Shown piece after piece: positions 1 to 64,000 of a stretch of DNA of 64,000 nt; position 1 is the stretch's first letter, and each line of letters starts with the position of its first letter. Under the pieces are notes generated by a model, which saw nothing but the letters and a program-made list of their open reading frames with translations, made no database searches and had not been told where the DNA came from. This DNA comes from an uncultured delta proteobacterium (GTDB lineage Bacteria; Desulfobacterota; Binatia; UBA9968): the NCBI GenBank assembly GCA_963840855.1, contig CAWJBB010000065.1, positions 75,856-139,855 of the forward strand. Direction: 5' to 3'. The position numbers were made by a program, and so were the translations under genes.

Positions 1-637
1 GTTTGCGTTTGAAATTATGCATTGCACGACCCAAATCCCCAGAAGGTCCTTTCCGTGGATCGACGTCGTGCTCGAATGACCACAACCGATCATAAGCAGA
101 CAAATCAGGGGGCGGGGCGCCAACGATCGGCTCTGCGAGTCGGAGGCATTTGACGAAATCTGCGTCTTGGGTAAACACATTAAAAGTGTCAACTCCAGGA
201 AGAAGTCTCTTGGCAAATTCTTGGTCGTTCACCTTTAAGTGGTGAGAAACAACAGCCGATAGGACAGTTTCAAAGTCGATCCCAGCGGAACCGTCTCGAC
301 ACAACCAATCGCGGATTGGCTCAAGGTAAAGCACTAACGCTGAAAGATGTTCGTGACGGATAGCTTGCTGACCTCGGTGGCGGAGGGTAGCTTGAAATCC
401 GTCGTTAGCTTTGCCCAGATCATGAAATAATGCGGCCAACTGCAGGTTCGTTAAGAATTTGGGTAATTGACCTGTGGTTAGGCCGAAAAATCGGAGCCAT
501 TCTGCTCCCAGTCGGGTTGGTTGGCTAGGTGAGCCAAAGAGGTATTGAACGGCATAGCTGACTGTCGTCACGTGCTCGGAGAGACTAATTTGTTGCCCTT
601 TGATAGGGCTCTTTGCAAGAATGACTTCAGTCACCAT
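1..637 (-). CDS. cas3: CRISPR-associated Cas3, N-terminal HD nuclease domain (runs off window)
   Basis: Manual translation from ATG at 637: MVTEVILAKS...SLSEH...LAALFHDLGKANDGFQ...IRHEHLS...VSHH, matching Cas3 HD motifs. Start overlaps the cas6 stop (TAATG). Confidence 0.9.
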   Translation of the reverse strand, partial: MVTEVILAKSPIKGQQISLSEHVTTVSYAVQYLFGSPSQPTRLGAEWLRFFGLTTGQLPKFLTNLQLAALFHDLGKANDGFQATLRHRGQQAIRHEHLSALVLYLEPIRDWLCRDGSAGIDFETVLSAVVSHHLKVNDQEFAKRLLPGVDTFNVFTQDADFVKCLRLAEPIVGAPPPDLSAYDRLWSFEHDVDPRKGPSGDLGRAMHNFKRK

Positions 638-1218
638 TACCTCCGCCACGGTACAAACATCCCACAGCCCATATGTCTGCGACCGCCGAGCCCATTTTCT
701 TGCAACCGTAAAGATTCTTCGGCATCGAGTTCTAACGCTGCTAATTCAAATCCCACGACCTGTTTCTCCTTGACTCGTAGGGTCCGCCGTTCGCCCACCT
801 TGATTTCTGCCTCTATTCCAAGTTTTTCAAGCTGTCGCTTGGCTGCATCCAAGAAAGCTGGAGGCTCCATAAATCCCTTGATCGTGACAAGGCGCGAGTA
901 AAGTGAGGCACGCGAACGCAGAAGGCGAACCTCTGGGACGCCGACCTGGAGAATGTGACTGTCTATGTCTAATCTTTCGCCGGCCAATTTCAAAAATTCT
1001 CCGATGCGCTCGCTTTCCAGTCTTATGACTAATCGCGATGAATCTCTCAGAATTAATTCGCCATTGCCGGAATACGTGCCCCGGATAGGTTGCACGCCAA
1101 TGTTCTTCGCTCCATGAATCGCCGGCAAAAGTCGGCTGATCGCCGAATAGAGCGCGTATCCGTGGTCCACAAGCACCTTGCTGCCGGTCAATCTAAACGC
1201 CAAATCCACGTAGGGCAT
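637..1218 (-). CDS. cas6: Type I-MYXAN-like CRISPR-associated Cas6 (Cmx6)
   Basis: N-terminal VDLAF...DHGYALYSAIS and C-terminal G-loop GLGGRRHMGCGMF; directly upstream of cas3. Confidence 0.92.
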   Translation of the reverse strand: MPYVDLAFRLTGSKVLVDHGYALYSAISRLLPAIHGAKNIGVQPIRGTYSGNGELILRDSSRLVIRLESERIGEFLKLAGERLDIDSHILQVGVPEVRLLRSRASLYSRLVTIKGFMEPPAFLDAAKRQLEKLGIEAEIKVGERRTLRVKEKQVVGFELAALELDAEESLRLQENGLGGRRHMGCGMFVPWRR

Positions 1219-1257
1219 CGCACTTCCTTATTCCAAATCCGAGCTTACAATACGTCG

Positions 1258-1307
1258 TTGACACATAAGGTCACGGTCTTTAAATTTGTTTTGACATTTG
1301 AGGTCAC
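1258..1307. promoter_or_regulatory. Two TGAC-N7-GTCA inverted repeats, putative WYL-regulator operators upstream of cas6
   Basis: TTGACACATAAGGTCAC (1258-1274) and TTGACATTTGAGGTCAC (1291-1307), 33 bp apart. Confidence 0.6.
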
Positions 1308-1318
1308 AACCTTTGGTC

Positions 1319-1530
1319 GGTTCAAAGTTCAATGTTCAAGGTTCAACGTGATCGACCGTTCAAGACGTTCCAGTCGTTCAAATCGTTCCAACCGTTCAAC
1401 CGTTCAACGGTTTTGCTCCGTCGAAGTGGTTCAATGACTCCTAAAACAAGGTCTTCAGCGGGACGATGGCCGAGAGCACCTCCCGGTTCCAGTCGTTCCA
1501 GGGTTCCAGGCGTTCCATTCCTTTCGATTC
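1319..1530 (+). repeat. Degenerate 7-9 bp tandem array (CGTTCAA/CGTTCCA core)
   Basis: gttcaa/cgttcca units repeat at about 9 bp period with no unique spacers. Confidence 0.8.
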
Positions 1531-1562
1531 GTTCGTCAGTACCACTCAGGTTGGACCGCCGG

Positions 1563-2112
1563 TCAGCGTTTTCCGTAACGCGCCGCTCTTTCCTTAGCCA
1601 AAAAGCCGATCTTCCGCTTGTTGGGCTGCGGTGGGGTCATCATCTGGCGTATCGCGTCGAAGACCACCTTGAACTGAGCATCGTATTTCCGTTCCAGCGT
1701 TTCGAGCTTGATTGCCAGATCTTTGTGAGTAGCCAATATTTCCCTTAACCGCACAAAGGCTCTCATGATTTTCAATGTTAACAGCAACGGCTCGTTTACT
1801 CCGTAGAACGCTGGAAAGCATGGCAACCCCTTGTTCGGTAAATGCGTAAGGAAGGTATTTCCGATGTCGTCCCCGGCCCGTTTCTAAGGTCACAATTTGT
1901 GACCTTAGAGCAACGAACTCCTCGTTTGTTAGCTGAAACATGAAGTCGGCGGGGAACCGGTCTTTATTGCGTTTAACGGCTTGGTTGAAAACTTTGGTCG
2001 GCACTTCGTAAAGCTCTGCCAGGTTGGCATCCAGCATTACTTTCTGACTGCGGATGAGAAAGATGGACTTCTCGATCCGCTCGGAAGGAATGATTTGATC
2101 TTTATCGGGCAT
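1563..2112 (-). CDS. ORF6N-domain DNA-binding protein (apparent frameshift near 1770)
   Basis: [18 protein letters not shown]...[17 protein letters not shown]...[16 protein letters not shown]; the C-terminus [10 protein letters not shown]...KRKIGF continues in the neighbouring frame after an extra A. Confidence 0.88.
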
Positions 2113-2386
2113 ATTTGCTGGGGATATTATGCAATCTGGCGGCGCGAGGGCAAGTCGGTTTTCTGCGGCCTACTTCGGCCCGATGCTATACGTGCATCGA
2201 CCAACCCCTTCCGTTTCTTGCCACTGTTTTGATCCATCAACAGGTTTGCTTCGTCACCTTACTCCATAAGGAAACTACCGTTCCAATGGTTCCACTTGCT
2301 CTCACCCCCAGATCCACCGTCCCCGTTCCAATTGTTCAAGGGCTTTTGCCGGTTTGATACGATGAACGAGCCAATTCAAACCGCAA

Positions 2387-3372
2387 TTACGGACTGGAAC
2401 CGAGCACTTTCCTGGCCTCTTCTCTCACTTTTTGTCTCACCGCCTCAGGTCCCACGACCGTCACCTCACCCCCAAAGCTCAATATCCATCCGACCAGCTC
2501 GTCGTTGTCCGCGACTTTCAAGATCATTTTGAGCCGGCCGTCCTTCAAGAGTTTGGTTTCCTGGCTCGGGTGCCAGCTTTTGTCTTTGACCCAGGCGGAG
2601 GCTTTTTGGAAAACAGCAGCTCGACTTCGATGCGGCGGCCGCGCATGACGTTCAGCGCGTCCTGGACGTATTCCTGAACGTTGAACCCGAGCGGCAATTG
2701 GTAGGGATGGTCGGTGTGCGCGATCGTGCGGATTCGTTCGACGGCGAACAGCCGCACGTCTTTGCGCAAGTGACAGTAGGCGATCAAATAGAGCCCGCCG
2801 GCGGCGAACCAGAGATGATACGGATCGACTTCGCGCCGTCCGGTGTTGTCGCGCGAGGCTGAGTAGTAGCGCATTTGCGCCGTGCGCCGTTTGTCGATGG
2901 CTTGGGAAATGAGATCGACGGTTTGCCGGTGCTCGCGGTAGCTCTTGTGCGGGCCGAGGCCGACTGTAAACATCTGTTCCATGGACCGCACGTACTCGTG
3001 GCCCTGGGGTGGCAGGGCCGCGGATGCTTTAGACAGGGCGGAGTTGAGAGACTCGGAAATCTCTGTGCCTTCGAGCGGTTTTAGAAGATTGCGGCTAAGG
3101 AGCAATGCCATCAGCTCGGTGGCGGAAAAGCCCAGCGCGGGAATAGCGCGAAAACCTTCCATCAATCGCCAGCGGGTCTGGCCGTTGTGACGTTCGGTGA
3201 TGACGGGAAACCCGACCGCTTCCAGGGCCTCTAAATCGCGCCGCACTGTGCGGGCGTTTTTCGGGAAATCTTCAGGTACGGATTCGACAAGTGCCTGCAG
3301 AGTCAGGCCGTTCGCGCCTTCGAGACGGCGCAATAGATGCCACTGCCGGGTGATCTGGTCGTTTCGCGGCAT
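2387..3372 (-). CDS. wHTH-WYL-WCX transcriptional regulator (two homopolymer frameshifts in the C-terminus)
   Basis: RTVRRDLEALE HTH; RREVDPYHL..LYLIAYCHLRKDVRLFAVERI WYL core; restoring bases near 2605 and 2470 gives WHPSQ...ELVGWILSFG, stop at 2387. Confidence 0.9.
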
Positions 3373-3576
3373 AAGTCCGCCCGTACACTACGGGATACGC
3401 GCGGCAAACGTCAACTGCGCGGGGATCGACAGTGATTCCGAAAGGCAAATATTCGATGCACCGCCATAGGGTACTGGCAAGACTGGCCCTGCCCGCTATT
3501 TGCCGACCAAACATCAGGTGGTCGTTGGTCCTTCCACTTGGCGGAGGGTAAGTTGATACTGGTGGTAGCCAATCTG

Positions 3577-4122
3577 TCAGGCAAAATCTCTAGGCAGGGT
3601 ATCGGACAGGGGATCGCTCCGCATCAGCATGTCCGTGAGCTGCGCCCGATGATTGGCTTCTTCGGCGAGGATGCGACGCAAGGTTGTCGCGGTCTCGGCA
3701 TCGAATGGCTCGACCATCGGCAGCCGGTCGGTCAGGTCCCATAAGTGGCGCTTCTTTGCCGTAAGATCGAGGCGCAAATCCTCCCAAGTGTTCGAGCCGT
3801 CTTCTATTGCGGACGAAATTTCCGGGATCTCACCTCCCAGGGCGAGAATCCTTTCCTTAAGCCACTGGGCGTGCTTTTCTTCGTCTTCGGCGATTCGCAA
3901 GAGCTTCTCACGAAAATGCTTATAGCGCATTTGCTCCGCATGGCGCCTGTACTGGAATGCGTCTTTCATTTTATCGACATACTCTTGGGAAAGCAGCGCG
4001 AGAATCTCTTTCCGCGGATCGTGGGTCAGGACGCGCTGGACTCGACCCCAGATGCTTTTCAACGCGCTAGAGAGAGACACAGGGCCTCCATTATCGTCTT
4101 GGTGAAAGTTACCGGTCTTCAT
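3577..4122 (-). CDS. Ferritin-like/rubrerythrin-fold protein
   Basis: IAEDEEKHAQWLKERILALGG and ILAEEANH ExxH motifs; start at MKTGNF inferred. Confidence 0.75.
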   Translation of the reverse strand: MKTGNFHQDDNGGPVSLSSALKSIWGRVQRVLTHDPRKEILALLSQEYVDKMKDAFQYRRHAEQMRYKHFREKLLRIAEDEEKHAQWLKERILALGGEIPEISSAIEDGSNTWEDLRLDLTAKKRHLWDLTDRLPMVEPFDAETATTLRRILAEEANHRAQLTDMLMRSDPLSDTLPRDFA

Positions 4123-4373
4123 GTAAAGTGCGAAAATACGTTGTGGCTTCTTTCCCCGGGCCTTCCCCCTTTTTGTAGCGCGGTCCGGGCAGATAAAAGA
4201 CTGAGGACTGTCCGTCACGCGGTTGCCGGTACAAGCCTGGTCAGTTGAAAGACTTCCTCCGGCATCTCCGTGCTGAGACAATCACCTCTCTTTCTTGGGC
4301 TAGTCTGATCACGAAGCTTCGTAACCTGTGCGCAATCCTACTGGAGTGATGCATTTCGAACCCAATACTCCGT

Positions 4374-7016
4374 CTACGCCGCCGCGGCGCCGCGGTCGGC
4401 CTCCGCGCGGCTCTCGACGCTGAATTTCAGCTCGCCGCTGGCACGGTCGTGGTCGACGATCACCGTCTGGCCGTCCTTGACTTCGCCTTTGAGTAAGAGC
4501 CGGCCCAAAGGCGTCTCGATCTCCTTCTGGATCGCCCGTTTCAACGGCCGGGCGCCGTAGCTGGGATCGTAACCGCTGACAGCCAAATGCTCGCGCGCCC
4601 GCTCGGTGAGATCGAGGGTAATGTGGCGCTCGGCCAGCCGGGCCCGCAGCCGCTCGAGCTGGATCTCGACGATCTGCTTCAGATGCTCCCGCGCCAGGCT
4701 GTGGAAGACCACGATCTCATCGACCCGGTTGAGAAACTCCGGCCGGAATTGCTGCCGCAGCGCGTCCAGCACTTCCTTCTTCATCATTTCGTAGGAATCG
4801 GTATCGCCGCCGCCCCGATAGGCGAGAATCAGCTGGCTGCCGACGTTGGAGGTCATGATCACCACCGTGTTCTTGAAATCCACCGTGCGCCCGTGGCCGT
4901 CGGTGAGCCGGCCGTCATCGAGAATTTGCAATAACACATTGAACACGTCGGTATGCGCCTTCTCGATCTCGTCGAATAGCACCACGGTGTAGGGCCGCCG
5001 CCGCACCGCCTCGGTTAACTGGCCGCCTTCGTCGTAACCGACGTAGCCCGGCGGCGCGCCTATCAAGCGGGCCACGGTATGTCTTTCCTGGAACTCGGAC
5101 ATGTCGAGGCGCACCATATTTTTCTCGTCGTCGAATAGAAACTCCGCCAGGGCGCGTGCCAACTCCGTCTTACCTACTCCCGTGGGGCCGAGAAAAATAA
5201 ATGAACCGATGGGACGATTGGGATCTTTCAGTCCCGAGCGAGCGCGCACCACCGCGTCGGCGACGGCTTCAACCGCTTCGTCCTGGCCAACGACGCGCTT
5301 GTGCAGATGTTCGCCCAGCTGGAGCAGTTTTTCTTTCTCGCCTTCGAGTAGTTTCGAAACCGGAATGCCCGTCCAGCGCGCCACCACCGCCGCAATGTCG
5401 TCCTCGTCGACCTCTTCCTTGATCAGCTGCATGCTGCCCTGTTCGTGCAGCCGTTTCTCTTCGGCGGCCAAGTCGCGTTCGAGCTGAGCCAGCTTGCCGT
5501 ATTTGAGCTCGGCGGCGCGATTGAGATCGTACTGCCGCTCCGCCTGCTCGATGGCCAATTTGGCTTTCTCTATTTCTTCCTTGAGGCTGCGCAGACGGGT
5601 TAGGGCTTGCTTTTCCACCTCCCAGCGCGCTTTCAGTTCTTGTTGCTGGGCTTTCAAGTCCGCCAGCTCCTTTTCCAATTTGACCAGCCGTTCGCGCGAC
5701 GCCGCGTCGCTTTCCTTGCGCAGCGCCTCGCGTTCGATTTCCAGTTGCATGACCCGGCGTGAAACGTTGTCGAGCTCCGTCGGCATCGACTCGATCTCGG
5801 TGCGCAGCTTGGCGGCCGCCTCATCGACCAGATCAATGGCCTTGTCGGGCAAGAACCGGTCGGTGATATAGCGATGCGAGAGCACCGCGGCGGTGACCAG
5901 CGCGGCGTCTTTAATGCGCACGCCGTGGTGAACTTCGTAGCGCTCGCGCAGGCCGCGCAGGATCGAGATGGTATCCTCGACGCTGGGCTGATCGACAAAC
6001 ACCGGCTGGAAGCGCCGCTCCAGCGCCCGGTCTTTTTCGACGTGCTTTCGGTACTCATCCAGGGTGGTGGCGCCAATGCAGTGCAGCTCGCCGCGCGCCA
6101 GCAGCGGCTTGAGCAGGTTGGAAGCGTCCATGGAGCCCTCCGCGGCCCCCGCCCCCACCACGGTGTGCAGTTCGTCGATGAACAGGATGACTTCCCCCTG
6201 GGATTCCTGGACCTCTTTGAGCACCGCCTTGAGCCGCTCTTCAAATTCGCCGCGGTACTTCGCCCCGGCGATCAGCGCGCCCATATCCAACGAAATAAGC
6301 CGTTTGTTCTTGAGGCTTTCGGGTACATCACCGCGCAAAATGCGCTGGGCCAAGCCTTCGACGATGGCGGTCTTGCCGACACCGGGGTCGCCGATCAGCA
6401 CGGGATTATTTTTGCTGCGCCGGGAGAGCACTTGGACCACGCGGCGAATTTCTTCGTCGCGGCCAATCACCGGGTCGAGCTTGCCTTGAGCGGCGAGCTT
6501 GGTGAAGTCGCGGCCGTATTTTTCCAGAGCCTGATATGTCGCCTCAGGATTCTGCGATGTCACCCGCTGGTTGCCCCGTATATCTTTCAACGCCCCGGCC
6601 AATTTTTCGCGGCTCACGCCGAATTCCTTGAGAACCCGTCCGGCGGCGCCGCCATCTTCCGTCATGGCGAGCAGCAGATGTTCTATGGAGATGAATTCAT
6701 CCTTGAGGTTTTTCGCCTCGTCTTCGGCCTGCGCCAGCAGGCGATTCAAACGGCCGGTGATGTAAATTTGCTCGGGCGCGCCCCCGGCTTGTGACACCCT
6801 GGGCATGCGCTCGAGCTCTTGCTCGACGCGCCGCTTGAAGCCATCAGCGTTGACGCCGGCCTTGCCCAAAATCGACGCCGCCAGACCGTTCTCCTGTTCG
6901 AGCAGCACCGCCAGCAAATGCTCTACGTCAACCTGCTGATGGCTGTAACGGGCAGCTTTGGTTTGTGCCGCGCTGATGGCTTCTTGAGCTTTTTGCGTAA
7001 AGCGGTTGATGTCCAT
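4374..7016 (-). CDS. clpB: ATP-dependent disaggregase ClpB
   Basis: Two Walker A motifs ([16 protein letters not shown]), coiled-coil middle domain, [13 protein letters not shown]. Confidence 0.98.
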
Positions 7017-7200
7017 GGCAACTCTCCTTTGCTGAGTTGGAGTTCAAGGTTCAACGTCCGAATCGAATTACAACTTTGAACATTGAACCATAGCTTTCAA
7101 AGCCGGTCTTGACGTACTATCGCCAACCCTGTCTCCCCTTACGAAGGCGAGATTCAGTGGGGAGTCACCACGACGTGAACGGCGCGCAACCGAAAGCTGC

Positions 7201-7689
7201 TCACTGCGCGACTCGGACGCGCGCGGGCCTGAGCACTTCGTCGCCCCAGCGATAACCGCGCTGCAACTCCTCTGTGACTGTGCCCGGTTCGACCTCCGCG
7301 CTTCGCACCGAGCCGATGGCGTCGTGGAGTTCGGGGTCAAAAGTCTCGCCCAAACTTTTGAGCGGACTGACGCCGTGGGCTTCGAGCAGACCGAGGAGTT
7401 GGCGGTGCAGCAACCGCAAACCCTCCGACACCGATGAGGGTCTTTCGCCTATGTGAGTGAGCGCGCGGTCGAAGCCGTCCATCACTTCAAGCAGCGACAG
7501 TATGACGTCGCGCTTGCCGCTATGGGCCGCGCTGGAACGCTCCCGCTCCACCCGCCGGCGATAATTGTCAAAGTCGGCCAGCGCGCGCAGATACATATCA
7601 TGCTCGCGGCGCAACTCTTCTTTGAGCCTCTCGGTTTCGGCGGCAGCGTCCGTCGTTGGACGATTTTTGTTTTGCTCGGTGGCTTCCAT
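7201..7689 (-). CDS. grpE: Nucleotide exchange factor GrpE
   Basis: YLRALADFDNYRRR, GETFDPELHDA, QRGY..LRPARVRV. Confidence 0.95.
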   Translation of the reverse strand: MEATEQNKNRPTTDAAAETERLKEELRREHDMYLRALADFDNYRRRVERERSSAAHSGKRDVILSLLEVMDGFDRALTHIGERPSSVSEGLRLLHRQLLGLLEAHGVSPLKSLGETFDPELHDAIGSVRSAEVEPGTVTEELQRGYRWGDEVLRPARVRVAQ

Positions 7690-7783
7690 TATTTCCTTAA
7701 AGAGTTTCGGAGCGCTGGAGCAATGGAGTAGTGGAATTAAAACCCAATCCTCCAGTACTCCAATACTCCATGACTCCGTTCTT

Positions 7784-9670
7784 CTAAGTTTCTTTGAACT
7801 CCGCGTCGATCACGTCGTCATCGCCGCCAGGCCGGCCGCCGCCTTGCGCGCCGCCCGAAGTCCTCTGGCCGCCACCCGCCGCCGACGCCAAACCGTAAGC
7901 CACCTGCTGCAGGTCGCCGGTGAGCTGGCGCAGCCGCGCGATGTCCGACGAGTTGTTCTTCACCAGTTCGCGTATCTCGGCGATCAGCTGCTCGGCGCGC
8001 GCTTTGTCGTTGAGCGCCACGCGGTCGCCGAGATCGCGTATCTGCCGTTCGACTTGGTACGCTATCGAGTCGGCGCTGTTGCGCGCTTCAACCTCTTCGC
8101 GCCGCCTGCGGTCTTCGTCGGCGTGGGACTGCGCGTCGGCGACCATGCGGTCGATCTCTTCCTTAGCCAGTTGAGTCGAGCCGCTGATGGTGATTTTCTG
8201 CTCCTTGCCGCTTTGTTTGTCTTTTGCGGTCACCGTCAAGATGCCGTTGGCATCGATGTCGAATGTCACTTCGATTTGCGCCGCTCCCCGCGGCGCCGGT
8301 TGGATACCTTCAAGGCGGAAATTGCCGAGAGTACGGTTGTCGCGCGCCAGCTCACGCTCGCCTTGGAGCACGTGGATGTCGACCGCGGCTTGGTTATCCT
8401 CGGCGGTGGAGAAGGTTTCCGACTTGCGCGCGGGTATAGTGGTGTTGCGCTCGATGAGCTTGGTCATGACTCCGCCGAGGGTCTCGACGCCGAGAGAGAG
8501 CGGCGTCACGTCGAGCAGCAGTACGTTTTTAACTTCGCCGGCCAGCACACCCGCCTGGATCGCTGCGCCAACGGCGACGACTTCGTCCGGATTGACCGAT
8601 TGGTTAGCCTCTTTGCCGCCGGTCAGACGACGGACGAGGGTCTGAACCGCCGGAATACGCGTCGAGCCGCCCACCAGGATGACTTCATCGATGTCCTTCT
8701 CGGTGATCTTGGCATCCTCAAGTGCCCGCTTCACCGGTCCGACGCAGCGCTCTACCAGATCCGCCGTGAGTTGATCGAACTTGGCGCGCGTAAGCTTCAT
8801 CTCCAGGTGTTTCGGCCCCGTCGCGTCAGCGGTAACGAATGGCAAACTGATGGTCGTCTCAATGGCGCTCGAAAGCTCTATCTTCGCCTTCTCCGCCGCT
8901 TCGGTTAATCGCTGCAGTGCCTGGCGGTCTTTGCGCAGATCGATCCCCTGATCGCGGCGAAACTCTTCCGCCATCCAATCCACCAGCCGCTTGTCAAAAT
9001 CGTCGCCGCCCAGGTGCGTATCGCCGGAGGTTGAGTGAACTTCGAACAGCCCGTCGCCGACGTCGAGTATCGAGACGTCAAAGGTGCCGCCGCCGAGATC
9101 GAACACCAGGATGGTTTCATTTTTCTTTTTGTCGAGTCCGTAGGCCAGCGACGCCGCCGTCGGCTCGTTGATAATGCGCAGCACATTGAGTCCGGCGATT
9201 TTGCCGGCATCTTTGGTCGCCTGGCGCTGCGCGTCATTAAAATAAGCCGGCACGGTGATCACCGCGTCGCCGACTTTCTCGCCGAGATATTTTGCCGCAT
9301 CGTCGGCGAGCTTGCGCAGCACCAGCGCGGAAATCTCTTCGGGGGCGTATTGTTTGCCCGTGATATCGAAGCGCACGGCGTCATTGGGGCCGGCGACCAC
9401 TTTGTAGGGAACGTTCTTAAGTTCCGACTGGACCTCGGAGTAACGCCGTCCGATGAAACGCTTGGCGGAGTAGATGGTATTTTCCGGGTTGAGTACGGCC
9501 TGGCGCTTGGCGATCTGCCCGACCAGCCGTTCGCCCGTCTTGGTGAAGGCGACAACCGAGGGAGTGAGGCGGCTACCCTCGCTGTTGATGATCACGGTGG
9601 GCTTTCCGCCCTCCATGACTGCTACCACGGAATTCGTGGTACCGAGGTCTATGCCAATTGCCTTTGCCAT
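7784..9670 (-). CDS. dnaK: Chaperone DnaK
   Basis: [37 protein letters not shown]. Confidence 0.98.
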
Positions 9671-9798
9671 AACAACTCCTCCTTTAAATTAAATCATGCT
9701 GCATCTATTTGACCCGCACGTTTTATTCTCCGTTTAGAGCGCGTCCTGGCCGCGCGCCATAGAGCAAAAGATTGACGGCGGATTTTTTTCCATCGTCG

Positions 9799-10506
9799 TC
9801 ATCGGAAATCTTGCCCGTAACCCGCTCCATAAGCCACGCGGATATGCACGCGCAGATAGAAATCGTGCACGCCGAGGCCGCGCAGAGGAACCTCCATGAG
9901 CGTGCCGTCACCAACCATGGGCGGAATACAGATGCGCACGGTCTCCTGTTCTTCAATGAGTCCTTCCCCGTCACAGCCACTGCAGGGAAACATGCTTTCT
10001 CGTCCCGATCCGCCGCAGCGCTCGCAAGGAAAACAGGTTGGCAGGCCAAGGAACACAATCCCGCCGCGCGCGGCCTCATCGCTTGATAGAATAATGCGCG
10101 CGGTGAGCGGCTCCGGGATTTCCTTCGCGGGCAGTTCGGCGGCAGTAAGACTGCCGCTCACTCGAGCCAACGCTGCTTCGAACACCGCATCTTTTATCGA
10201 AAGGGCGCGCAAAACGGCGGCTGCCTGTGGCAAGCTCCTATCCACTTCGACCCCCAGGGAAATAGCTGCGGGCGAAATTTCCGCTCCGGCGCCCGCCTGT
10301 TCGAGCCCGCGGTCGTACTGGCTGCGCCGCGCGGGGTCTGCAAGAACATGATACGCTTCCAGAATTCTCTGGAAAAAATGCAAACGTTCAGGGCCCAAGC
10401 GATCAGGGCGGTAGCGTTTCGCCAAGTCCAGGAAGGCCTCGCGGATCCCCTGGGTAGTCTCGTTGCGCGAAACTCCCAATATCAAGTAGTAACTCTTTCG
10501 CACCAT
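9799..10506 (-). CDS. DnaJ-like protein (J domain with RPD in place of HPD, partial Zn finger)
   Basis: SYYLILGVS..AKRYRPD..ILEAYHVLADPARRSQYD; CERCGGSG and CSGCDGEG motifs. Confidence 0.8.
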   Translation of the reverse strand: MVRKSYYLILGVSRNETTQGIREAFLDLAKRYRPDRLGPERLHFFQRILEAYHVLADPARRSQYDRGLEQAGAGAEISPAAISLGVEVDRSLPQAAAVLRALSIKDAVFEAALARVSGSLTAAELPAKEIPEPLTARIILSSDEAARGGIVFLGLPTCFPCERCGGSGRESMFPCSGCDGEGLIEEQETVRICIPPMVGDGTLMEVPLRGLGVHDFYLRVHIRVAYGAGYGQDFR

Positions 10507-10537
10507 TCCTTCTTCGCTCTTCAATAATTCGATTCGC

Positions 10538-10554
10538 AGCAACCCTTATGCCAA
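10538..10554 (-). promoter_or_regulatory. Sigma-54 (-24/-12) promoter upstream of the dnaJ-like/dnaK/grpE/clpB run
   Basis: Minus strand reads TTGGCATAAGGGTTGCT (GG-N10-GC), about 30 bp before the ATG at 10506. Confidence 0.65.
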
Positions 10555-10701
10555 ACTGAAATATCCGTGGATCCTTTCCAAAATCCACTTCTCACTCAAT
10601 CGTTTAGATAAACTGCGACTGTTTTTTGATAATGAGTTGTATCGGAATTGGGTCAAAGGCCGCATCGATATATCGAGCGAGTCGATCCGCCCGGACCTGG
10701 T

Positions 10702-11154
10702 CTAAGGTGCCCTTAGAGCCGCGCTGGTGCCGATAATTTCGGCAAATTTGTGCTGTGGAATGCCCAGCCGCTGTTGCCGCGCTCTGCGCGCAATCCCCTG
10801 ATGGATCGCGTCAAGAAATACCTGATTGTCGAAGGGTTTTGTGAAGAACTCCAGAGCCCCTGCCTTGATGGCCCGCACCGACATCGGGATGTCGCCGTGA
10901 GCGGTGATGAAAAAGATCGGAATCGCGACCTTGGCCTTGGCCAACTGCTGCTGCAGGTCAAGACCGCTCAGCCCGGGCAGGTGCACGTCGAGCACCAGGC
11001 AGCTGGGCACGTCGGGGCGATGATATATCAGGAAGTCTTGCGCCGAGGCGAATGTTCGCGCGCTGAGCCCGTCCGAGGCCAAGAGACTTACCAGGGCCTC
11101 GCGCATCGAGGGGTCATCATCAACGATAAAAACTATCGGGGATTGCTCTCCCAT
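10702..11154 (-). pseudogene. Response regulator receiver domain, truncated where a sigma-54 AAA+ domain would begin
   Basis: IVDDD..CLVLDVHLPGLSG..TAHGD..FFTKPF, then EIIGTSAALR and a stop; no output domain. Confidence 0.65.
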
Positions 11155-11511
11155 GCTCCAATCCTTCCCCCCAGCGCTGGCGGAAGATTTCCAGTCGCTG
11201 GTTCGACTTGCTGCTACGATCTCGGCGGCCTAAACAACGAAACTCAGGGCACAGTTGGGCGCAGCTTCCGACGTTGCGCTTGACGCCCCGGGTGGTGGTC
11301 ACCACCAACAGAAGCGACGGTTACGATCTAACTTTTAGGGAAAATGGAAAGGGAAAACAAGGACAATATCGTTAATTTTTAAACAACAGGGATGAGAATG
11401 ATCGCGAGATGGTGATAACGTTCTCCAGCATTAGACCGGCCCGATGCCAGAACCGCCTCGGGCCGAAAGATCGTAGCGTAATCCCCGAGCCCTGGTTTGA
11501 GGAGCCCCAGT

Positions 11512-11850
11512 TTACTTCTCGCTGGCTCTCTTTGCCCTCCAGTAAGCCTTCAACTTGGCCGATAACTTCGCTTTGGTTGCCCTACTCATCGCCTTCTTCT
11601 TTGCGGTCGCAGCAGGTTTAACTGAAAGCGTCGCTGGATTAGCTCGGCGAAGGCTCGACCATCTTGCTCTTTGAGCAGTGGCAATCTTCTTTTTCACCGC
11701 AGCGCTCATGCCCCGCTTTTTCTTTGACACAGCGCCAGATTTGGCTGACGCACCGAGAATCCTGCCGAGCTCTTTGTTCAGAGCCTCGACTTGTTGCTTA
11801 ATCGCGGCAGCCCGTTTGAGTTGGTTAATTGTCAGGTCTAGTGGATTCAT
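11512..11850 (-). CDS. Small Lys/Ala-rich basic protein, probable nucleic-acid binding
   Basis: N-terminal coiled coil plus two repeats of KKxxMSxAxKxKxxxxxxAxW; start at MNPLDL inferred. Confidence 0.55.
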   Translation of the reverse strand: MNPLDLTINQLKRAAAIKQQVEALNKELGRILGASAKSGAVSKKKRGMSAAVKKKIATAQRARWSSLRRANPATLSVKPAATAKKKAMSRATKAKLSAKLKAYWRAKRASEK

Positions 11851-11998
11851 GCGGTCATTCATTAGCATTCAACGCCAGTGAAAATCAAGCGCCCTGATGG
11901 AAATTACGTCCCGGCAGGATGGGACCTTCGGTTCTTGCTGGCATCTCGGGACTCATGACCTGTTTTTTCCTAATAAGACGGAATTGCGGTAAGGAACT

Positions 11999-12144
11999 CT
12001 TTTGATTCTCCTTCGCCGAATACCTCGCAGCTTGCTGCGAGGATGAAGGTGAGGAGAACCCTCCGTAGCCTTGGCGAAGGAGGGTTGAAGGGCTTCGAAG
12101 AATTTCGCAAAGATACCTCGGAGCTTTGCTCCGAGGAGCTTCAT
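11999..12144 (-). mobile_element. About 145 bp dispersed hairpin element, copy 1
   Basis: Near-identical to 29450-29593; contains hairpins CCTCGGAGCAAAGCTCCGAGG and CCTCGCAGCAAGCTGCGAGG. Confidence 0.7.
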
Positions 12145-12374
12145 TCTGCTGAAAACGGCCTATTCAAAAAACACGAGGAAAAATATTTCGCTCACAGACG
12201 CGATTTAACGCACGATCGGGGCTTGGTTAATGATCTACTCCAGACCGAATTTTCATGAATACGAAGCTTTTTCAGCCAAATCCATGCCATTGGCCGGATT
12301 CCGCTTTAGCTGCAGGCGAAGGTGGGCTCTTTGTCGGGTAAACGTGTCTACTGCTGACCATTGATGACGCGATG

Positions 12375-13757
12375 TTACGCGACCAGAATAATCCGCAGAT
12401 CCATCACGTTGGTGAAAGTCGGGCCGGTGATTAACAAGTTCCCGAGGCGCTGAAAGAAATGGTACGAGTCGTTATTGTCGAGAAACACATTGGCGTCGAG
12501 TCCCAGCTCTTTCGCCCGCGCCAGCGTCGTGCCATCCGCCAACGCGCCGGCGGCATCCGTCGGGCCGTCGCTTCCGTCCGTGCCGCCGCTGAGAATCACG
12601 ACGCTATCGAGGCCGGCAATCGCGCCGGCCGCCGCAAGCGCGAATTCTTGATTGCGGCCGCCCAACCCAGAGCCGCGAACGGTCACGGTGGTTTCGCCGC
12701 CGGAAATCACACAGGCAGGTCGAGGAATGGGATTGCCCGTTGCGACGATCTCCTTGGCGATGGCGCCGTGAAGCGCCGCCACGATCCTGGTTTCCCCTTC
12801 GATACAACTTGACAGCTGCAAACATTTGTAACCCAACTCTTCAGCCCTTCGTTGCGCGGCTGCCAAGGCCAGACGGTTGCTGCCGACAATTACATTCTGG
12901 ACATTTTGAAAGACAAGGTCACCGGGTTTCGGAGTGTCCTCGACAAGACCGTTAGTGCCCCGCCGCAAGAATTGCAAAACCGCCGGCGGAATTCTTTCTT
13001 CAATTCCGTATCGGCGAATGAGGCCCAAGCAATCCGCAAAAGTCGTCGAATCCGGGGCGGTAGGACCGGACGCGATGCTGTCGAGAGAGTCGCCGATCAC
13101 GTCGGAAAGAATCAGCGCAATCACCGTTGCCGGGAAAGCCAACCTGGCCAGCCGACCGCCCTTTACTTTTGAAATATGTTTCCTGATCGCGTTGATCTCC
13201 TGAATCGTGGCGCCGCAATCGAGCAGGACTTGCGTGGTTTGTTGTTTATCGCCCAGCATGATCCCGTCGGCTGGACAGGGAAGTAACGCCGAGCCGCCGC
13301 CGGAAATCACACAAAAAATAACGTCGCGCTCCCCCGCCTGCTGCGCCAACTCAATAATCTCGCGTGCCCCGCGGTGGCCCGCGTCGTCTGGCAAGGGATG
13401 GCCCGCCTCGTTTACTTTCACCGCGCGCAAGGGCACGGCGTGGCCGTACTTGACGTTTACGACTCCCGCCGCAACTCTATTTCCCAATAGGTCTTCCAAC
13501 GCCTGAGCCATACGCGCCGATGCTTTGCCGGCGCCGACGATCAGCACGCGCTGATAATTGTTGAGATCGTAGACCATCTGCGCCCCTATCTTTGTCCTCT
13601 CCCCTGTTGCGGCGGAGAGGTAGGAGGACGGCGAGAGGAATAGGACGCCATTATCGATGCTCGTGTGGCGCTCGATTGCGCGATAAGGATCGGCGGCCGC
13701 GAGTCCAGCGTCGAAGATCGCTCTGGCATCCTGCCTCATCTGTGCGAGCGGACGCAT
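12375..13757 (-). CDS. Glycerate 2-kinase/hydroxypyruvate reductase (MOFRL family)
   Basis: GAGKAS, ISGGGSAL, IASGPT, GGETTV, GGRNQE, GTDGSDGPTDAAGA, TGPTFTNVMD. Confidence 0.93.
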   Translation of the reverse strand: MRPLAQMRQDARAIFDAGLAAADPYRAIERHTSIDNGVLFLSPSSYLSAATGERTKIGAQMVYDLNNYQRVLIVGAGKASARMAQALEDLLGNRVAAGVVNVKYGHAVPLRAVKVNEAGHPLPDDAGHRGAREIIELAQQAGERDVIFCVISGGGSALLPCPADGIMLGDKQQTTQVLLDCGATIQEINAIRKHISKVKGGRLARLAFPATVIALILSDVIGDSLDSIASGPTAPDSTTFADCLGLIRRYGIEERIPPAVLQFLRRGTNGLVEDTPKPGDLVFQNVQNVIVGSNRLALAAAQRRAEELGYKCLQLSSCIEGETRIVAALHGAIAKEIVATGNPIPRPACVISGGETTVTVRGSGLGGRNQEFALAAAGAIAGLDSVVILSGGTDGSDGPTDAAGALADGTTLARAKELGLDANVFLDNNDSYHFFQRLGNLLITGPTFTNVMDLRIILVA

Positions 13758-13958
13758 GTCGTTAGCCTAACCCCGAGTGACCCTTAAGTTCAACGTTCAA
13801 TGTTCAAAGTTCAAGGTGGAGACGGGTCGTTAAACCTTGAACCTGAAACTTGAACCGCGCCGAAGGCGCCACGTTGGACTTTGAACCTGCGGTCTAGAAA
13901 ACTACCGACTCCAGATCGGAAGCAGTGACGGAAAGTAAATGCCGATGAAGAGGAAACT

Positions 13959-14336
13959 TTAGAAAAGCTTAAAGCCGCCGAAGCCATACTCACCGATAAG
14001 CTTGCCAGAGGAGGAGTCAAAAATATCGATGAGCATGTTCTTGTCTGGATGGCCGGCGAGAAAACGCGAGAAAACTTCTATGAAGTTTTCTTTTTCTTGA
14101 TAATCCGCGCTCCGAAATCCTTCACCGATGTAGAGCCGGTGCGGCCGCTTTGTGCTATCGAGCCGCACCCATAGGCGGGTACCGTTTGACCCGGCCCGGT
14201 CGAGCCAATTGCGGTACTCCAGCAGCCGCGCGTCAATTTCTTTGAAGCTAAGATTTTGCGCGAAGGATAGGGTGGAAAAAAGTAATGCGGACGCCAATAG
14301 AATGGTTTTCATTCCAATTGACGTCCGCATTTTCAT
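13959..14336 (-). CDS. Exported hypothetical protein
   Basis: Signal-peptide-like N-terminus; 15 bp downstream of the OmpA gene on the same strand. Confidence 0.6.
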   Translation of the reverse strand: MKMRTSIGMKTILLASALLFSTLSFAQNLSFKEIDARLLEYRNWLDRAGSNGTRLWVRLDSTKRPHRLYIGEGFRSADYQEKENFIEVFSRFLAGHPDKNMLIDIFDSSSGKLIGEYGFGGFKLF

Positions 14337-14351
14337 GGTGGCGCTTATAGC

Positions 14352-15068
14352 TTAGTCGACCTTGATTTCAACCCGGCGGTTCTTCGCCCGGCCTTCTTTA
14401 GTCTTGTTGTCGGCAATGGGCTTAGATTCGCCGAATCCCTGACCGGAGATGCTGCCACTAGCTACGCCCTTCTTAACCACATAGTCTCTGACCGAATTCA
14501 CGCGCCGCTCCGACAGCTTCTGGTTGTAAGCATCCGAGCCGACATTATCGGTGTGCCCGGAAAGTGCCGCCTTCTTGTCTTTGTTCTCATTCAGGAAGGC
14601 AACCAAGCGATCTAAAATTGCCGCGGCTTCCGGCTTCACGTTGCTCCTGTCGAAATCAAAGAGCACGTCATCGAGGATTATCGTCCGCTCGACCTTCGGA
14701 GCCGGTTTCGGCGCCGGTGGTGGAGGAGGCGGTGGTGGCGGTGGCGGTGGCGGTGCCGGCGGTGGTGGTGGCGGCGGTGGAGGTGGAGGAGGTGGTGGTG
14801 GTGGCGGTGGCGGTTTTGGGTCTTCCGTCAATAGCCACGCAAGCCCGCCGCAGACCAAAGCGCCGGTAACTGCGCCGATCGCGGCTGAGGCCGCAATCGT
14901 CTTCCCGCCCTGATCCTGATTGTAACGCGTGGCGGCGCCACCCAGTCCCCCTATCGTTGCGCAAGTTGCGGCGCCGACCAGTGCCGCCTCGTTTTTCCTC
15001 ATTACGCCCGTGCAGCTCGATAAGAATAACCCCGCCGCACTAAGAACAAGCAATTTGTTTTTTAGCAT
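14352..15068 (-). CDS. OmpA-family lipoprotein with glycine zipper and polyproline linker
   Basis: LSSC lipobox; long Pro run; GHTD..YNQKLSERR..GFGESKP..NRRVEI. Confidence 0.92.
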   Translation of the reverse strand: MLKNKLLVLSAAGLFLSSCTGVMRKNEAALVGAATCATIGGLGGAATRYNQDQGGKTIAASAAIGAVTGALVCGGLAWLLTEDPKPPPPPPPPPPPPPPPPPPPAPPPPPPPPPPPPPAPKPAPKVERTIILDDVLFDFDRSNVKPEAAAILDRLVAFLNENKDKKAALSGHTDNVGSDAYNQKLSERRVNSVRDYVVKKGVASGSISGQGFGESKPIADNKTKEGRAKNRRVEIKVD

Positions 15069-15357
15069 CTCGGCCCCCCCTTTGTCCTGGCTCGAAATTT
15101 TGCCTAAAGTAATTTAAGTAAGAATTGTTGTCAAGTGAAAAATTGTTATTTTCATAATTTCTTTAGATAGCCAAATTGCGTCCAAAAGTGCCCAAAAGCG
15201 GTCAAAAGTCATATCTTCGTGCAACTATCGTCTAGGGTGTACGCCAGAGGCTCCACGCCGGTTATGCCGAGCAGACTGGCCGCGCCGCGCACCGCATCAG
15301 GTGTTACCGCACGAATCCCAACTGCTGGCCGATGCCGATTGGCGAACTCACCCAGCC

Positions 15358-15556
15358 CTAGAGGGGGCAGGGCGTTGCTTTGAGCGCAATATTTGAAAAA
15401 CAGTGCGGGCAGTCTTTGGTCGCGGCGCCGGCCTCGCCGTGGGCTTCTGCATTCGGTTGATTTGCTTGATCAACAAAAAATCGCAAACGCAATGAGGGTG
15501 GCCGCGCCGGCCGCTTTTGCCGCGGCCACCTGGGGTAGTCCTCCATCTTTGAGCAT
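15358..15556 (-). pseudogene. mscL: Degraded mscL remnant
   Basis: Fragments AAAKAAGAATL, IAFAIF..LIKQINRMQK and TKDCPHCFSNIALKA resemble C-terminally extended MscL; N-terminal helices missing and frame broken. Confidence 0.5.
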
Positions 15557-15762
15557 AAATGGCCGTCTCCTTGATCGTGAATTTCCGTCTGATTTCACGT
15601 GCTTGCGACTGCCGGTTCGCCGAACCCAGGGGTGATTTATATGGCCGCCGAGAACGAAAAGTCTAAACCAATTGCCACGCTACGGATGCCGATAACCCAA
15701 ACTCGTGGCGCGCAACTATGCCGCTGATTGCTCGTCCAAGCTTCAGCAGGTATCGTTGAACT

Positions 15763-18684
15763 ATGACGGCTTTGAAGCCTGCGGCGTTCAGAGCGACGGT
15801 TTGCATTCTCGCCATCTTGCTTTTCACTTACATTGCGCTTCTGGCAACCGTTAATTCTGCGCGCTTCCAGGAATGGCTTAAGATCGAGCTGGCGGAACGG
15901 ACCGGTTATGAGGTCGCCGCCGGGCAGTTATGGCTAGATCCGCTGCTACGGCTGACCTTAACCGCGGTGACGGCTTCAAAAGCCTCTAGACCGGTTCTGC
16001 AGGCCCACCGAATTAGCGTGACGCTTAGCCCTATGACCCTGTTTTCGAAAAGCATCCATCGTCTGCGCCTCGAAAAGCCGACTCTAATCCTGGATCTCGA
16101 TGAACTGACGCAGGCGACCAAAGAACCGCCCTTGGACATCAGCATTCGGCATCTGAATATCGAAGACGGCGTGCTCGTCTTTAGACTAGACAGCGGTAAT
16201 TCCGTCGATTTCCGATCTTTGGCCATGAATGCGGAGAATGTAAATCTCGGCCAGGCAAGCGGCTTAAATTTGCGCGCGGATGTCCCGTGGCTCCAGGGCG
16301 TTGCCGAGGTCGTGATCACAGGCGATGGAATGGAGAAACTAGCTACGGTCCGCGTCGAGCAGCCGCCGAGCAAAGCCTTAAGGAATTACGTACAGCCCAA
16401 GCAGCGCGCGCCCGACGCGCTCGAGGCCGAGATCAAGTTCAGCAAAAAAGACGACGAATCTCTGCGCATCGGCGCCACCGGCAAGTCAAACGGGATGATG
16501 ATGGAAGGCGAAAAATTCAGCGGCCATTTCGACCTGCGCGCCGACCTTGGCGCAGATCGCAAGGAGGCCGATGTCGATGCCAAAATCGTCGCAACGGAAC
16601 TGCCTCCACAAATGCGTTTTTTACCCATCGCCCTGCCCAAAGGAATAACCACGCTCGTTCTCGAAGGGAATTTCGTGACGGCTGATAAGAAGTTGGAACT
16701 GCGATCCTTTAGCTTGCAGTCCCCCCTTGGCGATGTCAGCGGAACGGGGCAAGTTGAATTCATCCCGGAGGTCACTTTCTCCAAGACCAAAGTAAGTCTC
16801 CGCAAGGTTCCGCTCGAGGCGTTAAAGTCTTTGCTTCCCAGCCCGGCAAACGTGCTCGCTTCCGATGGGCTTCTCGACGCTGACCTGGAGCTTCGCGGCG
16901 CTTGGCGCTCCGTGGCGATCCTGGGCACTGTCCAAGGTTCGGGCATGCAACTTCGAAGCGAGCAGTTCTCTCTGGCGACGCTCAGTTTCAAAGCGCCGGT
17001 GCAATGGGTTAACTCTTCATTTCGTGCCGCCGATGTGCAGATTTCAGGGCAAAAACTGCGGGTCCGGCAAAAAAGTCAGACGCCTATTGCGGCTGAAGAG
17101 CTGCGCATCAATGGAACATGGGAAGCCAATGTCCGCGAATCCATGAAGGCCGCCGGCCAGATCCGGATCAATCAAGGTCGATTCGCGTCGCTAGATGGCA
17201 CCCGTGTGGGCGAAAACCTGACCCTCGCCGGTCGCTTCGAAATATCAAGCCACCAGGACACAAAAGAAACTTCCATAACCGGCAAACTGGATATCGAACA
17301 GGGAGAAATGCTCTGGGGAAAATTCTATGGCGATTTGAAATCGCAGCGCCCCTCGTTGCAAATCGATGGCGACTACGTTCCCGGCGCGGACGTTCTCAGA
17401 ATGCGTCAGTTGAATCTTGCCTTGGCAACTGTCGGCAGGGTCGTCGCTCGGGGTGACATTGAACAAGCCTCGCAGATCCCGGTCCTGCGCCTCGAAATTA
17501 AAAGCGCCGACATTCAGCCTGCGGGATTTTTCGAGTTCTTCATTCGGCACACACTGAACAGGAGCTTTCCGGTACTGGATCAGCTAGCGGTTGGAGGTCG
17601 GCTGGGTTTCGCGGTGAAAACGCAGGGCACCCTTGATAATCTATCCGTCGAAGGCGCTATTCAATTGCGCGGCGGTGAGGTTCAAAACAAGTCTAAAAAT
17701 TGGCAGGTCGGACCGTTACAGCTCGAACTGCCGTTCCGCATTCAGTACCCGGCAGCGGGCTTGTCTCCAACGCCGTCGAATATACCCACGGGCACTCTGA
17801 CCATCGAGTCGGCCCGTTTTGGGGCCGAGGCGATGCCGGCCACAAAGACGGCGGTATCTTTGTGGAACAATGCTCTGCGGTTTCGCCAGCCGATTCGTTT
17901 GCCGATCTATGGCGGCATCTTGGAAATTTCCGACCTGGCATTCAGGGATCTTATAGAAGATCCCCAGGCGGTCTCGCTTTCGCTGGAGACGAAGAATCTG
18001 CAATTGCAGAGACTCACGGAAGCGTTGGGCTGGTATCGGTTCGGCGGCACGCTGTCCGGCTCTATACCCAAGATCGAATGGGCCGGCGGTTCTTTGCGCA
18101 GCCAAGGTCAGATTCAAGTGGACGTATTTGGTGGACGCGTGCAGATCAGCAAGCTGGAGGTGGAGAGCCCATTTTCTTCTGTTCCGTCGGTCAAGTTGGA
18201 TGCGCTGTTCCGCGATATCGATCTGGAGCAAGCTTCTGAGACTTTTGCATTCGGACGGATCTCGGGCACTCTGGAGGGGACACTCAATGAACTTGTGATG
18301 ACAGCTGGACAACCGTCGCAATTTCGCGCAGACGTTCGCAGCACAGAAAAGCCCGGCGTCAGTCAACGCATCAGCGTCGACTCGTTGAACAAGATCACCG
18401 TGCTGAGCTCAGGCAACGATGCCGGAGCTCTCTATGGCGGGATCGCCGGTTTTTTCGATAGCTTTCGCTATAGCAAACTCGGCTTCAAGGCGACCCTGAA
18501 GAACGACAATCTCTCGCTGCGGGGCGTGGAGAGTCGTGGGGACAGCGAATATCTCGTCGTCGGCAGCCTGCTTCCGCCATCGGTCAACGTCGTCAGCCAC
18601 ACGCAAGCAATCGCCTTCACCGAGCTGCTGCTCCGACTGGAGCGCATACAAGAATCCAAACCGCTGGAGAAGTCAGCCAACTAG
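15763..18684 (+). CDS. AsmA-like/YdbH-like intermembrane lipid-transport protein
   Basis: N-terminal TM anchor, 973 aa beta-rich repeats, followed directly by a YnbE/YdbL-like gene. Confidence 0.7.
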   Translation: MTALKPAAFRATVCILAILLFTYIALLATVNSARFQEWLKIELAERTGYEVAAGQLWLDPLLRLTLTAVTASKASRPVLQAHRISVTLSPMTLFSKSIHRLRLEKPTLILDLDELTQATKEPPLDISIRHLNIEDGVLVFRLDSGNSVDFRSLAMNAENVNLGQASGLNLRADVPWLQGVAEVVITGDGMEKLATVRVEQPPSKALRNYVQPKQRAPDALEAEIKFSKKDDESLRIGATGKSNGMMMEGEKFSGHFDLRADLGADRKEADVDAKIVATELPPQMRFLPIALPKGITTLVLEGNFVTADKKLELRSFSLQSPLGDVSGTGQVEFIPEVTFSKTKVSLRKVPLEALKSLLPSPANVLASDGLLDADLELRGAWRSVAILGTVQGSGMQLRSEQFSLATLSFKAPVQWVNSSFRAADVQISGQKLRVRQKSQTPIAAEELRINGTWEANVRESMKAAGQIRINQGRFASLDGTRVGENLTLAGRFEISSHQDTKETSITGKLDIEQGEMLWGKFYGDLKSQRPSLQIDGDYVPGADVLRMRQLNLALATVGRVVARGDIEQASQIPVLRLEIKSADIQPAGFFEFFIRHTLNRSFPVLDQLAVGGRLGFAVKTQGTLDNLSVEGAIQLRGGEVQNKSKNWQVGPLQLELPFRIQYPAAGLSPTPSNIPTGTLTIESARFGAEAMPATKTAVSLWNNALRFRQPIRLPIYGGILEISDLAFRDLIEDPQAVSLSLETKNLQLQRLTEALGWYRFGGTLSGSIPKIEWAGGSLRSQGQIQVDVFGGRVQISKLEVESPFSSVPSVKLDALFRDIDLEQASETFAFGRISGTLEGTLNELVMTAGQPSQFRADVRSTEKPGVSQRISVDSLNKITVLSSGNDAGALYGGIAGFFDSFRYSKLGFKATLKNDNLSLRGVESRGDSEYLVVGSLLPPSVNVVSHTQAIAFTELLLRLERIQESKPLEKSAN

Positions 18685-19281
18685 ATGGGAGAAACCATGT
18701 TAAAGAGGAGCTGTTTTGTTGTCGTATTTCTGCTGAGTGCGTGCGTTACGGTAAACATTTACTTCCCCGCGGCGGCCGTTGAAAGAGCCGCGGATCAGAT
18801 CGTCAAGGAGACGTGGGGCAGCGGCCCCACAGAACCGGATAAAAAAGGGCAACCCCAAAGCAGGATTTTCAAGCCCGATGCGGCCACCGTGCTGTTTCAC
18901 TTTGTCAACGAAGCGCACGCGCAAGAAGCCGATATCAATGTTTCAAACCCGGCGATTCGCGCGTTAAAGGATTCGATCAAAAATCGCAGCGAATTGCTCA
19001 AACCGTACATGGATCGCGGCAATGTCGGGATTACGCGCGATGGACCGCTCGCGGTGCGCGCGACAGACGGTCTGAGTCTAAAGGAACGCGCCGAAGTCCA
19101 GCAGCTTGCAGATGCGGAAAATCGTGATCGCGAAGCGCTCTATCTCGAAATCGCCAAGGCCAATAACATTGCCAAGGAATCCGTGCCCAAGATCAAGGCG
19201 ATTTTCGCCAAAAGCTGGGTCGAACAGGCAAGACCGGGCTGGTGGATCCAAGACGCGCAGGGAAACTGGAGAAGAAAATAG
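18685..19281 (+). CDS. Lipoprotein with YdbL/DUF1318-like domain
   Basis: LSAC lipobox + VTVNIYFPAA; ENRDREALYLEIAKAN..GWWIQDAQGNW. Confidence 0.75.
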   Translation: MGETMLKRSCFVVVFLLSACVTVNIYFPAAAVERAADQIVKETWGSGPTEPDKKGQPQSRIFKPDAATVLFHFVNEAHAQEADINVSNPAIRALKDSIKNRSELLKPYMDRGNVGITRDGPLAVRATDGLSLKERAEVQQLADAENRDREALYLEIAKANNIAKESVPKIKAIFAKSWVEQARPGWWIQDAQGNWRRK

Positions 19282-19611
19282 TCGTATAATAGCGCGGACC
19301 CTGCAGGTTGCGCGTTGTCATTTCGAACGAAGAAAGAAAACTTTCTCTAGCGAATTGCCAACCTCTCAAGACAAGGGCGGGTTTGAAACCCGGATTCCGC
19401 AGTTAAAGCTAACGGCACGTGAGCGAGGCGCAAGCCTGGAGTAGCGAAGGCACTCAACTCCGAAATTTCAAAGTCCTTTTCGATGTTTCACACCGTTGTG
19501 ACTCTTGAATTTCTCATCAAAGCACCGCTGATCGATATCCTCTCAGAGGCATAGACCCATTGACTTCGCTACGGAGGGGTTGCGTCTCGCTCTTTGCGTC
19601 GATCGCGAACT

Positions 19612-20424
19612 CTACCCTTTCCCTAGTTCCCGCGATCGCTCGGTGGCGTTGACCACGGCTTTCATCACCGTGCCCCGAAAGCCGCCTTGTTCGAGGGCAT
19701 AGATGCCCGCGATGGTGGTGCCGCCCGGCGACGCTACTTCGTCTTTCAACTCACCGAGGTGCTTCGAGCTTTCGAGCGCCATGCGCGCAGCGCCGTAAAC
19801 CGTTTGCATCGCCAGCTTGAGCGCTACGTCGCGCGCCAACCCCGCCTGCACGCCACCGTCGGCCAAGGCTTCCATAAAAAGAAAAACATAAGCCGGCCCA
19901 CTGCCGCTCAGGCCGGTCACGGCATCCAAGTATCTCTCCTCCACCAGCATGGCGACGCCGAAACTGTTGAGAATCGAACCGACATGCTCAAGGTCTTGAG
20001 CCGTGGCGTGCGCCCCGCCGGCGTAACCGGCCGCTCCGGCACCTACGACGCAAGGGATATTAGGCATGACGCGCACGACCCGGGCCTCCGGCGCGAGATT
20101 CGCTTCGAGCCGGGATAGCGGAACGCCCGCCGCCACCGAGACCAGGAGTTTCGACGAGCCAAGTTTTTTGGCGATCTCTCTGGCCACGCCGTCAACGATT
20201 TGCGGCTTGACCGCGAGGATCGCGATATCGGCGAAGTCACAAAGCGCGCCGTTGTCGGGCGTCACTTCGACGCCAAGCTCATTGGCGATGGCCTGACGCA
20301 GCTCGGCGCTTACGTCACTCGCCATCACCTGCTCTTTGCGCGCCAGCCCTGCGCGAATAACCCCGCGGGCGATTGCGGCGCCGATTTTCCCGGCGCCGAT
20401 GACGCCGATTTTCGCGGTTAACAT
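19612..20424 (-). CDS. proC: Pyrroline-5-carboxylate reductase
   Basis: IGAGKIG, AVKPQ, RVMPN, GLSGSGPAY, VASPGGTT. Confidence 0.97.
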   Translation of the reverse strand: MLTAKIGVIGAGKIGAAIARGVIRAGLARKEQVMASDVSAELRQAIANELGVEVTPDNGALCDFADIAILAVKPQIVDGVAREIAKKLGSSKLLVSVAAGVPLSRLEANLAPEARVVRVMPNIPCVVGAGAAGYAGGAHATAQDLEHVGSILNSFGVAMLVEERYLDAVTGLSGSGPAYVFLFMEALADGGVQAGLARDVALKLAMQTVYGAARMALESSKHLGELKDEVASPGGTTIAGIYALEQGGFRGTVMKAVVNATERSRELGKG

Positions 20425-20601
20425 CTCGGACCTCCCCTTTCTATGGGTTCAATGGCTTCGCCTGTTCAACGTTCAATGTGGCGACTTGGGCGCGGTTCAA
20501 GGTTCCGGGTTCAAGGTTCAACGACCCATCCCAACCTTGAACTTTGAACATTGAACGTTGAACAGGCGAAGCCATTGAACTTTGAACCGCGCATCGCCAG
20601 A

Positions 20602-23600
20602 TCAAAAACGCTTGCCGATGGATTCCAGTGCCTTCGCCGCATCGGCCTCATCCGGGCTCAGCGCCAGAACCTCGCGGAATTTGAGCTCCGCATCCCGGAT
20701 TCTGCCGAGCTGCGCATAGGCCTTGCCGAGCGCGAGCCGCCAATCATTTCTGCGCCGCCGCATGCGCAGCGCTTCCTCATAGGAACCGGCGGCCTTGTCC
20801 CATATCCCCAATTTCGAATAGACTTCGGCCAGCTCGGAATAGAGGTGATGGGATTCTTCGCCTTTGGCCTTGGAACGTTCAAGCGATTGCTTCGCCTGCT
20901 CGAATATTTTTTTCATCTGCTCGGGATTTTTTTCTTCCTTCGCCTGCGCCGCGGTCAAACGCCCCCAGGCCAGCAGCACCGCGGGATGATCCGGCTGCAT
21001 CTCCCGCGCCGGCGTGAACCATTTTCCCGCTTCCTTGATATCGCCACCATGGAGCGCGATATTGCCCAACCCAAGGTATGGCAGCACCTCCTTGCTCCCC
21101 AGGCCGATGACCTTGCCGTAAACCTCCTTGGCGTCAGGTAAGTACAATTCATCGCTCATCGCCAGAACCTGAGTCGTGCTATCGCGGTCGAGCTCCAGCG
21201 CTTTGAAAATCGCCTTGGCGCCTTCAGAGCTTTTGTCCTGATCGAGCAATACCTTCGCTTGCAGAAGATAAAATTTGGCATTCTTCGGATCCAGGCGAAT
21301 CGCCTGCTCCAACTCTTTCAAGGCCCGGTCACTGGCGACGCTCGCGACGTAGGATTCGGCAAGGTAGTAGTGATGCATTGCCTCGGATACTCCCGGCGGC
21401 GTGCCGGTCTTGAGCCACGGCGGCGTATCGACGAGGTGCGGCGCCATCAAACGCTGGTTCAATGTCGTCGTCGGCCGCCGCAAATTCTTTGGCGCCGAGA
21501 ACTCCAGCTCTGCGCCGTCATCGGTGTTGATATCGGCACGCTTGGAGAACTCCAGCATCGCCTCGCGGCCCATGCGGTAAAAGCCCTGCACCGCGTAAAC
21601 ATCCGAGAGCCCGAGATAGTCAAGATCCGATCTCAACATTGGGTTACTGTCATAGATTGCCTTCACCGCCGCGTAATTGAAGACCTGGGGCCGCTTGCTG
21701 CCGATGAGCAGAAAGTCGCTTTCTTTCATGCCCCAGAGCGAGACATGCGGGAAGGCCTCGGAGAAAGTGCGAAAAACCATACGGAAATCGTCCGGCGACA
21801 TCGAGTAGTTGTGAAACCACTGGGCAAAGATGCCGTCGTCCTTGATTTTCGAATTGATGACCCGATAAAACTCCCGGGTGTAGAGATTGGCGATGCCGGC
21901 GATCCACGGATTGGACGGCTCGGCGGTGATGACGTCGTAATATTTCGGCGTGGCCAGGATATAATTGCGCCCATCGGTGGGGATCACCCGCACCCGCGGG
22001 TCTTCCAGAACGCTCGAATGGCGCGAGTGGCGCGCGTTGCGGAACAGTTTATCGAGGGCGCCGCGATAGTCCTTGTCTTCTGAAAGCTTCATCAAGCGCG
22101 CCCGTTCCGGTTCTTCCATCACGCCTTTGTAATAAAGGCGTTTTTCCCCGCTGTCGTACCAGATCCTGTCTTTCGAGCTGTCCGCCGGAAAGCTCACATT
22201 GGCTGGTAGTTTTTCCATCGACACCCAGGCGTGGTTGAAAAATTTGCTCGCCTCGATCATTGCCGGCTCGATCTCTATGACCTCGATCCCCTTGAGCGAT
22301 TGAAACGTCGCCAGCGCCTTCGCCGACATGCCGCTGCCGAGCCCGATGGTGAGCGCCTGCTCGGCTTTGGGATGAAGCATCATGGGGATGTAGCTGGTCA
22401 TGAGCTGGCTCAGAGCGTCGCCGTAGGAGCCGTCGATCTTGCCATTGGACTTGAAGTAAATATATTCGCTGCCGGTGATCCGGTGCACACTCACCGTACT
22501 GGTCAAACCCTCCTTGTAAAAAAGCACTTCGTCGCGCTTCATTTCCTCGATGCGCAGCGAGTCGCTGGGCACACTTTCGTAGCGGTCATTGTATATCGTC
22601 ACGCCGCTGGTCAAGATATGGCGGTCCCAACGGGGCATGCGAATAGGCACGGCGATGGCCAGCACCAACACAGCCGCGCCCAGGGCGTAACGGGGCAACG
22701 CCGAAAGCCGGGTATCGCTCAACACCAGCCAGCAGCCGATGGCCAGATTCACGACCACGGCAAAAATGATGGAGTTTTGTACGCCAATGTTGGGGATGAG
22801 AATAAAGCCGCCGGCAAAGGCGCCAACCACGGCGCCAACGGTGTTGGCGGAATAAGAGCTGCCCACACCGCTACCCACGCGGTATAAGCTTTGAGTGAAA
22901 AGCCGCGCCACCAGAGGAAAGGTCATTCCCAGGAGCACGGTGGGAATGAACATCACCAGCGCAGAGAGAAAGACCTGAAGGTATAGAAAAACCGTGAAGG
23001 TGTCGCCGAAACCGTGCAGCAGGCGCACAAAAATCAACGGCAGCCGTTCGAACAGCGGTATCGTCGCCAACGCGGCGAGGCCCACCCACAGCTCGATCAA
23101 GCCGAAGGTGCTCAGGCGCGCCTCCCGCTCGCCCATGAAACGGGCGTAAATAAATCCGCCGAGGGCCAGGCCGATCAAAAAAGTCACCAGCATGGTGGTG
23201 AACGAGTAGATCGAGCTGCCGATCACCAGAGTCAACGCCCGCGTCCAGGCGTTTTCGTATACCAGCGAGGCGAATCCGGAGAACGCAAAGGATAACAGGA
23301 CAATCCACCGCAAAGACGAAGACGACGCCTCCGCCGCTGGGACCGCCGCTTCGGCGACCGCGGCCTGGGCGGCGAGATGCTGGGGGTCTTTGTCGCGCAG
23401 GCGGTCAACTAATAAAATGAGCAGCGCGATGACCATGTTCGTCGCGGCGGCGACATAGACCGTCGCCCGCATGCCTATCACCGGAATAAAAACGAAGCCG
23501 GCCGCCGCGCAGCCGATCACAGCGCCTAGTGTATTGGTGGCGTAGAGGTCGCCGACCCGCCGGCCAAATTGGGCGAAGCTGCGCACGAAAAAGCGGCTCA

Positions 23601-24060
23601 AAACCGGCAGGGTCGCCCCCATGAGCAATGTCGGAAAGACCAGCAGGACGAACGATAAGGCGAAGAGAACCAGGTTAAACAAGAAAGGATGACTTTCGTT
23701 GAGGCCAAAGATCGGCCCATAGACTTTTTGCGCCAGGGTGAATAGCCAGGGCACGGCAAAGCCGTAAACGCCGACGCCGGCTTCAAGGATACCGTAAAGC
23801 AAGAAATCGTTCTTGCCCCGGTCCGCGATCTTACCGAACAGATAACTTCCGATCGCCAGCCCCGCCATGAACGCCGACAATACCGTGGCGATCGCGTAGG
23901 TGGTGTTACCGAAAATCTGCGTCAACATGCGCGTCCAGACTACCTGGTAAATAAGCCCGGCGGCGCCGGAAAAGAAAAAACAAAAAAGACCGACTAAAAG
24001 CAGCCAGTCTTGTCGGGAACGCTGTTCAGCCATATCGGTTTCCGTGAGGACCTCCATCAA
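20602..24060 (-). CDS. Fused MFS-like/spermidine-synthase-like protein with C-terminal TPRs
   Basis: Two repeats of SG.A.L.Y...WTR.L TM blocks; IGLGSG, IEIEP, DGRN, TAEPSNPW; TPR tail. Confidence 0.88.
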   Translation of the reverse strand: MMEVLTETDMAEQRSRQDWLLLVGLFCFFFSGAAGLIYQVVWTRMLTQIFGNTTYAIATVLSAFMAGLAIGSYLFGKIADRGKNDFLLYGILEAGVGVYGFAVPWLFTLAQKVYGPIFGLNESHPFLFNLVLFALSFVLLVFPTLLMGATLPVLSRFFVRSFAQFGRRVGDLYATNTLGAVIGCAAAGFVFIPVIGMRATVYVAAATNMVIALLILLVDRLRDKDPQHLAAQAAVAEAAVPAAEASSSSLRWIVLLSFAFSGFASLVYENAWTRALTLVIGSSIYSFTTMLVTFLIGLALGGFIYARFMGEREARLSTFGLIELWVGLAALATIPLFERLPLIFVRLLHGFGDTFTVFLYLQVFLSALVMFIPTVLLGMTFPLVARLFTQSLYRVGSGVGSSYSANTVGAVVGAFAGGFILIPNIGVQNSIIFAVVVNLAIGCWLVLSDTRLSALPRYALGAAVLVLAIAVPIRMPRWDRHILTSGVTIYNDRYESVPSDSLRIEEMKRDEVLFYKEGLTSTVSVHRITGSEYIYFKSNGKIDGSYGDALSQLMTSYIPMMLHPKAEQALTIGLGSGMSAKALATFQSLKGIEVIEIEPAMIEASKFFNHAWVSMEKLPANVSFPADSSKDRIWYDSGEKRLYYKGVMEEPERARLMKLSEDKDYRGALDKLFRNARHSRHSSVLEDPRVRVIPTDGRNYILATPKYYDVITAEPSNPWIAGIANLYTREFYRVINSKIKDDGIFAQWFHNYSMSPDDFRMVFRTFSEAFPHVSLWGMKESDFLLIGSKRPQVFNYAAVKAIYDSNPMLRSDLDYLGLSDVYAVQGFYRMGREAMLEFSKRADINTDDGAELEFSAPKNLRRPTTTLNQRLMAPHLVDTPPWLKTGTPPGVSEAMHHYYLAESYVASVASDRALKELEQAIRLDPKNAKFYLLQAKVLLDQDKSSEGAKAIFKALELDRDSTTQVLAMSDELYLPDAKEVYGKVIGLGSKEVLPYLGLGNIALHGGDIKEAGKWFTPAREMQPDHPAVLLAWGRLTAAQAKEEKNPEQMKKIFEQAKQSLERSKAKGEESHHLYSELAEVYSKLGIWDKAAGSYEEALRMRRRRNDWRLALGKAYAQLGRIRDAELKFREVLALSPDEADAAKALESIGKRF

Positions 24061-24543
24061 ACGAATTCAAGAAGTGATAGCAAGGCGCTATACAAGTGTA
24101 AAGGCTTGCCGGTTCTTTAGACGAATGAATCGGCGCTGGCATCCGCCAACACGCCGGGCCCAGGGCAATGTCAAAGCCACTTTCACTTTACTAAACTGAA
24201 TTCACATTGCGTTTGTCCAAAAATCCCGCCTTCCCGCCCTTTTTCAAAGGGGGGGATAAAAAGTCTCCCTTTGTAAAGGGAGATTTAGAGGGATTTTTAA
24301 TCCGCTCAGACGACTTCGACGAGACCCCCGCGCCGGGCCGCGTTGACTTTCGAAAAATTGTCGTATATTCCTTCATTCCGTTCCGACATGCCGCGTCGAA
24401 CGAGATCTCGCCAAATCCGAAAACCATTTGGGCTAAAGGAATTTCCAGATATATTATCGGGTAGGGCTATCTCAATCGGATTTGATGGCGGCATGCCGAT
24501 GAAGGTCGCAAAACGCATGCAAAACTAAGTTTGGAGGAGACTC

Positions 24544-26118
24544 ATGGCAAAAGCTGCGAGGAAAGAGGGAGCGGCGCCTCAAGAGGTCAAAGACCTGCGC
24601 GCCACGATCGAATGGCTGAAAAAAGAGGGCGACCTGATCGTCACCGACAAAGAGGTCGATCCCGATCTCGAGATCACCGGGATCCAGAAACAATTGGATG
24701 GCGGCTGCCCGATACTGTTCAATAATATCAAGGGTAAGCCCCAGCACCGCTGTGTCACTAATCTCTTCGGCGACATGAACGTCATCAACAAGATGTTCGG
24801 TTGGAAAGACCACACCGATCGCACGAGGAAATTGGCCTACGCTCTCACCCATCCGATTGCGCCGATCATCGTTGATCAAAAGGACGCGCCGGTCCAAGAA
24901 GAAGTGATCGAGAAGCCCGCCGAGGCGAACGACTATGTGGTTCCCATTCGTCACACCGACATCGAGCCCGAACTGACCGTCGGCTCCGGAAACGGCTTGA
25001 TCTCCGGTGAATACTTCGATGGCGGCACGCATATCGGCTATAACCGGATGAATTTCCGTTGGGGCAATGTCGGAACGTTCCAAATCTCCCCCGGCTCTCA
25101 CAGTTGGCAGGTTGTCAGCAAGTATTACAAAGAGAACAAGCTGGTCCCGATGACCATGAATTTTGGTTTGCCGCCATCTTGTACGCTGATGGCGGGAGCC
25201 GGGTTCGACTATGTCATTCTGCCCCAAGGTTGCGATGAGATCGGGATGGCAGGGGCGGTTCAAGGCGCTCCGGTGAAGTTGGTGAAGGCGCGCACAGTTG
25301 ATGCGTTGGCCGTGGCTGACGCCGAAGTTGTCCTGGAAGGATACCTAAACCCGCGCGACCGCCGCTTTGAAACGGCGGAGTCGGAAAAAGCCGGCGTTCA
25401 GGGACGTTTTCACTTCCATCCGGAATGGGCCGGCTACATGGGCAAAGCCTATAAGGCGCCGACGTTCCACGTCACGGCGGTCACGACCCGTAAGCGCGAT
25501 GCCAAGCCGATCATCTTCCCGCTCGGCGTCCACACCCTCGACGATCACAACATCGACACGACAGTGCGCGAAGCGGCGATGTTCGAGCTGTGCGAGAGAA
25601 TGCAGCCGGGAATAATCATGGACGTGAACATCCCCTACTGCATGACCGACTGGGGCGGCGCGATCATTCAAGTCAAAAAGCGCAACAGAATCGAAGAGGG
25701 CTGGCAGCGCAATTTTATGGCGGCGATTCTCGCGACTTCGCAAGGCTCGCGGCTGGTCGTCGCCGTCAGCGAAGACTGCGACCCCTACGACATGGACGAT
25801 ATCATGTGGTGTCTGACTACCCGCGTGAATCCCAAAACGGACATCATCAATCCGCTTCCCGGCGGGCGCGGCCAGACCTTCATGCCCGCGGAACGCATGA
25901 CCGCCGGCGAGCGCGAATGGACGGCGTCCAATACCATGTTTGAGGGCGGCATGGGCATCGACGCCACGGTCCCCTTCGGTTACGAAAACGATTTCATGCG
26001 CCCGGTTTATCCCGTCGACAGAATCGATCTCAAGAAATGGTTCAGCGACAAGGATATCGCAAACGCCAAATCCCGCATGCAAGGCTGGGTGCACTCCCTG
26101 GCTCGCACCGGAAGATAG
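24544..26118 (+). CDS. UbiD-family prFMN decarboxylase, phthaloyl-CoA decarboxylase-like
   Basis: HIGYNRMNFRWGNVGTFQISPGSH, FHFHPEWAGYMGKAY, GRGQTFMPAER and terminal SLARTGR, recalled from phthaloyl-CoA decarboxylases (recall, not a search). Confidence 0.75.
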   Translation: MAKAARKEGAAPQEVKDLRATIEWLKKEGDLIVTDKEVDPDLEITGIQKQLDGGCPILFNNIKGKPQHRCVTNLFGDMNVINKMFGWKDHTDRTRKLAYALTHPIAPIIVDQKDAPVQEEVIEKPAEANDYVVPIRHTDIEPELTVGSGNGLISGEYFDGGTHIGYNRMNFRWGNVGTFQISPGSHSWQVVSKYYKENKLVPMTMNFGLPPSCTLMAGAGFDYVILPQGCDEIGMAGAVQGAPVKLVKARTVDALAVADAEVVLEGYLNPRDRRFETAESEKAGVQGRFHFHPEWAGYMGKAYKAPTFHVTAVTTRKRDAKPIIFPLGVHTLDDHNIDTTVREAAMFELCERMQPGIIMDVNIPYCMTDWGGAIIQVKKRNRIEEGWQRNFMAAILATSQGSRLVVAVSEDCDPYDMDDIMWCLTTRVNPKTDIINPLPGGRGQTFMPAERMTAGEREWTASNTMFEGGMGIDATVPFGYENDFMRPVYPVDRIDLKKWFSDKDIANAKSRMQGWVHSLARTGR

Positions 26119-26334
26119 TCGCTACTAGTAGTCGCTTCGCTCCCGTTCAAGCCGTTCCAGTCGTTCAATTCGTTCAAAACGCTCCCATCAACGTTTTGAA
26201 CGGCTTGAACGATTTGAACGTTTTGAACCATTTACCGATTTTGCGTTGACAAACCCCTACCCTGTTTGATAGCAGTTGTGGCGCATCACGGCACAACCCG
26301 CTTTTTAATCCTTTAAAACAACGAGGCCGAAAGT

Positions 26335-27026
26335 ATGGAGAAACGTCATAAAAAAACGCTCGCTCGTACTTTGGACTGGGGTAGTACCTGCGCCAAAATC
26401 GGGCTTACCGCCGTCCTCTTTATTCCGCCGATATTGACCGTCAGATACGTGGTTCCCCGGCCTGACCGGGGCGGCCCGGTTCAGGTGGCGAAATGGGTGG
26501 AACACGACGCAGCCTAAGGAGCTCGTAAAAATATACTCCATCGTGAAATCCCACCGCCCCGGCATCGCCGACAACGGAGGCCTGGAAAGTTTCCACGCGC
26601 GATTCTCGATGAGAGCGCCAGGCGCGATCTCGATCCGATGCTGGTGTTGGCCGTCATCAAGGTGGAAAGCGGCTTTCGTCGACCAAGCCCTGTCCCCGAT
26701 GGGGGCGCGCGGCATAATGCAGATCATGCCCGAGACGGGAAAATATCTCAGCGAGGAACTGCTCCGGGTCGATGGCTTCAAGACTCGGACTTTCATGCCC
26801 GATCATCTGGATGATCCCGTGCTGAATATCAAACTGGGCGTCTATTATCTCGACGGCCTCAAGAAGCAATTTCGTAATTTGAATCTCGCTCTCCTCGCCT
26901 ACAATCTCGGTCCCGGCGAAATACAAAATCGACTGGACAAATAATATTCACTTCTCGGACGAGTACGCCGCCGTGGTCCTCGACGCGTATCGCGAATATA
27001 AGAAGGCGCAAACGCGAGTCTTCTGA
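26335..27026 (+). CDS. Lytic transglycosylase (SLT domain), several apparent frameshifts
   Basis: LVLAVIKVES, SPMGARGIMQIMP and LALLAYNLGP across frames; N-terminal TM segment. Confidence 0.78.
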
Positions 27027-27153
27027 GCGAATCCACCCACCAAGTTGTGCCCGTTTCGATCTCACCGGCCGTGGCAATCGCCGCGATTTCCGTGTTAAAT
27101 GAAGACTGGTACAGCACTGAGAAACTCTGCGATGAAGGAATGTGAAACCAGCG

Positions 27154-27621
27154 ATGAGCCAGCCGAACCCCTTGCACTTGTCCGCGCAGACGATTGAAGA
27201 CATCTCGGACCACGCCCGGCAGACGTTTCCTGAGGAGTGCTGCGGCGTCATTTTTTCCAACGGCGCCACGGATCGAGTACAGCGCCTGAGCAATATTCAA
27301 AACCGGCTTCACGCCCTCGACCCGCTAACCTATCCGCGCACGGCGGTCATCGCCTACGCGATGGACCCCAAAGAATTGGAGAAAGCGATGGGCGAAGCCG
27401 CCGGCGCCAAGCTCAAAGCCTTCTATCATTCCCATCCCAATCATGACGCCTACTTTTCCGATGAAGACAAGGCTTTCGCTTGCCCCTTCGGCGAGCCAAA
27501 TTTTCCCGGCGCCGCCCAAATCGTCGTGTCGATCTACGGCGGCGCGGTAAGGCGGATCTGCGCCTACGCGTGGTCCGACAGCGCCAACGACTTCGTCGAA
27601 GTCGCGGTGAATAAAGTCTAG
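27154..27621 (+). CDS. JAB/MPN (M67) metallopeptidase, Mec-like
   Basis: PEECCG and FYHSHPNHDAYFSDED JAMM motif. Confidence 0.9.
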   Translation: MSQPNPLHLSAQTIEDISDHARQTFPEECCGVIFSNGATDRVQRLSNIQNRLHALDPLTYPRTAVIAYAMDPKELEKAMGEAAGAKLKAFYHSHPNHDAYFSDEDKAFACPFGEPNFPGAAQIVVSIYGGAVRRICAYAWSDSANDFVEVAVNKV

Positions 27622-27626
27622 ATCCC

Positions 27627-28508
27627 ATGTCCTCGCCGCGGCACAGAGTCGTCGATGCGCGGGGGCTGCCCATTCACTGCCTGGAATGGGGCGAGGCGGC
27701 GGGCGAACCGATCGTCCTCGTGCATGGGTTCTTGGACATGGCGTATAGCTGGTGTTCCTTCGCCGACGCGCTACAGAATAAATTCCAAGAGCCGCTCAGG
27801 ATCGTTGCGCCGGACTGCCGCGGCCATGGCGACAGCGGGTGGGTCGGCGCGGGCGGGTATTATCATTTTCCCGACTACGTCTTCGATCTCGATTGCGTCA
27901 TCCAGGCGCTCGGCGCGCCGCGCTTTAAACTCATCGGCCACTCCATGGGCGGCACCATTTCGATGCTTTACGCCGGCGCCTTTCCAGAACACGTCTCCAA
28001 GCTCGTGCTCATCGAAGGCGTCGGGCCCGCTGGTATGAAATTTTCCGACGCACCGGAGCGCATGGCAACGTGGATCACCGAAGTTCATCAGCGCGGCCGC
28101 AATCATTTTCGCCAGTACACGAGCGTTGAGGCCGGCGCGCGCCAGTTGCGGCAAACCAATCCCAGGCTCGCGGAGGCCGCTGCTTTGGACTTGGCCCGCG
28201 CGGGAATGAAACTAACCGCAGCTGGAAAGTGGCTGTGGAAATTCGATCCGCTCAACCGGACCGCGGCGCCGCAGCCTTTTTACACGGCGCAAGCCCTGGA
28301 GTTTCTGCGCCGCATCCAGTGTTCAGTTCTGATCGTCGACGGCGAACAAAGCCATCAGCGCCAACGCCTGGACAAACAGCAACGCTACGACGCGATTGCC
28401 AAACACGAGCAGGCCGTCATCGAAAACGCCGGCCACATGGTCCACCAGGATAATCCGGAAAAGCTGGCTCAAGTGGTGGCTGATTTTCTAGCCCGCGGAA
28501 AAGGTTGA
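27627..28508 (+). CDS. Alpha/beta hydrolase
   Basis: LVHGFLD, DCRGHGDS, GHSMGG, AGHMVH. Confidence 0.92.
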   Translation: MSSPRHRVVDARGLPIHCLEWGEAAGEPIVLVHGFLDMAYSWCSFADALQNKFQEPLRIVAPDCRGHGDSGWVGAGGYYHFPDYVFDLDCVIQALGAPRFKLIGHSMGGTISMLYAGAFPEHVSKLVLIEGVGPAGMKFSDAPERMATWITEVHQRGRNHFRQYTSVEAGARQLRQTNPRLAEAAALDLARAGMKLTAAGKWLWKFDPLNRTAAPQPFYTAQALEFLRRIQCSVLIVDGEQSHQRQRLDKQQRYDAIAKHEQAVIENAGHMVHQDNPEKLAQVVADFLARGKG

Positions 28509-28743
28509 CTGCGCCGGTAAAATTAAGCGATAGTATGCAACAGATTCGGTTGACAGGGTGCAGAAGGCGGAGGCGGGAGTAATTCCGTTTGAATACGAAT
28601 CGCCATAGGGATGAAGGTTCTTTCGTGAAGCGCGGCAAGCCAAACCGCAAGAAACCGGCGCGGGCAGAAACCGGCGCCGTTGGTCGAAAAAGGTTGAAAT
28701 TAAAATCGATGACAAGGTCGATATCCCGACCGACGGCCAAGCC

Positions 28744-29115
28744 ATGGCTCGGCAGCAAGCGCCCGCGCGCCCCATGCCGCGCGCGACAGCGCCCAATATC
28801 GAGTTGGTGGTCAAACACTTCGAGCGCCGCCGCAAGCTGAGCGAGCAGAAACGGCTTTACTTGCGCGTCGGCGATGGAGTTTCGCACTTGCGCTATGAGG
28901 AGTGGGGCGAGGGCGTCGTGATCGAAGTCATGACGTCGTCCGTGCCGGGCGGCACTTGCTTGGCGCGCATCCGCTTTCAGGATGGCCAGATACGTTGCTT
29001 CAACAACGATCTCGACAACGAAGGCTGCTGTTACTTTTTTGGCCTCCGGCGCTGCTGGAATCCGGCCCAAGCCAGAAACGGCGTCCGTGCGGCATTTTTC
29101 GAGATGAAAGGGTGA
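28744..29115 (+). CDS. Small SH3-like hypothetical protein (DUF3553-like)
   Basis: VGDGVSH..EEWGEGVV..IRFQDG; start uncertain. Confidence 0.5.
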   Translation: MARQQAPARPMPRATAPNIELVVKHFERRRKLSEQKRLYLRVGDGVSHLRYEEWGEGVVIEVMTSSVPGGTCLARIRFQDGQIRCFNNDLDNEGCCYFFGLRRCWNPAQARNGVRAAFFEMKG

Positions 29116-29120
29116 TTGAC

Positions 29121-29453
29121 ATGACGCAGCGAATCCAAGTCCACATCGCGACAATAGCCGTAGCATGGTTTCTCTGGAGCATCTTTCCAGCCGCACCGCT
29201 CCGCGCCGAGGATACTATTGAAAAGGCCGGCGTGGTCACGGGCGTGACGGCGGGCAACATGTGGTTTATTCCTTTGAAAGCGATTTCAGTCTCGATGGGC
29301 GCTATCAGCGGCGCGCTGTCGTTCGTCCTGACCGGGGGCGACGACGAAGTGACGAGGCAAGTCTGGCGCGACACCGTTCAAGGGCCCTATGTCATCACGC
29401 CGGCGGTGGCAAAGAAGGCCATCGGCGAGCGGCCCGAATTGAACATTAAATGA
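29121..29453 (+). CDS. Exported/membrane hypothetical protein
   Basis: Signal-like N-terminus and hydrophobic Gly-rich segment. Confidence 0.6.
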   Translation: MTQRIQVHIATIAVAWFLWSIFPAAPLRAEDTIEKAGVVTGVTAGNMWFIPLKAISVSMGAISGALSFVLTGGDDEVTRQVWRDTVQGPYVITPAVAKKAIGERPELNIK

Positions 29454-29593
29454 AGCTCCTCGGAGCAAAGCTTCGAGGTATCTTTGCGAAATTCTCCGAA
29501 GCCCTTCCACCCTCCTTCGCCAAGGCTATGGAGGGTTCTCCTCGCCTTCATCCTCGCAGCAATCTGCGAGGTATTCGGCGAAGGAGAATAAAA
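29450..29593 (+). mobile_element. About 145 bp dispersed hairpin element, copy 2
   Basis: Near-identical inverted copy of 11999-12144. Confidence 0.7.
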
Positions 29594-29740
29594 AGCGGCA
29601 TGCCGCTCACCCATTTCGGTGAGGCGGCATGCCGCCACACTACTTCATCAGAGTTCCAGCCGTTCAAATAGTTCAAGTCGTTCAAAACGTTTTGAACGGC
29701 TTGAACAGCTTGAACGTTTTGAACTGACTTCCACCCGATA

Positions 29741-30475
29741 CTACGCCAAATACTCCTTGAAGAAACTCGCCGTGCGTCCCCAGGCGTCCTTCGCCGCCTC
29801 CGGGTTATAACGATCGGCGTTGGTATTATTGTTAAACGCGTGCTTCGCGCCGGGATACACTTTGCAATCGAAGTTCTTGCCAGCCTTCGCCAACGCGGCC
29901 TTGAGCGGCTCGACGCCGGGCATGATGTTCGGGTCATCTGCGGCGTAGTTGCCCATCACCGCGCAGGGAATGTTGGCGACGGAATCCAGTGGATCGGGAT
30001 TGCGGCCGTAGTATACGACGGCGGCATTGAGATCCTTGCACTTGGTCGCGAAGTTGAGCGACTGGCCGCCGCCCCAGCAGTAACCCACGACGCCGAATTT
30101 GCCGTTGACGTAATTCTGCTTTTTCATGTACGCCACGGCTGAGGTCAGATCCTCCGCCACCATGCCACCGTTCACCTTTTGGATCTCTTTGGTGGCCTCG
30201 TCGCTACCATTCCACTTATCACTGCCACCGATCCGGCTCATGCAATCAACGGCGATTGCCGCAAAGCCTTCTTTGGCGAAATGGCGCGCGACATCCTTGA
30301 TATGGCCGACGAGTCCTCGGTTCTCGTGAATGACCAGCACCGTTCCCAGGTTCTTGCCGTCCTTGGGCCGCGAAACATAGGCGTTGACGTTTCCCGCGGC
30401 GCCCGGAAACTGCACCATCTCCGATGACAGGGCCGCGTCATTGGGATCGACGATATTATCTATAGTCTGAGCCAT
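29741..30475 (-). CDS. Dienelactone hydrolase family protein
   Basis: IHENRGL, VGYCWGG, YYG, HAFNN; start MAQTID follows a GGAGG RBS. Confidence 0.92.
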   Translation of the reverse strand: MAQTIDNIVDPNDAALSSEMVQFPGAAGNVNAYVSRPKDGKNLGTVLVIHENRGLVGHIKDVARHFAKEGFAAIAVDCMSRIGGSDKWNGSDEATKEIQKVNGGMVAEDLTSAVAYMKKQNYVNGKFGVVGYCWGGGQSLNFATKCKDLNAAVVYYGRNPDPLDSVANIPCAVMGNYAADDPNIMPGVEPLKAALAKAGKNFDCKVYPGAKHAFNNNTNADRYNPEAAKDAWGRTASFFKEYLA

Positions 30476-30756
30476 TGAAACTCCCTCCTTTAAAAATTCT
30501 TGGATACCCCAGCTATAGCGAAAAATGCTTTTCAAAGCTAGAGTCCTGAAACTAAAATTGGTTGACAAAGTTGGGAAGTCCAGGCGGTTTCGCTAGTGCG
30601 GTGAAACTAAAGTGCGCAAATTAATGATTCGTTCGCCCTGCTCCAACGGTATGTAGGGGACGGGTTTCAAACCCGCCCCTACCGATCCGCCATCCGCTTT
30701 CGCGGTGGTTGCCCGGAATGACGTGTAAAGAGGTCCCCGATCTAAAAGACACTACA

Positions 30757-31080
30757 CTAGGTCGAGGTAGAGTTTGATGCCGAGGAAGAGGTTTTAGCGC
30801 TGCTGCTCGAAGAACTTTCGCTCTTCTTGCTCTCGCTTTTCGATTCCGATTTGGCTTCAGCGGGTTTCTCGCCGTTGCCGCTTTTGGCTTCGCCGTTCTG
30901 GCCCTTGCGCGCGTAGTCGGTGACGTACCAGCCGGTGCCTTTGAGTTGAAAGGAAGTATTGGAAATCAGCTTTTTGACCTTGGCTTTGCAGGTGGGACAT
31001 TTGCTTAACGCCTTATCGGTGATCCGCTGGGTGGCCTCGAAAGTGCCACATTTTCGGCATTGATACTCGTAAATAGGCAT
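30757..31080 (-). CDS. FmdB-family zinc-ribbon protein
   Basis: [12 protein letters not shown]...CPTC...[13 protein letters not shown]. Confidence 0.92.
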
Positions 31081-31181
31081 GCAAAATCCTCAACTTACCG
31101 AACGCTGGTCAATAGCTTAATCACTCCAAATTCGCTTGTCAATTGATCCCCTCGATGGGCGGCCCGCAGCCGGCTGCCCGG

Positions 31182-31547
31182 TCAGGGGTTGGCTTCCGGC
31201 TTTTTGCGGTCGCGCCCATCGGCGAGAATATGCGGCCCACCGAAGGCCTCGGACCGGTTGCCCAACAGCACCAGCGGCTCGGTGCCGGTATTGGTTAACT
31301 GATAATAGTCTTTGGCTGCGAGAAACACGATTTCGTTCTTTTTGATCGCCCGCTCCTCGCCTTTCAATCCTTTGACCACCCCATTGCCGGAAACAACGAA
31401 AAAGGATTCCGGGTTGGCGTGATAGTGCATGTCCGTCCCATCCCCCGGCACGAAATTAAGCATCCAGCAGCGGAAGTTATCGGTGCCGAAGAGATCGATC
31501 TTGCGTTCATTTTTTGCCATCATCTCGTCGAGATTCGCAAAGTTCAT
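31182..31547 (-). CDS. Cupin-2 domain protein
   Basis: MHYHANPESFFVVSGNG ... LTNTGTEPL; divergent from the first HDO gene. Confidence 0.8.
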   Translation of the reverse strand: MNFANLDEMMAKNERKIDLFGTDNFRCWMLNFVPGDGTDMHYHANPESFFVVSGNGVVKGLKGEERAIKKNEIVFLAAKDYYQLTNTGTEPLVLLGNRSEAFGGPHILADGRDRKKPEANP

Positions 31548-31699
31548 AGCGCCTCCTTTTTTGCGTACTCGATAGTAACCTAGTCGAGCGCCCGTGGGCA
31601 AGCCCCGCTCATTCTCTCCTTGACAGCCAGCGGGTCGTGCAATATGTGGTGAAAGTGCCGCACTGAAACGTTTGCGATTGCCAGCGGGAGGTCAACGCG

Positions 31700-32443
31700 A
31701 TGCTCAAGTTGCACGAGAGCCAGGCCAAAGAGTTTGTCGCCGAGCTTGCGGCCAAGTGCGACCAGCGCTGGCAAGAGACCGTCGATAAAACCCGCTTCAT
31801 GGACGAGCTGCGCGAAGGCAAGCTCAAGAAGGAAACCATCCAACTTTTCTACAAAAACTGGGGCTCCTTCGTGCCGGTGATAAATGCGGTCTATACCTCG
31901 GCTTTTTACAAGCACCTCTGGTTTTTCGTGAAAAACGTCGACTTGATGGAAGTTTACACGGAAAAAGTTTTGGACGAGTTCGGCCATCCCAGCCCGCCGG
32001 GGCATATTCAGATCTTGATCAGCACCGGCGAGGCATTGGGATTGACCAAAGAAGAAGTGCTGCTCTCGCCGATGCTACCTGAATGCCGCGCGCTGCCCGA
32101 TTTTCATCGAACGCTGATCAACGACGGCCAGATCCAGGAATATTGGTTCTCGGTTTTGTGGGAGCATCCTTTCGGCAATTCTTGTTTGGATTTTTTCAAT
32201 GCGTTGACGATGCATTATGGGCTGACCAGCGCACAAGCGAGCTATTTTTCCAAGCACCACGAAGCGGATACGATGGATCATTTGGACCGCAAGGCCCATG
32301 GAGCGGTCACTCAGACGGTACTAGTCAGGTTGCTTCAAGAAGGAATTAACGAACGGCCGGGCTACTCGCCGGAGTATTGCGCCGTGACACCGGCGGATTT
32401 GAATAAGATGTTCATGGATGGATGCTATCGCGCTACGCATTAG
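31700..32443 (+). CDS. Heme-oxygenase-like diiron protein (CADD/PqqC/TenA fold), HDO-1
   Basis: DEFGHPSPPGH, LWEHP and FSKHHEAD..DH ligand pattern; GEALGL helix motif. Confidence 0.75.
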   Translation: MLKLHESQAKEFVAELAAKCDQRWQETVDKTRFMDELREGKLKKETIQLFYKNWGSFVPVINAVYTSAFYKHLWFFVKNVDLMEVYTEKVLDEFGHPSPPGHIQILISTGEALGLTKEEVLLSPMLPECRALPDFHRTLINDGQIQEYWFSVLWEHPFGNSCLDFFNALTMHYGLTSAQASYFSKHHEADTMDHLDRKAHGAVTQTVLVRLLQEGINERPGYSPEYCAVTPADLNKMFMDGCYRATH

Positions 32444-32547
32444 CAGATCTAGGGTCTAGAGTCTCGCGTCTAGAGTCCGGAGTTCCGGAAAAACTCTAGA
32501 CCCGAGACTCTAGACCCTAGACGAGCGTTAACGTCTACGAGGAGTCC

Positions 32548-33972
32548 ATGCCCTTTCCCGATCTACGATCCTTCATCGATGGCGCGCAGCGCATCGGCGA
32601 ACTGAAAGTCATCGACGGCGCCGATTGGAATCTCGAAATCGGCTGCCTCACCGAGCTGATGGCGGAACAAGAGGGGCCGCTGCTGCTATTCGATAACATT
32701 CCAGGCTATCCGAAAGGTTTTCGCGTCGCCGCCAATGTGCTCGCCACGGCGCGCCGCTTTGCGTTGGCCCTCGATTTGCCGAATGACGCGCCGAAGTTGG
32801 AGATTCTCAAAACCTGGCGCGATAAGATTCGCGATCTCAAGCCATTCGTTCCAGTAGAAGTCTCGTCCGGACCGATCGCGGAAAATATACTCGAAGGCGA
32901 CCGCGTCGATCTCAACATCTTTCCGACGCCCAAATGGCACGAGCACGACGGCGGCCGTTACATCGGCACGGGCGACATGGTGGTCGTCAAAGATCCGGAC
33001 ACCGGCTGGGTCAACGTCGGCACCTATCGCTCCTGCGTCGTCGCCAAAGACCGTGTGACACTGTGGATCATCGAACACAAACACGGCAAACAAATCGCGC
33101 GGAAATATTGGCAAGCCGGAAAATCTTGCCCTGTGGCCATTGTTCTCGGCTGCGAGCCGGCCACCTGGATGGCTGCGCCGTCCGCAGCCAAGGCCGGCGT
33201 CAGTGAGTACGAATACGCCGGCGCGCTGCGTGGCGCGCCGCTGGAAGTCATACGCGCGCCGGTTACCGGTCTCCCCGTCCCGGCAACTTCGGAAATCGTT
33301 GTCGAAGGCGAGATGCCGCCGCCCGCAGAAGAGTCGCACATGGAAGGACCGTTCGGCGAGTGGCCCGGCTACTATACCCACACGGGAGAGGAATGCGTCG
33401 TGCGCGTGAAACGAATCCTTCATCGCAACGATCCCATTCTGCTCGGCAATCCGCCGCTTTTGCCGATCACCGAACGCTACGGCATTCCCTTATATGCGGC
33501 GCGTATCTGGGATCATTTGGAACAATCCGGTATCGCCGACATTAGCGGCGTGTGGTGCCACTGTCACACATTGATGGTCGTGATTTGCTTGAAACAGCGC
33601 TACTCCGGCCATGCGATGCAGGCCCTCACGGCGGTGGCGGGGATGGTAACCGGCGCGAGCATGTATCGTTACTACGTCGCCGTAGATGACGACATCGATC
33701 CCGTGGACCTAAAGCAAGTCATCTGGGCCATGTGTACCCGCGTGGACCCCGCAGAGTCGGTGCAAATACTCAAATCGTGGACCTCGGATCTGGATCCGCG
33801 TCTGCCGCCGGAGCGGCGCGAGAAAGGCGATTTCACCATGAGCCGAATGCTCGTAGACGCGTGCAAACCATTTCATTGGCGCGATCAATTCGCGCTGGCG
33901 AACAAATTCAGCGCGGCAATGAGAGACAAGATATGGGAGAAGTGGGCGCCCAAGCTGCAACTAAAATATTAA
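32548..33972 (+). CDS. UbiD-family decarboxylase
   Basis: DLRSFID, LLFDNIPGY, NVGTYR, EGPFGEWPGYY, VDDDID, DACKP. Confidence 0.93.
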   Translation: MPFPDLRSFIDGAQRIGELKVIDGADWNLEIGCLTELMAEQEGPLLLFDNIPGYPKGFRVAANVLATARRFALALDLPNDAPKLEILKTWRDKIRDLKPFVPVEVSSGPIAENILEGDRVDLNIFPTPKWHEHDGGRYIGTGDMVVVKDPDTGWVNVGTYRSCVVAKDRVTLWIIEHKHGKQIARKYWQAGKSCPVAIVLGCEPATWMAAPSAAKAGVSEYEYAGALRGAPLEVIRAPVTGLPVPATSEIVVEGEMPPPAEESHMEGPFGEWPGYYTHTGEECVVRVKRILHRNDPILLGNPPLLPITERYGIPLYAARIWDHLEQSGIADISGVWCHCHTLMVVICLKQRYSGHAMQALTAVAGMVTGASMYRYYVAVDDDIDPVDLKQVIWAMCTRVDPAESVQILKSWTSDLDPRLPPERREKGDFTMSRMLVDACKPFHWRDQFALANKFSAAMRDKIWEKWAPKLQLKY

Positions 33973-34061
33973 AGGGCAATGAAATCCGGTTGAATCCATC
34001 GAGCTTTCCTTATACTAATCGACCCACCCAATCGGAGCAAAATACCAAGGAGGACACTTTC

Positions 34062-34973
34062 ATGGACAAAGTAAATTTTCCCTATCGCTCGGACAGCCAC
34101 CTGCCCTTTCTGCATGTGGTCCACGATTCGGGCTCCTGGGCGAAACATGGGTTAGACGTAAATTATGATTATGAAATCACTTCCGAAGATGCGCACAACA
34201 ATGTCGCCAATGGCACCGTCGAGTTTGTCGGCGGCAATCATCTATCACCCTACATTCGCCGGCCGGCGGGCGACAAATGGGTTTACCTCGGACAAACGGT
34301 GAGCCTTTTGAATCATCGCATGGTGGTGCGCGCCGACTCGGGCATCAATAAGGTCTCCGATCTGAAAGGCAAAAAGGTTGTGACCAAAGGCAAGCATCCG
34401 GGATTGAATACATGGCTGTTCATCAAGCAGGCCGGTTTGCTCAATGACTGCCATATGGAAAAAGCCAAAGGCAGCAAGTTTCATTGGGAAGCCGTGCGCG
34501 ACGGCGAAGCCGATGCGGCTTTCGTCACGCCGCCGGCGGATCTGTTATCCAAGAAAGCCGGGCTGAAAGTCATCGATGTGCCGTTTCTACCGATGGTTTG
34601 GTTCACGACGGTTTCCAGCGGACTGCCCTTTGTCGAAAAACACCCGGACATCATCGATCGATTCCTGCGCGGCATGTGCGAAGGCATCGCCTACTTCAAG
34701 ACGCATCGAGCCGAATCCATCAAGATCATCAAGGAAAAATACGACGCTGAAGGCGATCTCGACGAAGTGACCGCGGCCCATCTATATGATGATCTGGCGA
34801 AGATCTTGCAAGCAAAGCCCTACGCGACGATTCCCGCCATCAGCAACGTCTATGAAATCTCCATCGAGCAGGATAGAGCCGCGGAGAAAACCGACCCCAT
34901 GGCGCTTTGGGATTTTCACTATCTGCGGCGTATCGACGACAGCGGCTTTATCGACAATCTTTATCGAACATAG
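34062..34973 (+). CDS. SsuA/NMT1/THI5-fold binding protein without a signal peptide
   Basis: INKVSDLKGKKV, RFLRGMCEGIAY, DDSGFIDNLY; start MDKVNF follows an AGGAGG RBS. Confidence 0.75.
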   Translation: MDKVNFPYRSDSHLPFLHVVHDSGSWAKHGLDVNYDYEITSEDAHNNVANGTVEFVGGNHLSPYIRRPAGDKWVYLGQTVSLLNHRMVVRADSGINKVSDLKGKKVVTKGKHPGLNTWLFIKQAGLLNDCHMEKAKGSKFHWEAVRDGEADAAFVTPPADLLSKKAGLKVIDVPFLPMVWFTTVSSGLPFVEKHPDIIDRFLRGMCEGIAYFKTHRAESIKIIKEKYDAEGDLDEVTAAHLYDDLAKILQAKPYATIPAISNVYEISIEQDRAAEKTDPMALWDFHYLRRIDDSGFIDNLYRT

Positions 34974-35088
34974 CTACGTTCGTAGCTTATCGACGGGTCT
35001 CGGGTGTCAGGTGTCAGGTCGGAGCAAGGAGCATGAACTCAACACCTGAACATCTGAAACCCAAGACACGATGATAGAAGATCAGGCA

Positions 35089-35877
35089 ATGAGCACCGCG
35101 GCACCCAAGCTCGGCGTGAAAATGAGCCCCGCGGACGCCAAAGCCTACATCGACGAGACCAACGAGAAAGTCATTCAGCGCTGGAAAGAACGGGTAACGC
35201 AGGGGCCGTTCATGAGCAAGTTTCTCGAGGGAACCTTGCCGATGCCGGCGATCAAGTTATTCTTTAAGAACTGGGGCAACTTCACCGTCGAGATCAACAC
35301 TCTGGCTTCCGTCTCCTACCACAAGCATATCGGTTTCTTTAAACGCCATTCCGATCTTATGGGTCCGCTGGGCGCAAAAATTGCGGACGAATTTATTCAT
35401 CCAAAACCGCCGGGCCATGTCTTGGTCATGCTGCAAACGGCTGAAGCCTTGGGTTTGACGCAGGACGAAATACTGCGTGAGCCTATGCTCCCTGAGTGTC
35501 GCGCTATCCTTGATTTCAAGCGCCAGCTCATGTGGGAAGGCACGGTGGCCGAATGGTGGTTTTCCATGCTGACCGAGGAGCCCATCGGCCACTGGTCGGC
35601 GATGTGGTTCAAGACGCTGACCGAGAAATACGGCTTCACCCGACAGCAGGCGGTCTATTTCTCAACCCACGTAGAAGCCGACTTGAAAGAACACGAGGAC
35701 GGCGTCATGGGCCACGCCAGCTTTAACAAGATGGTCATGCAAAGAATTCTGGAAGACGGCTACGCCGATTGCCGCGAAGGCTACAATTTAGAGTACTGCG
35801 CCATCGCCGCCGTCGATCTCTACGGCGTCATGCACCGCGCCGCGGCGGAACTGGCCGGAGTAGTTGCTAGTTCCTAG
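35089..35877 (+). CDS. Heme-oxygenase-like diiron protein, HDO-2 (paralog of HDO-1)
   Basis: FFKNWG, DEFIHPKPPGH, PMLPECRA, LTEEP, FSTHVEADLKEH. Confidence 0.75.
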   Translation: MSTAAPKLGVKMSPADAKAYIDETNEKVIQRWKERVTQGPFMSKFLEGTLPMPAIKLFFKNWGNFTVEINTLASVSYHKHIGFFKRHSDLMGPLGAKIADEFIHPKPPGHVLVMLQTAEALGLTQDEILREPMLPECRAILDFKRQLMWEGTVAEWWFSMLTEEPIGHWSAMWFKTLTEKYGFTRQQAVYFSTHVEADLKEHEDGVMGHASFNKMVMQRILEDGYADCREGYNLEYCAIAAVDLYGVMHRAAAELAGVVASS

Positions 35878-35974
35878 TTTCTAGTTGGGGAGGGGGACCT
35901 GGAACTAGAAACTAGAGACTAGGAACCCAAGACCCAAGACGGCGAACGCTGGCAGCAAAAGGAGTGGCGCGCTC

Positions 35975-37039
35975 ATGCCAATCCAGTTTAATCATTCACG
36001 ATTCTCACCTGCGGCGCGGGTTTTGACTTTCGTTGGTCTCACGCTTGTTTTCGCCTGTGATTTTTCGTCGGCGCAAACCAGTTTTTACCAGGGCAAAACC
36101 ATTCAAATCATCGTCGCCTTCGGCCCCGGCGGTGTAACGGATATCTCCGCGCGATTGGTGGCAAGGTATCTGGGCAAGCATATTCCAGGGAATCCCAACA
36201 TCATCGTGCAAAACATGTCCGGCGCGGCGGGCATCTCTGCCGCGAATCATCTTTACAATCTCGCCAAGCGCGATGGCCTCACCGTAATGGCGATGGGCCG
36301 CGCCAACTATCTGGAGCAAATGACTGGCAAGCCGGAAGTGCGTTTCGATTTTCGGAAGTTCAGCTGGGTCGGAAGTTTTAACAATGCGCCAATGATGCTG
36401 GCGTGCCGCGCTGACAGGGGACTCACAACGCCCGAAAAAATTCGCGCCTCAAAGACGCCGCCGCGATTCGGACAGGGAGGCAGCGCCAGCGTGAGCACAA
36501 TCTTCAGTAGCCTGGTCGAGGAAGCGCTCAATCTCAAGTTCCAAAACGTGATGGGGTATCAGTCGGGCCGGGAAATCGACCTCGCGTTAGAGCGCGGTGA
36601 GATCGACTGCCGCGCCAGCTCGGATATCACCATCTTGCGCTCTCCCTGGCCCGAGTGGCTTGAAAAGCGCTTTGTCACGTTCCTCGTACAACAGGGGCCG
36701 AAGAAAAGCCGGGTTTTGCCGCCGGAGGTGCCCACAGTTTATGAACTGGCGGCCACCGACGCCAAGCCCGTGCTCAACTTGATGAGCGTCATGCTCGCCT
36801 TCACGGAATTCGACCGTCCGTTCGCGGCGCCTCCCGAATTTGCCAGCCGCGGCTGTTGCAAACTCTGCGCGACGGCTTTGAAAAAATGCTCGGCCGATCC
36901 GGGATTCTCAGCCGACGCGAAAAAGCTCGTCGATTGGGACGGCAGCTATCTAAATGGCGAACAGCTTCAGAAAAGGATCGAATCAACGGTCAACCAGCCG
37001 CCCGATGTCATCAAACGGATCAAGCAGATTTTGCAGTGA
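35975..37039 (+). CDS. TctC/Bug-family tripartite tricarboxylate binding protein (compensating frameshifts near 36840-36890)
   Basis: FYQGKTIQIIV..PGG.TD..AR..GKHIPGNPNIIVQNM.GA, ALERGEID. Confidence 0.85.
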   Translation: MPIQFNHSRFSPAARVLTFVGLTLVFACDFSSAQTSFYQGKTIQIIVAFGPGGVTDISARLVARYLGKHIPGNPNIIVQNMSGAAGISAANHLYNLAKRDGLTVMAMGRANYLEQMTGKPEVRFDFRKFSWVGSFNNAPMMLACRADRGLTTPEKIRASKTPPRFGQGGSASVSTIFSSLVEEALNLKFQNVMGYQSGREIDLALERGEIDCRASSDITILRSPWPEWLEKRFVTFLVQQGPKKSRVLPPEVPTVYELAATDAKPVLNLMSVMLAFTEFDRPFAAPPEFASRGCCKLCATALKKCSADPGFSADAKKLVDWDGSYLNGEQLQKRIESTVNQPPDVIKRIKQILQ

Positions 37040-37160
37040 GGCGGCGTGGGGCCGTGGAACTGGCCCAAGAATAGTCTCGGGTCTAGGATTTTGGGTCTCG
37101 AGTTCCCGTGCCCAACCCTAGACCAGAGACACGAGACCCTAGACTGCGAAGAGGTATCCG

Positions 37161-38141
37161 ATGATCCATGGATGCGTTACCAGAGTTTTCGCTACCATAA
37201 CGACATGCTCCCTCGTTGTCATTCTTGCAGCCCGGTTGCCGGCGCAAGAGAAGTCTGAGAACGTACGGGTCGCCATCGCGACCAACTCCTTGGCCTTTTT
37301 GGTCCCCTTTGTCGCTAAAGACCGCGGTCTATACGCCAAGCATGGCAGCGATGTCGAGCTGATTCAAATGCGCCCCAACATTGCCATGGCGGCGTTACTG
37401 GGCGGCGACATCCATTACGCCGAGCTCATCGGCTCGGTTATCCGCTCCGCCGCCAGGGGGCTGCCCGTGCGCGCCATATCGACGGGCATCAAAGCTCCGT
37501 TCTTTAGCATCATCGCGCAAAACAAATACAAAAACATAAAAGAGCTTAAAGGCGCGACCATCGGTCTGACGTCGATCGGCGGAACCAATCACATCAGCAT
37601 GCGCATGACTCTGCGGCATTACGGTTTTGACCCCGACAAGGAGGTGAAATTCCTGGCTATCGGCGATGAAAAGCTGGTCTACGACGCATTCAAGTTCGGG
37701 CGCATCGACGCCGTCGTTCTCGCGCCGCCGTTTTCCTTGCAACTGAAACGTGAAGGTTATTCGATGCTAGCGAATACGGCGGACTACGTCGTCATACCGT
37801 TTTCCGGTCTTGGCACGACTATCGAGAGGATCAAGAGCAACCGCGGGCAAGTCAAAAGACTCTTGAAGGCCGAGATCGAAGCGCTGACATTTATTCATGC
37901 CAACGCGGCAGGCACGACGGAAGTCATCCGCAAACGTTTTAATATGGACGAAAGACTCGCCCGCGAGTCCTATGACGCCGTCGTCAACGCCTTCAGCCGC
38001 GACGGCCGAGTGCCGCTGGACGGCGTCGACATCTTGCTGCAAATCGAAAAGGACGCCAAGCAAATTCCCGCAACCGTCACGCCGCAAATGGTCGTGGAGC
38101 CGTCGCTGGTGGAAGAGGCTCTGAAAGAGTTGGGGAAATAG
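37161..38141 (+). CDS. ABC-type substrate-binding protein (SsuA/NMT1-like)
   Basis: Signal peptide; AKDRGLYAKHG, KELKGATIGLTSIGG. Confidence 0.85.
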   Translation: MIHGCVTRVFATITTCSLVVILAARLPAQEKSENVRVAIATNSLAFLVPFVAKDRGLYAKHGSDVELIQMRPNIAMAALLGGDIHYAELIGSVIRSAARGLPVRAISTGIKAPFFSIIAQNKYKNIKELKGATIGLTSIGGTNHISMRMTLRHYGFDPDKEVKFLAIGDEKLVYDAFKFGRIDAVVLAPPFSLQLKREGYSMLANTADYVVIPFSGLGTTIERIKSNRGQVKRLLKAEIEALTFIHANAAGTTEVIRKRFNMDERLARESYDAVVNAFSRDGRVPLDGVDILLQIEKDAKQIPATVTPQMVVEPSLVEEALKELGK

Positions 38142-38163
38142 TTTCAGCTTCGCGGCGCCATTC

Positions 38164-38769
38164 TCACGGGCCGGCGATCCTCGGCAATAAATCGCCGATT
38201 GTCGACCAGTGATCGCAACGCGCGATTTTCGGGTGCTCCAGGGCTCCCTGATTCCACGGGCGGTCCAACAACGCGACGAGGAGCTTCATTTCCGTCGCCA
38301 GGAATTTTGCCATCGGCAAAGAGTCTTCCACCGCCCAGCAAAATTGTTGTGTCGCAAGCTCAGTCAGAGACAGGCCGACGGTGTTTTCAGTCTGGAACCG
38401 GCCGTATTTATCAACCACTGTGAAGCTGTGGTAGGGAACCTTGAAGCGCGCCAGCCACTCGATTGACGCAGCAATCGTGTCGGGCGGACGTCCGGTGACG
38501 ATGGCGATTTCAAAGCCCGCGCCAACCCATCCATTGAGCACATCGATGGCCTCCGGAATCGGCTCGATGCTGAGGATTTCGTCATCAAAATGGACGATCT
38601 CGTAAAGCTTGGTCCGCTCGCCCGGCGTCAAATTGCAACTACGTTCAAAATCGAAATCCGTCAGCGCGTCATAAGCGATTTTCTTGCCGAATTCCCGTTC
38701 AATAACCACCAGAAACCGCCGGGCCGTCTCGCACAGCACGTCGTCCATATCTACGTAGATGGTTTTCAC
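38164..38769 (-). CDS. HAD-superfamily 5'(3')-nucleotidase-like phosphatase
   Basis: YVDMDDVL, IVTGRP, VEDS, DRPWN; start overlaps the UbiD stop (GTGA). Confidence 0.85.
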   Translation of the reverse strand: MKTIYVDMDDVLCETARRFLVVIEREFGKKIAYDALTDFDFERSCNLTPGERTKLYEIVHFDDEILSIEPIPEAIDVLNGWVGAGFEIAIVTGRPPDTIAASIEWLARFKVPYHSFTVVDKYGRFQTENTVGLSLTELATQQFCWAVEDSLPMAKFLATEMKLLVALLDRPWNQGALEHPKIARCDHWSTIGDLLPRIAGP

Positions 38770-40370
38770 GACTTGATTTTTACCGCAACCCGTTGCCCGG
38801 CGCGCTTCTCGCCGGTTTGGTAGTGATCCCCTCTCAATGCCGCCTGGGCATCTTCTTCGTCCTCGTCCGACCAGAGGCCCAGATTATAACCATGCCACGG
38901 TTCCTGCGGATTGAGCTTCGGCAGTTCGAGCCGCTCCCAAAGCTGCTTGGCGCGCTCCATGTATTCCTTCTTCGGCAAAGACACCGGCGGGTAATCCCAT
39001 TTGCGGGTCGCGTCGATCAGCATCGCCGAAGCGCCGGCGCTCTCGTCTAAAGAATGACCAGTCTCCTGCCCCGGCGGAAACACCGACGGGTCCATCTGCG
39101 GCGTGCGGTTGCGAATGATTAACACGTCCCGATGCGGCTGCATGCGGAATGCCATGGCCCAGAAAAGCGAGTCCAGGTTGCGCGGATTGATGTCATCGTC
39201 GACTGCGATAACCATTTTCCCCGTCGCCGGATTATAGCCGACCATGCTGTGCAGCGCCTGCCAGACATGCGCCTGGTTGATTTTTTTCATCTTGATGACG
39301 CATATCTGCCGCACCGCGATGCTGTGAAAAGCGACTTCGACGATGCCGGGAATGTTGCATTGGTCGCGCAAGAAGCGCAGATAATTGCCCTCCGCGGCCA
39401 CCTGGCGCATGACGCTCGACTCGCTCGGCGGCATCTGGCTGATGATCGTGGCAAGGATCGGATTTTTGCGGTGCGTGATGCACTTCACTTCGAAATAAGG
39501 ATTCAGCAATTTCTCGGCGATATATCCGGTGGACTCGCCGAAGGGCGCTTCCGGTTCTAAAAACTCCGTCGAGATTTCACCTTCGATCACGATCTCCGCA
39601 TTGGCCGGCACCAAGACGTCGTTGGTCTTGCACCGCACCACTTCGATGGGCGCGCCCGCGAGGCCGCCGGCAACGTCGAGCTCACTCACGCTGAAAGGAA
39701 TTCGCGATGGCGCGGTATAGGCCACACAGGGCGGCGCGCCCATCACCAGCGCCGCCTGCAATGGAATGCCCCGCTCTTTGCACTTGCGCCAATGATAGCC
39801 GCCGTGATTGCTCGAACTTAGAAACACGCCTGTTCGGGTCGGGCTTTTGATATGGCCGCGATAGTTGCCGACGTTGATGATGCCGGTCTCCGGATCTCGG
39901 GTGAACCAGTGCGACGCCGTGGTAAACGGGCCGCAGTCGTAACCCGGCGTGGAGATCGGGACGGGAAACTCGCCCAGGCCGCCTTTTTCCAGCAGCGACG
40001 CGCCCGTATAGACGACTTCGTGCACCGGCGCGTTCTCGACGATCTTCGGCGGGATCGGATTGCTCTGCGCCTTGTTCCAGCGCTCGACGATTTCTTCCGG
40101 TTGGCACTGCAAGCCGAAACCGTAAATTCGCCGCGACGCCGCAAGCGTGCCGACGACAACCGGAATATCGTATTTGCGCCCCTTGGCATCGACGACATTG
40201 GTAAACATGAACGCGCGCCGTTGTTCTTCCGACAAACCGCGAAACTGCCAACGCACCAGCGGCATCAGCTCCGTGTCCTTGTTGATCTGCTCATCGATTT
40301 TGATCAGCAGCCCGGCCTTGTCCAGTGCGGCGATATGTTCTCGAAGATCTTTGAAATAACCCATTGGCAA
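38766..40370 (-). CDS. UbiD-family decarboxylase
   Basis: FKDLREHI, NVGNYR, EAPFGESTGY, VDDDIN, IDATRK. Confidence 0.93.
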   Translation of the reverse strand: MPMGYFKDLREHIAALDKAGLLIKIDEQINKDTELMPLVRWQFRGLSEEQRRAFMFTNVVDAKGRKYDIPVVVGTLAASRRIYGFGLQCQPEEIVERWNKAQSNPIPPKIVENAPVHEVVYTGASLLEKGGLGEFPVPISTPGYDCGPFTTASHWFTRDPETGIINVGNYRGHIKSPTRTGVFLSSSNHGGYHWRKCKERGIPLQAALVMGAPPCVAYTAPSRIPFSVSELDVAGGLAGAPIEVVRCKTNDVLVPANAEIVIEGEISTEFLEPEAPFGESTGYIAEKLLNPYFEVKCITHRKNPILATIISQMPPSESSVMRQVAAEGNYLRFLRDQCNIPGIVEVAFHSIAVRQICVIKMKKINQAHVWQALHSMVGYNPATGKMVIAVDDDINPRNLDSLFWAMAFRMQPHRDVLIIRNRTPQMDPSVFPPGQETGHSLDESAGASAMLIDATRKWDYPPVSLPKKEYMERAKQLWERLELPKLNPQEPWHGYNLGLWSDEDEEDAQAALRGDHYQTGEKRAGQRVAVKIKS

Positions 40371-40399
40371 AACTCCTTGATCGTATCTTCGATCCCGGT

Positions 40400-41300
40400 C
40401 CCGGATTACGTTTTCACTCCATCCGGGCTACATGAAAAATCCAAACCTGTAAGCATTCGCAGCCCGGATGCAGCGCAGCGGAATCCAGGGTCCATCCTTG
40501 GCATCCGTAACCGGATTCAACGAAGTGCAATCCGGGACTCCGGCATCACTCACCGGTCGACCCATCGAGTAAATTCGGATCGCCTGCCCAATCCGCAGTC
40601 AACCACCCCAATCTCACAAACCGATGGAATGATGAATACGGCCAGTCGCATACTCGTGTAACGAAACCGTGCTTGACTGGGTTGTAGTGAATGTAATCCA
40701 TATGTGCCTGAAAATCTTGTTCATCGCGCACGGTATGTTCCCAAAACCGTCGCTGCCACACGTTGTACTCCCCCTTAGCATTACGCTTGACGGATCTATT
40801 TTCATCAGCCAGCGCTCTGGAGAAAGTTCCTTTGATCAAACGCCAGCGGTGTGAGTAATCCACGTCGCCGGGCGGCAGAGTCCAAATGCAATGCATGTGG
40901 TCTGGCAGGACGACGACGGCATCGATCTTAAACGGCCGCTTGCGCCGCGCCAGCCGAAAGGCTTGGCGAAGTAAATTTACGTAACAGACGAGCCAGTCGC
41001 TCCTACGGTCCGCGAGCGTAACCGTGAAAAAATAGGTTCCTCCAGGCACCAGGTTGCGGCGATAGAGGACCATGAGGGAATGTTACGCCGAAGCGTGCCG
41101 GGTTGTCCAATATCGAGGTCCCGGATTGCGTTTCACTTCATCCGGGCTACATGGAAATTCACGGATGGAACATGAGTGGAACGGAAACCTCCCCGTAGCC
41201 CGGATGCAGCGTAGCGGAATCCGGGTTCATGTTTTCGCAAATTCCGCGACCGTTTTGGCATTCGGACTCTCCGGATCACGTTAGAGTCCATCCGGGCTTC
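40400..41300. repeat. GTAG-family REP cluster flanking RAYT
   Basis: GTAGCCCGGATGCAGCGNAGCGGAATCCGGG-like palindromes at about 40400-40431, 40459-40490, 41120-41150, 41195-41225 and 41270-41300. Confidence 0.85.
40546..41073 (-). mobile_element. REP-associated tyrosine transposase (RAYT/TnpA-REP)
   Basis: GGTYFFTVT, VVLPDHMHCIW (HUH), WQRRFWEH, YIHYNPVKHG, DWPYSS. Confidence 0.93.
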
Positions 41301-41550
41301 AAATCCGAAACCCCCTCCAATCTCACCCCCCCCCCCCCCTCCCCCCTACGAGCTGGATCGGACGTCGATAGAAACCCTATCCGAGGGACTTTCTTCGGCT
41401 GCTGCGCCTGAGCCGTCGTGCAACATTAAGCAATCCGCTGCAATCAAGATTAAAGCACCAACAGCAAACCGCAAATATATTTTCGTCTTTCTTCATTTTC
41501 GCCGCCTTCAAGCCTCGCTCCTTACTCTTCACCCCTTACCGAATGATCCT

Positions 41551-42534
41551 TTAGTTGGGCACCCAGGCCAAGGCGCCTCTAATCTCAGTGAACTCCCGCG
41601 GGAGTTTGACCCACCACTCGCCGCCGTCCGAGCTGGCGAACAGTTGGCCGTAGTGGCTGCATGCGAGGATAAGGTTGGGATCTGCGGGATGGGTCGCGAA
41701 GCACTCCATATGTGTATTTGGCGTGATCGGCAGGAGCGGCGTGTCCCAGCTATGGCCGCCGTCAGTGGAGCGCTGTAGGGCGCCGAGGCCGCCCAGCGCG
41801 TCATCGCCGATGGCCGCCAGGATCACGTTCGGCTCGTCTAGTTTGAAGACTACGTTGCGGCAATACGGCAAGGGAAAGCGTCCGCGCACCCCGATAGCCT
41901 GCCAGTTGGCACCGCCATCGGTGCTGACGCAGATCTCGTCGGGGATAGTGACAACCGCTGCGCCCGGTTTGCCCGGTAGTATCTTGATATCGTGGATGTC
42001 AGGCTCGTCGATGAGACCGCCGGATGGACGGGTCCATGTGTCGCCGCCATCCCGGCTCACGCGCACGCCGTCGACCTCGACCCCCGCCCAGACGAAATTA
42101 TGGTCCAACGGGTCGACCACCAAGGCCGTAACGCGCGGCTTCGTTACATTCATGCACTCCGTGGCAAATTCCGCTGGCAGTTTTTCCCAGTGAAGACCGC
42201 CGTCGCGCGAGCGAAATAGCGCCGGCAGAGCCGTGCCGGCGAACATTGTATCGGGGTCCACCGGGTCGATGGCAATGCGCCAGACGTTATACGCGTCCAG
42301 CGGCGAGTCAATGTGCTCGAAGGTCGCGCCGCGGTCTTCGCTTCGATAGATGCCATCGTCTGCGCCCGCGTAGATGATCCGGGGATCCTGAGGATGCACC
42401 GCGAGACCAAAGACAGATCTCCCACCCTGGTATCCCTTCCATAATTTGCTTCTAGCCCAGCTCTTACCGCCGTCGGCGCTACGCCACAGGCCCATGCCCA
42501 ACGTGCCGACACAGATCGTAAAGTTCTTTGCCAT
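41551..42534 (-). CDS. BNR/Asp-box beta-propeller protein
   Basis: Repeated SxDGGxxW Asp-boxes; start MAKNF follows a GGAGG RBS. Confidence 0.85.
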   Translation of the reverse strand: MAKNFTICVGTLGMGLWRSADGGKSWARSKLWKGYQGGRSVFGLAVHPQDPRIIYAGADDGIYRSEDRGATFEHIDSPLDAYNVWRIAIDPVDPDTMFAGTALPALFRSRDGGLHWEKLPAEFATECMNVTKPRVTALVVDPLDHNFVWAGVEVDGVRVSRDGGDTWTRPSGGLIDEPDIHDIKILPGKPGAAVVTIPDEICVSTDGGANWQAIGVRGRFPLPYCRNVVFKLDEPNVILAAIGDDALGGLGALQRSTDGGHSWDTPLLPITPNTHMECFATHPADPNLILACSHYGQLFASSDGGEWWVKLPREFTEIRGALAWVPN

Positions 42535-42705
42535 AGCTGTCTTAACTCCTCCTATGAAGGATTTTTGTTCTCGCGCCAAGGCCACTGAAACGAAACCCGA
42601 AATTCGAATATCGAAAGCGGCCCCGCGGACCGAAACAAACTAACAGTCAAACAAATCCAAAATGCTGAAAAATTCCTAAACACCCGAATCCAACCTCCCA
42701 GTCCT

Positions 42706-42777
42706 GTAGCCCGGATGCAGCGCAGTGGAATCCGGGATCCTGACTTCCCGGATTACGTTTCACTCCATCCGGGCTAC
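42706..42777. repeat. Inverted REP doublet (REPIN-like), same family as the RAYT flanks
   Basis: GTAGCCCGGATG...AATCCGGG followed by CCCGGATT...CATCCGGGCTAC. Confidence 0.85.
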
Positions 42778-42855
42778 GGCTTCCTCTATTTTTTGATCAT
42801 TTAAATTCGCTTAGAGTTTCGGATTTCGATTTTCGAATTTGTAATTTGTTTATAC

Positions 42856-45165
42856 TTAGTGTTCTTCGGCTTTCCGTATCGCCGCCCAGAGTTTGGGCGC
42901 GGTGTAAGGCATGTCGACGTGGTCGATACCGAGGGGAGCCAGCGCGTCCATGACGGCGTTGGCCACCGCCGGCGGCGCCCCGTTGCATCCGGCCTCGCCC
43001 ACGCCCTTGACCCCCAACGGATTAAATGGATTCGGCGTCACCGTCTCGCCCAGTGTGAGCTGAGGCATGTCGCCGGCGCGCGGCACCGCGTAATTAATCA
43101 ACGAGCCGGTGAGAACCTCGCCGTCGTCACCAAAGAGCATCTGTTCGCGCAGCGCTTCACCGAGGCCCTGAGCCACGCCGCCGTGAATCTGCCCATTGAG
43201 AATCATCGGGTTGATGACAACGCCGCAGTCATCGACCAGGACGAGTTTTTCCAGCGTCGGCGTCCCGGTTTCCCGATCGATTCTGACCACCGCCAAATGC
43301 GCGCCGAAGCCCCAGGCTTCGCGCTTCGGATCAAAAAAGGCGGTGTCTTGAAGGCCGGGTTCCACACCGCGCGGAACGTTTCCTCCGTACGCAGCGGCGG
43401 CAATCTGGCGCCAGGAAACTTTTTTGTCGGGCACTCCAGCCACCGCGAAGCCGCCATCCGTCTGAACGATGTCCTCGGCTGCCGCCTCCATCAAATGCGC
43501 GGCGATACGGCGCGCCTTTTCCATGACGCGATCAATAGCAACTGCCAAGGCCCCGCCGCCCATGATGGCGCTGCGGCTGCCAAAGGTGCCGCCGCCCTGC
43601 TGGACCACCAGCGTATCGCCGTGTCGAATCGCCACGTGATCCATGGAAACGCCCATCTTCTCTGCCGTAACCTGGGCAAACACGGTCTCATGCCCTTGCC
43701 CATGGGGGCTGGAACCGGTGAGCACCGTAATGTCTCCGCTGCGCTCCACCCGAACCGTGGCGCTCTCAAAGCCGGCGCCGCCACTCGGCTCGGCAAAAGT
43801 CGAGAGGCCCACGCCGACCAACTCGCCGCGTTTGCGCGCGTCGTCTCGGTAGCGAATAAGTTTTTCGTAGTCGGACAACCGCAGCGCCTCGGCGAGCGAC
43901 TTTTCATAGTCACCCGAGTCGTATTCGACGTTTACGCCCGTGCGGTACGGGAACTGCTCGGGGCGAATAAAATTCTTGCGCCGGATTTCCAGACAGTCCA
44001 TGCCCAACTCGCGCGCCGCTTTGTCGATCAACCGCTCGATATTCAGCACCGACTCCGGCCTCCCCGCGCCGCGATATGGACCGGTGGGGACGGTATTGGT
44101 AAAGACCGCCAACACCTCGACGGAGCAGTTTTGGATCTGGTAGCAGCCCGGGGCCATCGCCATCATGCGCAGCGGCGGTATCGCGGAAAGGGAGTTCAGG
44201 TAAGCGCCCAGATTCCCGATCACGCGCACTTTCAAGCCGAGCATGGTGCCATCCCGCTTGACGGCCAGCTCGGACGTCATCACCTGGTCGCGCCCTTGAT
44301 TCGTGGTGACGAAATCCTCGCTGCGCGTGGAGATCCACTTGACGGGCCGGCCGAGCTTAAGCGCCAGATGACTGGCCAGCGCGTCTTCCTGGTAGAGGAG
44401 TCCTTTGCTGCCGAACCCGCCGCCGACATCGGGCGCGATGACGCGAATCCTGTGCTCAGGAAGTCCGATCGCGGTGGCAAGATCCGTGCGCACGCGGTGC
44501 GGGCTCTGAGTTGAGAGCCAAACAGTCAGATCTCCCGTCGGTTCCGGCTTCGCCACGATGCCTCGCGGCTCCATCGCCAGCGCCACCAATCTCGGGCTGG
44601 CGATACGCATCCGAACGATATGCTCGGCCTCGGCGAATGCCTTGTCGACATCGCCGCCTGATTTCCGTGTGATGTAGCACAGGTTGCTTCCAGCTCCTCG
44701 CGGGCGAGCGGCGCGCCGGGCTCCAGCGCCTTTTCGGCATTAACGACCGCTGGCAGCGCTTCGTATTCCACAACGATGGCGCTCGCGGCATCCTGGGCGA
44801 GGGCGCGGCTTTCGGCAACCACCGCCGCCACGGGAGTGCCGGCCGCGTGGACGGCCCCGCGCGCCAGCAGCGGATGGGGCGGTATCTTCATGCCGGACAC
44901 CATCGGGATAGCCGGGACATGCAACTGTTCGCTGAGGTCATCGCCGATCACCACGGCGATCACTCCGGACATCGCCTTCGCTGCGCTCGTATCGATGGAA
45001 ATTATTTTCGCATGCGGGTAGGGGCTACGCTGAAGCGCCATGTGGAGCATTCCTGGTAGCTGGATGTCCTCGGTATAAGCATCCTATGCCGGTAATCAGG
45101 GGCCCGTCTTCGACGCGGCGTATCGACGCGCCGATAAGTCCAGTCGTGGTGTGCTCTGTTGTCAT
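42856..45165 (-). CDS. Xanthine-dehydrogenase-family Mo-binding large subunit (CoxL-like; apparent frameshifts near 44690 and 45075)
   Basis: GASIRRVED, RSPYPHA, DVGGGFGSK, PYRGAGRPE, GQGHET, GTFGSRS, KGVGEAG. Confidence 0.88.
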
Positions 45166-45299
45166 GATGAAGCCTCGTGTTCAAAAAAATGCTTGTGGCT
45201 CGTGTTCGCATTCGTGACCAATGTTCGTAAACTAGCACGATCACGAATCACGAGCACGACTGTTCCCTTTCGCCTTACGCCGGGAGCCTTATATTAGGT

Positions 45300-45500
45300 C
45301 TGTTGCAGATTATCATATTGGAGATCATGTTTATGTGACACCGATTTCAAGAGCTTGCTGGAATGAGGACCATCGGCGCCTAATCCCTCTCACGAGGATC
45401 AAGGACAGACTGTCCCGTCCAGTAAGAGAACGGATCTGAGGTTCAATAGAAAGTTGTCCCTTTGTTGAGGACTTATATAAGGCGAACTTTCCGTTCAAAG
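45300..45500 (+). ncRNA. Putative IS110 bridge RNA (ends approximate)
   Basis: Two internal loops whose strands match the target (CGGCGCCT / AGGACAG) and donor (ATAGAAAGT / ATATAAG) junction sequences. Confidence 0.7.
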
Positions 45501-45540
45501 CTATTGGAATTGGAAGAACACAACCAAGGAGGAAGAGAGA

Positions 45541-46767
45541 GTGAAGCGATACTATGTGGGAGTGGATTGGGCTGATGAATTTCACCAGGTATGGGTCAGC
45601 GATGCCGAGGGCAAGAAAGTAGCTGAGATGAAGGTTGAGCAGAGTCCCAAGGGCATGGGCGAGTTTGGCCGTTGGCTCCATGAACGTCAGGCAGAACAGA
45701 TAGAGCTTTGGGCGGCCATCGAGAAGCCCCAGGGGCGGATTGTGGATTTTCTGTTGGACCACGGGGTAGTGGTCTATCCGGTTAATCCCAAGGCCCTGGA
45801 CCGGGTCAGGGACCGGTTTCGCATGAGCCAATCCAAGAGCGACTCCTTTGATGCTTATGTATTGGCGGACTTTGTCAGGACCGATCACGCTCATTTGCGA
45901 GCTCTTGAGCCTAACTCTGCTCAGGCCCAAGAGTTTAAGATGCTCACCCGGGATCACCACCGATTGGGGCGCCATAAGACTCGGCTCATCAATCAGATCG
46001 TGGTAACGCTCAAAGAGTATTACCCTCGCCCCCTGGAGGTTTTCTCTGATCTGGAATCGAAGATCGCGTTGGATTTTCTCACCCAGTATCCGACTCCGCG
46101 GGCACTGTCTGATCTTACCCGTAGAAAATGGAACCGCTTTGCCAAGCGCGAGCACCATCTCGGTGAGGCGCGCTGTAAAGAGCTGTGGGAGAAGCTGAAC
46201 CAGCCGCAGTTGGGAATTCCAGAACACGTGGTCAGAGCCAAGGCGCAATTGCTTTTGGTGCTCGTCGCTCAGCTTAAGGCCTTGGCTCAGGCGGTCGAGA
46301 GCTATAGCGAGGAGATCCAACGTTTTTTCGCCTCTATGCCGGCGGCTAAGCTTGCGCAGACACTGCCGGGAGGAAAAAGTGGGACCATCGTACCGATGCT
46401 TTGGGCCGAGCTGGGCGATGTCAAGAGCCGATGGAAATCCTTTAGGCACCTTCAAGCCGAAGCGGGAGGGGTCCCGGTAACCCAATCCAGCGGCAAGAGC
46501 CATGTCGTACTGTTTCGTTATGCCTGTAACAAGCTGATGCGATACGCCTCGTACTGGTTGTCGTTTAACTCGCTCAATCGCTGTGAGTGGGCGAACAAAT
46601 ACTATCGCGACCAACGGGCGAAAGGACATCATCATCCCCAAGCGCTTAGGGCTTTGGCAGCGAAGTGGTTGAAAATTATTTTCATCATGTGGAGAGACGA
46701 TAAGCCGTACGATGAGAACTATCACTTGGCGAACATCGCCCGTCAGACGATACGCCAGGCGGCATGA
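45541..46767 (+). CDS. IS110 DEDD recombinase/transposase
   Basis: YVGVDWA, AIE, KSDSFDA (DEDD); C-terminal PVTQSSGKS with catalytic Ser, ALRALA.KW. Confidence 0.95.
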   Translation: MKRYYVGVDWADEFHQVWVSDAEGKKVAEMKVEQSPKGMGEFGRWLHERQAEQIELWAAIEKPQGRIVDFLLDHGVVVYPVNPKALDRVRDRFRMSQSKSDSFDAYVLADFVRTDHAHLRALEPNSAQAQEFKMLTRDHHRLGRHKTRLINQIVVTLKEYYPRPLEVFSDLESKIALDFLTQYPTPRALSDLTRRKWNRFAKREHHLGEARCKELWEKLNQPQLGIPEHVVRAKAQLLLVLVAQLKALAQAVESYSEEIQRFFASMPAAKLAQTLPGGKSGTIVPMLWAELGDVKSRWKSFRHLQAEAGGVPVTQSSGKSHVVLFRYACNKLMRYASYWLSFNSLNRCEWANKYYRDQRAKGHHHPQALRALAAKWLKIIFIMWRDDKPYDENYHLANIARQTIRQAA

Positions 46768-46838
46768 AAAAAAATAAACAGGGGACTTGACAAGTCTCAT
46801 AGAATGTCTGTCCTGAGCAAAGTCGAAGGAGCTCACGC

Positions 46839-47828
46839 CTATTTGATCACCTTGTCCGCCCGGTACAGCACAGACTGTGGAATCGTCACGCCGATTTGCT
46901 TCGCGGTTTTCAGATTGATGACGAACTCAAACTTGGTTGGCTGTTCCACGGGTAAATCTGCGGGCTTAGTGCCTTTGAGAATCTTGTCCACGAAAACAGC
47001 CGCCCGCCGCCACCGCTCTCCATCGTCAACGCCGTATGAAATCAGTCCGCCTTCCTCGGCCCAGAGGGCCAGCCCGCACATCGTGGGCAAACGATTCTTG
47101 CTGGCAATCTCCAGAAGCGTTTTTCGGTGTCGCAAGGTAACGCTGCCATGAAAAATGATCAGCCCATCGGCGCGCTCCTTGGTCATTGCGGCGTAGGCGT
47201 TCGCAAATTGGCTCGGCTCCTTTACCTGCAAGGATTGAATCTTTATTCCTAAAGAGCGCCCCGCTCGGTCTGTTTCTTTCACTTCATCCAGATCGGATCT
47301 TGCACCGCCGTGGAGAACGGCTGCTCGCGAGATCTTAGGAAATGTTTCCTTTAAGAGTTCGAGCCGCTTTGCAGTCATACCCATATCGATGTTCGTGGTT
47401 CCGGTCACATTGCCACCGGGACGGGCAAGACTAGCCACCAAACCCGAAGCCACCAGATCGGTGCCGCTGCCAGCGACAATGGGGATCTTGTTAGTGACTT
47501 TCGTGGCTGCCGAAATTGCCGGTCCTCCTGCGACAATAATTTCAACTCCAAGTCCGACCAATTCTGTAGCCAAACCTTGCAACCGTTCCCGTTTGCCCTC
47601 GGCGTAGCGAGTTTCGACGATAAGGTTCTGACCCTCGACATAACCCAACTCCCGCAAACGCTGGCGAAAGGCCTCTTGGTAAGGCGTGCCGGTATTCATT
47701 AAGAATCCAATCCGGCGGACCTTAGTCGCCTGCTGGGCCTGGGCTAGTTGGCGGTCGGTCAAAGTAAAGAAAGCAAGTGCGACTAGAAGAAATTTGAAAG
47801 TTCCGAATGTGGACCTGTGAGTCGGCAT
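46839..47828 (-). CDS. ABC substrate-binding protein (aromatic amino acid-like family)
   Basis: RIGFL, LRELGYVEGQN, SLARPGGNVTG, KILKGTKPADLPVEQPTKFE; start approximate. Confidence 0.88.
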   Translation of the reverse strand: MPTHRSTFGTFKFLLVALAFFTLTDRQLAQAQQATKVRRIGFLMNTGTPYQEAFRQRLRELGYVEGQNLIVETRYAEGKRERLQGLATELVGLGVEIIVAGGPAISAATKVTNKIPIVAGSGTDLVASGLVASLARPGGNVTGTTNIDMGMTAKRLELLKETFPKISRAAVLHGGARSDLDEVKETDRAGRSLGIKIQSLQVKEPSQFANAYAAMTKERADGLIIFHGSVTLRHRKTLLEIASKNRLPTMCGLALWAEEGGLISYGVDDGERWRRAAVFVDKILKGTKPADLPVEQPTKFEFVINLKTAKQIGVTIPQSVLYRADKVIK

Positions 47829-48092
47829 TTGTCCTCCTCTCAAGAAGAGATAAGCGCGATAGAAGGCCCGACCGAAAACCGCCACGTTAAGCGATTAAAC
47901 TGTCATTCGGCTTCGTTGCCGAACCAAAATGGGTTAGCAAACGGGAAAGCGTTCTGCTTATCTCACCGCCCGCCTTTCTCTGTCAAGCCTTACTTAAGAA
48001 CCGTAGGGCAATCGTTATGCCAAGACCAGCAAAGACGGGGATTTGAGAAAGTACTTGTAATAACGGAAGAATTTTGCGGACCAGAGTCGACG

Positions 48093-48266
48093 TTACTGAT
48101 GAAAGATCCGGCGGGGTGTAGTTAATTTGATATACCCCTGTAGCAAATTTGATCCACCGGACTTCGCAGTTTGAGTGCATCGCCCGGACGCAACGCAGCG
48201 AAATCCCGGACACCGTTGCGAAACCCCCGCAGCATGAACCAAGATATTGGTATCGAGCAGGATCAC
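48093..48266 (-). pseudogene. Truncated VapC/PIN toxin
   Basis: GTG overlapping the antitoxin stop gives VILLDTNILVHA; similarity is lost at a degenerate REP near 48181-48212. Confidence 0.55.
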
Positions 48267-48499
48267 TTCAAGATGTCTCGATAGATGTTCTCACGCCTCA
48301 AGCTACCACGGACTTTCCCGGTATAAACCCCGAAGCGCCCGCCTCTGCTTCGTTGCGCTCTCTCGTGATCCCCTCTGAGGTAGGCTCGAATGGCTGTCTC
48401 TACGATCTCTTTGAGGGTCATGTCCTGGTCCAACGCCAGCCTTTTAATCTGCCGATACAACTCCTTTTCCAATACAATGGTAGTTCTCAAACTTTCCAT
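48263..48499 (-). CDS. Ribbon-helix-helix antitoxin-like protein
   Basis: RTTIVLEKELYRQIKRLA..MTLKEIVETAIR; coupled to a PIN N-terminus. Confidence 0.7.
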   Translation of the reverse strand: MESLRTTIVLEKELYRQIKRLALDQDMTLKEIVETAIRAYLRGDHERAQRSRGGRFGVYTGKVRGSLRRENIYRDILK

Positions 48500-48710
48500 G
48501 CCGCCAAACCTCCAGGCGTTAAGGCTTACATAAATATGCTTTTATGTCAGCACATATTCACTTTCCTTTGCCTCTCAACTTTGCGCAGGGTGGTGAGCAT
48601 AGTCGAACCACAAGTCGCCAAGTCGGATTCGTTTTTCCTTCGCGCCTTTACGTCTTTTCTCGAGATATTTTTGGTTGCGGCTTCGCCGCGCTAGACTCTT
48701 TGTGGTTAAT

Positions 48711-50285
48711 TCAGAATCCCAGCGCGCAGCCGCCTTTGCGCGGGTCGGACCCGCCGACGAAAGCTCCGGAGTCGGGATGAATCAGGATCATATGGGCGCC
48801 GCCGAAACTTTCGGGATTGCCGCCGACGACTTGATGGCCTCTGCGAGATAATTCCTGCTTAACGTCAGATGAGAACTCCGGCTCCAATCCAACCTTTGTT
48901 GCCTCGATGTGATTGAACCGCGCCGCCGAGATCGCTTGTTGCGGGGTCATGCCGTGATCTATCAAATTGGCGATGATCTGCGCCTGCACTTGCGGCTGAA
49001 CATGCCCGCCTTTGAGACCTAACGCGGCGTACGGCTTGCCGTCTTTGAAAATCATGCCGGGCATGAGCGTATGCACGCAGCGTTTGTGCGGCCCAATGCA
49101 GTTAGGATGCGCTTGATCCAGCGAGAAAAGATGCCCGCGATTATGCAAGATGATTCCAGTCTCAGGCTCGACAACTCCCGAACCGAAGCCCATAAAGTTG
49201 CTCTGGATGAAAGACACCAGATTGCCGTCACTGTCGGCTGCGGCGACGTACTCGGTATCCGTCCCCGCGCTGATCGATTGGTAGTCATTAGCGGCCCGAT
49301 CTTGTTGGATCTGGCCGCGCAGCTTCTCCACTCGCGCTTGTGCCAACAGACCGTGCACCGAAACTTTCATGTGATCGCGATCCGCTAGCTGTCGATCGCG
49401 ATCCATAAACGCAAGCTTCTTCGCTTCGATCATTAAATGCAGCGCCGCCGCGCTCCCCGGACCCAAAGCTTTGAGTTCGAAGCCCTCGAGAATCTTGAGC
49501 ATCTCCAACGCAACGAATCCCTGCGTGGCCGGCGGCATCTCATAGATGTCATAGCCGCGATAATTGGCGGTGATGGGCTCCACCCAATCCGAACCATGAT
49601 CGGCAAAGTCTTTCAGCGTAAAAAGTCCGCCCAGTCTTTCCGAACACCGAACAATCTTTTCGGCAACGTCGCCCCGGTAGAAATAATCCGACCCTTCATC
49701 GGCGATCCGCCGTAGCGTCTTCGCCATGCGCGGGTTCTTAAAAATTTCGCCTGCCTTGGGTGTGCGGCCATTGATCAGATAATTCGCGCGCGCGCCTTCA
49801 TCAGCCTTCAAGCTCGATTCCGACTCATGCCACGACTGCGCGGTCAGCTCGGCGACCGGAAACCCTTCCTCGGCATGGCGAATCGCCGATCGCAAGACAT
49901 CGCGGAGACTTTTCGTACCGTAGGAATTGAGCAGCGTTGTCCAACCATGCACTGCGCCGGGAACGGTCACGGCGTGAATCCCGCGCTGCGGCATCGCCGT
50001 GAATCCGTTCTTGCGGCAAAACTCTAAATCCGCGCCGTAGGGCGATCTCCCGCTCGCGTCCAATGCCTTGATCGATTTTTCCCGCGCCGAATAGAACAAA
50101 CAGAAGGCATCGCCGCCGATACCGATCGACATCGGTTCGACGACGCCCAACACCGCCGCCGTCGCGACGGCAGCGTCGATGGCATTGCCGCCGTCCAGCA
50201 AAACTTGCACGCCGGCCAAGGTTGCCAGGGGCTGGCTGGACGCTACCATGCCGTTTTTAGCTACGACCGAAAATGTTCCAGGCAT
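48711..50285 (-). CDS. ggt: Gamma-glutamyltransferase family protein (cytoplasmic type)
   Basis: GGNAIDAAVA, VTVPG, nucleophile region GTDTEY, FIQSNFMGFGSG, GGSDPRK. Confidence 0.9.
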   Translation of the reverse strand: MPGTFSVVAKNGMVASSQPLATLAGVQVLLDGGNAIDAAVATAAVLGVVEPMSIGIGGDAFCLFYSAREKSIKALDASGRSPYGADLEFCRKNGFTAMPQRGIHAVTVPGAVHGWTTLLNSYGTKSLRDVLRSAIRHAEEGFPVAELTAQSWHESESSLKADEGARANYLINGRTPKAGEIFKNPRMAKTLRRIADEGSDYFYRGDVAEKIVRCSERLGGLFTLKDFADHGSDWVEPITANYRGYDIYEMPPATQGFVALEMLKILEGFELKALGPGSAAALHLMIEAKKLAFMDRDRQLADRDHMKVSVHGLLAQARVEKLRGQIQQDRAANDYQSISAGTDTEYVAAADSDGNLVSFIQSNFMGFGSGVVEPETGIILHNRGHLFSLDQAHPNCIGPHKRCVHTLMPGMIFKDGKPYAALGLKGGHVQPQVQAQIIANLIDHGMTPQQAISAARFNHIEATKVGLEPEFSSDVKQELSRRGHQVVGGNPESFGGAHMILIHPDSGAFVGGSDPRKGGCALGF

Positions 50286-50471
50286 GATTCTTCCTCGTGA
50301 TCATGAAAATCTTGTTAGAATTGCTGGCACATTACCTGCTCCCAAGGTGCTGAAAAACCTCCGTTCACCCTTCGACCAGCTCAGGGCGAACGGAGTTTGC
50401 TTTGATTCACTAATAAATTTCCGTTCATGCTGAGTACGTCGAAGCATAGAATTCCTTATTTCAGGAGCTTG

Positions 50472-51492
50472 CTAGCGCGTTTTTAAGATCTGCGCATAAA
50501 GTTTTACCACTTCATCGTGGCCCTTGTATTCCTCGGGGTGCACGACGTAGCGCTTGTAGCCGCGAAAAAGCCGCGCCGGCTTGGGCTCGACATCGCTGCG
50601 CGACGGAATGCGTTGAAAATCCCAGAGCTTTTCCTGGCCTTCCTTGGATAGGGTAAAATCGATGAGCAGTTTGCCCGCGTTGGGATGAGCAGCTTTCGCG
50701 CCAAGCATTACCGTGTTCACCGAAATAATGGCGGGCTCCAGCGGTAACCAATCAATGGGCGCGCCCTTCTCGGCTAAGTTTTGAATGATATTGGCATAGG
50801 CGATGACCAGGGGAAACTCGCCGGCGGCGGCGAGCTGAGCGCGAACCGTGCTACCCCGCATCGTCACCGGCTCCTGCTCCGCGAGTCTTTTGAGGTAAGC
50901 CAAAGCCTTCTCCTTACCCCACACCGAGATCAGTCCCTGTAAAAATGTCGTATAACTATCGTCGAGCGAAATTTTCCGTCCCTTCCAGCGCGGTTGCAAC
51001 AGCTCCTCATAGGTCCGCGGCACGGCTTCACGCTTCAACTGTCTGGTGTTGTAACCCAGAACAATGGCGTTAACGTAAACGGAGGTCCAGTGATGTTTGG
51101 CGTCCTTTAGGTCGGCAGGGATCATCTTTCTTTCCGGGGAATCATACGGCGCCACTAGACCCATGTTCCATCAACGGCAAAAAGATCTCCCCCGTGCCAT
51201 GGACCACGTCGAAGAGGTATTTTCCGGCTTTCGCCTCGGTCGTTATTCGGTTGAGCAAAGCGCCCCCGCCGGAACGGAACACATTGGGTCTCAGGAAGGG
51301 ATATTTTTTCAGGAAGCGGTCCATGAATTCTTTGCTCTGGTCCAAACTCATGGTGGTGTACCAGACGATTTCCCCTTCGCGCCGCGCGGCATCGACCACC
51401 TTGGGGTCCGGACTGTCTTGAGAATGAGCAGCGCCGGCAAAAGGTATAATCATGCACCCCAGGAGAAGAAACTTCCGCGAAAAACCTTTCAT
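50472..51492 (-). CDS. Extracellular solute-binding protein (frameshift near 51165)
   Basis: AARREGEIVWYTT in one frame; YNT..PRTYEELL.PRWKG..HPNAGKL in the next. Confidence 0.82.
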
Positions 51493-51716
51493 CAGCTTCC
51501 TCCTTAATCCTCCGCGGCACTTACCTAAATTACCAGTCTGGAGTCTGGTAAACCTTTTGTGTTATTCCGGCCAAGCTGGCGATAGCTATCGGCGACCCGG
51601 AATCAGGGTAGGGGCGGGTTTAAAACCCGCCCTACAAGCCCGCCTGCGCGGGAATGACGACTGATGGAGCGCTGACTTCTCCACCGGATTTCTGAGGCCG
51701 CATATTGGGATGAATC

Positions 51717-52070
51717 TTATTTCGGCCAGCGCAGATGAACCGCCATATCCACCCAGTGGCCATCGGGGTCCTGCACTCGGTGGTCGGAGTCTTTATCGGA
51801 CTTGGAGTCGATGTTCACGGGGAAACCATTGGCTTCGAGTCTGCGTTTAATCTCCTCAAGATCGTCGACTTCGAAGCCGAAATGATTGATGCCTTCCCGC
51901 TGATCTTCCCGCTTGACCTCGATGAGCGCGATATTGACGTCGCCATCCGACATGTAGATTGCGCCGCCGAATCCGCGCTTGGGTTCCAGTCCGAAAACTT
52001 TCTGGTAAAACTCGACCATCCTCTCGCGGTTTTTCGTCATGACCGCCACATGTCTCACCTTGGGTCGCAT
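51717..52070 (-). CDS. VOC/glyoxalase-family protein
   Basis: RHVAV..FYQKVFG..GINHFGFEVD..DPDGHWVD. Confidence 0.88.
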   Translation of the reverse strand: MRPKVRHVAVMTKNRERMVEFYQKVFGLEPKRGFGGAIYMSDGDVNIALIEVKREDQREGINHFGFEVDDLEEIKRRLEANGFPVNIDSKSDKDSDHRVQDPDGHWVDMAVHLRWPK

Positions 52071-52098
52071 AGTTATTCCTCCTCTACAATTGGGGTTT

Positions 52099-53248
52099 TT
52101 ACAGAGAATAGAGCTTCGCGGCGTTGTCGAATAAAATTTCCCGCCTCTCATCGTCAGGCAACCCGCCGAAACACGCATCGATGTGCCGGCGAGAACTGGG
52201 CCAGGTCGAGTTGGCCAGCGGAAAGTTGGTCGACCATAGAATGTTCGAGGTGCCGAGATATTTTCGAACCCGCAGACTCGCGCGATCGTACCAGCAGGTA
52301 AAATAACACTGGCGCCGGAAAAGCTCCGAGGGTTTCAATGAATATCCTTCCGACTCCAAGCCGTCGGCCGCCGATTGATAGTCGGCGTACTCGATCTCGT
52401 AAGCGCCCCAGCCCAACGAGCTTTCGGCAAACACGACTTTTAGATTCGGAAAACGGTAGAGCACGCGCGAGAAAAGAAAATTTGCCAGCACGGCAATCGA
52501 ACTGACCGAACGCACTACCCCGCTGAAAGCCGCCGCCACCGCCGGCGAAAATCCTGCGCCGGGGCGCATTTGAATTCTGGGCGAAGCTCCCGCGTGAAAA
52601 CAGAGCGGCACATTCGAGCTCCTCACAGATGGCCCAAAGCGGATCATAAGCCGGCTCGTTAACGTGGGGCACGGCGCGCAGCTCCATCGGCGAGGCCGGA
52701 TAAATCACTCCTTTGTGGCCTTTGGCCACGGCGCGCTTGATCTCCGCGACGGTTCGCTCCATCGGCCAGATGGGCACGATACATTGGGGCACGAAACGCG
52801 GACTGATGCTCGCCCATTCCTCGATGAGCCAGTCGTTGTAGGCTTGCACGCATGCCAACTCTAAATCGGGATCTTCAAGCTTGCCAAAGCTCTCCGCCGC
52901 CAGGCCGCCGACGATCGGGTAGAGCACGGAGTAATCGACGTGGTCCAGGTCCATGGCCTTGAGCCGTTCCGCTGGGTCGTAAGCCATAGGCGGCACCTCT
53001 TCCCAGCGGCGCGGCTCGCGCTGAGGGTCGCCCATGAGCGCGCCGGCGATGGCGACTCCGGGCAGTGAAACGCGCTGTCCTCCGACTACCCAGCACTCGC
53101 TGCCGTCCGATTCGGTTATGACATGCGGTATGCCGTCGCCCCACTTCTGTTTGGACATGCGCGATGTCCAGACCTCGGGGTGTTCCTGCACATGGTCGTC
53201 GGCGCTGATCAGGCCGTACTTCAGTTCCATGGAATTTTGTCCATTCAT
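52099..53248 (-). CDS. Amidohydrolase-2 family protein (frameshift near 52615)
   Basis: ISADDH, AYNDWL, YDPLWA, then LCFHAG, RFPNLKVVFAESSLGW, WSTNFP. Confidence 0.85.
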
Positions 53249-53261
53249 CGGCGTGCCGAAT

Positions 53262-54404
53262 TCAAATCAGCCGATAAAGCCGCGCGGCGTTGCCAAACAG
53301 AATTTTTTCTCGATCCGCCGTTGGCACTCCCGCGAGGGAATGCTCCACGGCATCCCAAGAAGTTGGATAGGTCGAAGTGATATGGGGGAAATCGGATTCC
53401 CACAGAATGTTATCGACGCCGATATAGTCGCGTAGCTGCACGCCCACCGTCTCGAACCAGAAATCCACGAAGATTTGGCGCCGGAACAACTCGCTGGGTC
53501 TCGTGATCAATCCCTCGCTCCAAAGGTGGCGCTTTTGCCATTCGTGATCGCAGGCCTCGAGGACGGAACTCACCCAGCCCAAGCCGGTCTCGGCGAAGAC
53601 CCAATTGAGGCGCGGGAATCGTTCCAGCATGCCGGAGAAAATCAGGAAGGGAATAATTTGCGTCGCCGTACAAAAATTGCGCAGGGTGGAGACACAGTGC
53701 GACTGTCTGCGGGTGAAACCTTCCCAACGCGGCAAGGACAATTGACCTGCGAGCCCCGCGGAGGCATGGAGATGAACACCGACGCCGAGTTGCTGGCAAG
53801 CATCCCATAACGGATGCCAAAATGGATCGCCAAGGCTTTTTAGCCCCTTGGCCGCAACGCTCGGATCCGCCAGCATGTTGATTCCCATATGGCCGGCTTC
53901 GACCGCGCGCTCGGCTTCGGCGACGATGGTTTCAATCGGGCTCATAAAAGGCAATACCGCGAGTGGAATGAAGCGTTCGCTCACCCGGCGGAATTCGGCC
54001 AGCGCGTCGTTGTAAGCGCGCACGCAGGCCAGCTCGAAATCCGCATCGTCGTAGAAAAACGTTCCTCCCGGGCCATTGGGGAATAGCACTTCGGCATCGA
54101 CGCGGTCGCGGTCCAGCGCCTTGAGCCGGTGCGCGGGGTCATAGACTTCAAGCGGCACTTCCTCCCAGCGCTGCGGGTAGTATTTTCGGTCTGCCATCGC
54201 CGTCGGACAGTTGCAGACATTTCCTCCCTGGATCTCGCCATGCACCACCCAGCGCTCGACGGCGTGAGCGAATTTTTCTTCGCGCACTTCGACCACATGA
54301 GGTATGCGGTCGCCCCACTTGGATCCCGACATGCGGCTGGTATAGGCGTCCTTGCCGAGCTGGCCGTGGGAATCCGAGCTGATTAAGCCATATTTGATTT
54401 CCAT
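53262..54404 (-). CDS. Amidohydrolase-2 family protein
   Basis: ISSDSH, VHLH, ERFPRLNWVFAETGLGW, WESDFPH. Confidence 0.9.
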   Translation of the reverse strand: MEIKYGLISSDSHGQLGKDAYTSRMSGSKWGDRIPHVVEVREEKFAHAVERWVVHGEIQGGNVCNCPTAMADRKYYPQRWEEVPLEVYDPAHRLKALDRDRVDAEVLFPNGPGGTFFYDDADFELACVRAYNDALAEFRRVSERFIPLAVLPFMSPIETIVAEAERAVEAGHMGINMLADPSVAAKGLKSLGDPFWHPLWDACQQLGVGVHLHASAGLAGQLSLPRWEGFTRRQSHCVSTLRNFCTATQIIPFLIFSGMLERFPRLNWVFAETGLGWVSSVLEACDHEWQKRHLWSEGLITRPSELFRRQIFVDFWFETVGVQLRDYIGVDNILWESDFPHITSTYPTSWDAVEHSLAGVPTADREKILFGNAARLYRLI

Positions 54405-54442
54405 GTTCTATTCCTATTGCGGAACGACTACAGTCAATTGCC

Positions 54443-55606
54443 TTATTTTGCTTTTTGCTCCTTGGTTTCCACAACTTTCTTGACGAAATCAAAAACCGGA
54501 GTCAGATCCTGCCATTCCGGGCGACTGACATCAAAGTACCGCCTTCCCTCGATGAGCCGATTTGCCGGGTCGACATCGTCCTTGGGAATATCAATCCTGC
54601 GGGAATTAACCGCATCATCAGAAGTCCCTTCCTTTTGCACGGCAATTTGTCCCTTGCGAGACAGGTACCAGTTGATGAAAATTTTGGCGGCATTGGCATG
54701 GGGAGCTTTATTGGCTAGACTTAGCGATCCGCTAAGGGATATACGTCCCCCTTCCTTCCAGGCGCTGGTGTCGAGGGTGCCCACCGGCAATCCCTGCTTC
54801 TTCGCTCGAGCGATTTCATTGTTCCGGCAACCCAGACAAATGGAATAATTGCCCTGGGCGAGCCAGTCGAGCATCTGTCGCGGGTCCGCGCTGAAAGTTA
54901 CCTCCATACTGCCGAAGAATTTCTTCAAATATTCCTGACCCAGTTCCGGATGATAGTAAAGGAACTGCAACGTCGAACCCATAGTCGTCGATGTCGGGGT
55001 TAAAGAAACTATCTTGCCCTTCCATTTAGGATTGAGAACGTCCCAGTAAGATTTGAACTCGCTAGGATTTATCAATTTGCTGTTGTAATCGAATACCGAG
55101 CTTGGATTAGAGAGGTACACGAAAACATATTGACGTTCGGGATCGACGAATGGATACTCTCCTCCTAACCATTTCGAAGGATCCAGGACCTCGGGCAGGA
55201 TAAAAGTCGGTTTGAGCGGATCCAAAGCCTTCGCGCGGTAAAGAACGTTGAAGGCGGTGTTCGAGCCAACAGCAACCACGTCGGCCAGATATTTCCCGGC
55301 CCTTCTTTCCGCAATGATCCTCGCCGCTACGTCTGATGATCTCCCTCCGATCGAGGTTACCTTAATCTCAGGATATTCCGTCTTGAATGCTTCCAAAACT
55401 CGCTCATAAGTCGAAGCATAGACGGTAATTTGGCCTTCTGACTTCGCGGCCGCGAGCGTTTTCTCCCATTCTTTTTTCCAGTCTGTCTGACCATGGGCTG
55501 CTACCACTACCAACTGGGAGACCAGTCCGCACGAAGTAATTAAAGCAGCAAAAAATTTTGCTTTTGCGCACCGCATGATCGCTTGCCTCTTTATGAGTGC
55601 CTCCAA
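54443..55606 (-). CDS. Extracellular solute-binding protein
   Basis: Signal peptide; WEKTLAAAKSEG, AERRAGKYLAD, APHANAAKIFINW. Confidence 0.85.
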   Translation of the reverse strand: MEALIKRQAIMRCAKAKFFAALITSCGLVSQLVVVAAHGQTDWKKEWEKTLAAAKSEGQITVYASTYERVLEAFKTEYPEIKVTSIGGRSSDVAARIIAERRAGKYLADVVAVGSNTAFNVLYRAKALDPLKPTFILPEVLDPSKWLGGEYPFVDPERQYVFVYLSNPSSVFDYNSKLINPSEFKSYWDVLNPKWKGKIVSLTPTSTTMGSTLQFLYYHPELGQEYLKKFFGSMEVTFSADPRQMLDWLAQGNYSICLGCRNNEIARAKKQGLPVGTLDTSAWKEGGRISLSGSLSLANKAPHANAAKIFINWYLSRKGQIAVQKEGTSDDAVNSRRIDIPKDDVDPANRLIEGRRYFDVSRPEWQDLTPVFDFVKKVVETKEQKAK

Positions 55607-55734
55607 TGAATCAAGTCCGATTCCGGGGCGATCGTTTAGCCCCGGTTTCTAAACACATATGGCGGCATTCGCTACTCGGAGACGGCAGCGTTGTCTTAAA
55701 ACATTGAACTTTGAACCTTGAACCCGGAACCTGT

Positions 55735-56433
55735 TCAAGCCGCCGCCGACTCCGCGATCAGCGCCATGGCCGTCGCCAGCGCGCAACGATAAGCGCGGTC
55801 GATGGTTAGACTGTCCTGGGCCGCGCGGATCACCGCCTGCGCGGTTCTCTCGTCGACGACATAGTGATCGTAGATCGGCTCGAACATATCCGAATGATCT
55901 TCATCCGCCACCATATGCACTCGCGTGTTGATATCGAGCGATTCGATCGTTCCGCCTTGATCGGCGATGCGCTTGTGCGCGAAGCGTGCGGTAAAACCGC
56001 CGCCCTTCACGATGGCCGGATTGTTCTTGCGCTCGGTGATGTGGTTGACCGTGAGCGACTCGATCCACGGCCTCGTGGACGCCAGATACATCCAAGCCAT
56101 GATCGCCGCTCTGGCGCCGGGGTGGAGGTTAGTCTCCGCGGTGGCCTCGGCCATCTGCTGGTCGGTCAAATGCGCCGACCCCATGCGCTTGTCAAAAATC
56201 AACTCGTCTTTCTCGTGTTCCCAAATCGCCCGTTTGACGTCGAGCGGCGCATTCACCGCCGCCGCCCCCCAGCAATCGCGCCGGCTCTTGATATAATGCG
56301 GATAATGCAGATCCCAAATTTTCTGTCGCGCCGGCGTGAGTTTCACGGCAAACAATTGCCGGTACTCCGGAGTTTCGAAGTGGCGATTAACCATTTCATC
56401 GAGCTGCTCTCTGGTTTTCGGCCATAGACTCAT
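55735..56433 (-). CDS. Heme-oxygenase-like diiron protein, HDO-3 (divergent RRDCW group)
   Basis: KSRRDCW, EHEKDE..AH, ITERKN, VHMVADEDH. Confidence 0.68.
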   Translation of the reverse strand: MSLWPKTREQLDEMVNRHFETPEYRQLFAVKLTPARQKIWDLHYPHYIKSRRDCWGAAAVNAPLDVKRAIWEHEKDELIFDKRMGSAHLTDQQMAEATAETNLHPGARAAIMAWMYLASTRPWIESLTVNHITERKNNPAIVKGGGFTARFAHKRIADQGGTIESLDINTRVHMVADEDHSDMFEPIYDHYVVDERTAQAVIRAAQDSLTIDRAYRCALATAMALIAESAAA

Positions 56434-56760
56434 GAAAGCCTCCCTGTCCTGCTTCCTAAGAACGCTGCTGAATTACCGAACCAAAAGGCACGATTCCTTG
56501 TTTCGCCAGACTGCGCGAAAACTCCGTTCATGGTTCGACTGGGCTCACCACGAACGGATATGAGACCTTACAAATCAAACATTTAGCCGTTCGCCCTGAG
56601 CTTCGTCGAAGGGCTCCTAAAGAGTTTTCACACAGTCTGTCGCTCGGCATGACAGTCGATGCGTAATCGTCAGGAGTGCGTCATCCTGAGCGTCAGCGAA
56701 GGATCTCGGCCTCGATATACCCATTACTGCACCACTCCAATACTCCATCTCCCCGTTCTT

Positions 56761-57470
56761 TCACAACGGAATCTTCGCTTGCGCCTGCGCGATCCCTTTG
56801 CGGTACATGGCGTTGAAAGCGAGGGAGTCTCGGGCGGCTTGGATCGCCGGCGCTTCTTTCTTGCCGGTGGCGTGTTCGGCGAGGAACGGCAAAAACATAT
56901 CGCTATGCTTCTCGTCTGCTTGGCTGTGCGCCTGGAGGTTTGGGATCTCCTTCCACGAAAAGCCCATCTCGTCCATCCATTTTTTCGCCATGCGCGTGGA
57001 CTGTCCACCGCCCAGGTCGCCCAACAAGCGGTCATCGTTGCACCATTCCGTGATGGTCATACCGGCCAGCGATCGGTCCACGGCATTTCACTGGTCATCC
57101 ACGACCAGGCATAAAGCACCATGCGGGTTTCGGGCAAGGGTTCGGCGTTGATAATCTCTTCGGGTTCCAGGCCCACCGATTTCCCCTGGCGAATAATCAG
57201 GTGAAGGTGACCATAGTCGGAAAAATCATCACGGATAATTTCTTCGTACTCATGCTCGAGGATGCGCTGCTTGACCGCCATTATCGGGCAGTTCGCCGAG
57301 ACATGCGCCCAACAGTCGCGCCGGTGTCGGACGAACAAACTTTGCTGCTGCACCATGACAGCCGCTCGCGGCTTGTTCATCTTGATGGAAAAATAATATT
57401 CCAGTTCCGGCGAACGGATGTAGTCTCGCACCATCTTGCCCAGGCGATCTCGCCACTGCTTCTCGGTCAT
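56761..57470 (-). CDS. Heme-oxygenase-like diiron protein, HDO-4 (frameshift near 57085)
   Basis: RHRRDCW, HEYEE..YGH, then TEWCNDDR, AHSQADEKH; start overlaps the SBP stop (TAATG). Confidence 0.72.
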
Positions 57471-58459
57471 TACTTGCCTCCCCTGTAAAGCTTGTCGATG
57501 AAGCCTTCCTGAACCAAGCGGTCCACGATACGGTTGTCAAAGAGTTTCTCTTTGGCCGCCCCCTGGCTGCTAACCATCTCCAAGATGGTATCCACCGCCG
57601 CGGGATCGACCCGTGGAGTGGAGTCGAGATACTTGGTGACAAATTCATGGTGCGTTTCTGCCGCGCCTCCCCTTTGTCCCATGTACTTCGTGAGCATCTT
57701 CAGCGCCTGCGGCTTCCTGATTTTTAACGCAGCGATACCTTCGATGTAAGCCGCAACAATTCCTTCCACCGATTTCGGCGATTTTCGATAGTATTCGTTG
57801 CTGACGGCCAGCAGATTCATAGAAAAGGGAATTCCCAGTTCCGCGGCATCCACAAGCAGCTTCGCCTGGGGTCCAGGCGCCTGGGAAGCCACGCGGCCTT
57901 CCGCTTGTCTGGCGCGAAAACCAACATCGGCCTCGACTACTCCGCCGAATTGCCGAATCTCCACTTTCCCATCCAAGCCGAGCTTGCGTAGCACTAGCCG
58001 CGTAACAAAATCGCTGGTGGAGCCATAGCGCGTGATGGCGAGCGTTTTGCCCTGAAGTTGCTCAGCGCGTTGAATTTCCGGCTGCACCCATAGGGCCATG
58101 CCCGGCCGGCTCGTGTTACTGGCGACCGCAACGATGGGAGCGCCCTTGAGGGCGGCGGCGATCACTGCGTTGCTCGCGCCCAGCGCCGCGTGCACGCTGC
58201 CGCCGACCAGCGCCTGGATTGCCGTGGCTCCGGAGCTGATATGAACGAGATCGACATTCAAGCCGTTTCGTTCGAAAGCGCCGATCTCCTTTGCCATCCA
58301 GACCCCGGCCACACTCGGACTGATGGCGGCGTAGGCGATGGCGATTCTTTCTTTAGGAGCCTCGCCGGCGTCGGCATAGAATGGAGCGACTAACACTGCG
58401 CTTAGAGCGAGGCTACCCACCGAGAATATTTGTCGGATGCAAACTTTGATGCCGTTCAT
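57470..58459 (-). CDS. ABC substrate-binding protein (SsuA/NMT1-like)
   Basis: Signal peptide; WMAKEIGAF..GL, LQGKTLAITRYGS, EGFIDKLY. Confidence 0.87.
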   Translation of the reverse strand: MNGIKVCIRQIFSVGSLALSAVLVAPFYADAGEAPKERIAIAYAAISPSVAGVWMAKEIGAFERNGLNVDLVHISSGATAIQALVGGSVHAALGASNAVIAAALKGAPIVAVASNTSRPGMALWVQPEIQRAEQLQGKTLAITRYGSTSDFVTRLVLRKLGLDGKVEIRQFGGVVEADVGFRARQAEGRVASQAPGPQAKLLVDAAELGIPFSMNLLAVSNEYYRKSPKSVEGIVAAYIEGIAALKIRKPQALKMLTKYMGQRGGAAETHHEFVTKYLDSTPRVDPAAVDTILEMVSSQGAAKEKLFDNRIVDRLVQEGFIDKLYRGGK

Positions 58460-58672
58460 TGGATTGAGCTCGCCAAAAGACTATGACCTTCGATCCCACG
58501 GACTGCGCAAAACAAAAAGTTAGTCATGCCCGCGAAAGCGGGCATCCAGGCCTATCCCAGTGCGATCACGGGTAAAAAGACTAGATTCCCCCCGTGGAAG
58601 ATCGGGTCATTCTTCCACGGGGCGGGAATGACCAACAAGACCCCGTTTCTTAAACCGAACCAAATCAGGCGT

Positions 58673-59379
58673 TCACGGCAGCTTCTCCATCGCGTCGGCC
58701 AGTCCGGCCTGATACATGCGGTAGAGTTCTTCCGACTCCTTCGCCGCCTGGAGAATGAGCGCTTGGTTTTCTTCCTTGCCGTATTCCTCCCAGACCGGCA
58801 GAAACATATCCACATGTCCCTTGTCGGCTTCGCGATGGGCTCGCCAATTGGGCAAGTCGTCCCAAGTGATGCCCAACTGATCGACCCAGCGCTGCCCCAT
58901 GCGAAAGGCGTGGCCGCCGCCGATATCGGCGAGGAGCCGGTCGTCCTGGTTCCATTCGGTCATGCTCATGGCCGAGAGTCCGGCGAGCCAGTTTTGCTTC
59001 TTGCAGATCCAACCCCATGCATACAGCGTGGCCGTGGTACTCGGGAGCAGCTTGGCATCCAAGATATCGTCGGCGCGCAAACCTATGGCTTTACCCTGGC
59101 GAATAATCAAATCGAGATGTCCATGTTCGGAGTGCTGGTCGCGGATCACCTCCTCGTACTCATGGGCGAGAATTATTTGCTTCACTGCCAGCAGCGGGCA
59201 ATTCCCCGAGACATAGGCCCAGCAGTCTCTGCGGTGCCGGACGTAGAGCGAAAGCTGAGAGAGAATCAGTTGCGCTCTCGTCCGGGTGATAGGAATGGAA
59301 AAATAGCGCTCCAGCTCCGGCGACAGCATAGTTTGCCGGGCGAGTTCGCCGAAAGCCGCGGACCAACCCTAGCATCCAT
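58673..59379 (-). CDS. Heme-oxygenase-like diiron protein, HDO-5 (5' frameshift)
   Basis: RHRRDCW, HEYEE..EHGH, TEWNQDDR, AHREADKGH. Confidence 0.72.
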
Positions 59380-59469
59380 TATGAATTCCTTCAGTTTCAG
59401 CAGTTATGCCGGGTAAAATCGGGTTTCGAGTTTACCGGTTTAAACGCTCAGACTCGATAACCCACGACT

Positions 59470-60189
59470 CTAAACTGATTTGCACGCCAACTTTTCCATT
59501 TCGTTGGCGATTCCAAAACGGAACATTTTGAGCAGCTCCATGGATTCCCTGGCGGCTTGGTAAGCCAGCGCTTCTTTGTCGCCGGTGGCGAATCGCTCGA
59601 GGTCTTCCAGAAACATGTCGCTATGTTCTTCATCCGCCTGGCTATGAACTTTGAAATTGGGCATTTGCTCCCAGCCAAAGCCAAGATCGTCCATCCAACG
59701 CTTGGCCATGCGGCTCGACAGCCCACCGCCGACATCGTGCAGCAACCGGTCGTCGTTGGCCCATTCGGTGACCGTCAGAGAGGTCATCCCTTCCAGCCAG
59801 CTTTTTTCTCGCGTCATCCAACCCCACGCATAGAGAGTGGCCATAGTCGAGGGCAAGGGTTCGACATTCAGAACCTGATCGGGCGTCAATCCCAACGCCT
59901 TTCCCTGGCGCACGATCAATTCCAAATGCCCATGCTCTGCGTAATTGTCTTTGATGACCTCGCCGTATTCATGCTGCAGGATCTTTTGTTTTACCGACAT
60001 ATGCGGACAGTTCCCTGAAACATAAGCCCAACAATCGCGCCGGTGGCGAATAAAGAGACCCAACTGGGTGATCAAGACCTGAGCGCCGGGCTTGGTGATC
60101 TTGACCCGAAAATAATGATCCAATTCCGGCGAGCGCATCGCCTGGCGGACAACTTCGCCGAGCTCGCGCCGCCACTCAGCTTGCTTCAT
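59470..60189 (-). CDS. Heme-oxygenase-like diiron protein, HDO-6
   Basis: RHRRDCW, HEYGE..EHGH, TEWANDDR, VHSQADEEH. Confidence 0.75.
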   Translation of the reverse strand: MKQAEWRRELGEVVRQAMRSPELDHYFRVKITKPGAQVLITQLGLFIRHRRDCWAYVSGNCPHMSVKQKILQHEYGEVIKDNYAEHGHLELIVRQGKALGLTPDQVLNVEPLPSTMATLYAWGWMTREKSWLEGMTSLTVTEWANDDRLLHDVGGGLSSRMAKRWMDDLGFGWEQMPNFKVHSQADEEHSDMFLEDLERFATGDKEALAYQAARESMELLKMFRFGIANEMEKLACKSV

Positions 60190-60303
60190 AATAAATTTCC
60201 TCGATTGCTTGGTTAAAGTGTTTGTCTATTTGAGATCCCTCACTTGGTTCGGGATGACGCCGCGAATGAGAATGAACACCGATGCCAGAACAAAGCAGCG
60301 GCG

Positions 60304-61371
60304 TCACTTATATAACTTTTCTACGAACCCCTCTTTAATGATCCGGTCGATGACCATGTTGTCGAAAAAATCGTTGACCGGGAGCTCGCCCTTCCCTTCC
60401 CAATTGAGCACCGTTTGAATGACCGCGGGCTCCACCCGCGCGTGACGGTCGAGGTACTTGACTGCATATTCGTAGGCTTCGTCCAGCGAATCGCCGGCCC
60501 CGAGCAAGTATTTCGCCAGAACCTTATAGGCCAGATCCTTCCTGGTTCTGAGCGCCGCAACGCCTTCGACATACGCTTTGAGCATCCCTTCGACGGTTTT
60601 CGGTGAGGTTTTGTAAAAATCCCGCTTTACCGCGATGAGATCCATGGAAAAAGGAATTCCCAAGTCCGGCAGGTCCACCAGCATGCGAGTTTTTGGACCG
60701 GGTTTCATGCTTCTCACCGCGCCGGCGACCATGCCGGTGCGGACGGCCACATCCACTTCGCGGGTGCCGCCCATCGGCTGAATTTTGACTTTGTCCTGGA
60801 GGCCGAATTTTTCCAGCACGAATTGCGTCAAAAAATGAGTCGAGGAACCGTGGCGGGTAATCGCAAGCACTTTCCCCTGAAGCTGTTCAGGCCGGGTGAT
60901 TTCTGGCTGAACGAACAAACTCATGGCCGGCCGGTTGGTGATGCTGCCAACGGCAACCAATGGAGCGCCCCGGAGAATCGAGCTGACGACGGCATTGCTC
61001 GCGGCAACGGACATATCCAGATTGCCGCCCACCATCGCCTGGACCGTGATGCTTCCGGAGCTGATGTAAATCAGATCGGCTTTCAAGCCTTGCTTCTCGA
61101 AGGCTCCCGTCTCCTTCGCCATCCAGACTCCGGCAAAGATCGGGCTCACCGCGGAATAGGCGACGGCAACCTTCGCCGGCGTCTGCGCCGGCGAAGCCTT
61201 GGGTAGTGCGAGCAGGAGGATTGAGAGGAGAACGCAGCCCAGCACCTGAGCTAATCGCCCGCAAGAAGCGGCGCGCCGAGCAGAGCACAAATCTCTCCGT
61301 CTCCTCTTTTGCAAAGAGGGGTTATGAATCACCCGAGGATCTTGAACTCTGCAATTAACCTCTTGGTACAT
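60304..61371 (-). CDS. ABC substrate-binding protein (paralog of 57470-58459)
   Basis: YSAVSP..WMAKETGAF, LQGKVLAITRHGS, EGFVEKLY; start approximate. Confidence 0.85.
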   Translation of the reverse strand: MYQEVNCRVQDPRVIHNPSLQKRRRRDLCSARRAASCGRLAQVLGCVLLSILLLALPKASPAQTPAKVAVAYSAVSPIFAGVWMAKETGAFEKQGLKADLIYISSGSITVQAMVGGNLDMSVAASNAVVSSILRGAPLVAVGSITNRPAMSLFVQPEITRPEQLQGKVLAITRHGSSTHFLTQFVLEKFGLQDKVKIQPMGGTREVDVAVRTGMVAGAVRSMKPGPKTRMLVDLPDLGIPFSMDLIAVKRDFYKTSPKTVEGMLKAYVEGVAALRTRKDLAYKVLAKYLLGAGDSLDEAYEYAVKYLDRHARVEPAVIQTVLNWEGKGELPVNDFFDNMVIDRIIKEGFVEKLYK

Positions 61372-61403
61372 GACTCTACCAGAATTTTTAAAGAAGCAGG
61401 CTG

Positions 61404-61529
61404 GCAGGCTGCTCAAAACGATCTCAGAGGCGAGGCGCGCGAAGATCGATGAGCGGAGGCGTACTCCTGTACGTTGACGCGAAATCGATCAAGCGCAACG
61501 AAGCATATGAGTCGTTTTCAGCAGCCTGC
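61404..61529. mobile_element. MITE-like element of about 126 bp with 18 bp terminal inverted repeats
   Basis: GCAGGCTGCTCAAAACGA ... TCGTTTTCAGCAGCCTGC (one mismatch). Confidence 0.65.
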
Positions 61530-61880
61530 CTAGATCGGCCAACCGTGCTCGGACACATCCACGCGGTTGCCTTCGTTGTCCTTGATCCAACTTTCGGCAA
61601 CGGCGCCGAAAGTGTTGGCTTCAGCTTTAGTGTCGGCGATCTTCTCGATCTCGCTCACGCTGTCGACCTTGAAACCAAAGTGGTTGATGCCCCAGGGATA
61701 CTTATCGGTGCTGATCAGCGCGAGATCGAAATGGCCGTCGGAAAGATAGATCGTGCCGCTCGGCCCGCGATACTTTTCTTCCATGCCGAAAATTTTCTTG
61801 TAATACTCCGCGCTCTTCTCTCGGTCGGCGACGTTAAGCGCGATATGCCTGATTCTTGGCTTTTCCATATAATCCTCCAT
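61530..61880 (-). CDS. VOC/glyoxalase-family protein (paralog of 51717-52070)
   Basis: RHIAL, YLSDG, GINHFGFKVD, DNEGNRVD..GWP. Confidence 0.88.
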   Translation of the reverse strand: MEDYMEKPRIRHIALNVADREKSAEYYKKIFGMEEKYRGPSGTIYLSDGHFDLALISTDKYPWGINHFGFKVDSVSEIEKIADTKAEANTFGAVAESWIKDNEGNRVDVSEHGWPI

Positions 61881-62080
61881 TTAGATTCCTCTCACGGTCT
61901 TCAACTCCATCTTCCATTCTCGATCTTCCATCCTCGACTAGTGAACTGTAACGCCCTGCGTTGCCGTTCATGGTTCGAGAGCTCACCACGAACGGTTTGC
62001 CTTGACTCGTCCTCACCCTGAGCTTGTCGACGGGACTTCTTCGAACTTAAACGTGAAACCAAGCTGTCACGCCTAGTACG

Positions 62081-62795
62081 CTAGTTCAACGGCACCTTCT
62101 CCATCGCCCGCGCCACTCCCTCGCGATAGAGCGCGAAAAGATCGAGAGACTCCTTTCACGGCGTCGAGCGCCGTCTTTTCTTTTTCTCCCGTCGCGTATT
62201 CTTCGAGAAACGGTAGAAACATGTCGCTATGCTCTTCATCCGCCTGGCGGTGCACGTCGAAGTTCGGCATGTCGCGCCACTGCATCCCCATATCCTCCAT
62301 CCAGCGCTTGCCCATGCGCGTGGAATGGCCGCCGCCGAGATCGTTCAACAGACGGTCGTCGTTGGTCCACTCGGTCACCGTCAACGCTGCAAGCCCTTCG
62401 AGCCAGCTTTTCTCCCTTGTGATCCATCCCCAGGCATAGAGCGTCGCCGTGGTCGTTGGAATGGGTTTTACGCTCAAGCATTCCTCCGGCGTCATGCCGA
62501 CCTTTTGCGCCTGCTTTACGATGAGTTGGAGATGGCCGTACTCGGAATACTGGTCTTTGATGACTTCGCCAAATTCATGTTCGAGAATTTTTTGCTTGAT
62601 CGCCATGATCGGACAGTTTCCCGACACATGGGACCAGCAATCCCGGCGGTGGCGAATATAAAGCCCGAGCTGGGAAATCATGAGCTGCGCCCGCGGCTGG
62701 TTCATCTTGACGGAAAAATAATGCTCCAGTTCAGGCGAGCGCATATGGTCGCGCACCATCTCGCCGATAACCTTGCGCCATTCCGGGACCTGCAT
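62081..62795 (-). CDS. Heme-oxygenase-like diiron protein, HDO-7 (3' frameshift near 62152)
   Basis: RHRRDCW, HEFGE..EYGH, TEWTNDDR, VHRQADEEH. Confidence 0.75.
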
Positions 62796-63028
62796 TAGGA
62801 CTCTCCTTCAATCTTATCCTGTTAACGTAGGCATCTCCTGTATATAAAAATTCGCCCCGGCTGCCAAACGGACTCCCGTCTGCAAAAACCTCATGGCCTC
62901 ACCCGAGGTAAAAAAGGCTCGAGAACCATTCGACGTCTCACTCCATTTTAGGTTTTCGTCTGCGGGGCCGCTTTTAGATAGAACTGAGAGTGCTCTGATT
63001 GTTTTTCGAAACAACGCTGTTTCCCGCG

Positions 63029-63778
63029 CTACAGGGCGGGACCGATCAGCTCGCGGCGCAAGAATTCCGTCACCAGCGGCCAGGCTAGGTCGGCCAGATA
63101 AGGCTGGTACCCATCCGATTCGGTGGATGCGAAACCGTGATTGCCGAAGTGAAAGTAATGCCACTCCAACGGCCGGCCGTTGGCGTGGAAGTTCTCCATC
63201 AGTTTCACTTGGATGGGAAAAGTGCTGGTGCGATCCTGACCGCCAAAGAGCACCATCGACGGACATTTGATTTCACGCGCGGCGTCGTAAGGATGGCGCG
63301 GGCGAATTTTTGTCGGCTCCTCTTCCCGCACCGAGGGATAGTAGGCGACGAACGCGCGCGCCGCCGGTGTTGCCGCGCAGAAGTGGATGCCGATTCTGCC
63401 GCCCATGCAGTAGCCGATGACGCCGACCCGCGAACCGTCGACATCGTTGCGCGAAAGGCAATAGCGCCAGCCTCGGTCGATCACGCGCACGAAATCGGGG
63501 TCCGGCGTTTTGTTTTGAATCTCGGTGCCCGTGTCGATGTGCTGCTCCGCCGGGTAGCCGAGCATGTGATACAGATTCGGAATCACAGTCGTGTAACCAA
63601 GCTGGGCGAATTTGTAAGCCGCGTTCTTTAGATATCCGGTCAATCCAGAGTGCTGGTGGATGAGTAGCAAGCCGGGACCCCGCTCGCTGCGCTCGGGATG
63701 AGCGATATACCCCTCGATGGCGTCCTTTTCCTCTTTCAACCCACGGGTAACGATTCTCGTCATGGATGGGTCCTCCAT
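63029..63778 (-). CDS. Dienelactone hydrolase family protein
   Basis: LIHQHSGL, IGYCMGG, YYP, NHGF. Confidence 0.9.
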   Translation of the reverse strand: MEDPSMTRIVTRGLKEEKDAIEGYIAHPERSERGPGLLLIHQHSGLTGYLKNAAYKFAQLGYTTVIPNLYHMLGYPAEQHIDTGTEIQNKTPDPDFVRVIDRGWRYCLSRNDVDGSRVGVIGYCMGGRIGIHFCAATPAARAFVAYYPSVREEEPTKIRPRHPYDAAREIKCPSMVLFGGQDRTSTFPIQVKLMENFHANGRPLEWHYFHFGNHGFASTESDGYQPYLADLAWPLVTEFLRRELIGPAL

Positions 63779-64000
63779 AGGATCTATACTTCACCGCAGA
63801 GACGCAGAGTTCACAGAGATCGGAGTATTTCTTGATTAAGAACTTTTTACTCTGCGCCCTCAGCGCCTCCGCGGTGAGTTCTCTTCTCGATCGATCCAAC
63901 CAGATTAGCCACTGGAAAATTTGCGCAAGCTGCGAAAACTTTTCAGCACAGTAGTGCGAAGGCCACGAAGCCGGACGGGTTTTGCCGCTTCGCCGCGCTG

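Follow-up and report, generated by a model that had tools for sequence, protein, structure and literature searches.

The seekRNA elements of the IS1111 group belong to the same protein family as the recombinase described here, likewise follow the idea of an RNA guide and carry their RNA downstream of the transposase. Insertion into repeated intergenic sequences has been described for ISPpu9 and ISPpu10 of Pseudomonas putida, REP-targeting members of the IS110 family. The closest described system is IS621 of Escherichia coli (structures 8wt6-8wt9), whose features were taken for comparison from passages of PMC11208160 and PMC11208158. The Methods of the former give a right target guide of four bases, and a 7-nt guide was obtained by engineering (PMC11208160). 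The concept of handshake guides is laid out in PMC11208158, where a full handshake match was made by mutation in a 'post-HSB' RNA.

Here we describe an element at positions 45288-46809 of a DNA stretch of 64,000 nucleotides, which was analysed as a whole and is termed the window. We are highly confident that it represents an insertion sequence of the IS110 group with bridge-RNA-guided recombination like that of IS621. The reading is built on the boundaries of the element, its family of copies, the protein family and fold, the RNA architecture, the covariation of the guides and the conservation of the promoter. Bridge RNA, four guides, core and split promoter are readable straight from the raw sequence (Table 1).

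Boundaries and copies of the element

All coordinates and strings that the first-pass annotation had given for the element are present in the sequence, base for base. Upstream of the recombinase gene lies a non-coding left end of 253 bp, and just 42 bp follow 3' of the stop codon. The genome harbors five copies, the window copy and four others, all of which start with CT-TATATTAG and end with CATAGAA[A/T]GT-CT. The comparison with other copies that the annotation had proposed thus returned the same ends and is in favor of its proposal. The CT core is found at both junctions in 5/5 copies and as a single CT in uninterrupted paralogous sites. Three uninterrupted paralogs fit the rejoined flanks without gaps, namely for the window copy (48/50 positions, paralog C32:32386-32435), for copy C35 (150/160) and for copy C81 (84% over 122 bp). 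These three copies are 98% identical, belong to subfamily A and occupy three different sites. Terminal inverted repeats are absent, since none of the 20 inverted pairs found (0/20) connects the two ends.

Table 1. Features of the insertion sequence (positions in the window)
Feature	Position	Strand	Description
Whole insertion sequence	45288..46809	+	1522 bp with both CT cores (1520 bp plus one CT)
Left target GGGAGC (45282-45287) and left CT core (45288-45289)	45282..45289	+	Read in sequence
Left end start TATATT	45290-45295	+	Directly after left CT
-10 half TATATT of putative circle-junction promoter	45290..45295	+	Left end; also part of right donor
Bridge RNA (inferred extent)	45302..45498	+	Variable 5' part, then target-binding arm 45355-45425 and donor-binding arm 45428-45496
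Loop 1 closing stem	GGAC 45367-45370 / GTCC 45412-45415	+	Read in sequence
Left target guide CGGCGC and core-facing CT (CGGCGCCT)	45374..45381	+	6/8 identical to GGGAGCCT in the window copy
Right target guide AGGACAG (CT core plus 5 nt)	45402..45408	+	Exact reverse complement of CTGTCCT 46808-46814
Handshake guide AC, target-binding loop	45409..45410	+	Complementary to the donor's last two bases GT 46806-46807
Loop 2 closing stem	GTTC 45441-45444 / GAAC 45484-45487	+	Read in sequence
Left donor guide ATAGAAAGT	45446..45454	+	8/9 to right end ATAGAATGT in the window copy
Right donor guide ATATAAG	45475..45481	+	Exact reverse complement of CTTATAT 45288-45294
Handshake guide GC, donor-binding loop	45482..45483	+	Complementary to the target's last two bases GC 45286-45287
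Ribosome-binding site AGGAGG, 8 nt 5' of GTG	45527..45532	+	Read in sequence
Recombinase gene, 408 aa, GTG start	45541..46767	+	RuvC-like DEDD domain, long coiled coil with helical insert, Tnp domain with catalytic Ser
-35 half TTGACA of putative circle-junction promoter	46787..46792	+	Right end
Left donor ATAGAATGT (46799-46807) and right CT core (46808-46809)	46799..46809	+	Read in sequence
Right flank after right CT core, GTCCTGAG			Read in sequence
Right target GTCCT leading into repeat motif CCTGAGCAAAGTCGAAGG (46812-46829)	46810..46829	+	Read in sequence
Empty site of the window copy, rejoined: GGGAGC-CT-GTCCTGAGC			

Recombinase

Domain and fold searches agree with the first-pass recognition of a 408-aa IS110 protein. 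Its N-terminal RuvC-like DEDD domain matches PF01548 at 8.2e-32 (residues 6-162), the C-terminal Tnp domain matches PF02371 at 4e-5 (24.4 bits; cut-off 21.3), and with 154.3 bits the protein passes the cut-off of 140 of the NCBIfam model NF033542 'IS110 family RNA-guided transposase'. Sequence matches in the PDB are confined to IS621 and ISCro4. The AlphaFold model of the recombinase (pLDDT 87.4) finds its best Foldseek matches in IS621 (8wt6/8wt9) and ISCro4 (9t56) with E values of about 1e-11, and the top ten are all IS621 or ISCro4 chains (E 8e-12 to 6e-11, target-normalised TM-score 0.57-0.60). Judged from the model alone, without superposition, residues ~161-227 (~70 aa) are predicted to form extra short helices between two long coiled-coil helices.

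The catalytic set is complete. D9, D101, D104 and S317-G318 are aligned to D11, D102, D105 and S241-G242 of IS621, and E61 was placed opposite E60 by eye at a position where the phmmer alignment has a gap. None of D9, E61, D101, D104 and S317 varies among 61 sequences, and the conservation of G318 reaches at least 90%; the roles of the IS621 residues are treated in PMC11208158. Locus L030, whose recombinase frame is in pieces with 14 stops, was left out of the protein alignments and kept in the DNA tables, and the short fragments L031 and L032 were not used. The clade stems from uncultured bacteria; soil and groundwater are named as sources, of which 'environmental metagenomes' is the firm reading, and the run list comprises soil, rhizosphere and sediment metagenomes.

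Architecture of the bridge RNA

The minimum free energy fold of the left end consists of two arms, each with an internal loop. The two loops and closing stems that had been proposed initially are present, and the stems are conserved across homologs: in 68 homologs, 97.1% of the 2196 cells of the named structure (33 pairs) are paired, compared with 22-56% in slid controls. Compensatory changes on both sides occur in 10 stem pairs versus 2.2 (sd 1.2) in shuffled alignments, and 0/500 shuffles reach ten; most stem pairs never vary and are thus uninformative either way. Loop 2 is closed by C45444-G45484, a pair that is not formed in 22/68 homologs. A small pairing within the left donor guide that RNAalifold suggested (columns 176-178/183-185) was rejected and replaced by a GGTTC/GAACT helix with 89.5% of cells paired. 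No Rfam 15 family matches at its gathering score anywhere in the 64-kb window, and hence there is no bridge-RNA match; around the element, snoRNA and lncRNA matches are at chance level only.

A 216-nt contig of a close relative, assembled from a metatranscriptome library, covers exactly 45302-45517, and other contigs from the same RNA libraries cover the ORF. This is a weak hint of transcription, given that a 5' end is not visible in assembled contigs and that DNA may be present in RNA libraries, and the transcription of the bridge RNA from the element is accordingly putative.

Covariation of guides with flanks and ends

The covariation analysis was based on the best 80 of at least 308 relatives. 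For the right target guide, 80 loci with guide and flank were available, and removal of 14 exact duplicates left 66 non-redundant loci. They contain 23 distinct 7-nt right guides that covary with the right flanks. All five non-core positions are complementary in 48/66 loci, or in 59/66 if G:T wobble is allowed, and the mean match amounts to 4.65/5 as opposed to 2.36 in permuted pairings (sd 0.13, maximum 2.91 in 10,000). The match does not extend to the eighth position, as judged by eye in the window copy, L028 and L030. The window copy itself pairs 7/7 with its own flank.

The left target guide was evaluated in 75 rows, which were reduced to 71 non-redundant loci by the removal of four exact duplicates. 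L040, L045, L055, L084, L092 and L107, in which the anchor fell on the wrong loop, were left out, and the best of four offsets was taken per locus with the same freedom for the permuted pairings. The mean match is 6.59/8 versus 4.23 (sd 0.14, maximum 4.75 in 5,000). With 4/8, or 4/5 core-nearest bases plus CT, the left guide of the window copy is among the two weakest of the 71. In 42/71 loci the best-fitting 8-nt left guide lacks a CT after it, in line with a left guide that leaves at least one bottom-strand core base unpaired. Neither the 66 nor the 71 rows count as independent events, because common descent has left related loci with shared guides and sites. The check for guide-flank covariation put forward in the first-pass annotation thus gave matches above permutation on both sides, and the guide positions it had named follow their flanks across about 70 related loci.

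The donor guides that it had read from the strings of the element are present as well and covary with the element ends across related loci. The left donor guide matches the right end 9/9 in 78/83 loci, and in L027 and L111 guide and end have changed together. Three loci combine a right donor guide AGATAAG with a CTTATCT end; an extension of this guide is inconsistent between subfamilies. The handshake dinucleotide AC is found in 86/87 loci and the corresponding GT in 83/85 right ends, and L111 exhibits a handshake AT that is paired with AT. The second handshake dinucleotide GC is conserved in 86/88 loci, with C immediately left of the core in 73/76. An independently detected inverted repeat (I4, 45286-45297 with 45472-45483) covers the handshake guide of the donor loop. 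Joint changes of donor or handshake guides with the ends were observed in L027, L100, L102, L108 and L111. The handshake dinucleotides were no part of the first-pass annotation, which also drew no attention to the donor-guide mismatch of the window copy or to the weakness of its left-guide match.

Putative circle-junction promoter and proposed cycle

The 17 bp that follow TTGACA end with the T of the right CT, and a circle with a single CT would hence read TTGACA-17-TATATT. The putative split junction promoter reads exactly as the first-pass annotation had it, and its halves are conserved across loci: TTGACA is present in 81/85 right ends, the 17-bp spacer in 83/85, and TATATT in 75/80 left ends. 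A promoter scan of the integrated state detected no plus-strand promoter-like site upstream of or within the left end, and the integrated TATATT has no good -35 element upstream. This agrees with a junction-dependent promoter and proves nothing. No contig joins 46809 to 45288 in three RNA-library runs and one DNA run (45200-46900), which is not evidence of absence, as assembled contigs drop rare forms. Contig joints at 45464/45545, 45572/45699 and 46246/46314 come from diverged relatives and have low depth.

On the model of IS621, from which we infer transcription, circle formation and the catalytic steps, the excised circle would join the right to the left end via one CT, thereby setting the -35 TTGACA 17 bp from the -10 TATATT, and transcription would start near 45302. 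The transcript would comprise a bridge RNA of about 200 nt, which has two internal loops, and would probably include the recombinase mRNA. In loop 2, ATAGAAAGT and ATATAAG would hold the circle junction. A tetramer of the 408-aa recombinase would cut after the CT core and exchange strands, with D9, E61, D101 and D104 in catalysis and S317 as the presumed nucleophile, and after the first strand exchange AC and GC beside the right-hand guides may pair with the partner DNA. The element would come to lie within GC-CT-GYCCT sites, where a dispersed CCTGAGC-N3-GTCGAAGG repeat has its 5' edge.

Target repeat and alternative explanations

The target is a subset of this repeat, whose motif occurs in 111 dispersed copies in the genome; uninterrupted GCCTG[TC]CCTGAG sites number 34. 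Within the window the exact motif is located at 46812 and 56595, compared with 0.18 occurrences expected by chance. Of the CCTGAGC..GTCGA repeats cited in the first-pass annotation, the one at 56595 is exact and the one near 62017 reads CCTGAGCTTGTCGACGG; both lack the GCCTG before the motif that the guides need. Many insertion sites are located in the repeat, which is itself often set between complementary arms; this lends some weight to the view that the protein mainly picks its target by recognizing a hairpin or REP-like structure and that the guide matches are secondary, and a 2026 preprint presents the target stem-loop of ISPpu10 as a second layer of specificity (10.64898/2026.03.19.712850). 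We nevertheless regard this view as improbable, because 23 different right guides each follow their own flank, and because copy C35 has inserted into a coding sequence (ABC_sub_bind) that lacks the repeat motif, yet its right guide matches 7/7. Moreover, the folding energy of 108-nt windows around the 111 motif copies is just slightly lower than that of mononucleotide shuffles (-29.8 vs -27.7 kcal/mol). The small difference makes 'REP-like' a loose label, and from the REP-like target proposed at the outset the dispersed repeat stands. That the matches between loops and flanks or ends reflect chance or sequence carry-over, with no guide RNA at all, might be argued from the window copy, where the four matches are only 7 to 9 nt long and two contain mismatches. 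This is effectively refuted: permutations on 66 and 71 loci never came near the observed means, donor guide and end change jointly in separate lineages, and the stems are conserved with compensatory changes. The covariation across homologs thus places the guide matches far beyond chance.

A different question is whether the window copy and its two 98% relatives, although true bridge-RNA elements, have been crippled and are immobile, owing to the donor-guide mismatch and a drifted left guide in the window copy. We consider this possible but unlikely. The mismatch between ATAGAAAGT and ATAGAATGT is common to the window copy, C35 and C81, whereas 78/83 loci match 9/9, and the tests of IS621 in PMC11208160 found donor mismatches to be generally poorly tolerated. 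The C at 45377 in the left guide is unique to the window copy, a frameshift has left C81 with a 218-aa ORF, and the assembly contains no exact 12-nt match to the guides of the window copy, while 30 sites differ by one mismatch. However, the mismatch is shared at three different sites, of which the simplest reading is at least two moves after it arose; the ORFs of the window copy and C35 are intact with all catalytic residues, the right guide of the former fits its flank completely, and another copy could supply bridge RNA and recombinase in trans.

Comparison with known systems

Bridge-RNA biology was published in 2024, and the bridge-RNA-guided element described here therefore adds no new principle. 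What it adds is an ortholog far removed from the bridge recombinases of solved structure (about 18-19% identity) and a natural retargeting series of 23 right target guides matched to their own flanks, and a possible use lies in the search for orthogonal bridge recombinases. The clade may already be contained in the ortholog tables of Durrant et al., and we do not claim that it is unpublished. It is tempting, if rather speculative, to view the 408-aa recombinase clade as a natural high-specificity bridge variant that combines the helical insert with a 7-nt right guide and fully matched handshake guides. If true, the clade would have reached in nature features that had to be engineered into IS621, and the 23 natural guide/target pairs would represent an orthogonal ready-made set for genome engineering.

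The IS1111-group elements differ in the position of the RNA, which lies here in the 253-bp left end, with 42 bp after the stop codon. ISPpu9 and ISPpu10 share the insertion of an IS110-family element into repeats, but hosts and repeats are others, and 1/5 copies resides here in a coding sequence without the repeat. ISCro4 (9t56) ranks second among the PDB matches, in sequence (4.9e-8) as well as in fold (E 3.4e-11, target-normalised TM-score 0.60), and the comparison with it, at 18% identity, covers the protein. The agreement with IS621 comprises a short right end and a long RNA-bearing left end followed by the recombinase, the CT core, a target-binding loop that precedes the donor-binding loop, left guides in top-strand sense and right guides complementary to the top strand, handshake dinucleotides 3' of both right guides, a sigma-70 promoter (putative here) split over the circle junction, the DEDD plus Ser catalytic set and the insertion into a dispersed repeat. 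The order of parts, guides and stems hence corroborates the IS621 layout with 7-nt right guides that the first-pass annotation had recognized. In contrast, the recombinases are only 18-19% identical in the structural alignment and differ in length (408 vs 326 aa), with a predicted helical insert of about 70 aa here, and the target repeat has another sequence. The long right target guide of 7 nt and the complete handshake pairing, in which both dinucleotides are fully complementary to the partner DNA, are natural in this element and engineered in IS621.

Element ends and copies in the genome

Searching the genome (7.1 Mb, 93 contigs) revealed five copies of the IS110-group element, namely the window copy (W) and those on contigs C35 and C81, which are ~98% identical, and the copies on C18 and C61, which represent a 78% subfamily. 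The window corresponds to C65:75856-139855. The first-pass annotation had named differing ends in other copies as a refutation of its reading, and all five agree: they start with CT-TATATTAG, finish with CATAGAA[A/T]GT-CT and measure 1522, 1522, 1521, 1514 and 1514 bp with both CTs counted. The strings and coordinates that it had assigned to the element are all present in the sequence, and the four guide-like strings and four loop-closing stem halves of the bridge RNA occupy the positions it gave. An inverted-repeat search found no terminal inverted repeat.

Features of the window, with junctions and ribosome-binding-like string read directly from the sequence
Feature	Position	Strand	Details
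Left flank	45282-45287		GGGAGC
Left core	45288-45289		CT
Left end	45290-45295		TATATT
AGGAGG			8 nt upstream of recombinase GTG start
Recombinase ORF	45541-46767	+	408 codons, GTG start
Right end, -35 string	46787-46792		TTGACA
Right end, last 9 nt	46799-46807		ATAGAATGT
Right core	46808-46809		CT, then GTCCTGAG
Motif copy	46812-46829		
ABC_sub_bind gene	46842-47885	-	
Motif copy	56595-56612		
Motif copy	56685-56702		
Motif copy	62017-62033		

The flanks of each copy were rejoined via a single CT and aligned to uninterrupted paralogs of the same genome. Gap-free alignments were obtained for W (48/50 with C32:32386-32435), for the C35 copy (150/160 with C34:119288-119447, and 15 further paralogs, thus sixteen stretches in total) and for the C81 copy (84% over 122 bp with a site on C67). 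This match of flanks bearing one CT to uninterrupted paralogs indicates an element of 1520 bp plus a single CT and no duplication beyond it. In the C81 copy (L003, G000:C81:64971-66492), loss of one base from the recombinase gene leaves an ORF of 218 codons followed by a stop; the bridge-RNA region of this copy is intact. Short CACGA/TCGTG-like repeats (CACGATCACGAATCACGAGCACGA) abound in the ~250 bp to the left of W (45000-45280), a stretch located upstream of minus-strand molybdopterin-enzyme genes.

Covariation of target guides and flanks

Loops, ends and flanks were tabulated for 90 loci, the metagenome part of which consists of the best 80 of 308 relatives (64-96% protein identity) retrieved from 599 pattern matches. 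Genome contigs provided seven related loci from MAGs with the titles Binatia, Deltaproteobacteria and Syntrophobacteraceae, and five of the seven were usable. The right target guide, defined as the 7 nt that a dinucleotide separates from the downstream [T/C]GTCC, was available together with the right flank for 80 loci, 66 of which remained after dropping exact duplicates. These 66 loci harbor 23 different right target guides. All five non-core positions are complementary to the flank in 48 of them and four in another 16, with L082 (two positions) and L058 (one) as outliers, and the match is complete in 59/66 if G:T wobble is allowed. W carries AGGACAG beside CTGTCCT, and the C35 and C81 copies AGGGCAG beside CTGCCCT. 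On average, 4.65 of the five non-core positions match across the 66 loci, and 2.36 when the pairings are permuted (sd 0.13, maximum 2.91 in 10,000).

The left guide was scored as the best 8-nt window of four offsets against the 8 nt that adjoin the core on the left in 71 non-redundant loci (75 before removal of duplicates, six mis-anchored loci having been excluded beforehand). Its mean is 6.59 versus 4.23 for permuted pairings (sd 0.14, maximum 4.75 in 5,000), and the covariation of guides and flanks across homologs that the first-pass annotation had named as a check is hence found on both sides of the core. With an offset uncertain by 1 nt, the dinucleotide after the best left window is CT in 29 of the 71 loci, including W, the remaining 42 showing CG, CC, CA, GA, AA, TA or TT. 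The 5' side of loop 1, the target-binding loop, seems to be shifted by one base between subfamilies.

Donor guides, predicted handshake pairing and predicted junction promoter

In loop 2, the predicted donor-binding loop, the left guide is identical to the terminal 9 nt of the right end in 78/83 loci, and guide and end have changed jointly in L027 (ATAGAATGT) and L111 (ATAGAAAAT). In 77/80 loci the first 7 nt of the left end have their complement in the right donor guide, three loci showing AGATAAG paired with CTTATCT. AC stands 3' of the right target guide in 86/87 loci, and the donor's last two bases, complementary to it, are GT in 83/85; the variant L111 has AT paired with AT. GC follows the right donor guide in 86/88 loci and C adjoins the core on the left in 73/76, the L111 pairing at this position being A with T. 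Both handshakes are full in the window (AC to GT 46806-46807, GC to GC 45286-45287), and the GC pairing was independently caught by a repeat finder (GCCTTATATTAG versus CTTATATAAGGC). The AC and GC dinucleotides follow the handshake logic described for IS621 in PMC11208158.

TTGACA and the T of the right CT are 17 bp apart, so that a circle with one CT would carry TTGACA-17-TATATT. The junction promoter sequence predicted earlier indeed arises when the ends are joined via one CT, and its parts are conserved: the -35 TTGACA in 81/85 right ends, the 17-bp spacer in 83/85 and the -10 TATATT in 75/80 left ends. According to Durrant et al. (PMC11208160), the circular form restores a promoter that spans the core and lies upstream of the RNA. 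Among the assembled contigs of three RNA-library runs and one DNA run, none spans a circle junction.

Fold and possible transcription of the bridge RNA

The minimum free energy fold of 45300-45500 consists of two arms with a large internal loop in each, and its z-score of only -1.47 makes the fold by itself weak evidence. RNAalifold recovered both arms from an alignment of 68 distinct left ends (window, one subfamily-B copy and 66 public-contig loci). A structure of 33 pairs, named from the layout of the window, is paired in 97.1% of 2196 cells, compared with 22-56% in a control with partners slid by 1-3 columns. Both-sided changes affect 10 pairs, a count that not one of 500 shuffles attained (2.2, sd 1.2). 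The closing helix of loop 1 (GGAC/GTCC) is invariant in all 68 left ends; in that of loop 2 (GTTC/GAAC), 22 left ends do not form the pair C45444-G45484.

Parts of the stretch occur in 20 public runs, six of them RNA libraries. A 216-nt contig of a close relative in the metatranscriptome X16 spans exactly 45302-45517, limits that, as those of a contig, cannot show RNA ends; 45302 is located 7 nt past the -10 box. Three of its four differences fall on guide positions (45376, 45377, 45405). The ORF is covered by other contigs, and DNA may occur in such RNA libraries. The X16 contig is a weak hint of bridge-RNA transcription.

The recombinase

The recombinase matches the Pfam families DEDD_Tnp_IS110 (8.2e-32) and Transposase_20 (4e-5; 24.4 bits, cut-off 21.3) and the NCBIfam model NF033542 "IS110 family RNA-guided transposase" (154.3 bits, cut-off 140). 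Its proposed kinship with bridge recombinases is corroborated by the sequence-matched solved structures, which are exclusively IS621 and ISCro4 recombinases. D9, D101, D104 and S317-G318 align with D11, D102, D105 and S241-G242 of IS621, the residue roles of which are taken from PMC11208158, and E61, two residues off the E60 column, was assigned as counterpart by eye. An alignment of 61 family members shows no variation at D9, E61, D101, D104 and S317.

An AlphaFold2 model based on this alignment (mean pLDDT 87.4, pTM 0.81) retrieved only IS621 or ISCro4 chains as its ten best Foldseek matches in the PDB (E 8e-12 to 6e-11, 18-19% identity, target-normalised TM-score 0.57-0.60), followed by TIGR-TasR and Nop5-family proteins. 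Two long helices of the model, 127-160 and 228-264, are separated by several short ones. Set against the coiled-coil domain of 66 residues reported for IS621 in PMC11208158, the recombinase seems to carry an insert of ~70 residues between the long helices, as read off the model.

Target repeats and insertion sites

Sites with W-type guides from genome and metagenomes read [A/G]GC-CT-G[T/C]CCTGAGC-N3-4-GTCGAAGG. The motif CCTGAGC-N3-GTCGAAGG has 67 exact copies in the genome, 111 if one substitution is tolerated and 171 if two are, and uninterrupted GCCTG[TC]CCTGAG sites number 34. Among the 111 copies, GCCTG[TC] directly precedes the motif in 14, and the preceding bases define subfamilies such as GCATGT (24), GTTCGC (17) and GCCTGC (9). 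Many copies are flanked by complementary arms of variable sequence, their average fold being slightly better than that of shuffles; Rfam gave no match to the motif within the window. The left flank is a mirror image of the motif at some sites, such as those of the C81 copy, L043, L044 and L081, which places these insertions at the centre of a palindrome. W sits 29 nt past the stop of an ABC_sub_bind gene, and the C35 copy (G000:C35:23246-24768) interrupts a gene of the same large family (PF04392) at a site that lacks the motif.

Other element subfamilies occupy other repeats (e.g. CCCTCACCCT..CC-CT-CTCCC; CCTCCTTCATC-CT-C[T/C]CCC). Among the related loci L028, L030 and L034-L112, such subfamilies lie in quite different repeats (e.g. 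CCCTCACCCT..CC-CT-CTCCCGCAAGCGGG, CCTCCTTCATC-CT-CCCCC, CTCCCCTTCCC-CT-CTTTTC), and their loop 1 guides are altered to fit them. Subfamilies with differing repeats and matched loop 1 guides constitute a natural retargeting series.

An uninterrupted site in the region of G000:C85:119165 is near-identical to the one occupied by L027, a 92% relative from a Binatia MAG. This suggests a related host organism, with one and the same copy of the repeat occupied in one genome and vacant in the other.

State of the window copy

The right target and right donor guides of W match perfectly. Its left target guide matches GG-GC plus CT, the third base from the core being mismatched; W alone has C at 45377, and the sister copies C35 and C81 have G. 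An exact 12-nt site for the guides of W is no longer present in the assembly, and two exist for those of the sister copies. The left donor guide differs at one position from the right end of the same copy, a mismatch common to all three copies. As these reside at different sites, the mismatch did not stop movement, unless it was spread by conversion.

Comparison with known systems

Every membership feature open to sequence or model tests was found in the element, which by analogy is taken to work like IS621. Compared with wild-type IS621, its identity is low, its protein is longer, its right target guide naturally comprises 7 nt and its handshake pairing is complete; the Methods of Durrant et al. 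(PMC11208160) give a four-base guide for IS621 and an engineered 7-base version. The mechanism, the covariation approach and the targeting of REP sequences are already in print (PMC11208160, PMC11208158, PMC13626964 and the ISPpu10 preprint), and the element thus adds another case of a known system.

What the first reader, a model, noticed from the sequence alone, without database searches (positions are those of the whole stretch)
48711..63778. Array of five RRDCW-type heme-oxygenase-like diiron paralogs alternating with binding proteins: candidate undescribed oxidative pathway
Seen: one co-oriented run, DLH, HDO-7, VOC, SBP, HDO-6, HDO-5, SBP, HDO-4, HDO-3, SBP, amidohydrolase x2, VOC, SBP, GGT. 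Four of the approximately 235-aa paralogs share RHRRDCW..VSxNCP, HE(Y/F)xE...GH, TEWxxDDR and HxxADxxH; HDO-3 is a divergent member. One is translationally coupled to its SBP (TAATG at 57470). Known: the E..H / E / HxxxDxxH pattern fits CADD-like diiron HDOs, usually single genes in biosynthetic clusters, while VOC, amidohydrolase-2 and DLH families act in ring cleavage and downstream steps. Inference: an expanded HDO subfamily serving as entry oxygenases for related substrates or as a hetero-oligomer, with the Arg/Cys motif as an anion-binding or redox site. No reductase is encoded in the window. With HDO-1 and HDO-2 there are seven HDOs in 31 kb.
Basis: partly seen in the sequence, partly recalled or inferred. 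Interest (0 to 1): 0.85.

Follow-up and report, generated by a model that had tools for sequence, protein, structure and literature searches.

The report
Conserved five-paralog diiron oxygenase gene array
An uncultured soil bacterium (Binatia group) carries a conserved row of five related genes for heme-oxygenase-like two-metal oxygenases, mixed with nutrient-binding proteins and hydrolases; this enzyme class is so far known only from antibiotic and vitamin synthesis, here it looks like part of a nutrient-breakdown island, and its substrate is unknown.

Summary
On the minus strand of 48711-63778 lie DLH, HDO-7, VOC, NMT1-SBP, HDO-6, HDO-5, NMT1-SBP, HDO-4, HDO-3, SBP, two Amidohydro_2 genes, VOC, SBP and GGT. 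The HDOs fold as a heme-oxygenase-like helix bundle (pLDDT 97; nearest SSO2700 and CADD). They keep the full 3-His/3-carboxylate dimetal ligand set.

The array is not a local accident. The five paralogs form five well-supported orthogroups, under purifying selection, in 29 related loci, mostly labelled Candidatus Binatia. The family was found in 36 of 41 genomes of the same order and in 0 of 150 other genomes of the phylum.

- In this assembly HDO-7, HDO-5, HDO-4, the second amidohydrolase and one SBP carry single-base indels.
- The two 'amidohydrolases' are closest to the dinuclear oxygenases DitZ and PtmU3, with an incomplete signature motif.
- The genome holds at least 150 NMT1-type SBP genes, so SBP adjacency alone is weak evidence.

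Best reading (about 0.5): an uncharacterised, lineage-restricted HDO subfamily working in uptake-linked oxidative catabolism. Its recurrent partners are UbiD, Mo-hydroxylase, VOC, DLH and GGT. Substrate and reaction remain unknown.

The parts
63029..63778 (-). Dienelactone-hydrolase-family alpha/beta hydrolase, first gene of the run. The contig ends at 64000.
   Evidence: PF01738, 118 bits. Orthologs of 81-97% identity precede the array in relatives. Contig end shown.
62073..62795 (-). HDO-7, a heme-oxygenase-like dimetal protein. A 1-nt insertion near 62153 shifts the last 25 or so codons.
   Evidence: PF14518 42.8 bits, PF03070 34.2 bits. Motifs, indel. Orthogroup of 12 rows, SH-aLRT 98.
61403..61530 (.). 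Dispersed repeat of about 125 nt with 18-nt terminal inverted repeats (MITE/REP-like), in the VOC-SBP spacer.
   Evidence: Inverted arms found with 0 expected by chance. 39 matches in the window's own genome, this copy included, 15 of them near full length. Very high contig depth in three soil or sediment DNA runs and a lower peak in one rhizosphere RNA run.
61530..61880 (-). VOC-a, a small (116 aa) glyoxalase/dioxygenase-superfamily protein.
   Evidence: PF00903, 36 bits. Weak HpaD, catechol 2,3-dioxygenase and ArsI hits, all far below cut-off. Conserved next to HDO-7.
60304..61416 (-). NMT1/SsuA-type exported binding protein (NMT1a). The true start is probably internal, because the listed TTG start lies inside the repeat.
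   Evidence: PF09084, 76.9 bits. SsuA_fam 57 bits, below the 163 cut-off. Hydrophobic leader seen.
59470..60189 (-). HDO-6, intact (239 aa), the reference member used for the model and the searches.
   Evidence: AlphaFold model with pLDDT 97.1. Foldseek hits 4lqx, CADD, PqqC, BesC, UndA. Ligands E77, H88, E142, H182, D186, H189. Orthogroup of 22 rows, SH-aLRT 100.
58673..59368 (-). HDO-5. The open frame is 231 codons. The first ATG gives 218 aa, and the 5' end is disturbed by an indel relative to the copy on contig C87.
   Evidence: PF14518, 35.5 bits. 5' end. Orthogroup of 20 rows, SH-aLRT 98.
57470..58459 (-). NMT1/SsuA-type exported binding protein (NMT1b). Its stop overlaps the HDO-4 start (TAATG).
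   Evidence: PF09084, 61 bits. Weak matches to TauA (5e-5) and ThiY (8e-4) in the PDB. Signal-peptide-like N-terminus.
56761..57470 (-). HDO-4, split into two frames by a 1-nt deletion near 57074.
   Evidence: The orthologs in L029 and L001 are intact there. The four contig pieces that one search lists across the site, one from each of four runs, each differ from the window by one gap in their span. Orthogroup of 18 rows, SH-aLRT 99.
55735..56433 (-). HDO-3, a divergent intact paralog (232 aa). It has no Pfam hit but aligns to the family profile with all six ligands.
   Evidence: No Pfam hit. 236.7 bits against the family profile. Orthogroup of 21 rows, SH-aLRT 99.
54443..55606 (-). SBP_bac_1/8/11-type exported binding protein (SBP1).
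   Evidence: Weak PhnS-like hits of 33-42 bits, below cut-off, and weak Fe(III)-SBP hits at E 2e-6.
53262..54404 (-). AH1, an Amidohydro_2 TIM-barrel protein closest to the dinuclear oxygenases DitZ and PtmU3. It has D-S-H at the N-terminus and D-F-P-H-I-T at the C-terminal motif.
   Evidence: The motif is conserved in L012, L014 and L015. Motif definition from PMC13154177 section 7.
52099..53248 (-). AH2, a paralog of AH1 split by a frameshift near 52615. It has D-D-H at the N-terminus and a degenerate C-terminal motif (N-F-P-L-A-N).
   Evidence: The intact ortholog L029:5126-6280 matches DitZ at E 2.8e-35.
51717..52178 (-). VOC-b, a small glyoxalase/FosA-like protein. Its real start is probably the internal Met, because the listed start overlaps AH2 by 80 nt.
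   Evidence: PF00903, 55 bits. Weak ArsI/FosA hits below cut-off. Overlap shown.
50472..51492 (-). SBP_bac_6-type exported binding protein (SBP2), split over two frames near 51150.
   Evidence: PhnS-like at 59 bits, below cut-off.
48711..50285 (-). Gamma-glutamyltransferase-family Ntn hydrolase with no recognisable signal peptide, last gene of the run.
   Evidence: PF01019, 517 bits. TIGR00066 408.9 bits, above the 357.85 cut-off. Closest PDB entry is 2nlz 'cephalosporin acylase', E 5e-123. Thr344 sits at the aligned small-subunit N-terminus.
31700..38141 (+). Second module of the same logic: HDO-1, UbiD, NMT1 SBP, HDO-2, TctC-like protein, NMT1 SBP.
   Evidence: Pfam. HDO-1 and HDO-2 align only distantly to the family profile, about 27 bits. 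The protein at 35975-37039 matches, at 28-38% identity, stretches of six relatives' loci, among them L024 and L025; L025 holds two TctC-family genes (L025:1897-2934 and 4225-5247).
38766..40370 (-). UbiD-family decarboxylase. Its orthologs (91-94% identity) follow GGT in three relatives, directly in two and after a Mo-hydroxylase gene in L017.

Best explanation
[quoted passage not shown] Each has a complete 3-His/3-carboxylate site.

The subfamily is restricted to one order of uncultured soil bacteria that NCBI titles call Candidatus Binatia. There it exists as five old paralogs, kept in a fixed gene order.

Most likely the array is part of an uptake-linked oxidative catabolic (or scavenging) island, not a natural-product cluster. 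The inferred sequence of events is:
1. Exported binding proteins capture small anionic solutes.
2. The cytoplasmic HDOs use O2 and an unlinked reductant to oxidise them, by hydroxylation, oxidative decarboxylation or C-C/C-N cleavage.
3. The co-conserved VOC, DLH, DitZ/PtmU3-like TIM-barrel pair, GGT-type amidase, UbiD decarboxylase and Mo-hydroxylase genes process the products.

The different paralogs probably take different but related substrates.

What is shown: fold, ligand set, orthology, synteny, purifying selection and taxonomic range. What is inferred: metal content, O2 chemistry, catabolic role, and substrate class (carboxylated aromatic or N-heteroaromatic acids, or sulfonate/phosphonate-type amino-acid-like solutes).
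For: Identity as HDOs:
- PF14518 and PF03070 hits.
- A model of HDO-6 with pLDDT 97.1 and pTM 0.93.
- Foldseek top hits are 4lqx, then CtCADD (TM 0.82 on the target), PqqC, BesC, FlcD, UndA and HrmI.
- In a 43-sequence alignment E77 and H88 are invariant, and E142, H182, D186 and H189 are at least 90% conserved. These columns align to the EE...H, YES and H-x3-D-x2-H stretches of CADD.

Real and conserved:
- 599 homologous 90%-identity clusters.
- Only 300 clusters at 50% identity reach E<=1e-3 among 1.84 billion representatives.
- 29 related loci share the order DLH-(SBP)-HDO7-VOC-SBP-HDO6-HDO5-SBP-HDO4-(SBP)-HDO3-(AH1-AH2-VOC-SBP)-GGT.
- A tree of 101 HDOs gives five orthogroups with SH-aLRT 98-100.
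- Median dN/dS is 0.06-0.16 in each group.

Range:
- 36 of 41 genomes of the same genus, family or order have the family. Two of these, G159 and G165, are unpublished and both positive; without them the count is 34 of 39.
- 0 of 150 other genomes sampled from the phylum have it.

Catabolic rather than biosynthetic:
- No NRPS, PKS, ligase, methyltransferase or exporter family was found in the run.
- Four exported binding proteins lie in the run.
- Flanks conserved in relatives hold a Mo-hydroxylase, a ComDE/phosphonopyruvate-decarboxylase-like TPP enzyme, and UbiD.
- A reduced core, TctC-SBP, VOC, HDO3-like, GGT, HDO, HDO, VOC, occurs in a complete chromosome of another family.
- A distant 'FPRWLA' branch of the same family was found in 68 soil-metagenome loci. 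Neighbours were scanned in 19 of them. UbiD lies beside the HDO in 4, NMT1 SBPs in 4, SBP_bac in 3, and a short-chain dehydrogenase in 6.

Different substrates per paralog:
- Modules are lost independently. L017 lacks HDO5, its SBP and HDO4. L010 lacks HDO7. The AH1-AH2-VOC-SBP block is optional.
- Eleven alignment columns are fixed within each orthogroup but differ between them. They include positions 76 and 144, next to ligands E77 and E142.

Weak hint of expression:
- Contigs of a rhizosphere RNA library lie on HDO-4, HDO-5, HDO-6 and both NMT1 genes at 90-99% likeness.
Against: - No substrate, product or metal content is known, and every NCBIfam hit for the HDOs is far below cut-off.
- According to the 2026 mini-review (PMC13108848, sections 4 and 11 read) and passages of PMC13232832, all of the roughly a dozen characterised HDOs are biosynthetic. 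A catabolic role therefore has no precedent.
- No reductase and no ABC permease or ATPase lies in the window.
- The genome has at least 150 NMT1-type genes (249 candidates, 150 scored), so some SBP-HDO adjacency is expected anyway.
- Ligand hints from the SBPs are weak and point in different directions: taurine/FAMP, 2-aminoethylphosphonate, Fe(III).
- In this assembly HDO-7, HDO-5, HDO-4, AH2 and SBP2 are frameshifted. The second copy on contig C87 has a TAA inside its HDO-6. In this particular genome the pathway may therefore be partly dead, unless these are assembly errors.
- dS is near saturation (1.3-1.8), so the dN/dS values are rough.
- The RNA contigs may be DNA carry-over and come from relatives, not from this strain.
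Confidence: 0.5

Rival explanations
1. The paralogs are subunits of one hetero-oligomeric HDO enzyme (for example alpha/beta pairs such as HDO-6/HDO-5 and HDO-4/HDO-3) that acts on a single substrate.
For: Tandem pairs of family members recur. HDO6-HDO5 are adjacent in 19 of 29 loci. A pair 14 nt apart lies in L025. A pair about 50 nt apart lies on C40 of the window's own genome. Many further pairs appear in relatives' genomes (place list). The two AH genes next door resemble DitZ/PtmU3, and one member of that enzyme class, AibH1H2, has two subunits (PMC13154177, passages).
Against: All five orthogroups keep the full ligand set, so none looks like a purely structural subunit. Modules are lost independently: L017 keeps HDO7, HDO6 and HDO3 but lacks HDO5 and HDO4, and L010 lacks HDO7. 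The spacers are 101-327 nt rather than coupled, except for SBP/HDO-4.
Confidence: 0.15
2. The array is a biosynthetic gene cluster for a small secreted metabolite, as for all characterised HDOs.
For: Every characterised HDO works in natural-product or cofactor synthesis, mostly on amino or fatty acids (PMC13108848, section 4). The BesC pathway is recalled to use gamma-glutamylated intermediates, which would fit a GGT gene; this was not checked here.
Against: No ligase, NRPS/PKS, methyltransferase, halogenase, PLP enzyme or exporter lies in or beside the run. There are four uptake-type binding proteins. Neighbours typical of catabolism (UbiD, Mo-hydroxylase, DLH, VOC, SDR) recur in relatives and in the distant branch.
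Confidence: 0.12
3. The proteins are metal-free TenA/PqqC-type enzymes, for example for salvage of thiamin pyrimidine delivered by ThiY-like NMT1 binding proteins.
For: PF03070 (TENA/THI-4/PQQC) hits of 22.9-37.3 bits are above the cut-off of 22. The neighbours are NMT1/THI5-type SBPs, one with a weak match to the FAMP-binding protein ThiY (E 8e-4). The TenA-ThiY pairing as a known salvage system is recalled, not checked here.
Against: All six dimetal ligands are conserved across 43 diverse members and in all five orthogroups, which metal-free relatives do not need. A profile search of the PDB ranks SSO2700, the pABA synthases, PqqC and BesC well ahead of any TenA (best TenA homolog E 0.0025). 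The PqqC model scores 16.8 bits against a cut-off of 240. Five paralogs are hard to reconcile with one vitamin-salvage step.
Confidence: 0.05
4. They are CADD-like self-sacrificing synthases that make p-aminobenzoate or another cofactor fragment from their own residues.
For: CADD and the Nitrosomonas-type 4-aminobenzoate synthase are among the closest solved relatives: profile E 1.7e-27 and 2e-20, TM 0.82.
Against: TIGR04305 scores 23-32 bits against a cut-off of 200. The sacrificial Tyr27 of CADD (PMC9522330, abstract and passages) aligns to Leu23 of HDO-6. No folate genes lie nearby. Five paralogs with binding proteins do not fit a single-turnover cofactor synthase.
Confidence: 0.03
5. In this particular genome the array is a decaying, partly pseudogenised copy, and the indels are real mutations rather than assembly errors.
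For: There are five indels within 15 kb of the run and another in the Mo-hydroxylase gene. The bin holds a second copy of the array on C87, 93-95% identical at the DNA level, which could make one copy dispensable. That copy has a stop inside HDO-6.
Against: The indels are single bases, the type typical of long-read consensus errors. Similar split hits are seen in other long-contig MAG loci (L003, L006, L028). The four contig pieces listed across the HDO-4 site, one from each of four runs, each differ from the window by one gap in their span, and the orthologs are intact and under purifying selection. The bin has 8.3% contamination, so C87 may belong to a second strain.
Confidence: 0.25

Closest known systems
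CADD / 4-aminobenzoate synthase (Chlamydia trachomatis CT610; PDB 1rcw, 8va9; Nitrosomonas-type 9pj4)
   Same: Same seven-helix heme-oxygenase-like fold (TM 0.73-0.82) and similar length. All six metal ligands align.
   Different: Only 16-17% identity. The TIGR04305 cut-off is not reached. The sacrificial Tyr27 is Leu here (PMC9522330). CADD is a single gene in a folate context, whereas this is a five-paralog array with binding proteins and hydrolases.
SSO2700, a TENA/THI-4 domain protein of Sulfolobus solfataricus (PDB 4lqx)
   Same: Best sequence match (E 4e-12 with a single sequence, 5.7e-33 with the profile) and best fold match. The ligand columns E..H, E and D..H are present in the printed alignment.
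   Different: It is a structural-genomics entry with no known function. It is 322 aa long with an extra N-terminal part, about 22% identical, and archaeal.
Characterised substrate-acting HDOs (UndA, BesC, SznF, HrmI, FlcD, AetD, RohS)
   Same: Same fold and the 3-His/3-carboxylate motif, and presumably O2 activation at a labile dimetal site (PMC13108848, sections 4 and 11).
   Different: Those enzymes are single genes or domains in natural-product clusters and act on amino or fatty acids. Here there are five conserved paralogs in a catabolism-like, uptake-linked context. Identity is 14-17%.
PqqC and TenA (metal-free members of the same fold)
   Same: Same fold and the same Pfam family PF03070. 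JGI's automatic name for many homologs is 'PQQ biosynthesis protein C'.
   Different: The PqqC equivalog model scores 16.8 bits against 240, and no pqq genes are nearby. The conserved metal ligands argue against a metal-free mechanism.
Amidohydrolase-related dinuclear oxygenases (AROs: DitZ 8uyr, PtmU3 6omp, SfbO, AibH1H2), for the two 'amidohydrolase' genes
   Same: These are the best PDB matches (E 1e-31 to 3e-35). The N-terminal D-x-H motif is present in both genes.
   Different: The C-terminal D-x-P-H-x-D/E motif is D-F-P-H-I-T in AH1 and N-F-P-(L/M)-A-N in AH2. No Rieske ferredoxin gene is nearby.

Membership tests
[quoted passage not shown] | Seven-helix heme-oxygenase-like bundle | tested here: met
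   The model of HDO-6 has pLDDT 97.1 and is all-helical. Foldseek probability is 1.00 to CADD, BesC, UndA, FlcD and HrmI, with TM 0.6-0.82.
[quoted passage not shown] | 3-His/3-carboxylate ligand set on the core helices (E...H, E, H-x3-D-x2-H) | tested here: met
   E77 and H88 are invariant, and E142, H182, D186 and H189 are at least 90% conserved in 43 sequences. All six are fixed in all five orthogroups. They align to the ligand stretches of CADD. The feature is as defined in PMC13108848, section 4.
[quoted passage not shown] | Binds two metal ions and activates O2 | not testable with these tools
   Needs metal analysis, Mossbauer/EPR and stopped-flow work on purified protein.
CADD-type self-sacrificing pABA synthase | Reaches the TIGR04305 (fol_rel_CADD) cut-off of 200 bits | tested here: not met
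   23.4-31.6 bits for HDO-7, HDO-6 and HDO-5, and no hit for HDO-3.
CADD-type self-sacrificing pABA synthase | Sacrificial tyrosine (Tyr27 of CtCADD) | tested here: not met
   In the profile alignment CADD F26-Y27 falls on E22-L23 of HDO-6. Tyr27 is taken from PMC9522330, abstract and passages. The alignment is least certain in this N-terminal stretch.
PqqC (pyrroloquinoline-quinone synthase) | Reaches the TIGR02111 cut-off of 240 bits | tested here: not met
   16.8 bits for HDO-6 and no hit for the others.
TenA thiaminase II | Closest relatives are TenA proteins, with the catalytic Cys present | tested here: inconclusive
   PF03070 is reached (22.9-37.3 bits against 22), but that model also covers PqqC and HDOs. 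The best TenA homolog in the PDB profile search has E 0.0025, against 5.7e-33 for 4lqx. The catalytic Cys column was not examined.
Amidohydrolase-related dinuclear oxygenases (ARO), for AH1 and AH2 | N-terminal D-x-H motif | tested here: met
   AH1 has D-S-H and AH2 has D-D-H, aligned with D-D-H of DitZ. Definition from PMC13154177, section 7.
Amidohydrolase-related dinuclear oxygenases (ARO), for AH1 and AH2 | C-terminal D-x-P-H-x-D/E motif | tested here: not met
   AH1 has D-F-P-H-I-T, with the last position Thr, conserved in L012, L014 and L015. AH2 has N-F-P-L-A-N in the window and N-F-P-M-A-N in L029.
Amidohydrolase-related dinuclear oxygenases (ARO), for AH1 and AH2 | Neighbouring small Rieske ferredoxin (common, not universal) | tested here: not met
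   No PF00355 hit among the window ORFs scanned.
Gamma-glutamyltransferase (TIGR00066) | Curated cut-off reached, and a Thr nucleophile at the autoprocessing site | tested here: met
   408.9 bits against 357.85. Small-subunit chains of solved GGTs align from residue 346 at their residue 3, which places Thr344 at residue 1. The substrate is not known. The nearest structure is a 'cephalosporin acylase' entry, 2nlz.

The most novel reading that the evidence does not exclude
These are the first HDOs that work in catabolism. They would be a lineage-specific set of five substrate-specialised dimetal oxygenases serving as entry enzymes for solutes captured by orphan binding proteins. The solutes might be carboxylated (hetero)aromatic acids or sulfonate/phosphonate-type compounds. 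The HDOs would work beside a second unconventional metallo-oxygenase type, a DitZ/PtmU3-like pair with a remodelled second metal site. If so, the wider 'HDO + SBP + UbiD/SDR' module seen in many soil metagenome contigs would be a widespread, unrecognised aerobic degradation strategy.
Probability: 0.35. Interest if true: 0.75.

Novelty: new variant of a known kind. Interest (0 to 1): 0.6.

Why it matters
HDOs are a young enzyme superfamily. More than 10,000 sequences are known and only about a dozen are characterised, all in natural-product or cofactor synthesis (PMC13108848, section 4).

This finding adds several things:
- A conserved array of five paralogs under purifying selection, in a catabolism-like and uptake-linked setting, would extend the chemistry and physiology of the family.
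- It gives five naturally diverged active sites on one scaffold for structure-function work.
- It offers binding proteins as handles for finding the substrates.
- It sheds light on the metabolism of Binatia, abundant but uncultured soil bacteria.
- It flags a pair of DitZ/PtmU3-like proteins with an altered metal motif.

Tried and rejected
- Complex prediction of HDO-6 with HDO-5: no verdict (score 0.15, mark 0.32). It is not used for or against binding.
- Rfam scan of 48000-64000 at E<=1: no match.
- Promoter and terminator consensus scans: counts no higher than in shuffles (9 against 8.2, and 18 against 19.6).
- ESM Atlas: the window protein is not held. The stored homolog P0080 gave only generic 'iron-containing redox enzyme' clusters.
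- Earlier findings of this scan: nothing near this place.
- Literature: no paper links HDOs with Binatia, Binatia with NMT1 binding proteins, or HDO with catabolism and UbiD (0 papers).
- Metagenome scans with the broad alignments A2 and A6 failed for lack of a conserved stretch. A five-sequence alignment, A7, worked.
- PDB matches of the binding proteins were too weak to name a ligand.
- Looking upstream of DLH in this contig was impossible, because the contig ends with the window.
- A script for HDO-5 N-termini stopped with an error after two rows. Only those two rows are used.
- Model coordinates are not readable in the script box. Ligand geometry and the position of the RRDCW motif relative to the metal site therefore could not be measured.

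Full report
**What is there.** The window is the last 64 kb of contig C65 of a 7.1-Mb, 93-contig genome bin (94% complete, 8.3% contaminated). On the minus strand of 48711-63778 the ORF list and a Pfam scan give, in transcription order:
- DLH
- HDO-7
- a 116-aa VOC protein
- an NMT1/SsuA-type binding protein
- HDO-6
- HDO-5
- a second NMT1-type binding protein whose stop overlaps the HDO-4 start (TAATG)
- HDO-4
- HDO-3
- an SBP_bac_1-type binding protein
- two Amidohydro_2 genes
- a second small VOC protein
- an SBP_bac_6-type binding protein
- a gamma-glutamyltransferase-family protein

HDO-1 and HDO-2 further upstream belong to a much more distant branch, at about 27 bits against the family profile. 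The four binding proteins have hydrophobic, signal-peptide-like N-termini. The HDOs and the GGT do not.

**Damage in this assembly.** Three of the five HDO genes are not intact as assembled.
- HDO-4 has a 1-nt deletion near 57074 relative to two close relatives.
- HDO-7 has a 1-nt insertion near 62153 that replaces its last helix with out-of-frame sequence.
- HDO-5 has lost its start codon by an indel; the copy on contig C87 starts 13 codons earlier.
- The second amidohydrolase, the last binding protein and a Mo-hydroxylase gene are also split.

The four contig pieces that one search lists across the HDO-4 site, one from each of four public runs, each differ from the window by one gap in their span. 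Orthologs elsewhere are intact. I therefore think consensus errors are more likely than decay, but reads of the source sample would be needed to settle it. The bin also holds a second copy of the upstream half of the array at the end of contig C87. It is 93-95% identical in DNA and has a stop inside its HDO-6. This may be a duplication or a second strain in the bin.

**What the paralogs are.** HDO-7, -6, -5 and -4 hit PF14518 (iron-containing redox enzyme) and PF03070. An AlphaFold model of HDO-6, built on a 43-sequence alignment, is very confident (pLDDT 97.1, pTM 0.93). Foldseek against the PDB returns SSO2700 (4lqx, function unknown), then CADD (TM 0.82 on the target), PqqC, Sden_3740, BesC, TenA, FlcD, UndA and HrmI.

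In the alignment E77 and H88 are invariant, and E142, H182, D186 and H189 are at least 90% conserved. A profile search of PDB sequences aligns these columns with the ligand-bearing stretches of CADD. All six are fixed in each of the five orthogroups.

This is the 3-His/3-carboxylate set that defines most HDOs (PMC13108848, section 4). Membership of the narrower known families fails. The CADD and PqqC equivalog models score 17-32 bits against cut-offs of 200-240. The sacrificial Tyr27 of CADD (PMC9522330, abstract and passages) aligns with a leucine.

**Is it conserved?** Yes.
- The protein search found 599 clusters, the listed ones mostly from soil metagenomes. JGI names many of them 'PqqC' and NCBI names one of them 'iron-containing redox enzyme family protein [Candidatus Binatia bacterium]'.
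- An exhaustive HMMER search found only 300 50%-identity clusters at E<=1e-3, many of them fragments. The family is small.
- A scan of species-representative genomes gave 29 loci, mostly titled Candidatus Binatia.
- Mapping the window's proteins on these loci shows the same order again and again: DLH, (SBP), HDO7, VOC, SBP, HDO6, HDO5, SBP, HDO4, (SBP), HDO3, then either GGT directly or AH1-AH2-VOC-SBP-GGT.
- An HDO5-type gene directly follows an HDO6-type gene in 19 of 29 loci, and an HDO3-type gene is present in 23 of 29. Many loci are short contigs cut on one side.

For the tree, 116 profile hits in the window and loci L001-L031 were reduced to 101 by requiring at least 200 of 241 profile positions, which dropped 15 partial hits. 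The tree resolves five orthogroups:
- HDO3: 21 rows
- HDO5: 20 rows
- HDO7: 12 rows
- HDO4: 18 rows
- HDO6: 22 rows

SH-aLRT support is 98-100. Pairwise dN/dS within the groups has medians of 0.06-0.16. This used 35-45 pairs per group, drawn from up to 60 random pairs and kept if 0.05<dS<2.5. dS is near saturation.

The family is present in 36 of 41 genomes of the same genus, family or order, with 1-11 matches each. The count includes the window's own genome and two unpublished genomes, G159 and G165, both positive; without them it is 34 of 39. It was not found in 150 other genomes sampled from the same phylum.

**Context and what it suggests.**
- Upstream of DLH, five relatives (L003, L006, L010, L020 and the C87 copy) carry a two-subunit TPP enzyme. 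It is closest to sulfopyruvate and phosphonopyruvate decarboxylases but below their cut-offs. Four relatives (L010, L017, L018, L028) and the C87 copy also carry a xanthine-dehydrogenase-family Mo subunit there.
- Downstream of GGT, three relatives (L010, L017, L019) have the ortholog (91-94% identity) of the window's UbiD gene at 38766-40370. L017 also has a Mo-hydroxylase there.
- In a complete chromosome of another family the core is reduced to TctC-SBP, VOC, HDO3-like, GGT, HDO, HDO, VOC.
- For a distant 'FPRWLA' branch of the same family I fetched 68 metagenome loci and scanned 97 neighbouring ORFs in 19 of them. UbiD genes sit beside the HDO in 4 loci, NMT1 SBPs in 4, SBP_bac-type SBPs in 3, short-chain dehydrogenases in 6, TctC in 2 and a BNR protein in 1.
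- The window's own HDO-1/HDO-2 module has the same make-up.
- No ligase, NRPS/PKS, methyltransferase or exporter was seen.

Together this points to uptake-linked oxidative metabolism rather than natural-product synthesis. UbiD, Mo-hydroxylase, VOC, DLH and an amidase-type GGT are the kinds of enzymes used for carboxylated aromatic and N-heteroaromatic compounds. The SsuA-like and PhnS-like binding proteins and the ComDE-like decarboxylase would instead fit sulfonates or phosphonates. I cannot choose between these.

**The two 'amidohydrolases'.** Their best solved relatives are DitZ and PtmU3 (E 1.4e-31 and 1.9e-30 for AH1; 2.8e-35 and 2.4e-28 for an intact AH2 ortholog). ACMSD and LigW follow at about 1e-11. 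DitZ and PtmU3 are amidohydrolase-related dinuclear oxygenases. These are defined by an N-terminal D-x-H and a C-terminal D-x-P-H-x-D/E motif (PMC13154177, section 7). Both genes have D-x-H. AH1 has D-F-P-H-I-T, conserved in three orthologs, and AH2 has N-F-P-L/M-A-N. They are therefore derived from that oxygenase clade but fail one defining feature. Whether they are oxygenases with a remodelled second site, a catalytic plus structural pair, or hydrolases is open.

**Caveats on the binding proteins.** The genome has at least 150 NMT1-family matches (249 candidates, 150 scored) and 129 BPD_transp_1 permease matches, none on this contig. The binding proteins are thus 'orphans' in a genome full of them. 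Their adjacency to HDOs is meaningful only because the same orthologs keep their places across genomes.

**How it probably works (inferred).**
1. Periplasmic binding proteins deliver solutes to importers encoded elsewhere.
2. Each cytoplasmic HDO binds two metal ions (Fe/Fe or Fe/Mn), is reduced by a general cellular reductant, activates O2 and oxidises its substrate.
3. VOC, DLH, AH1/AH2, GGT, UbiD and the Mo enzyme convert the products.

Eleven columns are fixed within each orthogroup but differ between them. Two of them lie next to ligands E77 and E142 (positions 76 and 144). Modules are also lost independently in relatives. Both points fit substrate specialisation better than one obligate complex. 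The R50-R51-x-C53-W54 block is invariant in all five groups, but the distant branch has FPRWLA there. It lies on the helix before the first ligand helix, and its role is unknown.

**Novelty.** The fold, the ligand set and the superfamily are known. The subfamily, its restriction to one order, the five-paralog conserved array and the catabolism-like, SBP-linked context are not described in the papers I could search. The 2026 mini-review lists only biosynthetic roles (sections 4 and 11 read). I rate it a new variant of a known kind.

Noticed in passing
window 61403-61530: A repeat of about 125 nt with 18-nt terminal inverted repeats lies in the VOC-SBP spacer. It has 39 matches in the window's own genome, this copy included, 15 of them near full length at 72-100% identity. 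Contig depth over it is very high in three soil or sediment DNA runs, with a lower peak in one rhizosphere RNA run. It looks like a MITE- or REP-like element, and it has no Rfam match.
   Followed up: partly
window 61875-62081 and 58356-58562: Two more intergenic stretches show depth spikes and many loose ends in the laid contigs, for example at 61964 and 61995, and a C 'put in behind' 61981 in most contigs. They may be further dispersed short repeats.
   Followed up: no
G000:C87:160001-172234 (L030): A second copy of the upstream half of the array sits at a contig end, 93-95% identical in DNA. It has an extra stretch of about 3.2 kb (ABC_sub_bind fragments and a PemK/MazF-like toxin gene) between DLH and HDO-7, and a TAA inside HDO-6. 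It is either a duplication or a second strain in the bin.
   Followed up: partly
window 52099-54404: The two Amidohydro_2 genes are closest to the dinuclear oxygenases DitZ and PtmU3. They have the N-terminal D-x-H motif but an incomplete (AH1) or lost (AH2) C-terminal D-x-P-H-x-D/E motif. This may be a derived branch of that oxygenase family.
   Followed up: partly
whole genome G000: The genome shows a massive expansion of NMT1/SsuA-type binding-protein genes: at least 150 matches over the Pfam cut-off from 249 candidates in 7.1 Mb. Many, like those in the window, have no permease gene nearby.
   Followed up: partly
L030:1729-2846 and the orthologs in L003, L006, L010 and L020: A two-subunit TPP enzyme lies upstream of the array in relatives. 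It is closest to sulfopyruvate decarboxylase ComDE and to phosphonopyruvate decarboxylase, below their cut-offs. This part is missing from the window because the contig ends.
   Followed up: partly
L033, L035, L038, L083 and other metagenome loci: A distant 'FPRWLA' branch of the same HDO family sits next to tandem UbiD decarboxylases, NMT1 or SBP_bac binding proteins and a short-chain dehydrogenase in many soil contigs. This is a recurrent module that appears undescribed.
   Followed up: partly
window 2-1218: Cas3 HD-domain and Cas6 genes lie at the start of the window, followed by ORF6N-domain and WYL-domain genes. This is the end of a CRISPR-Cas locus.
   Followed up: no
window 40546-41073 and 42856-45050: An IS200-like (Y1 transposase) gene and a frameshifted xanthine-dehydrogenase-family Mo-subunit gene lie between the array and its otherwise syntenic UbiD gene.
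   Followed up: no
G000:C40:338576-339924 (L031): A further tandem pair of HDO3-like genes (33-38% identity) lies with an HDO-2-like gene (58%) elsewhere in the genome. In all, 20 places in the genome match HDO-6 at E<=1e-3, the two pieces of split HDO-4 counted apart.
   Followed up: no
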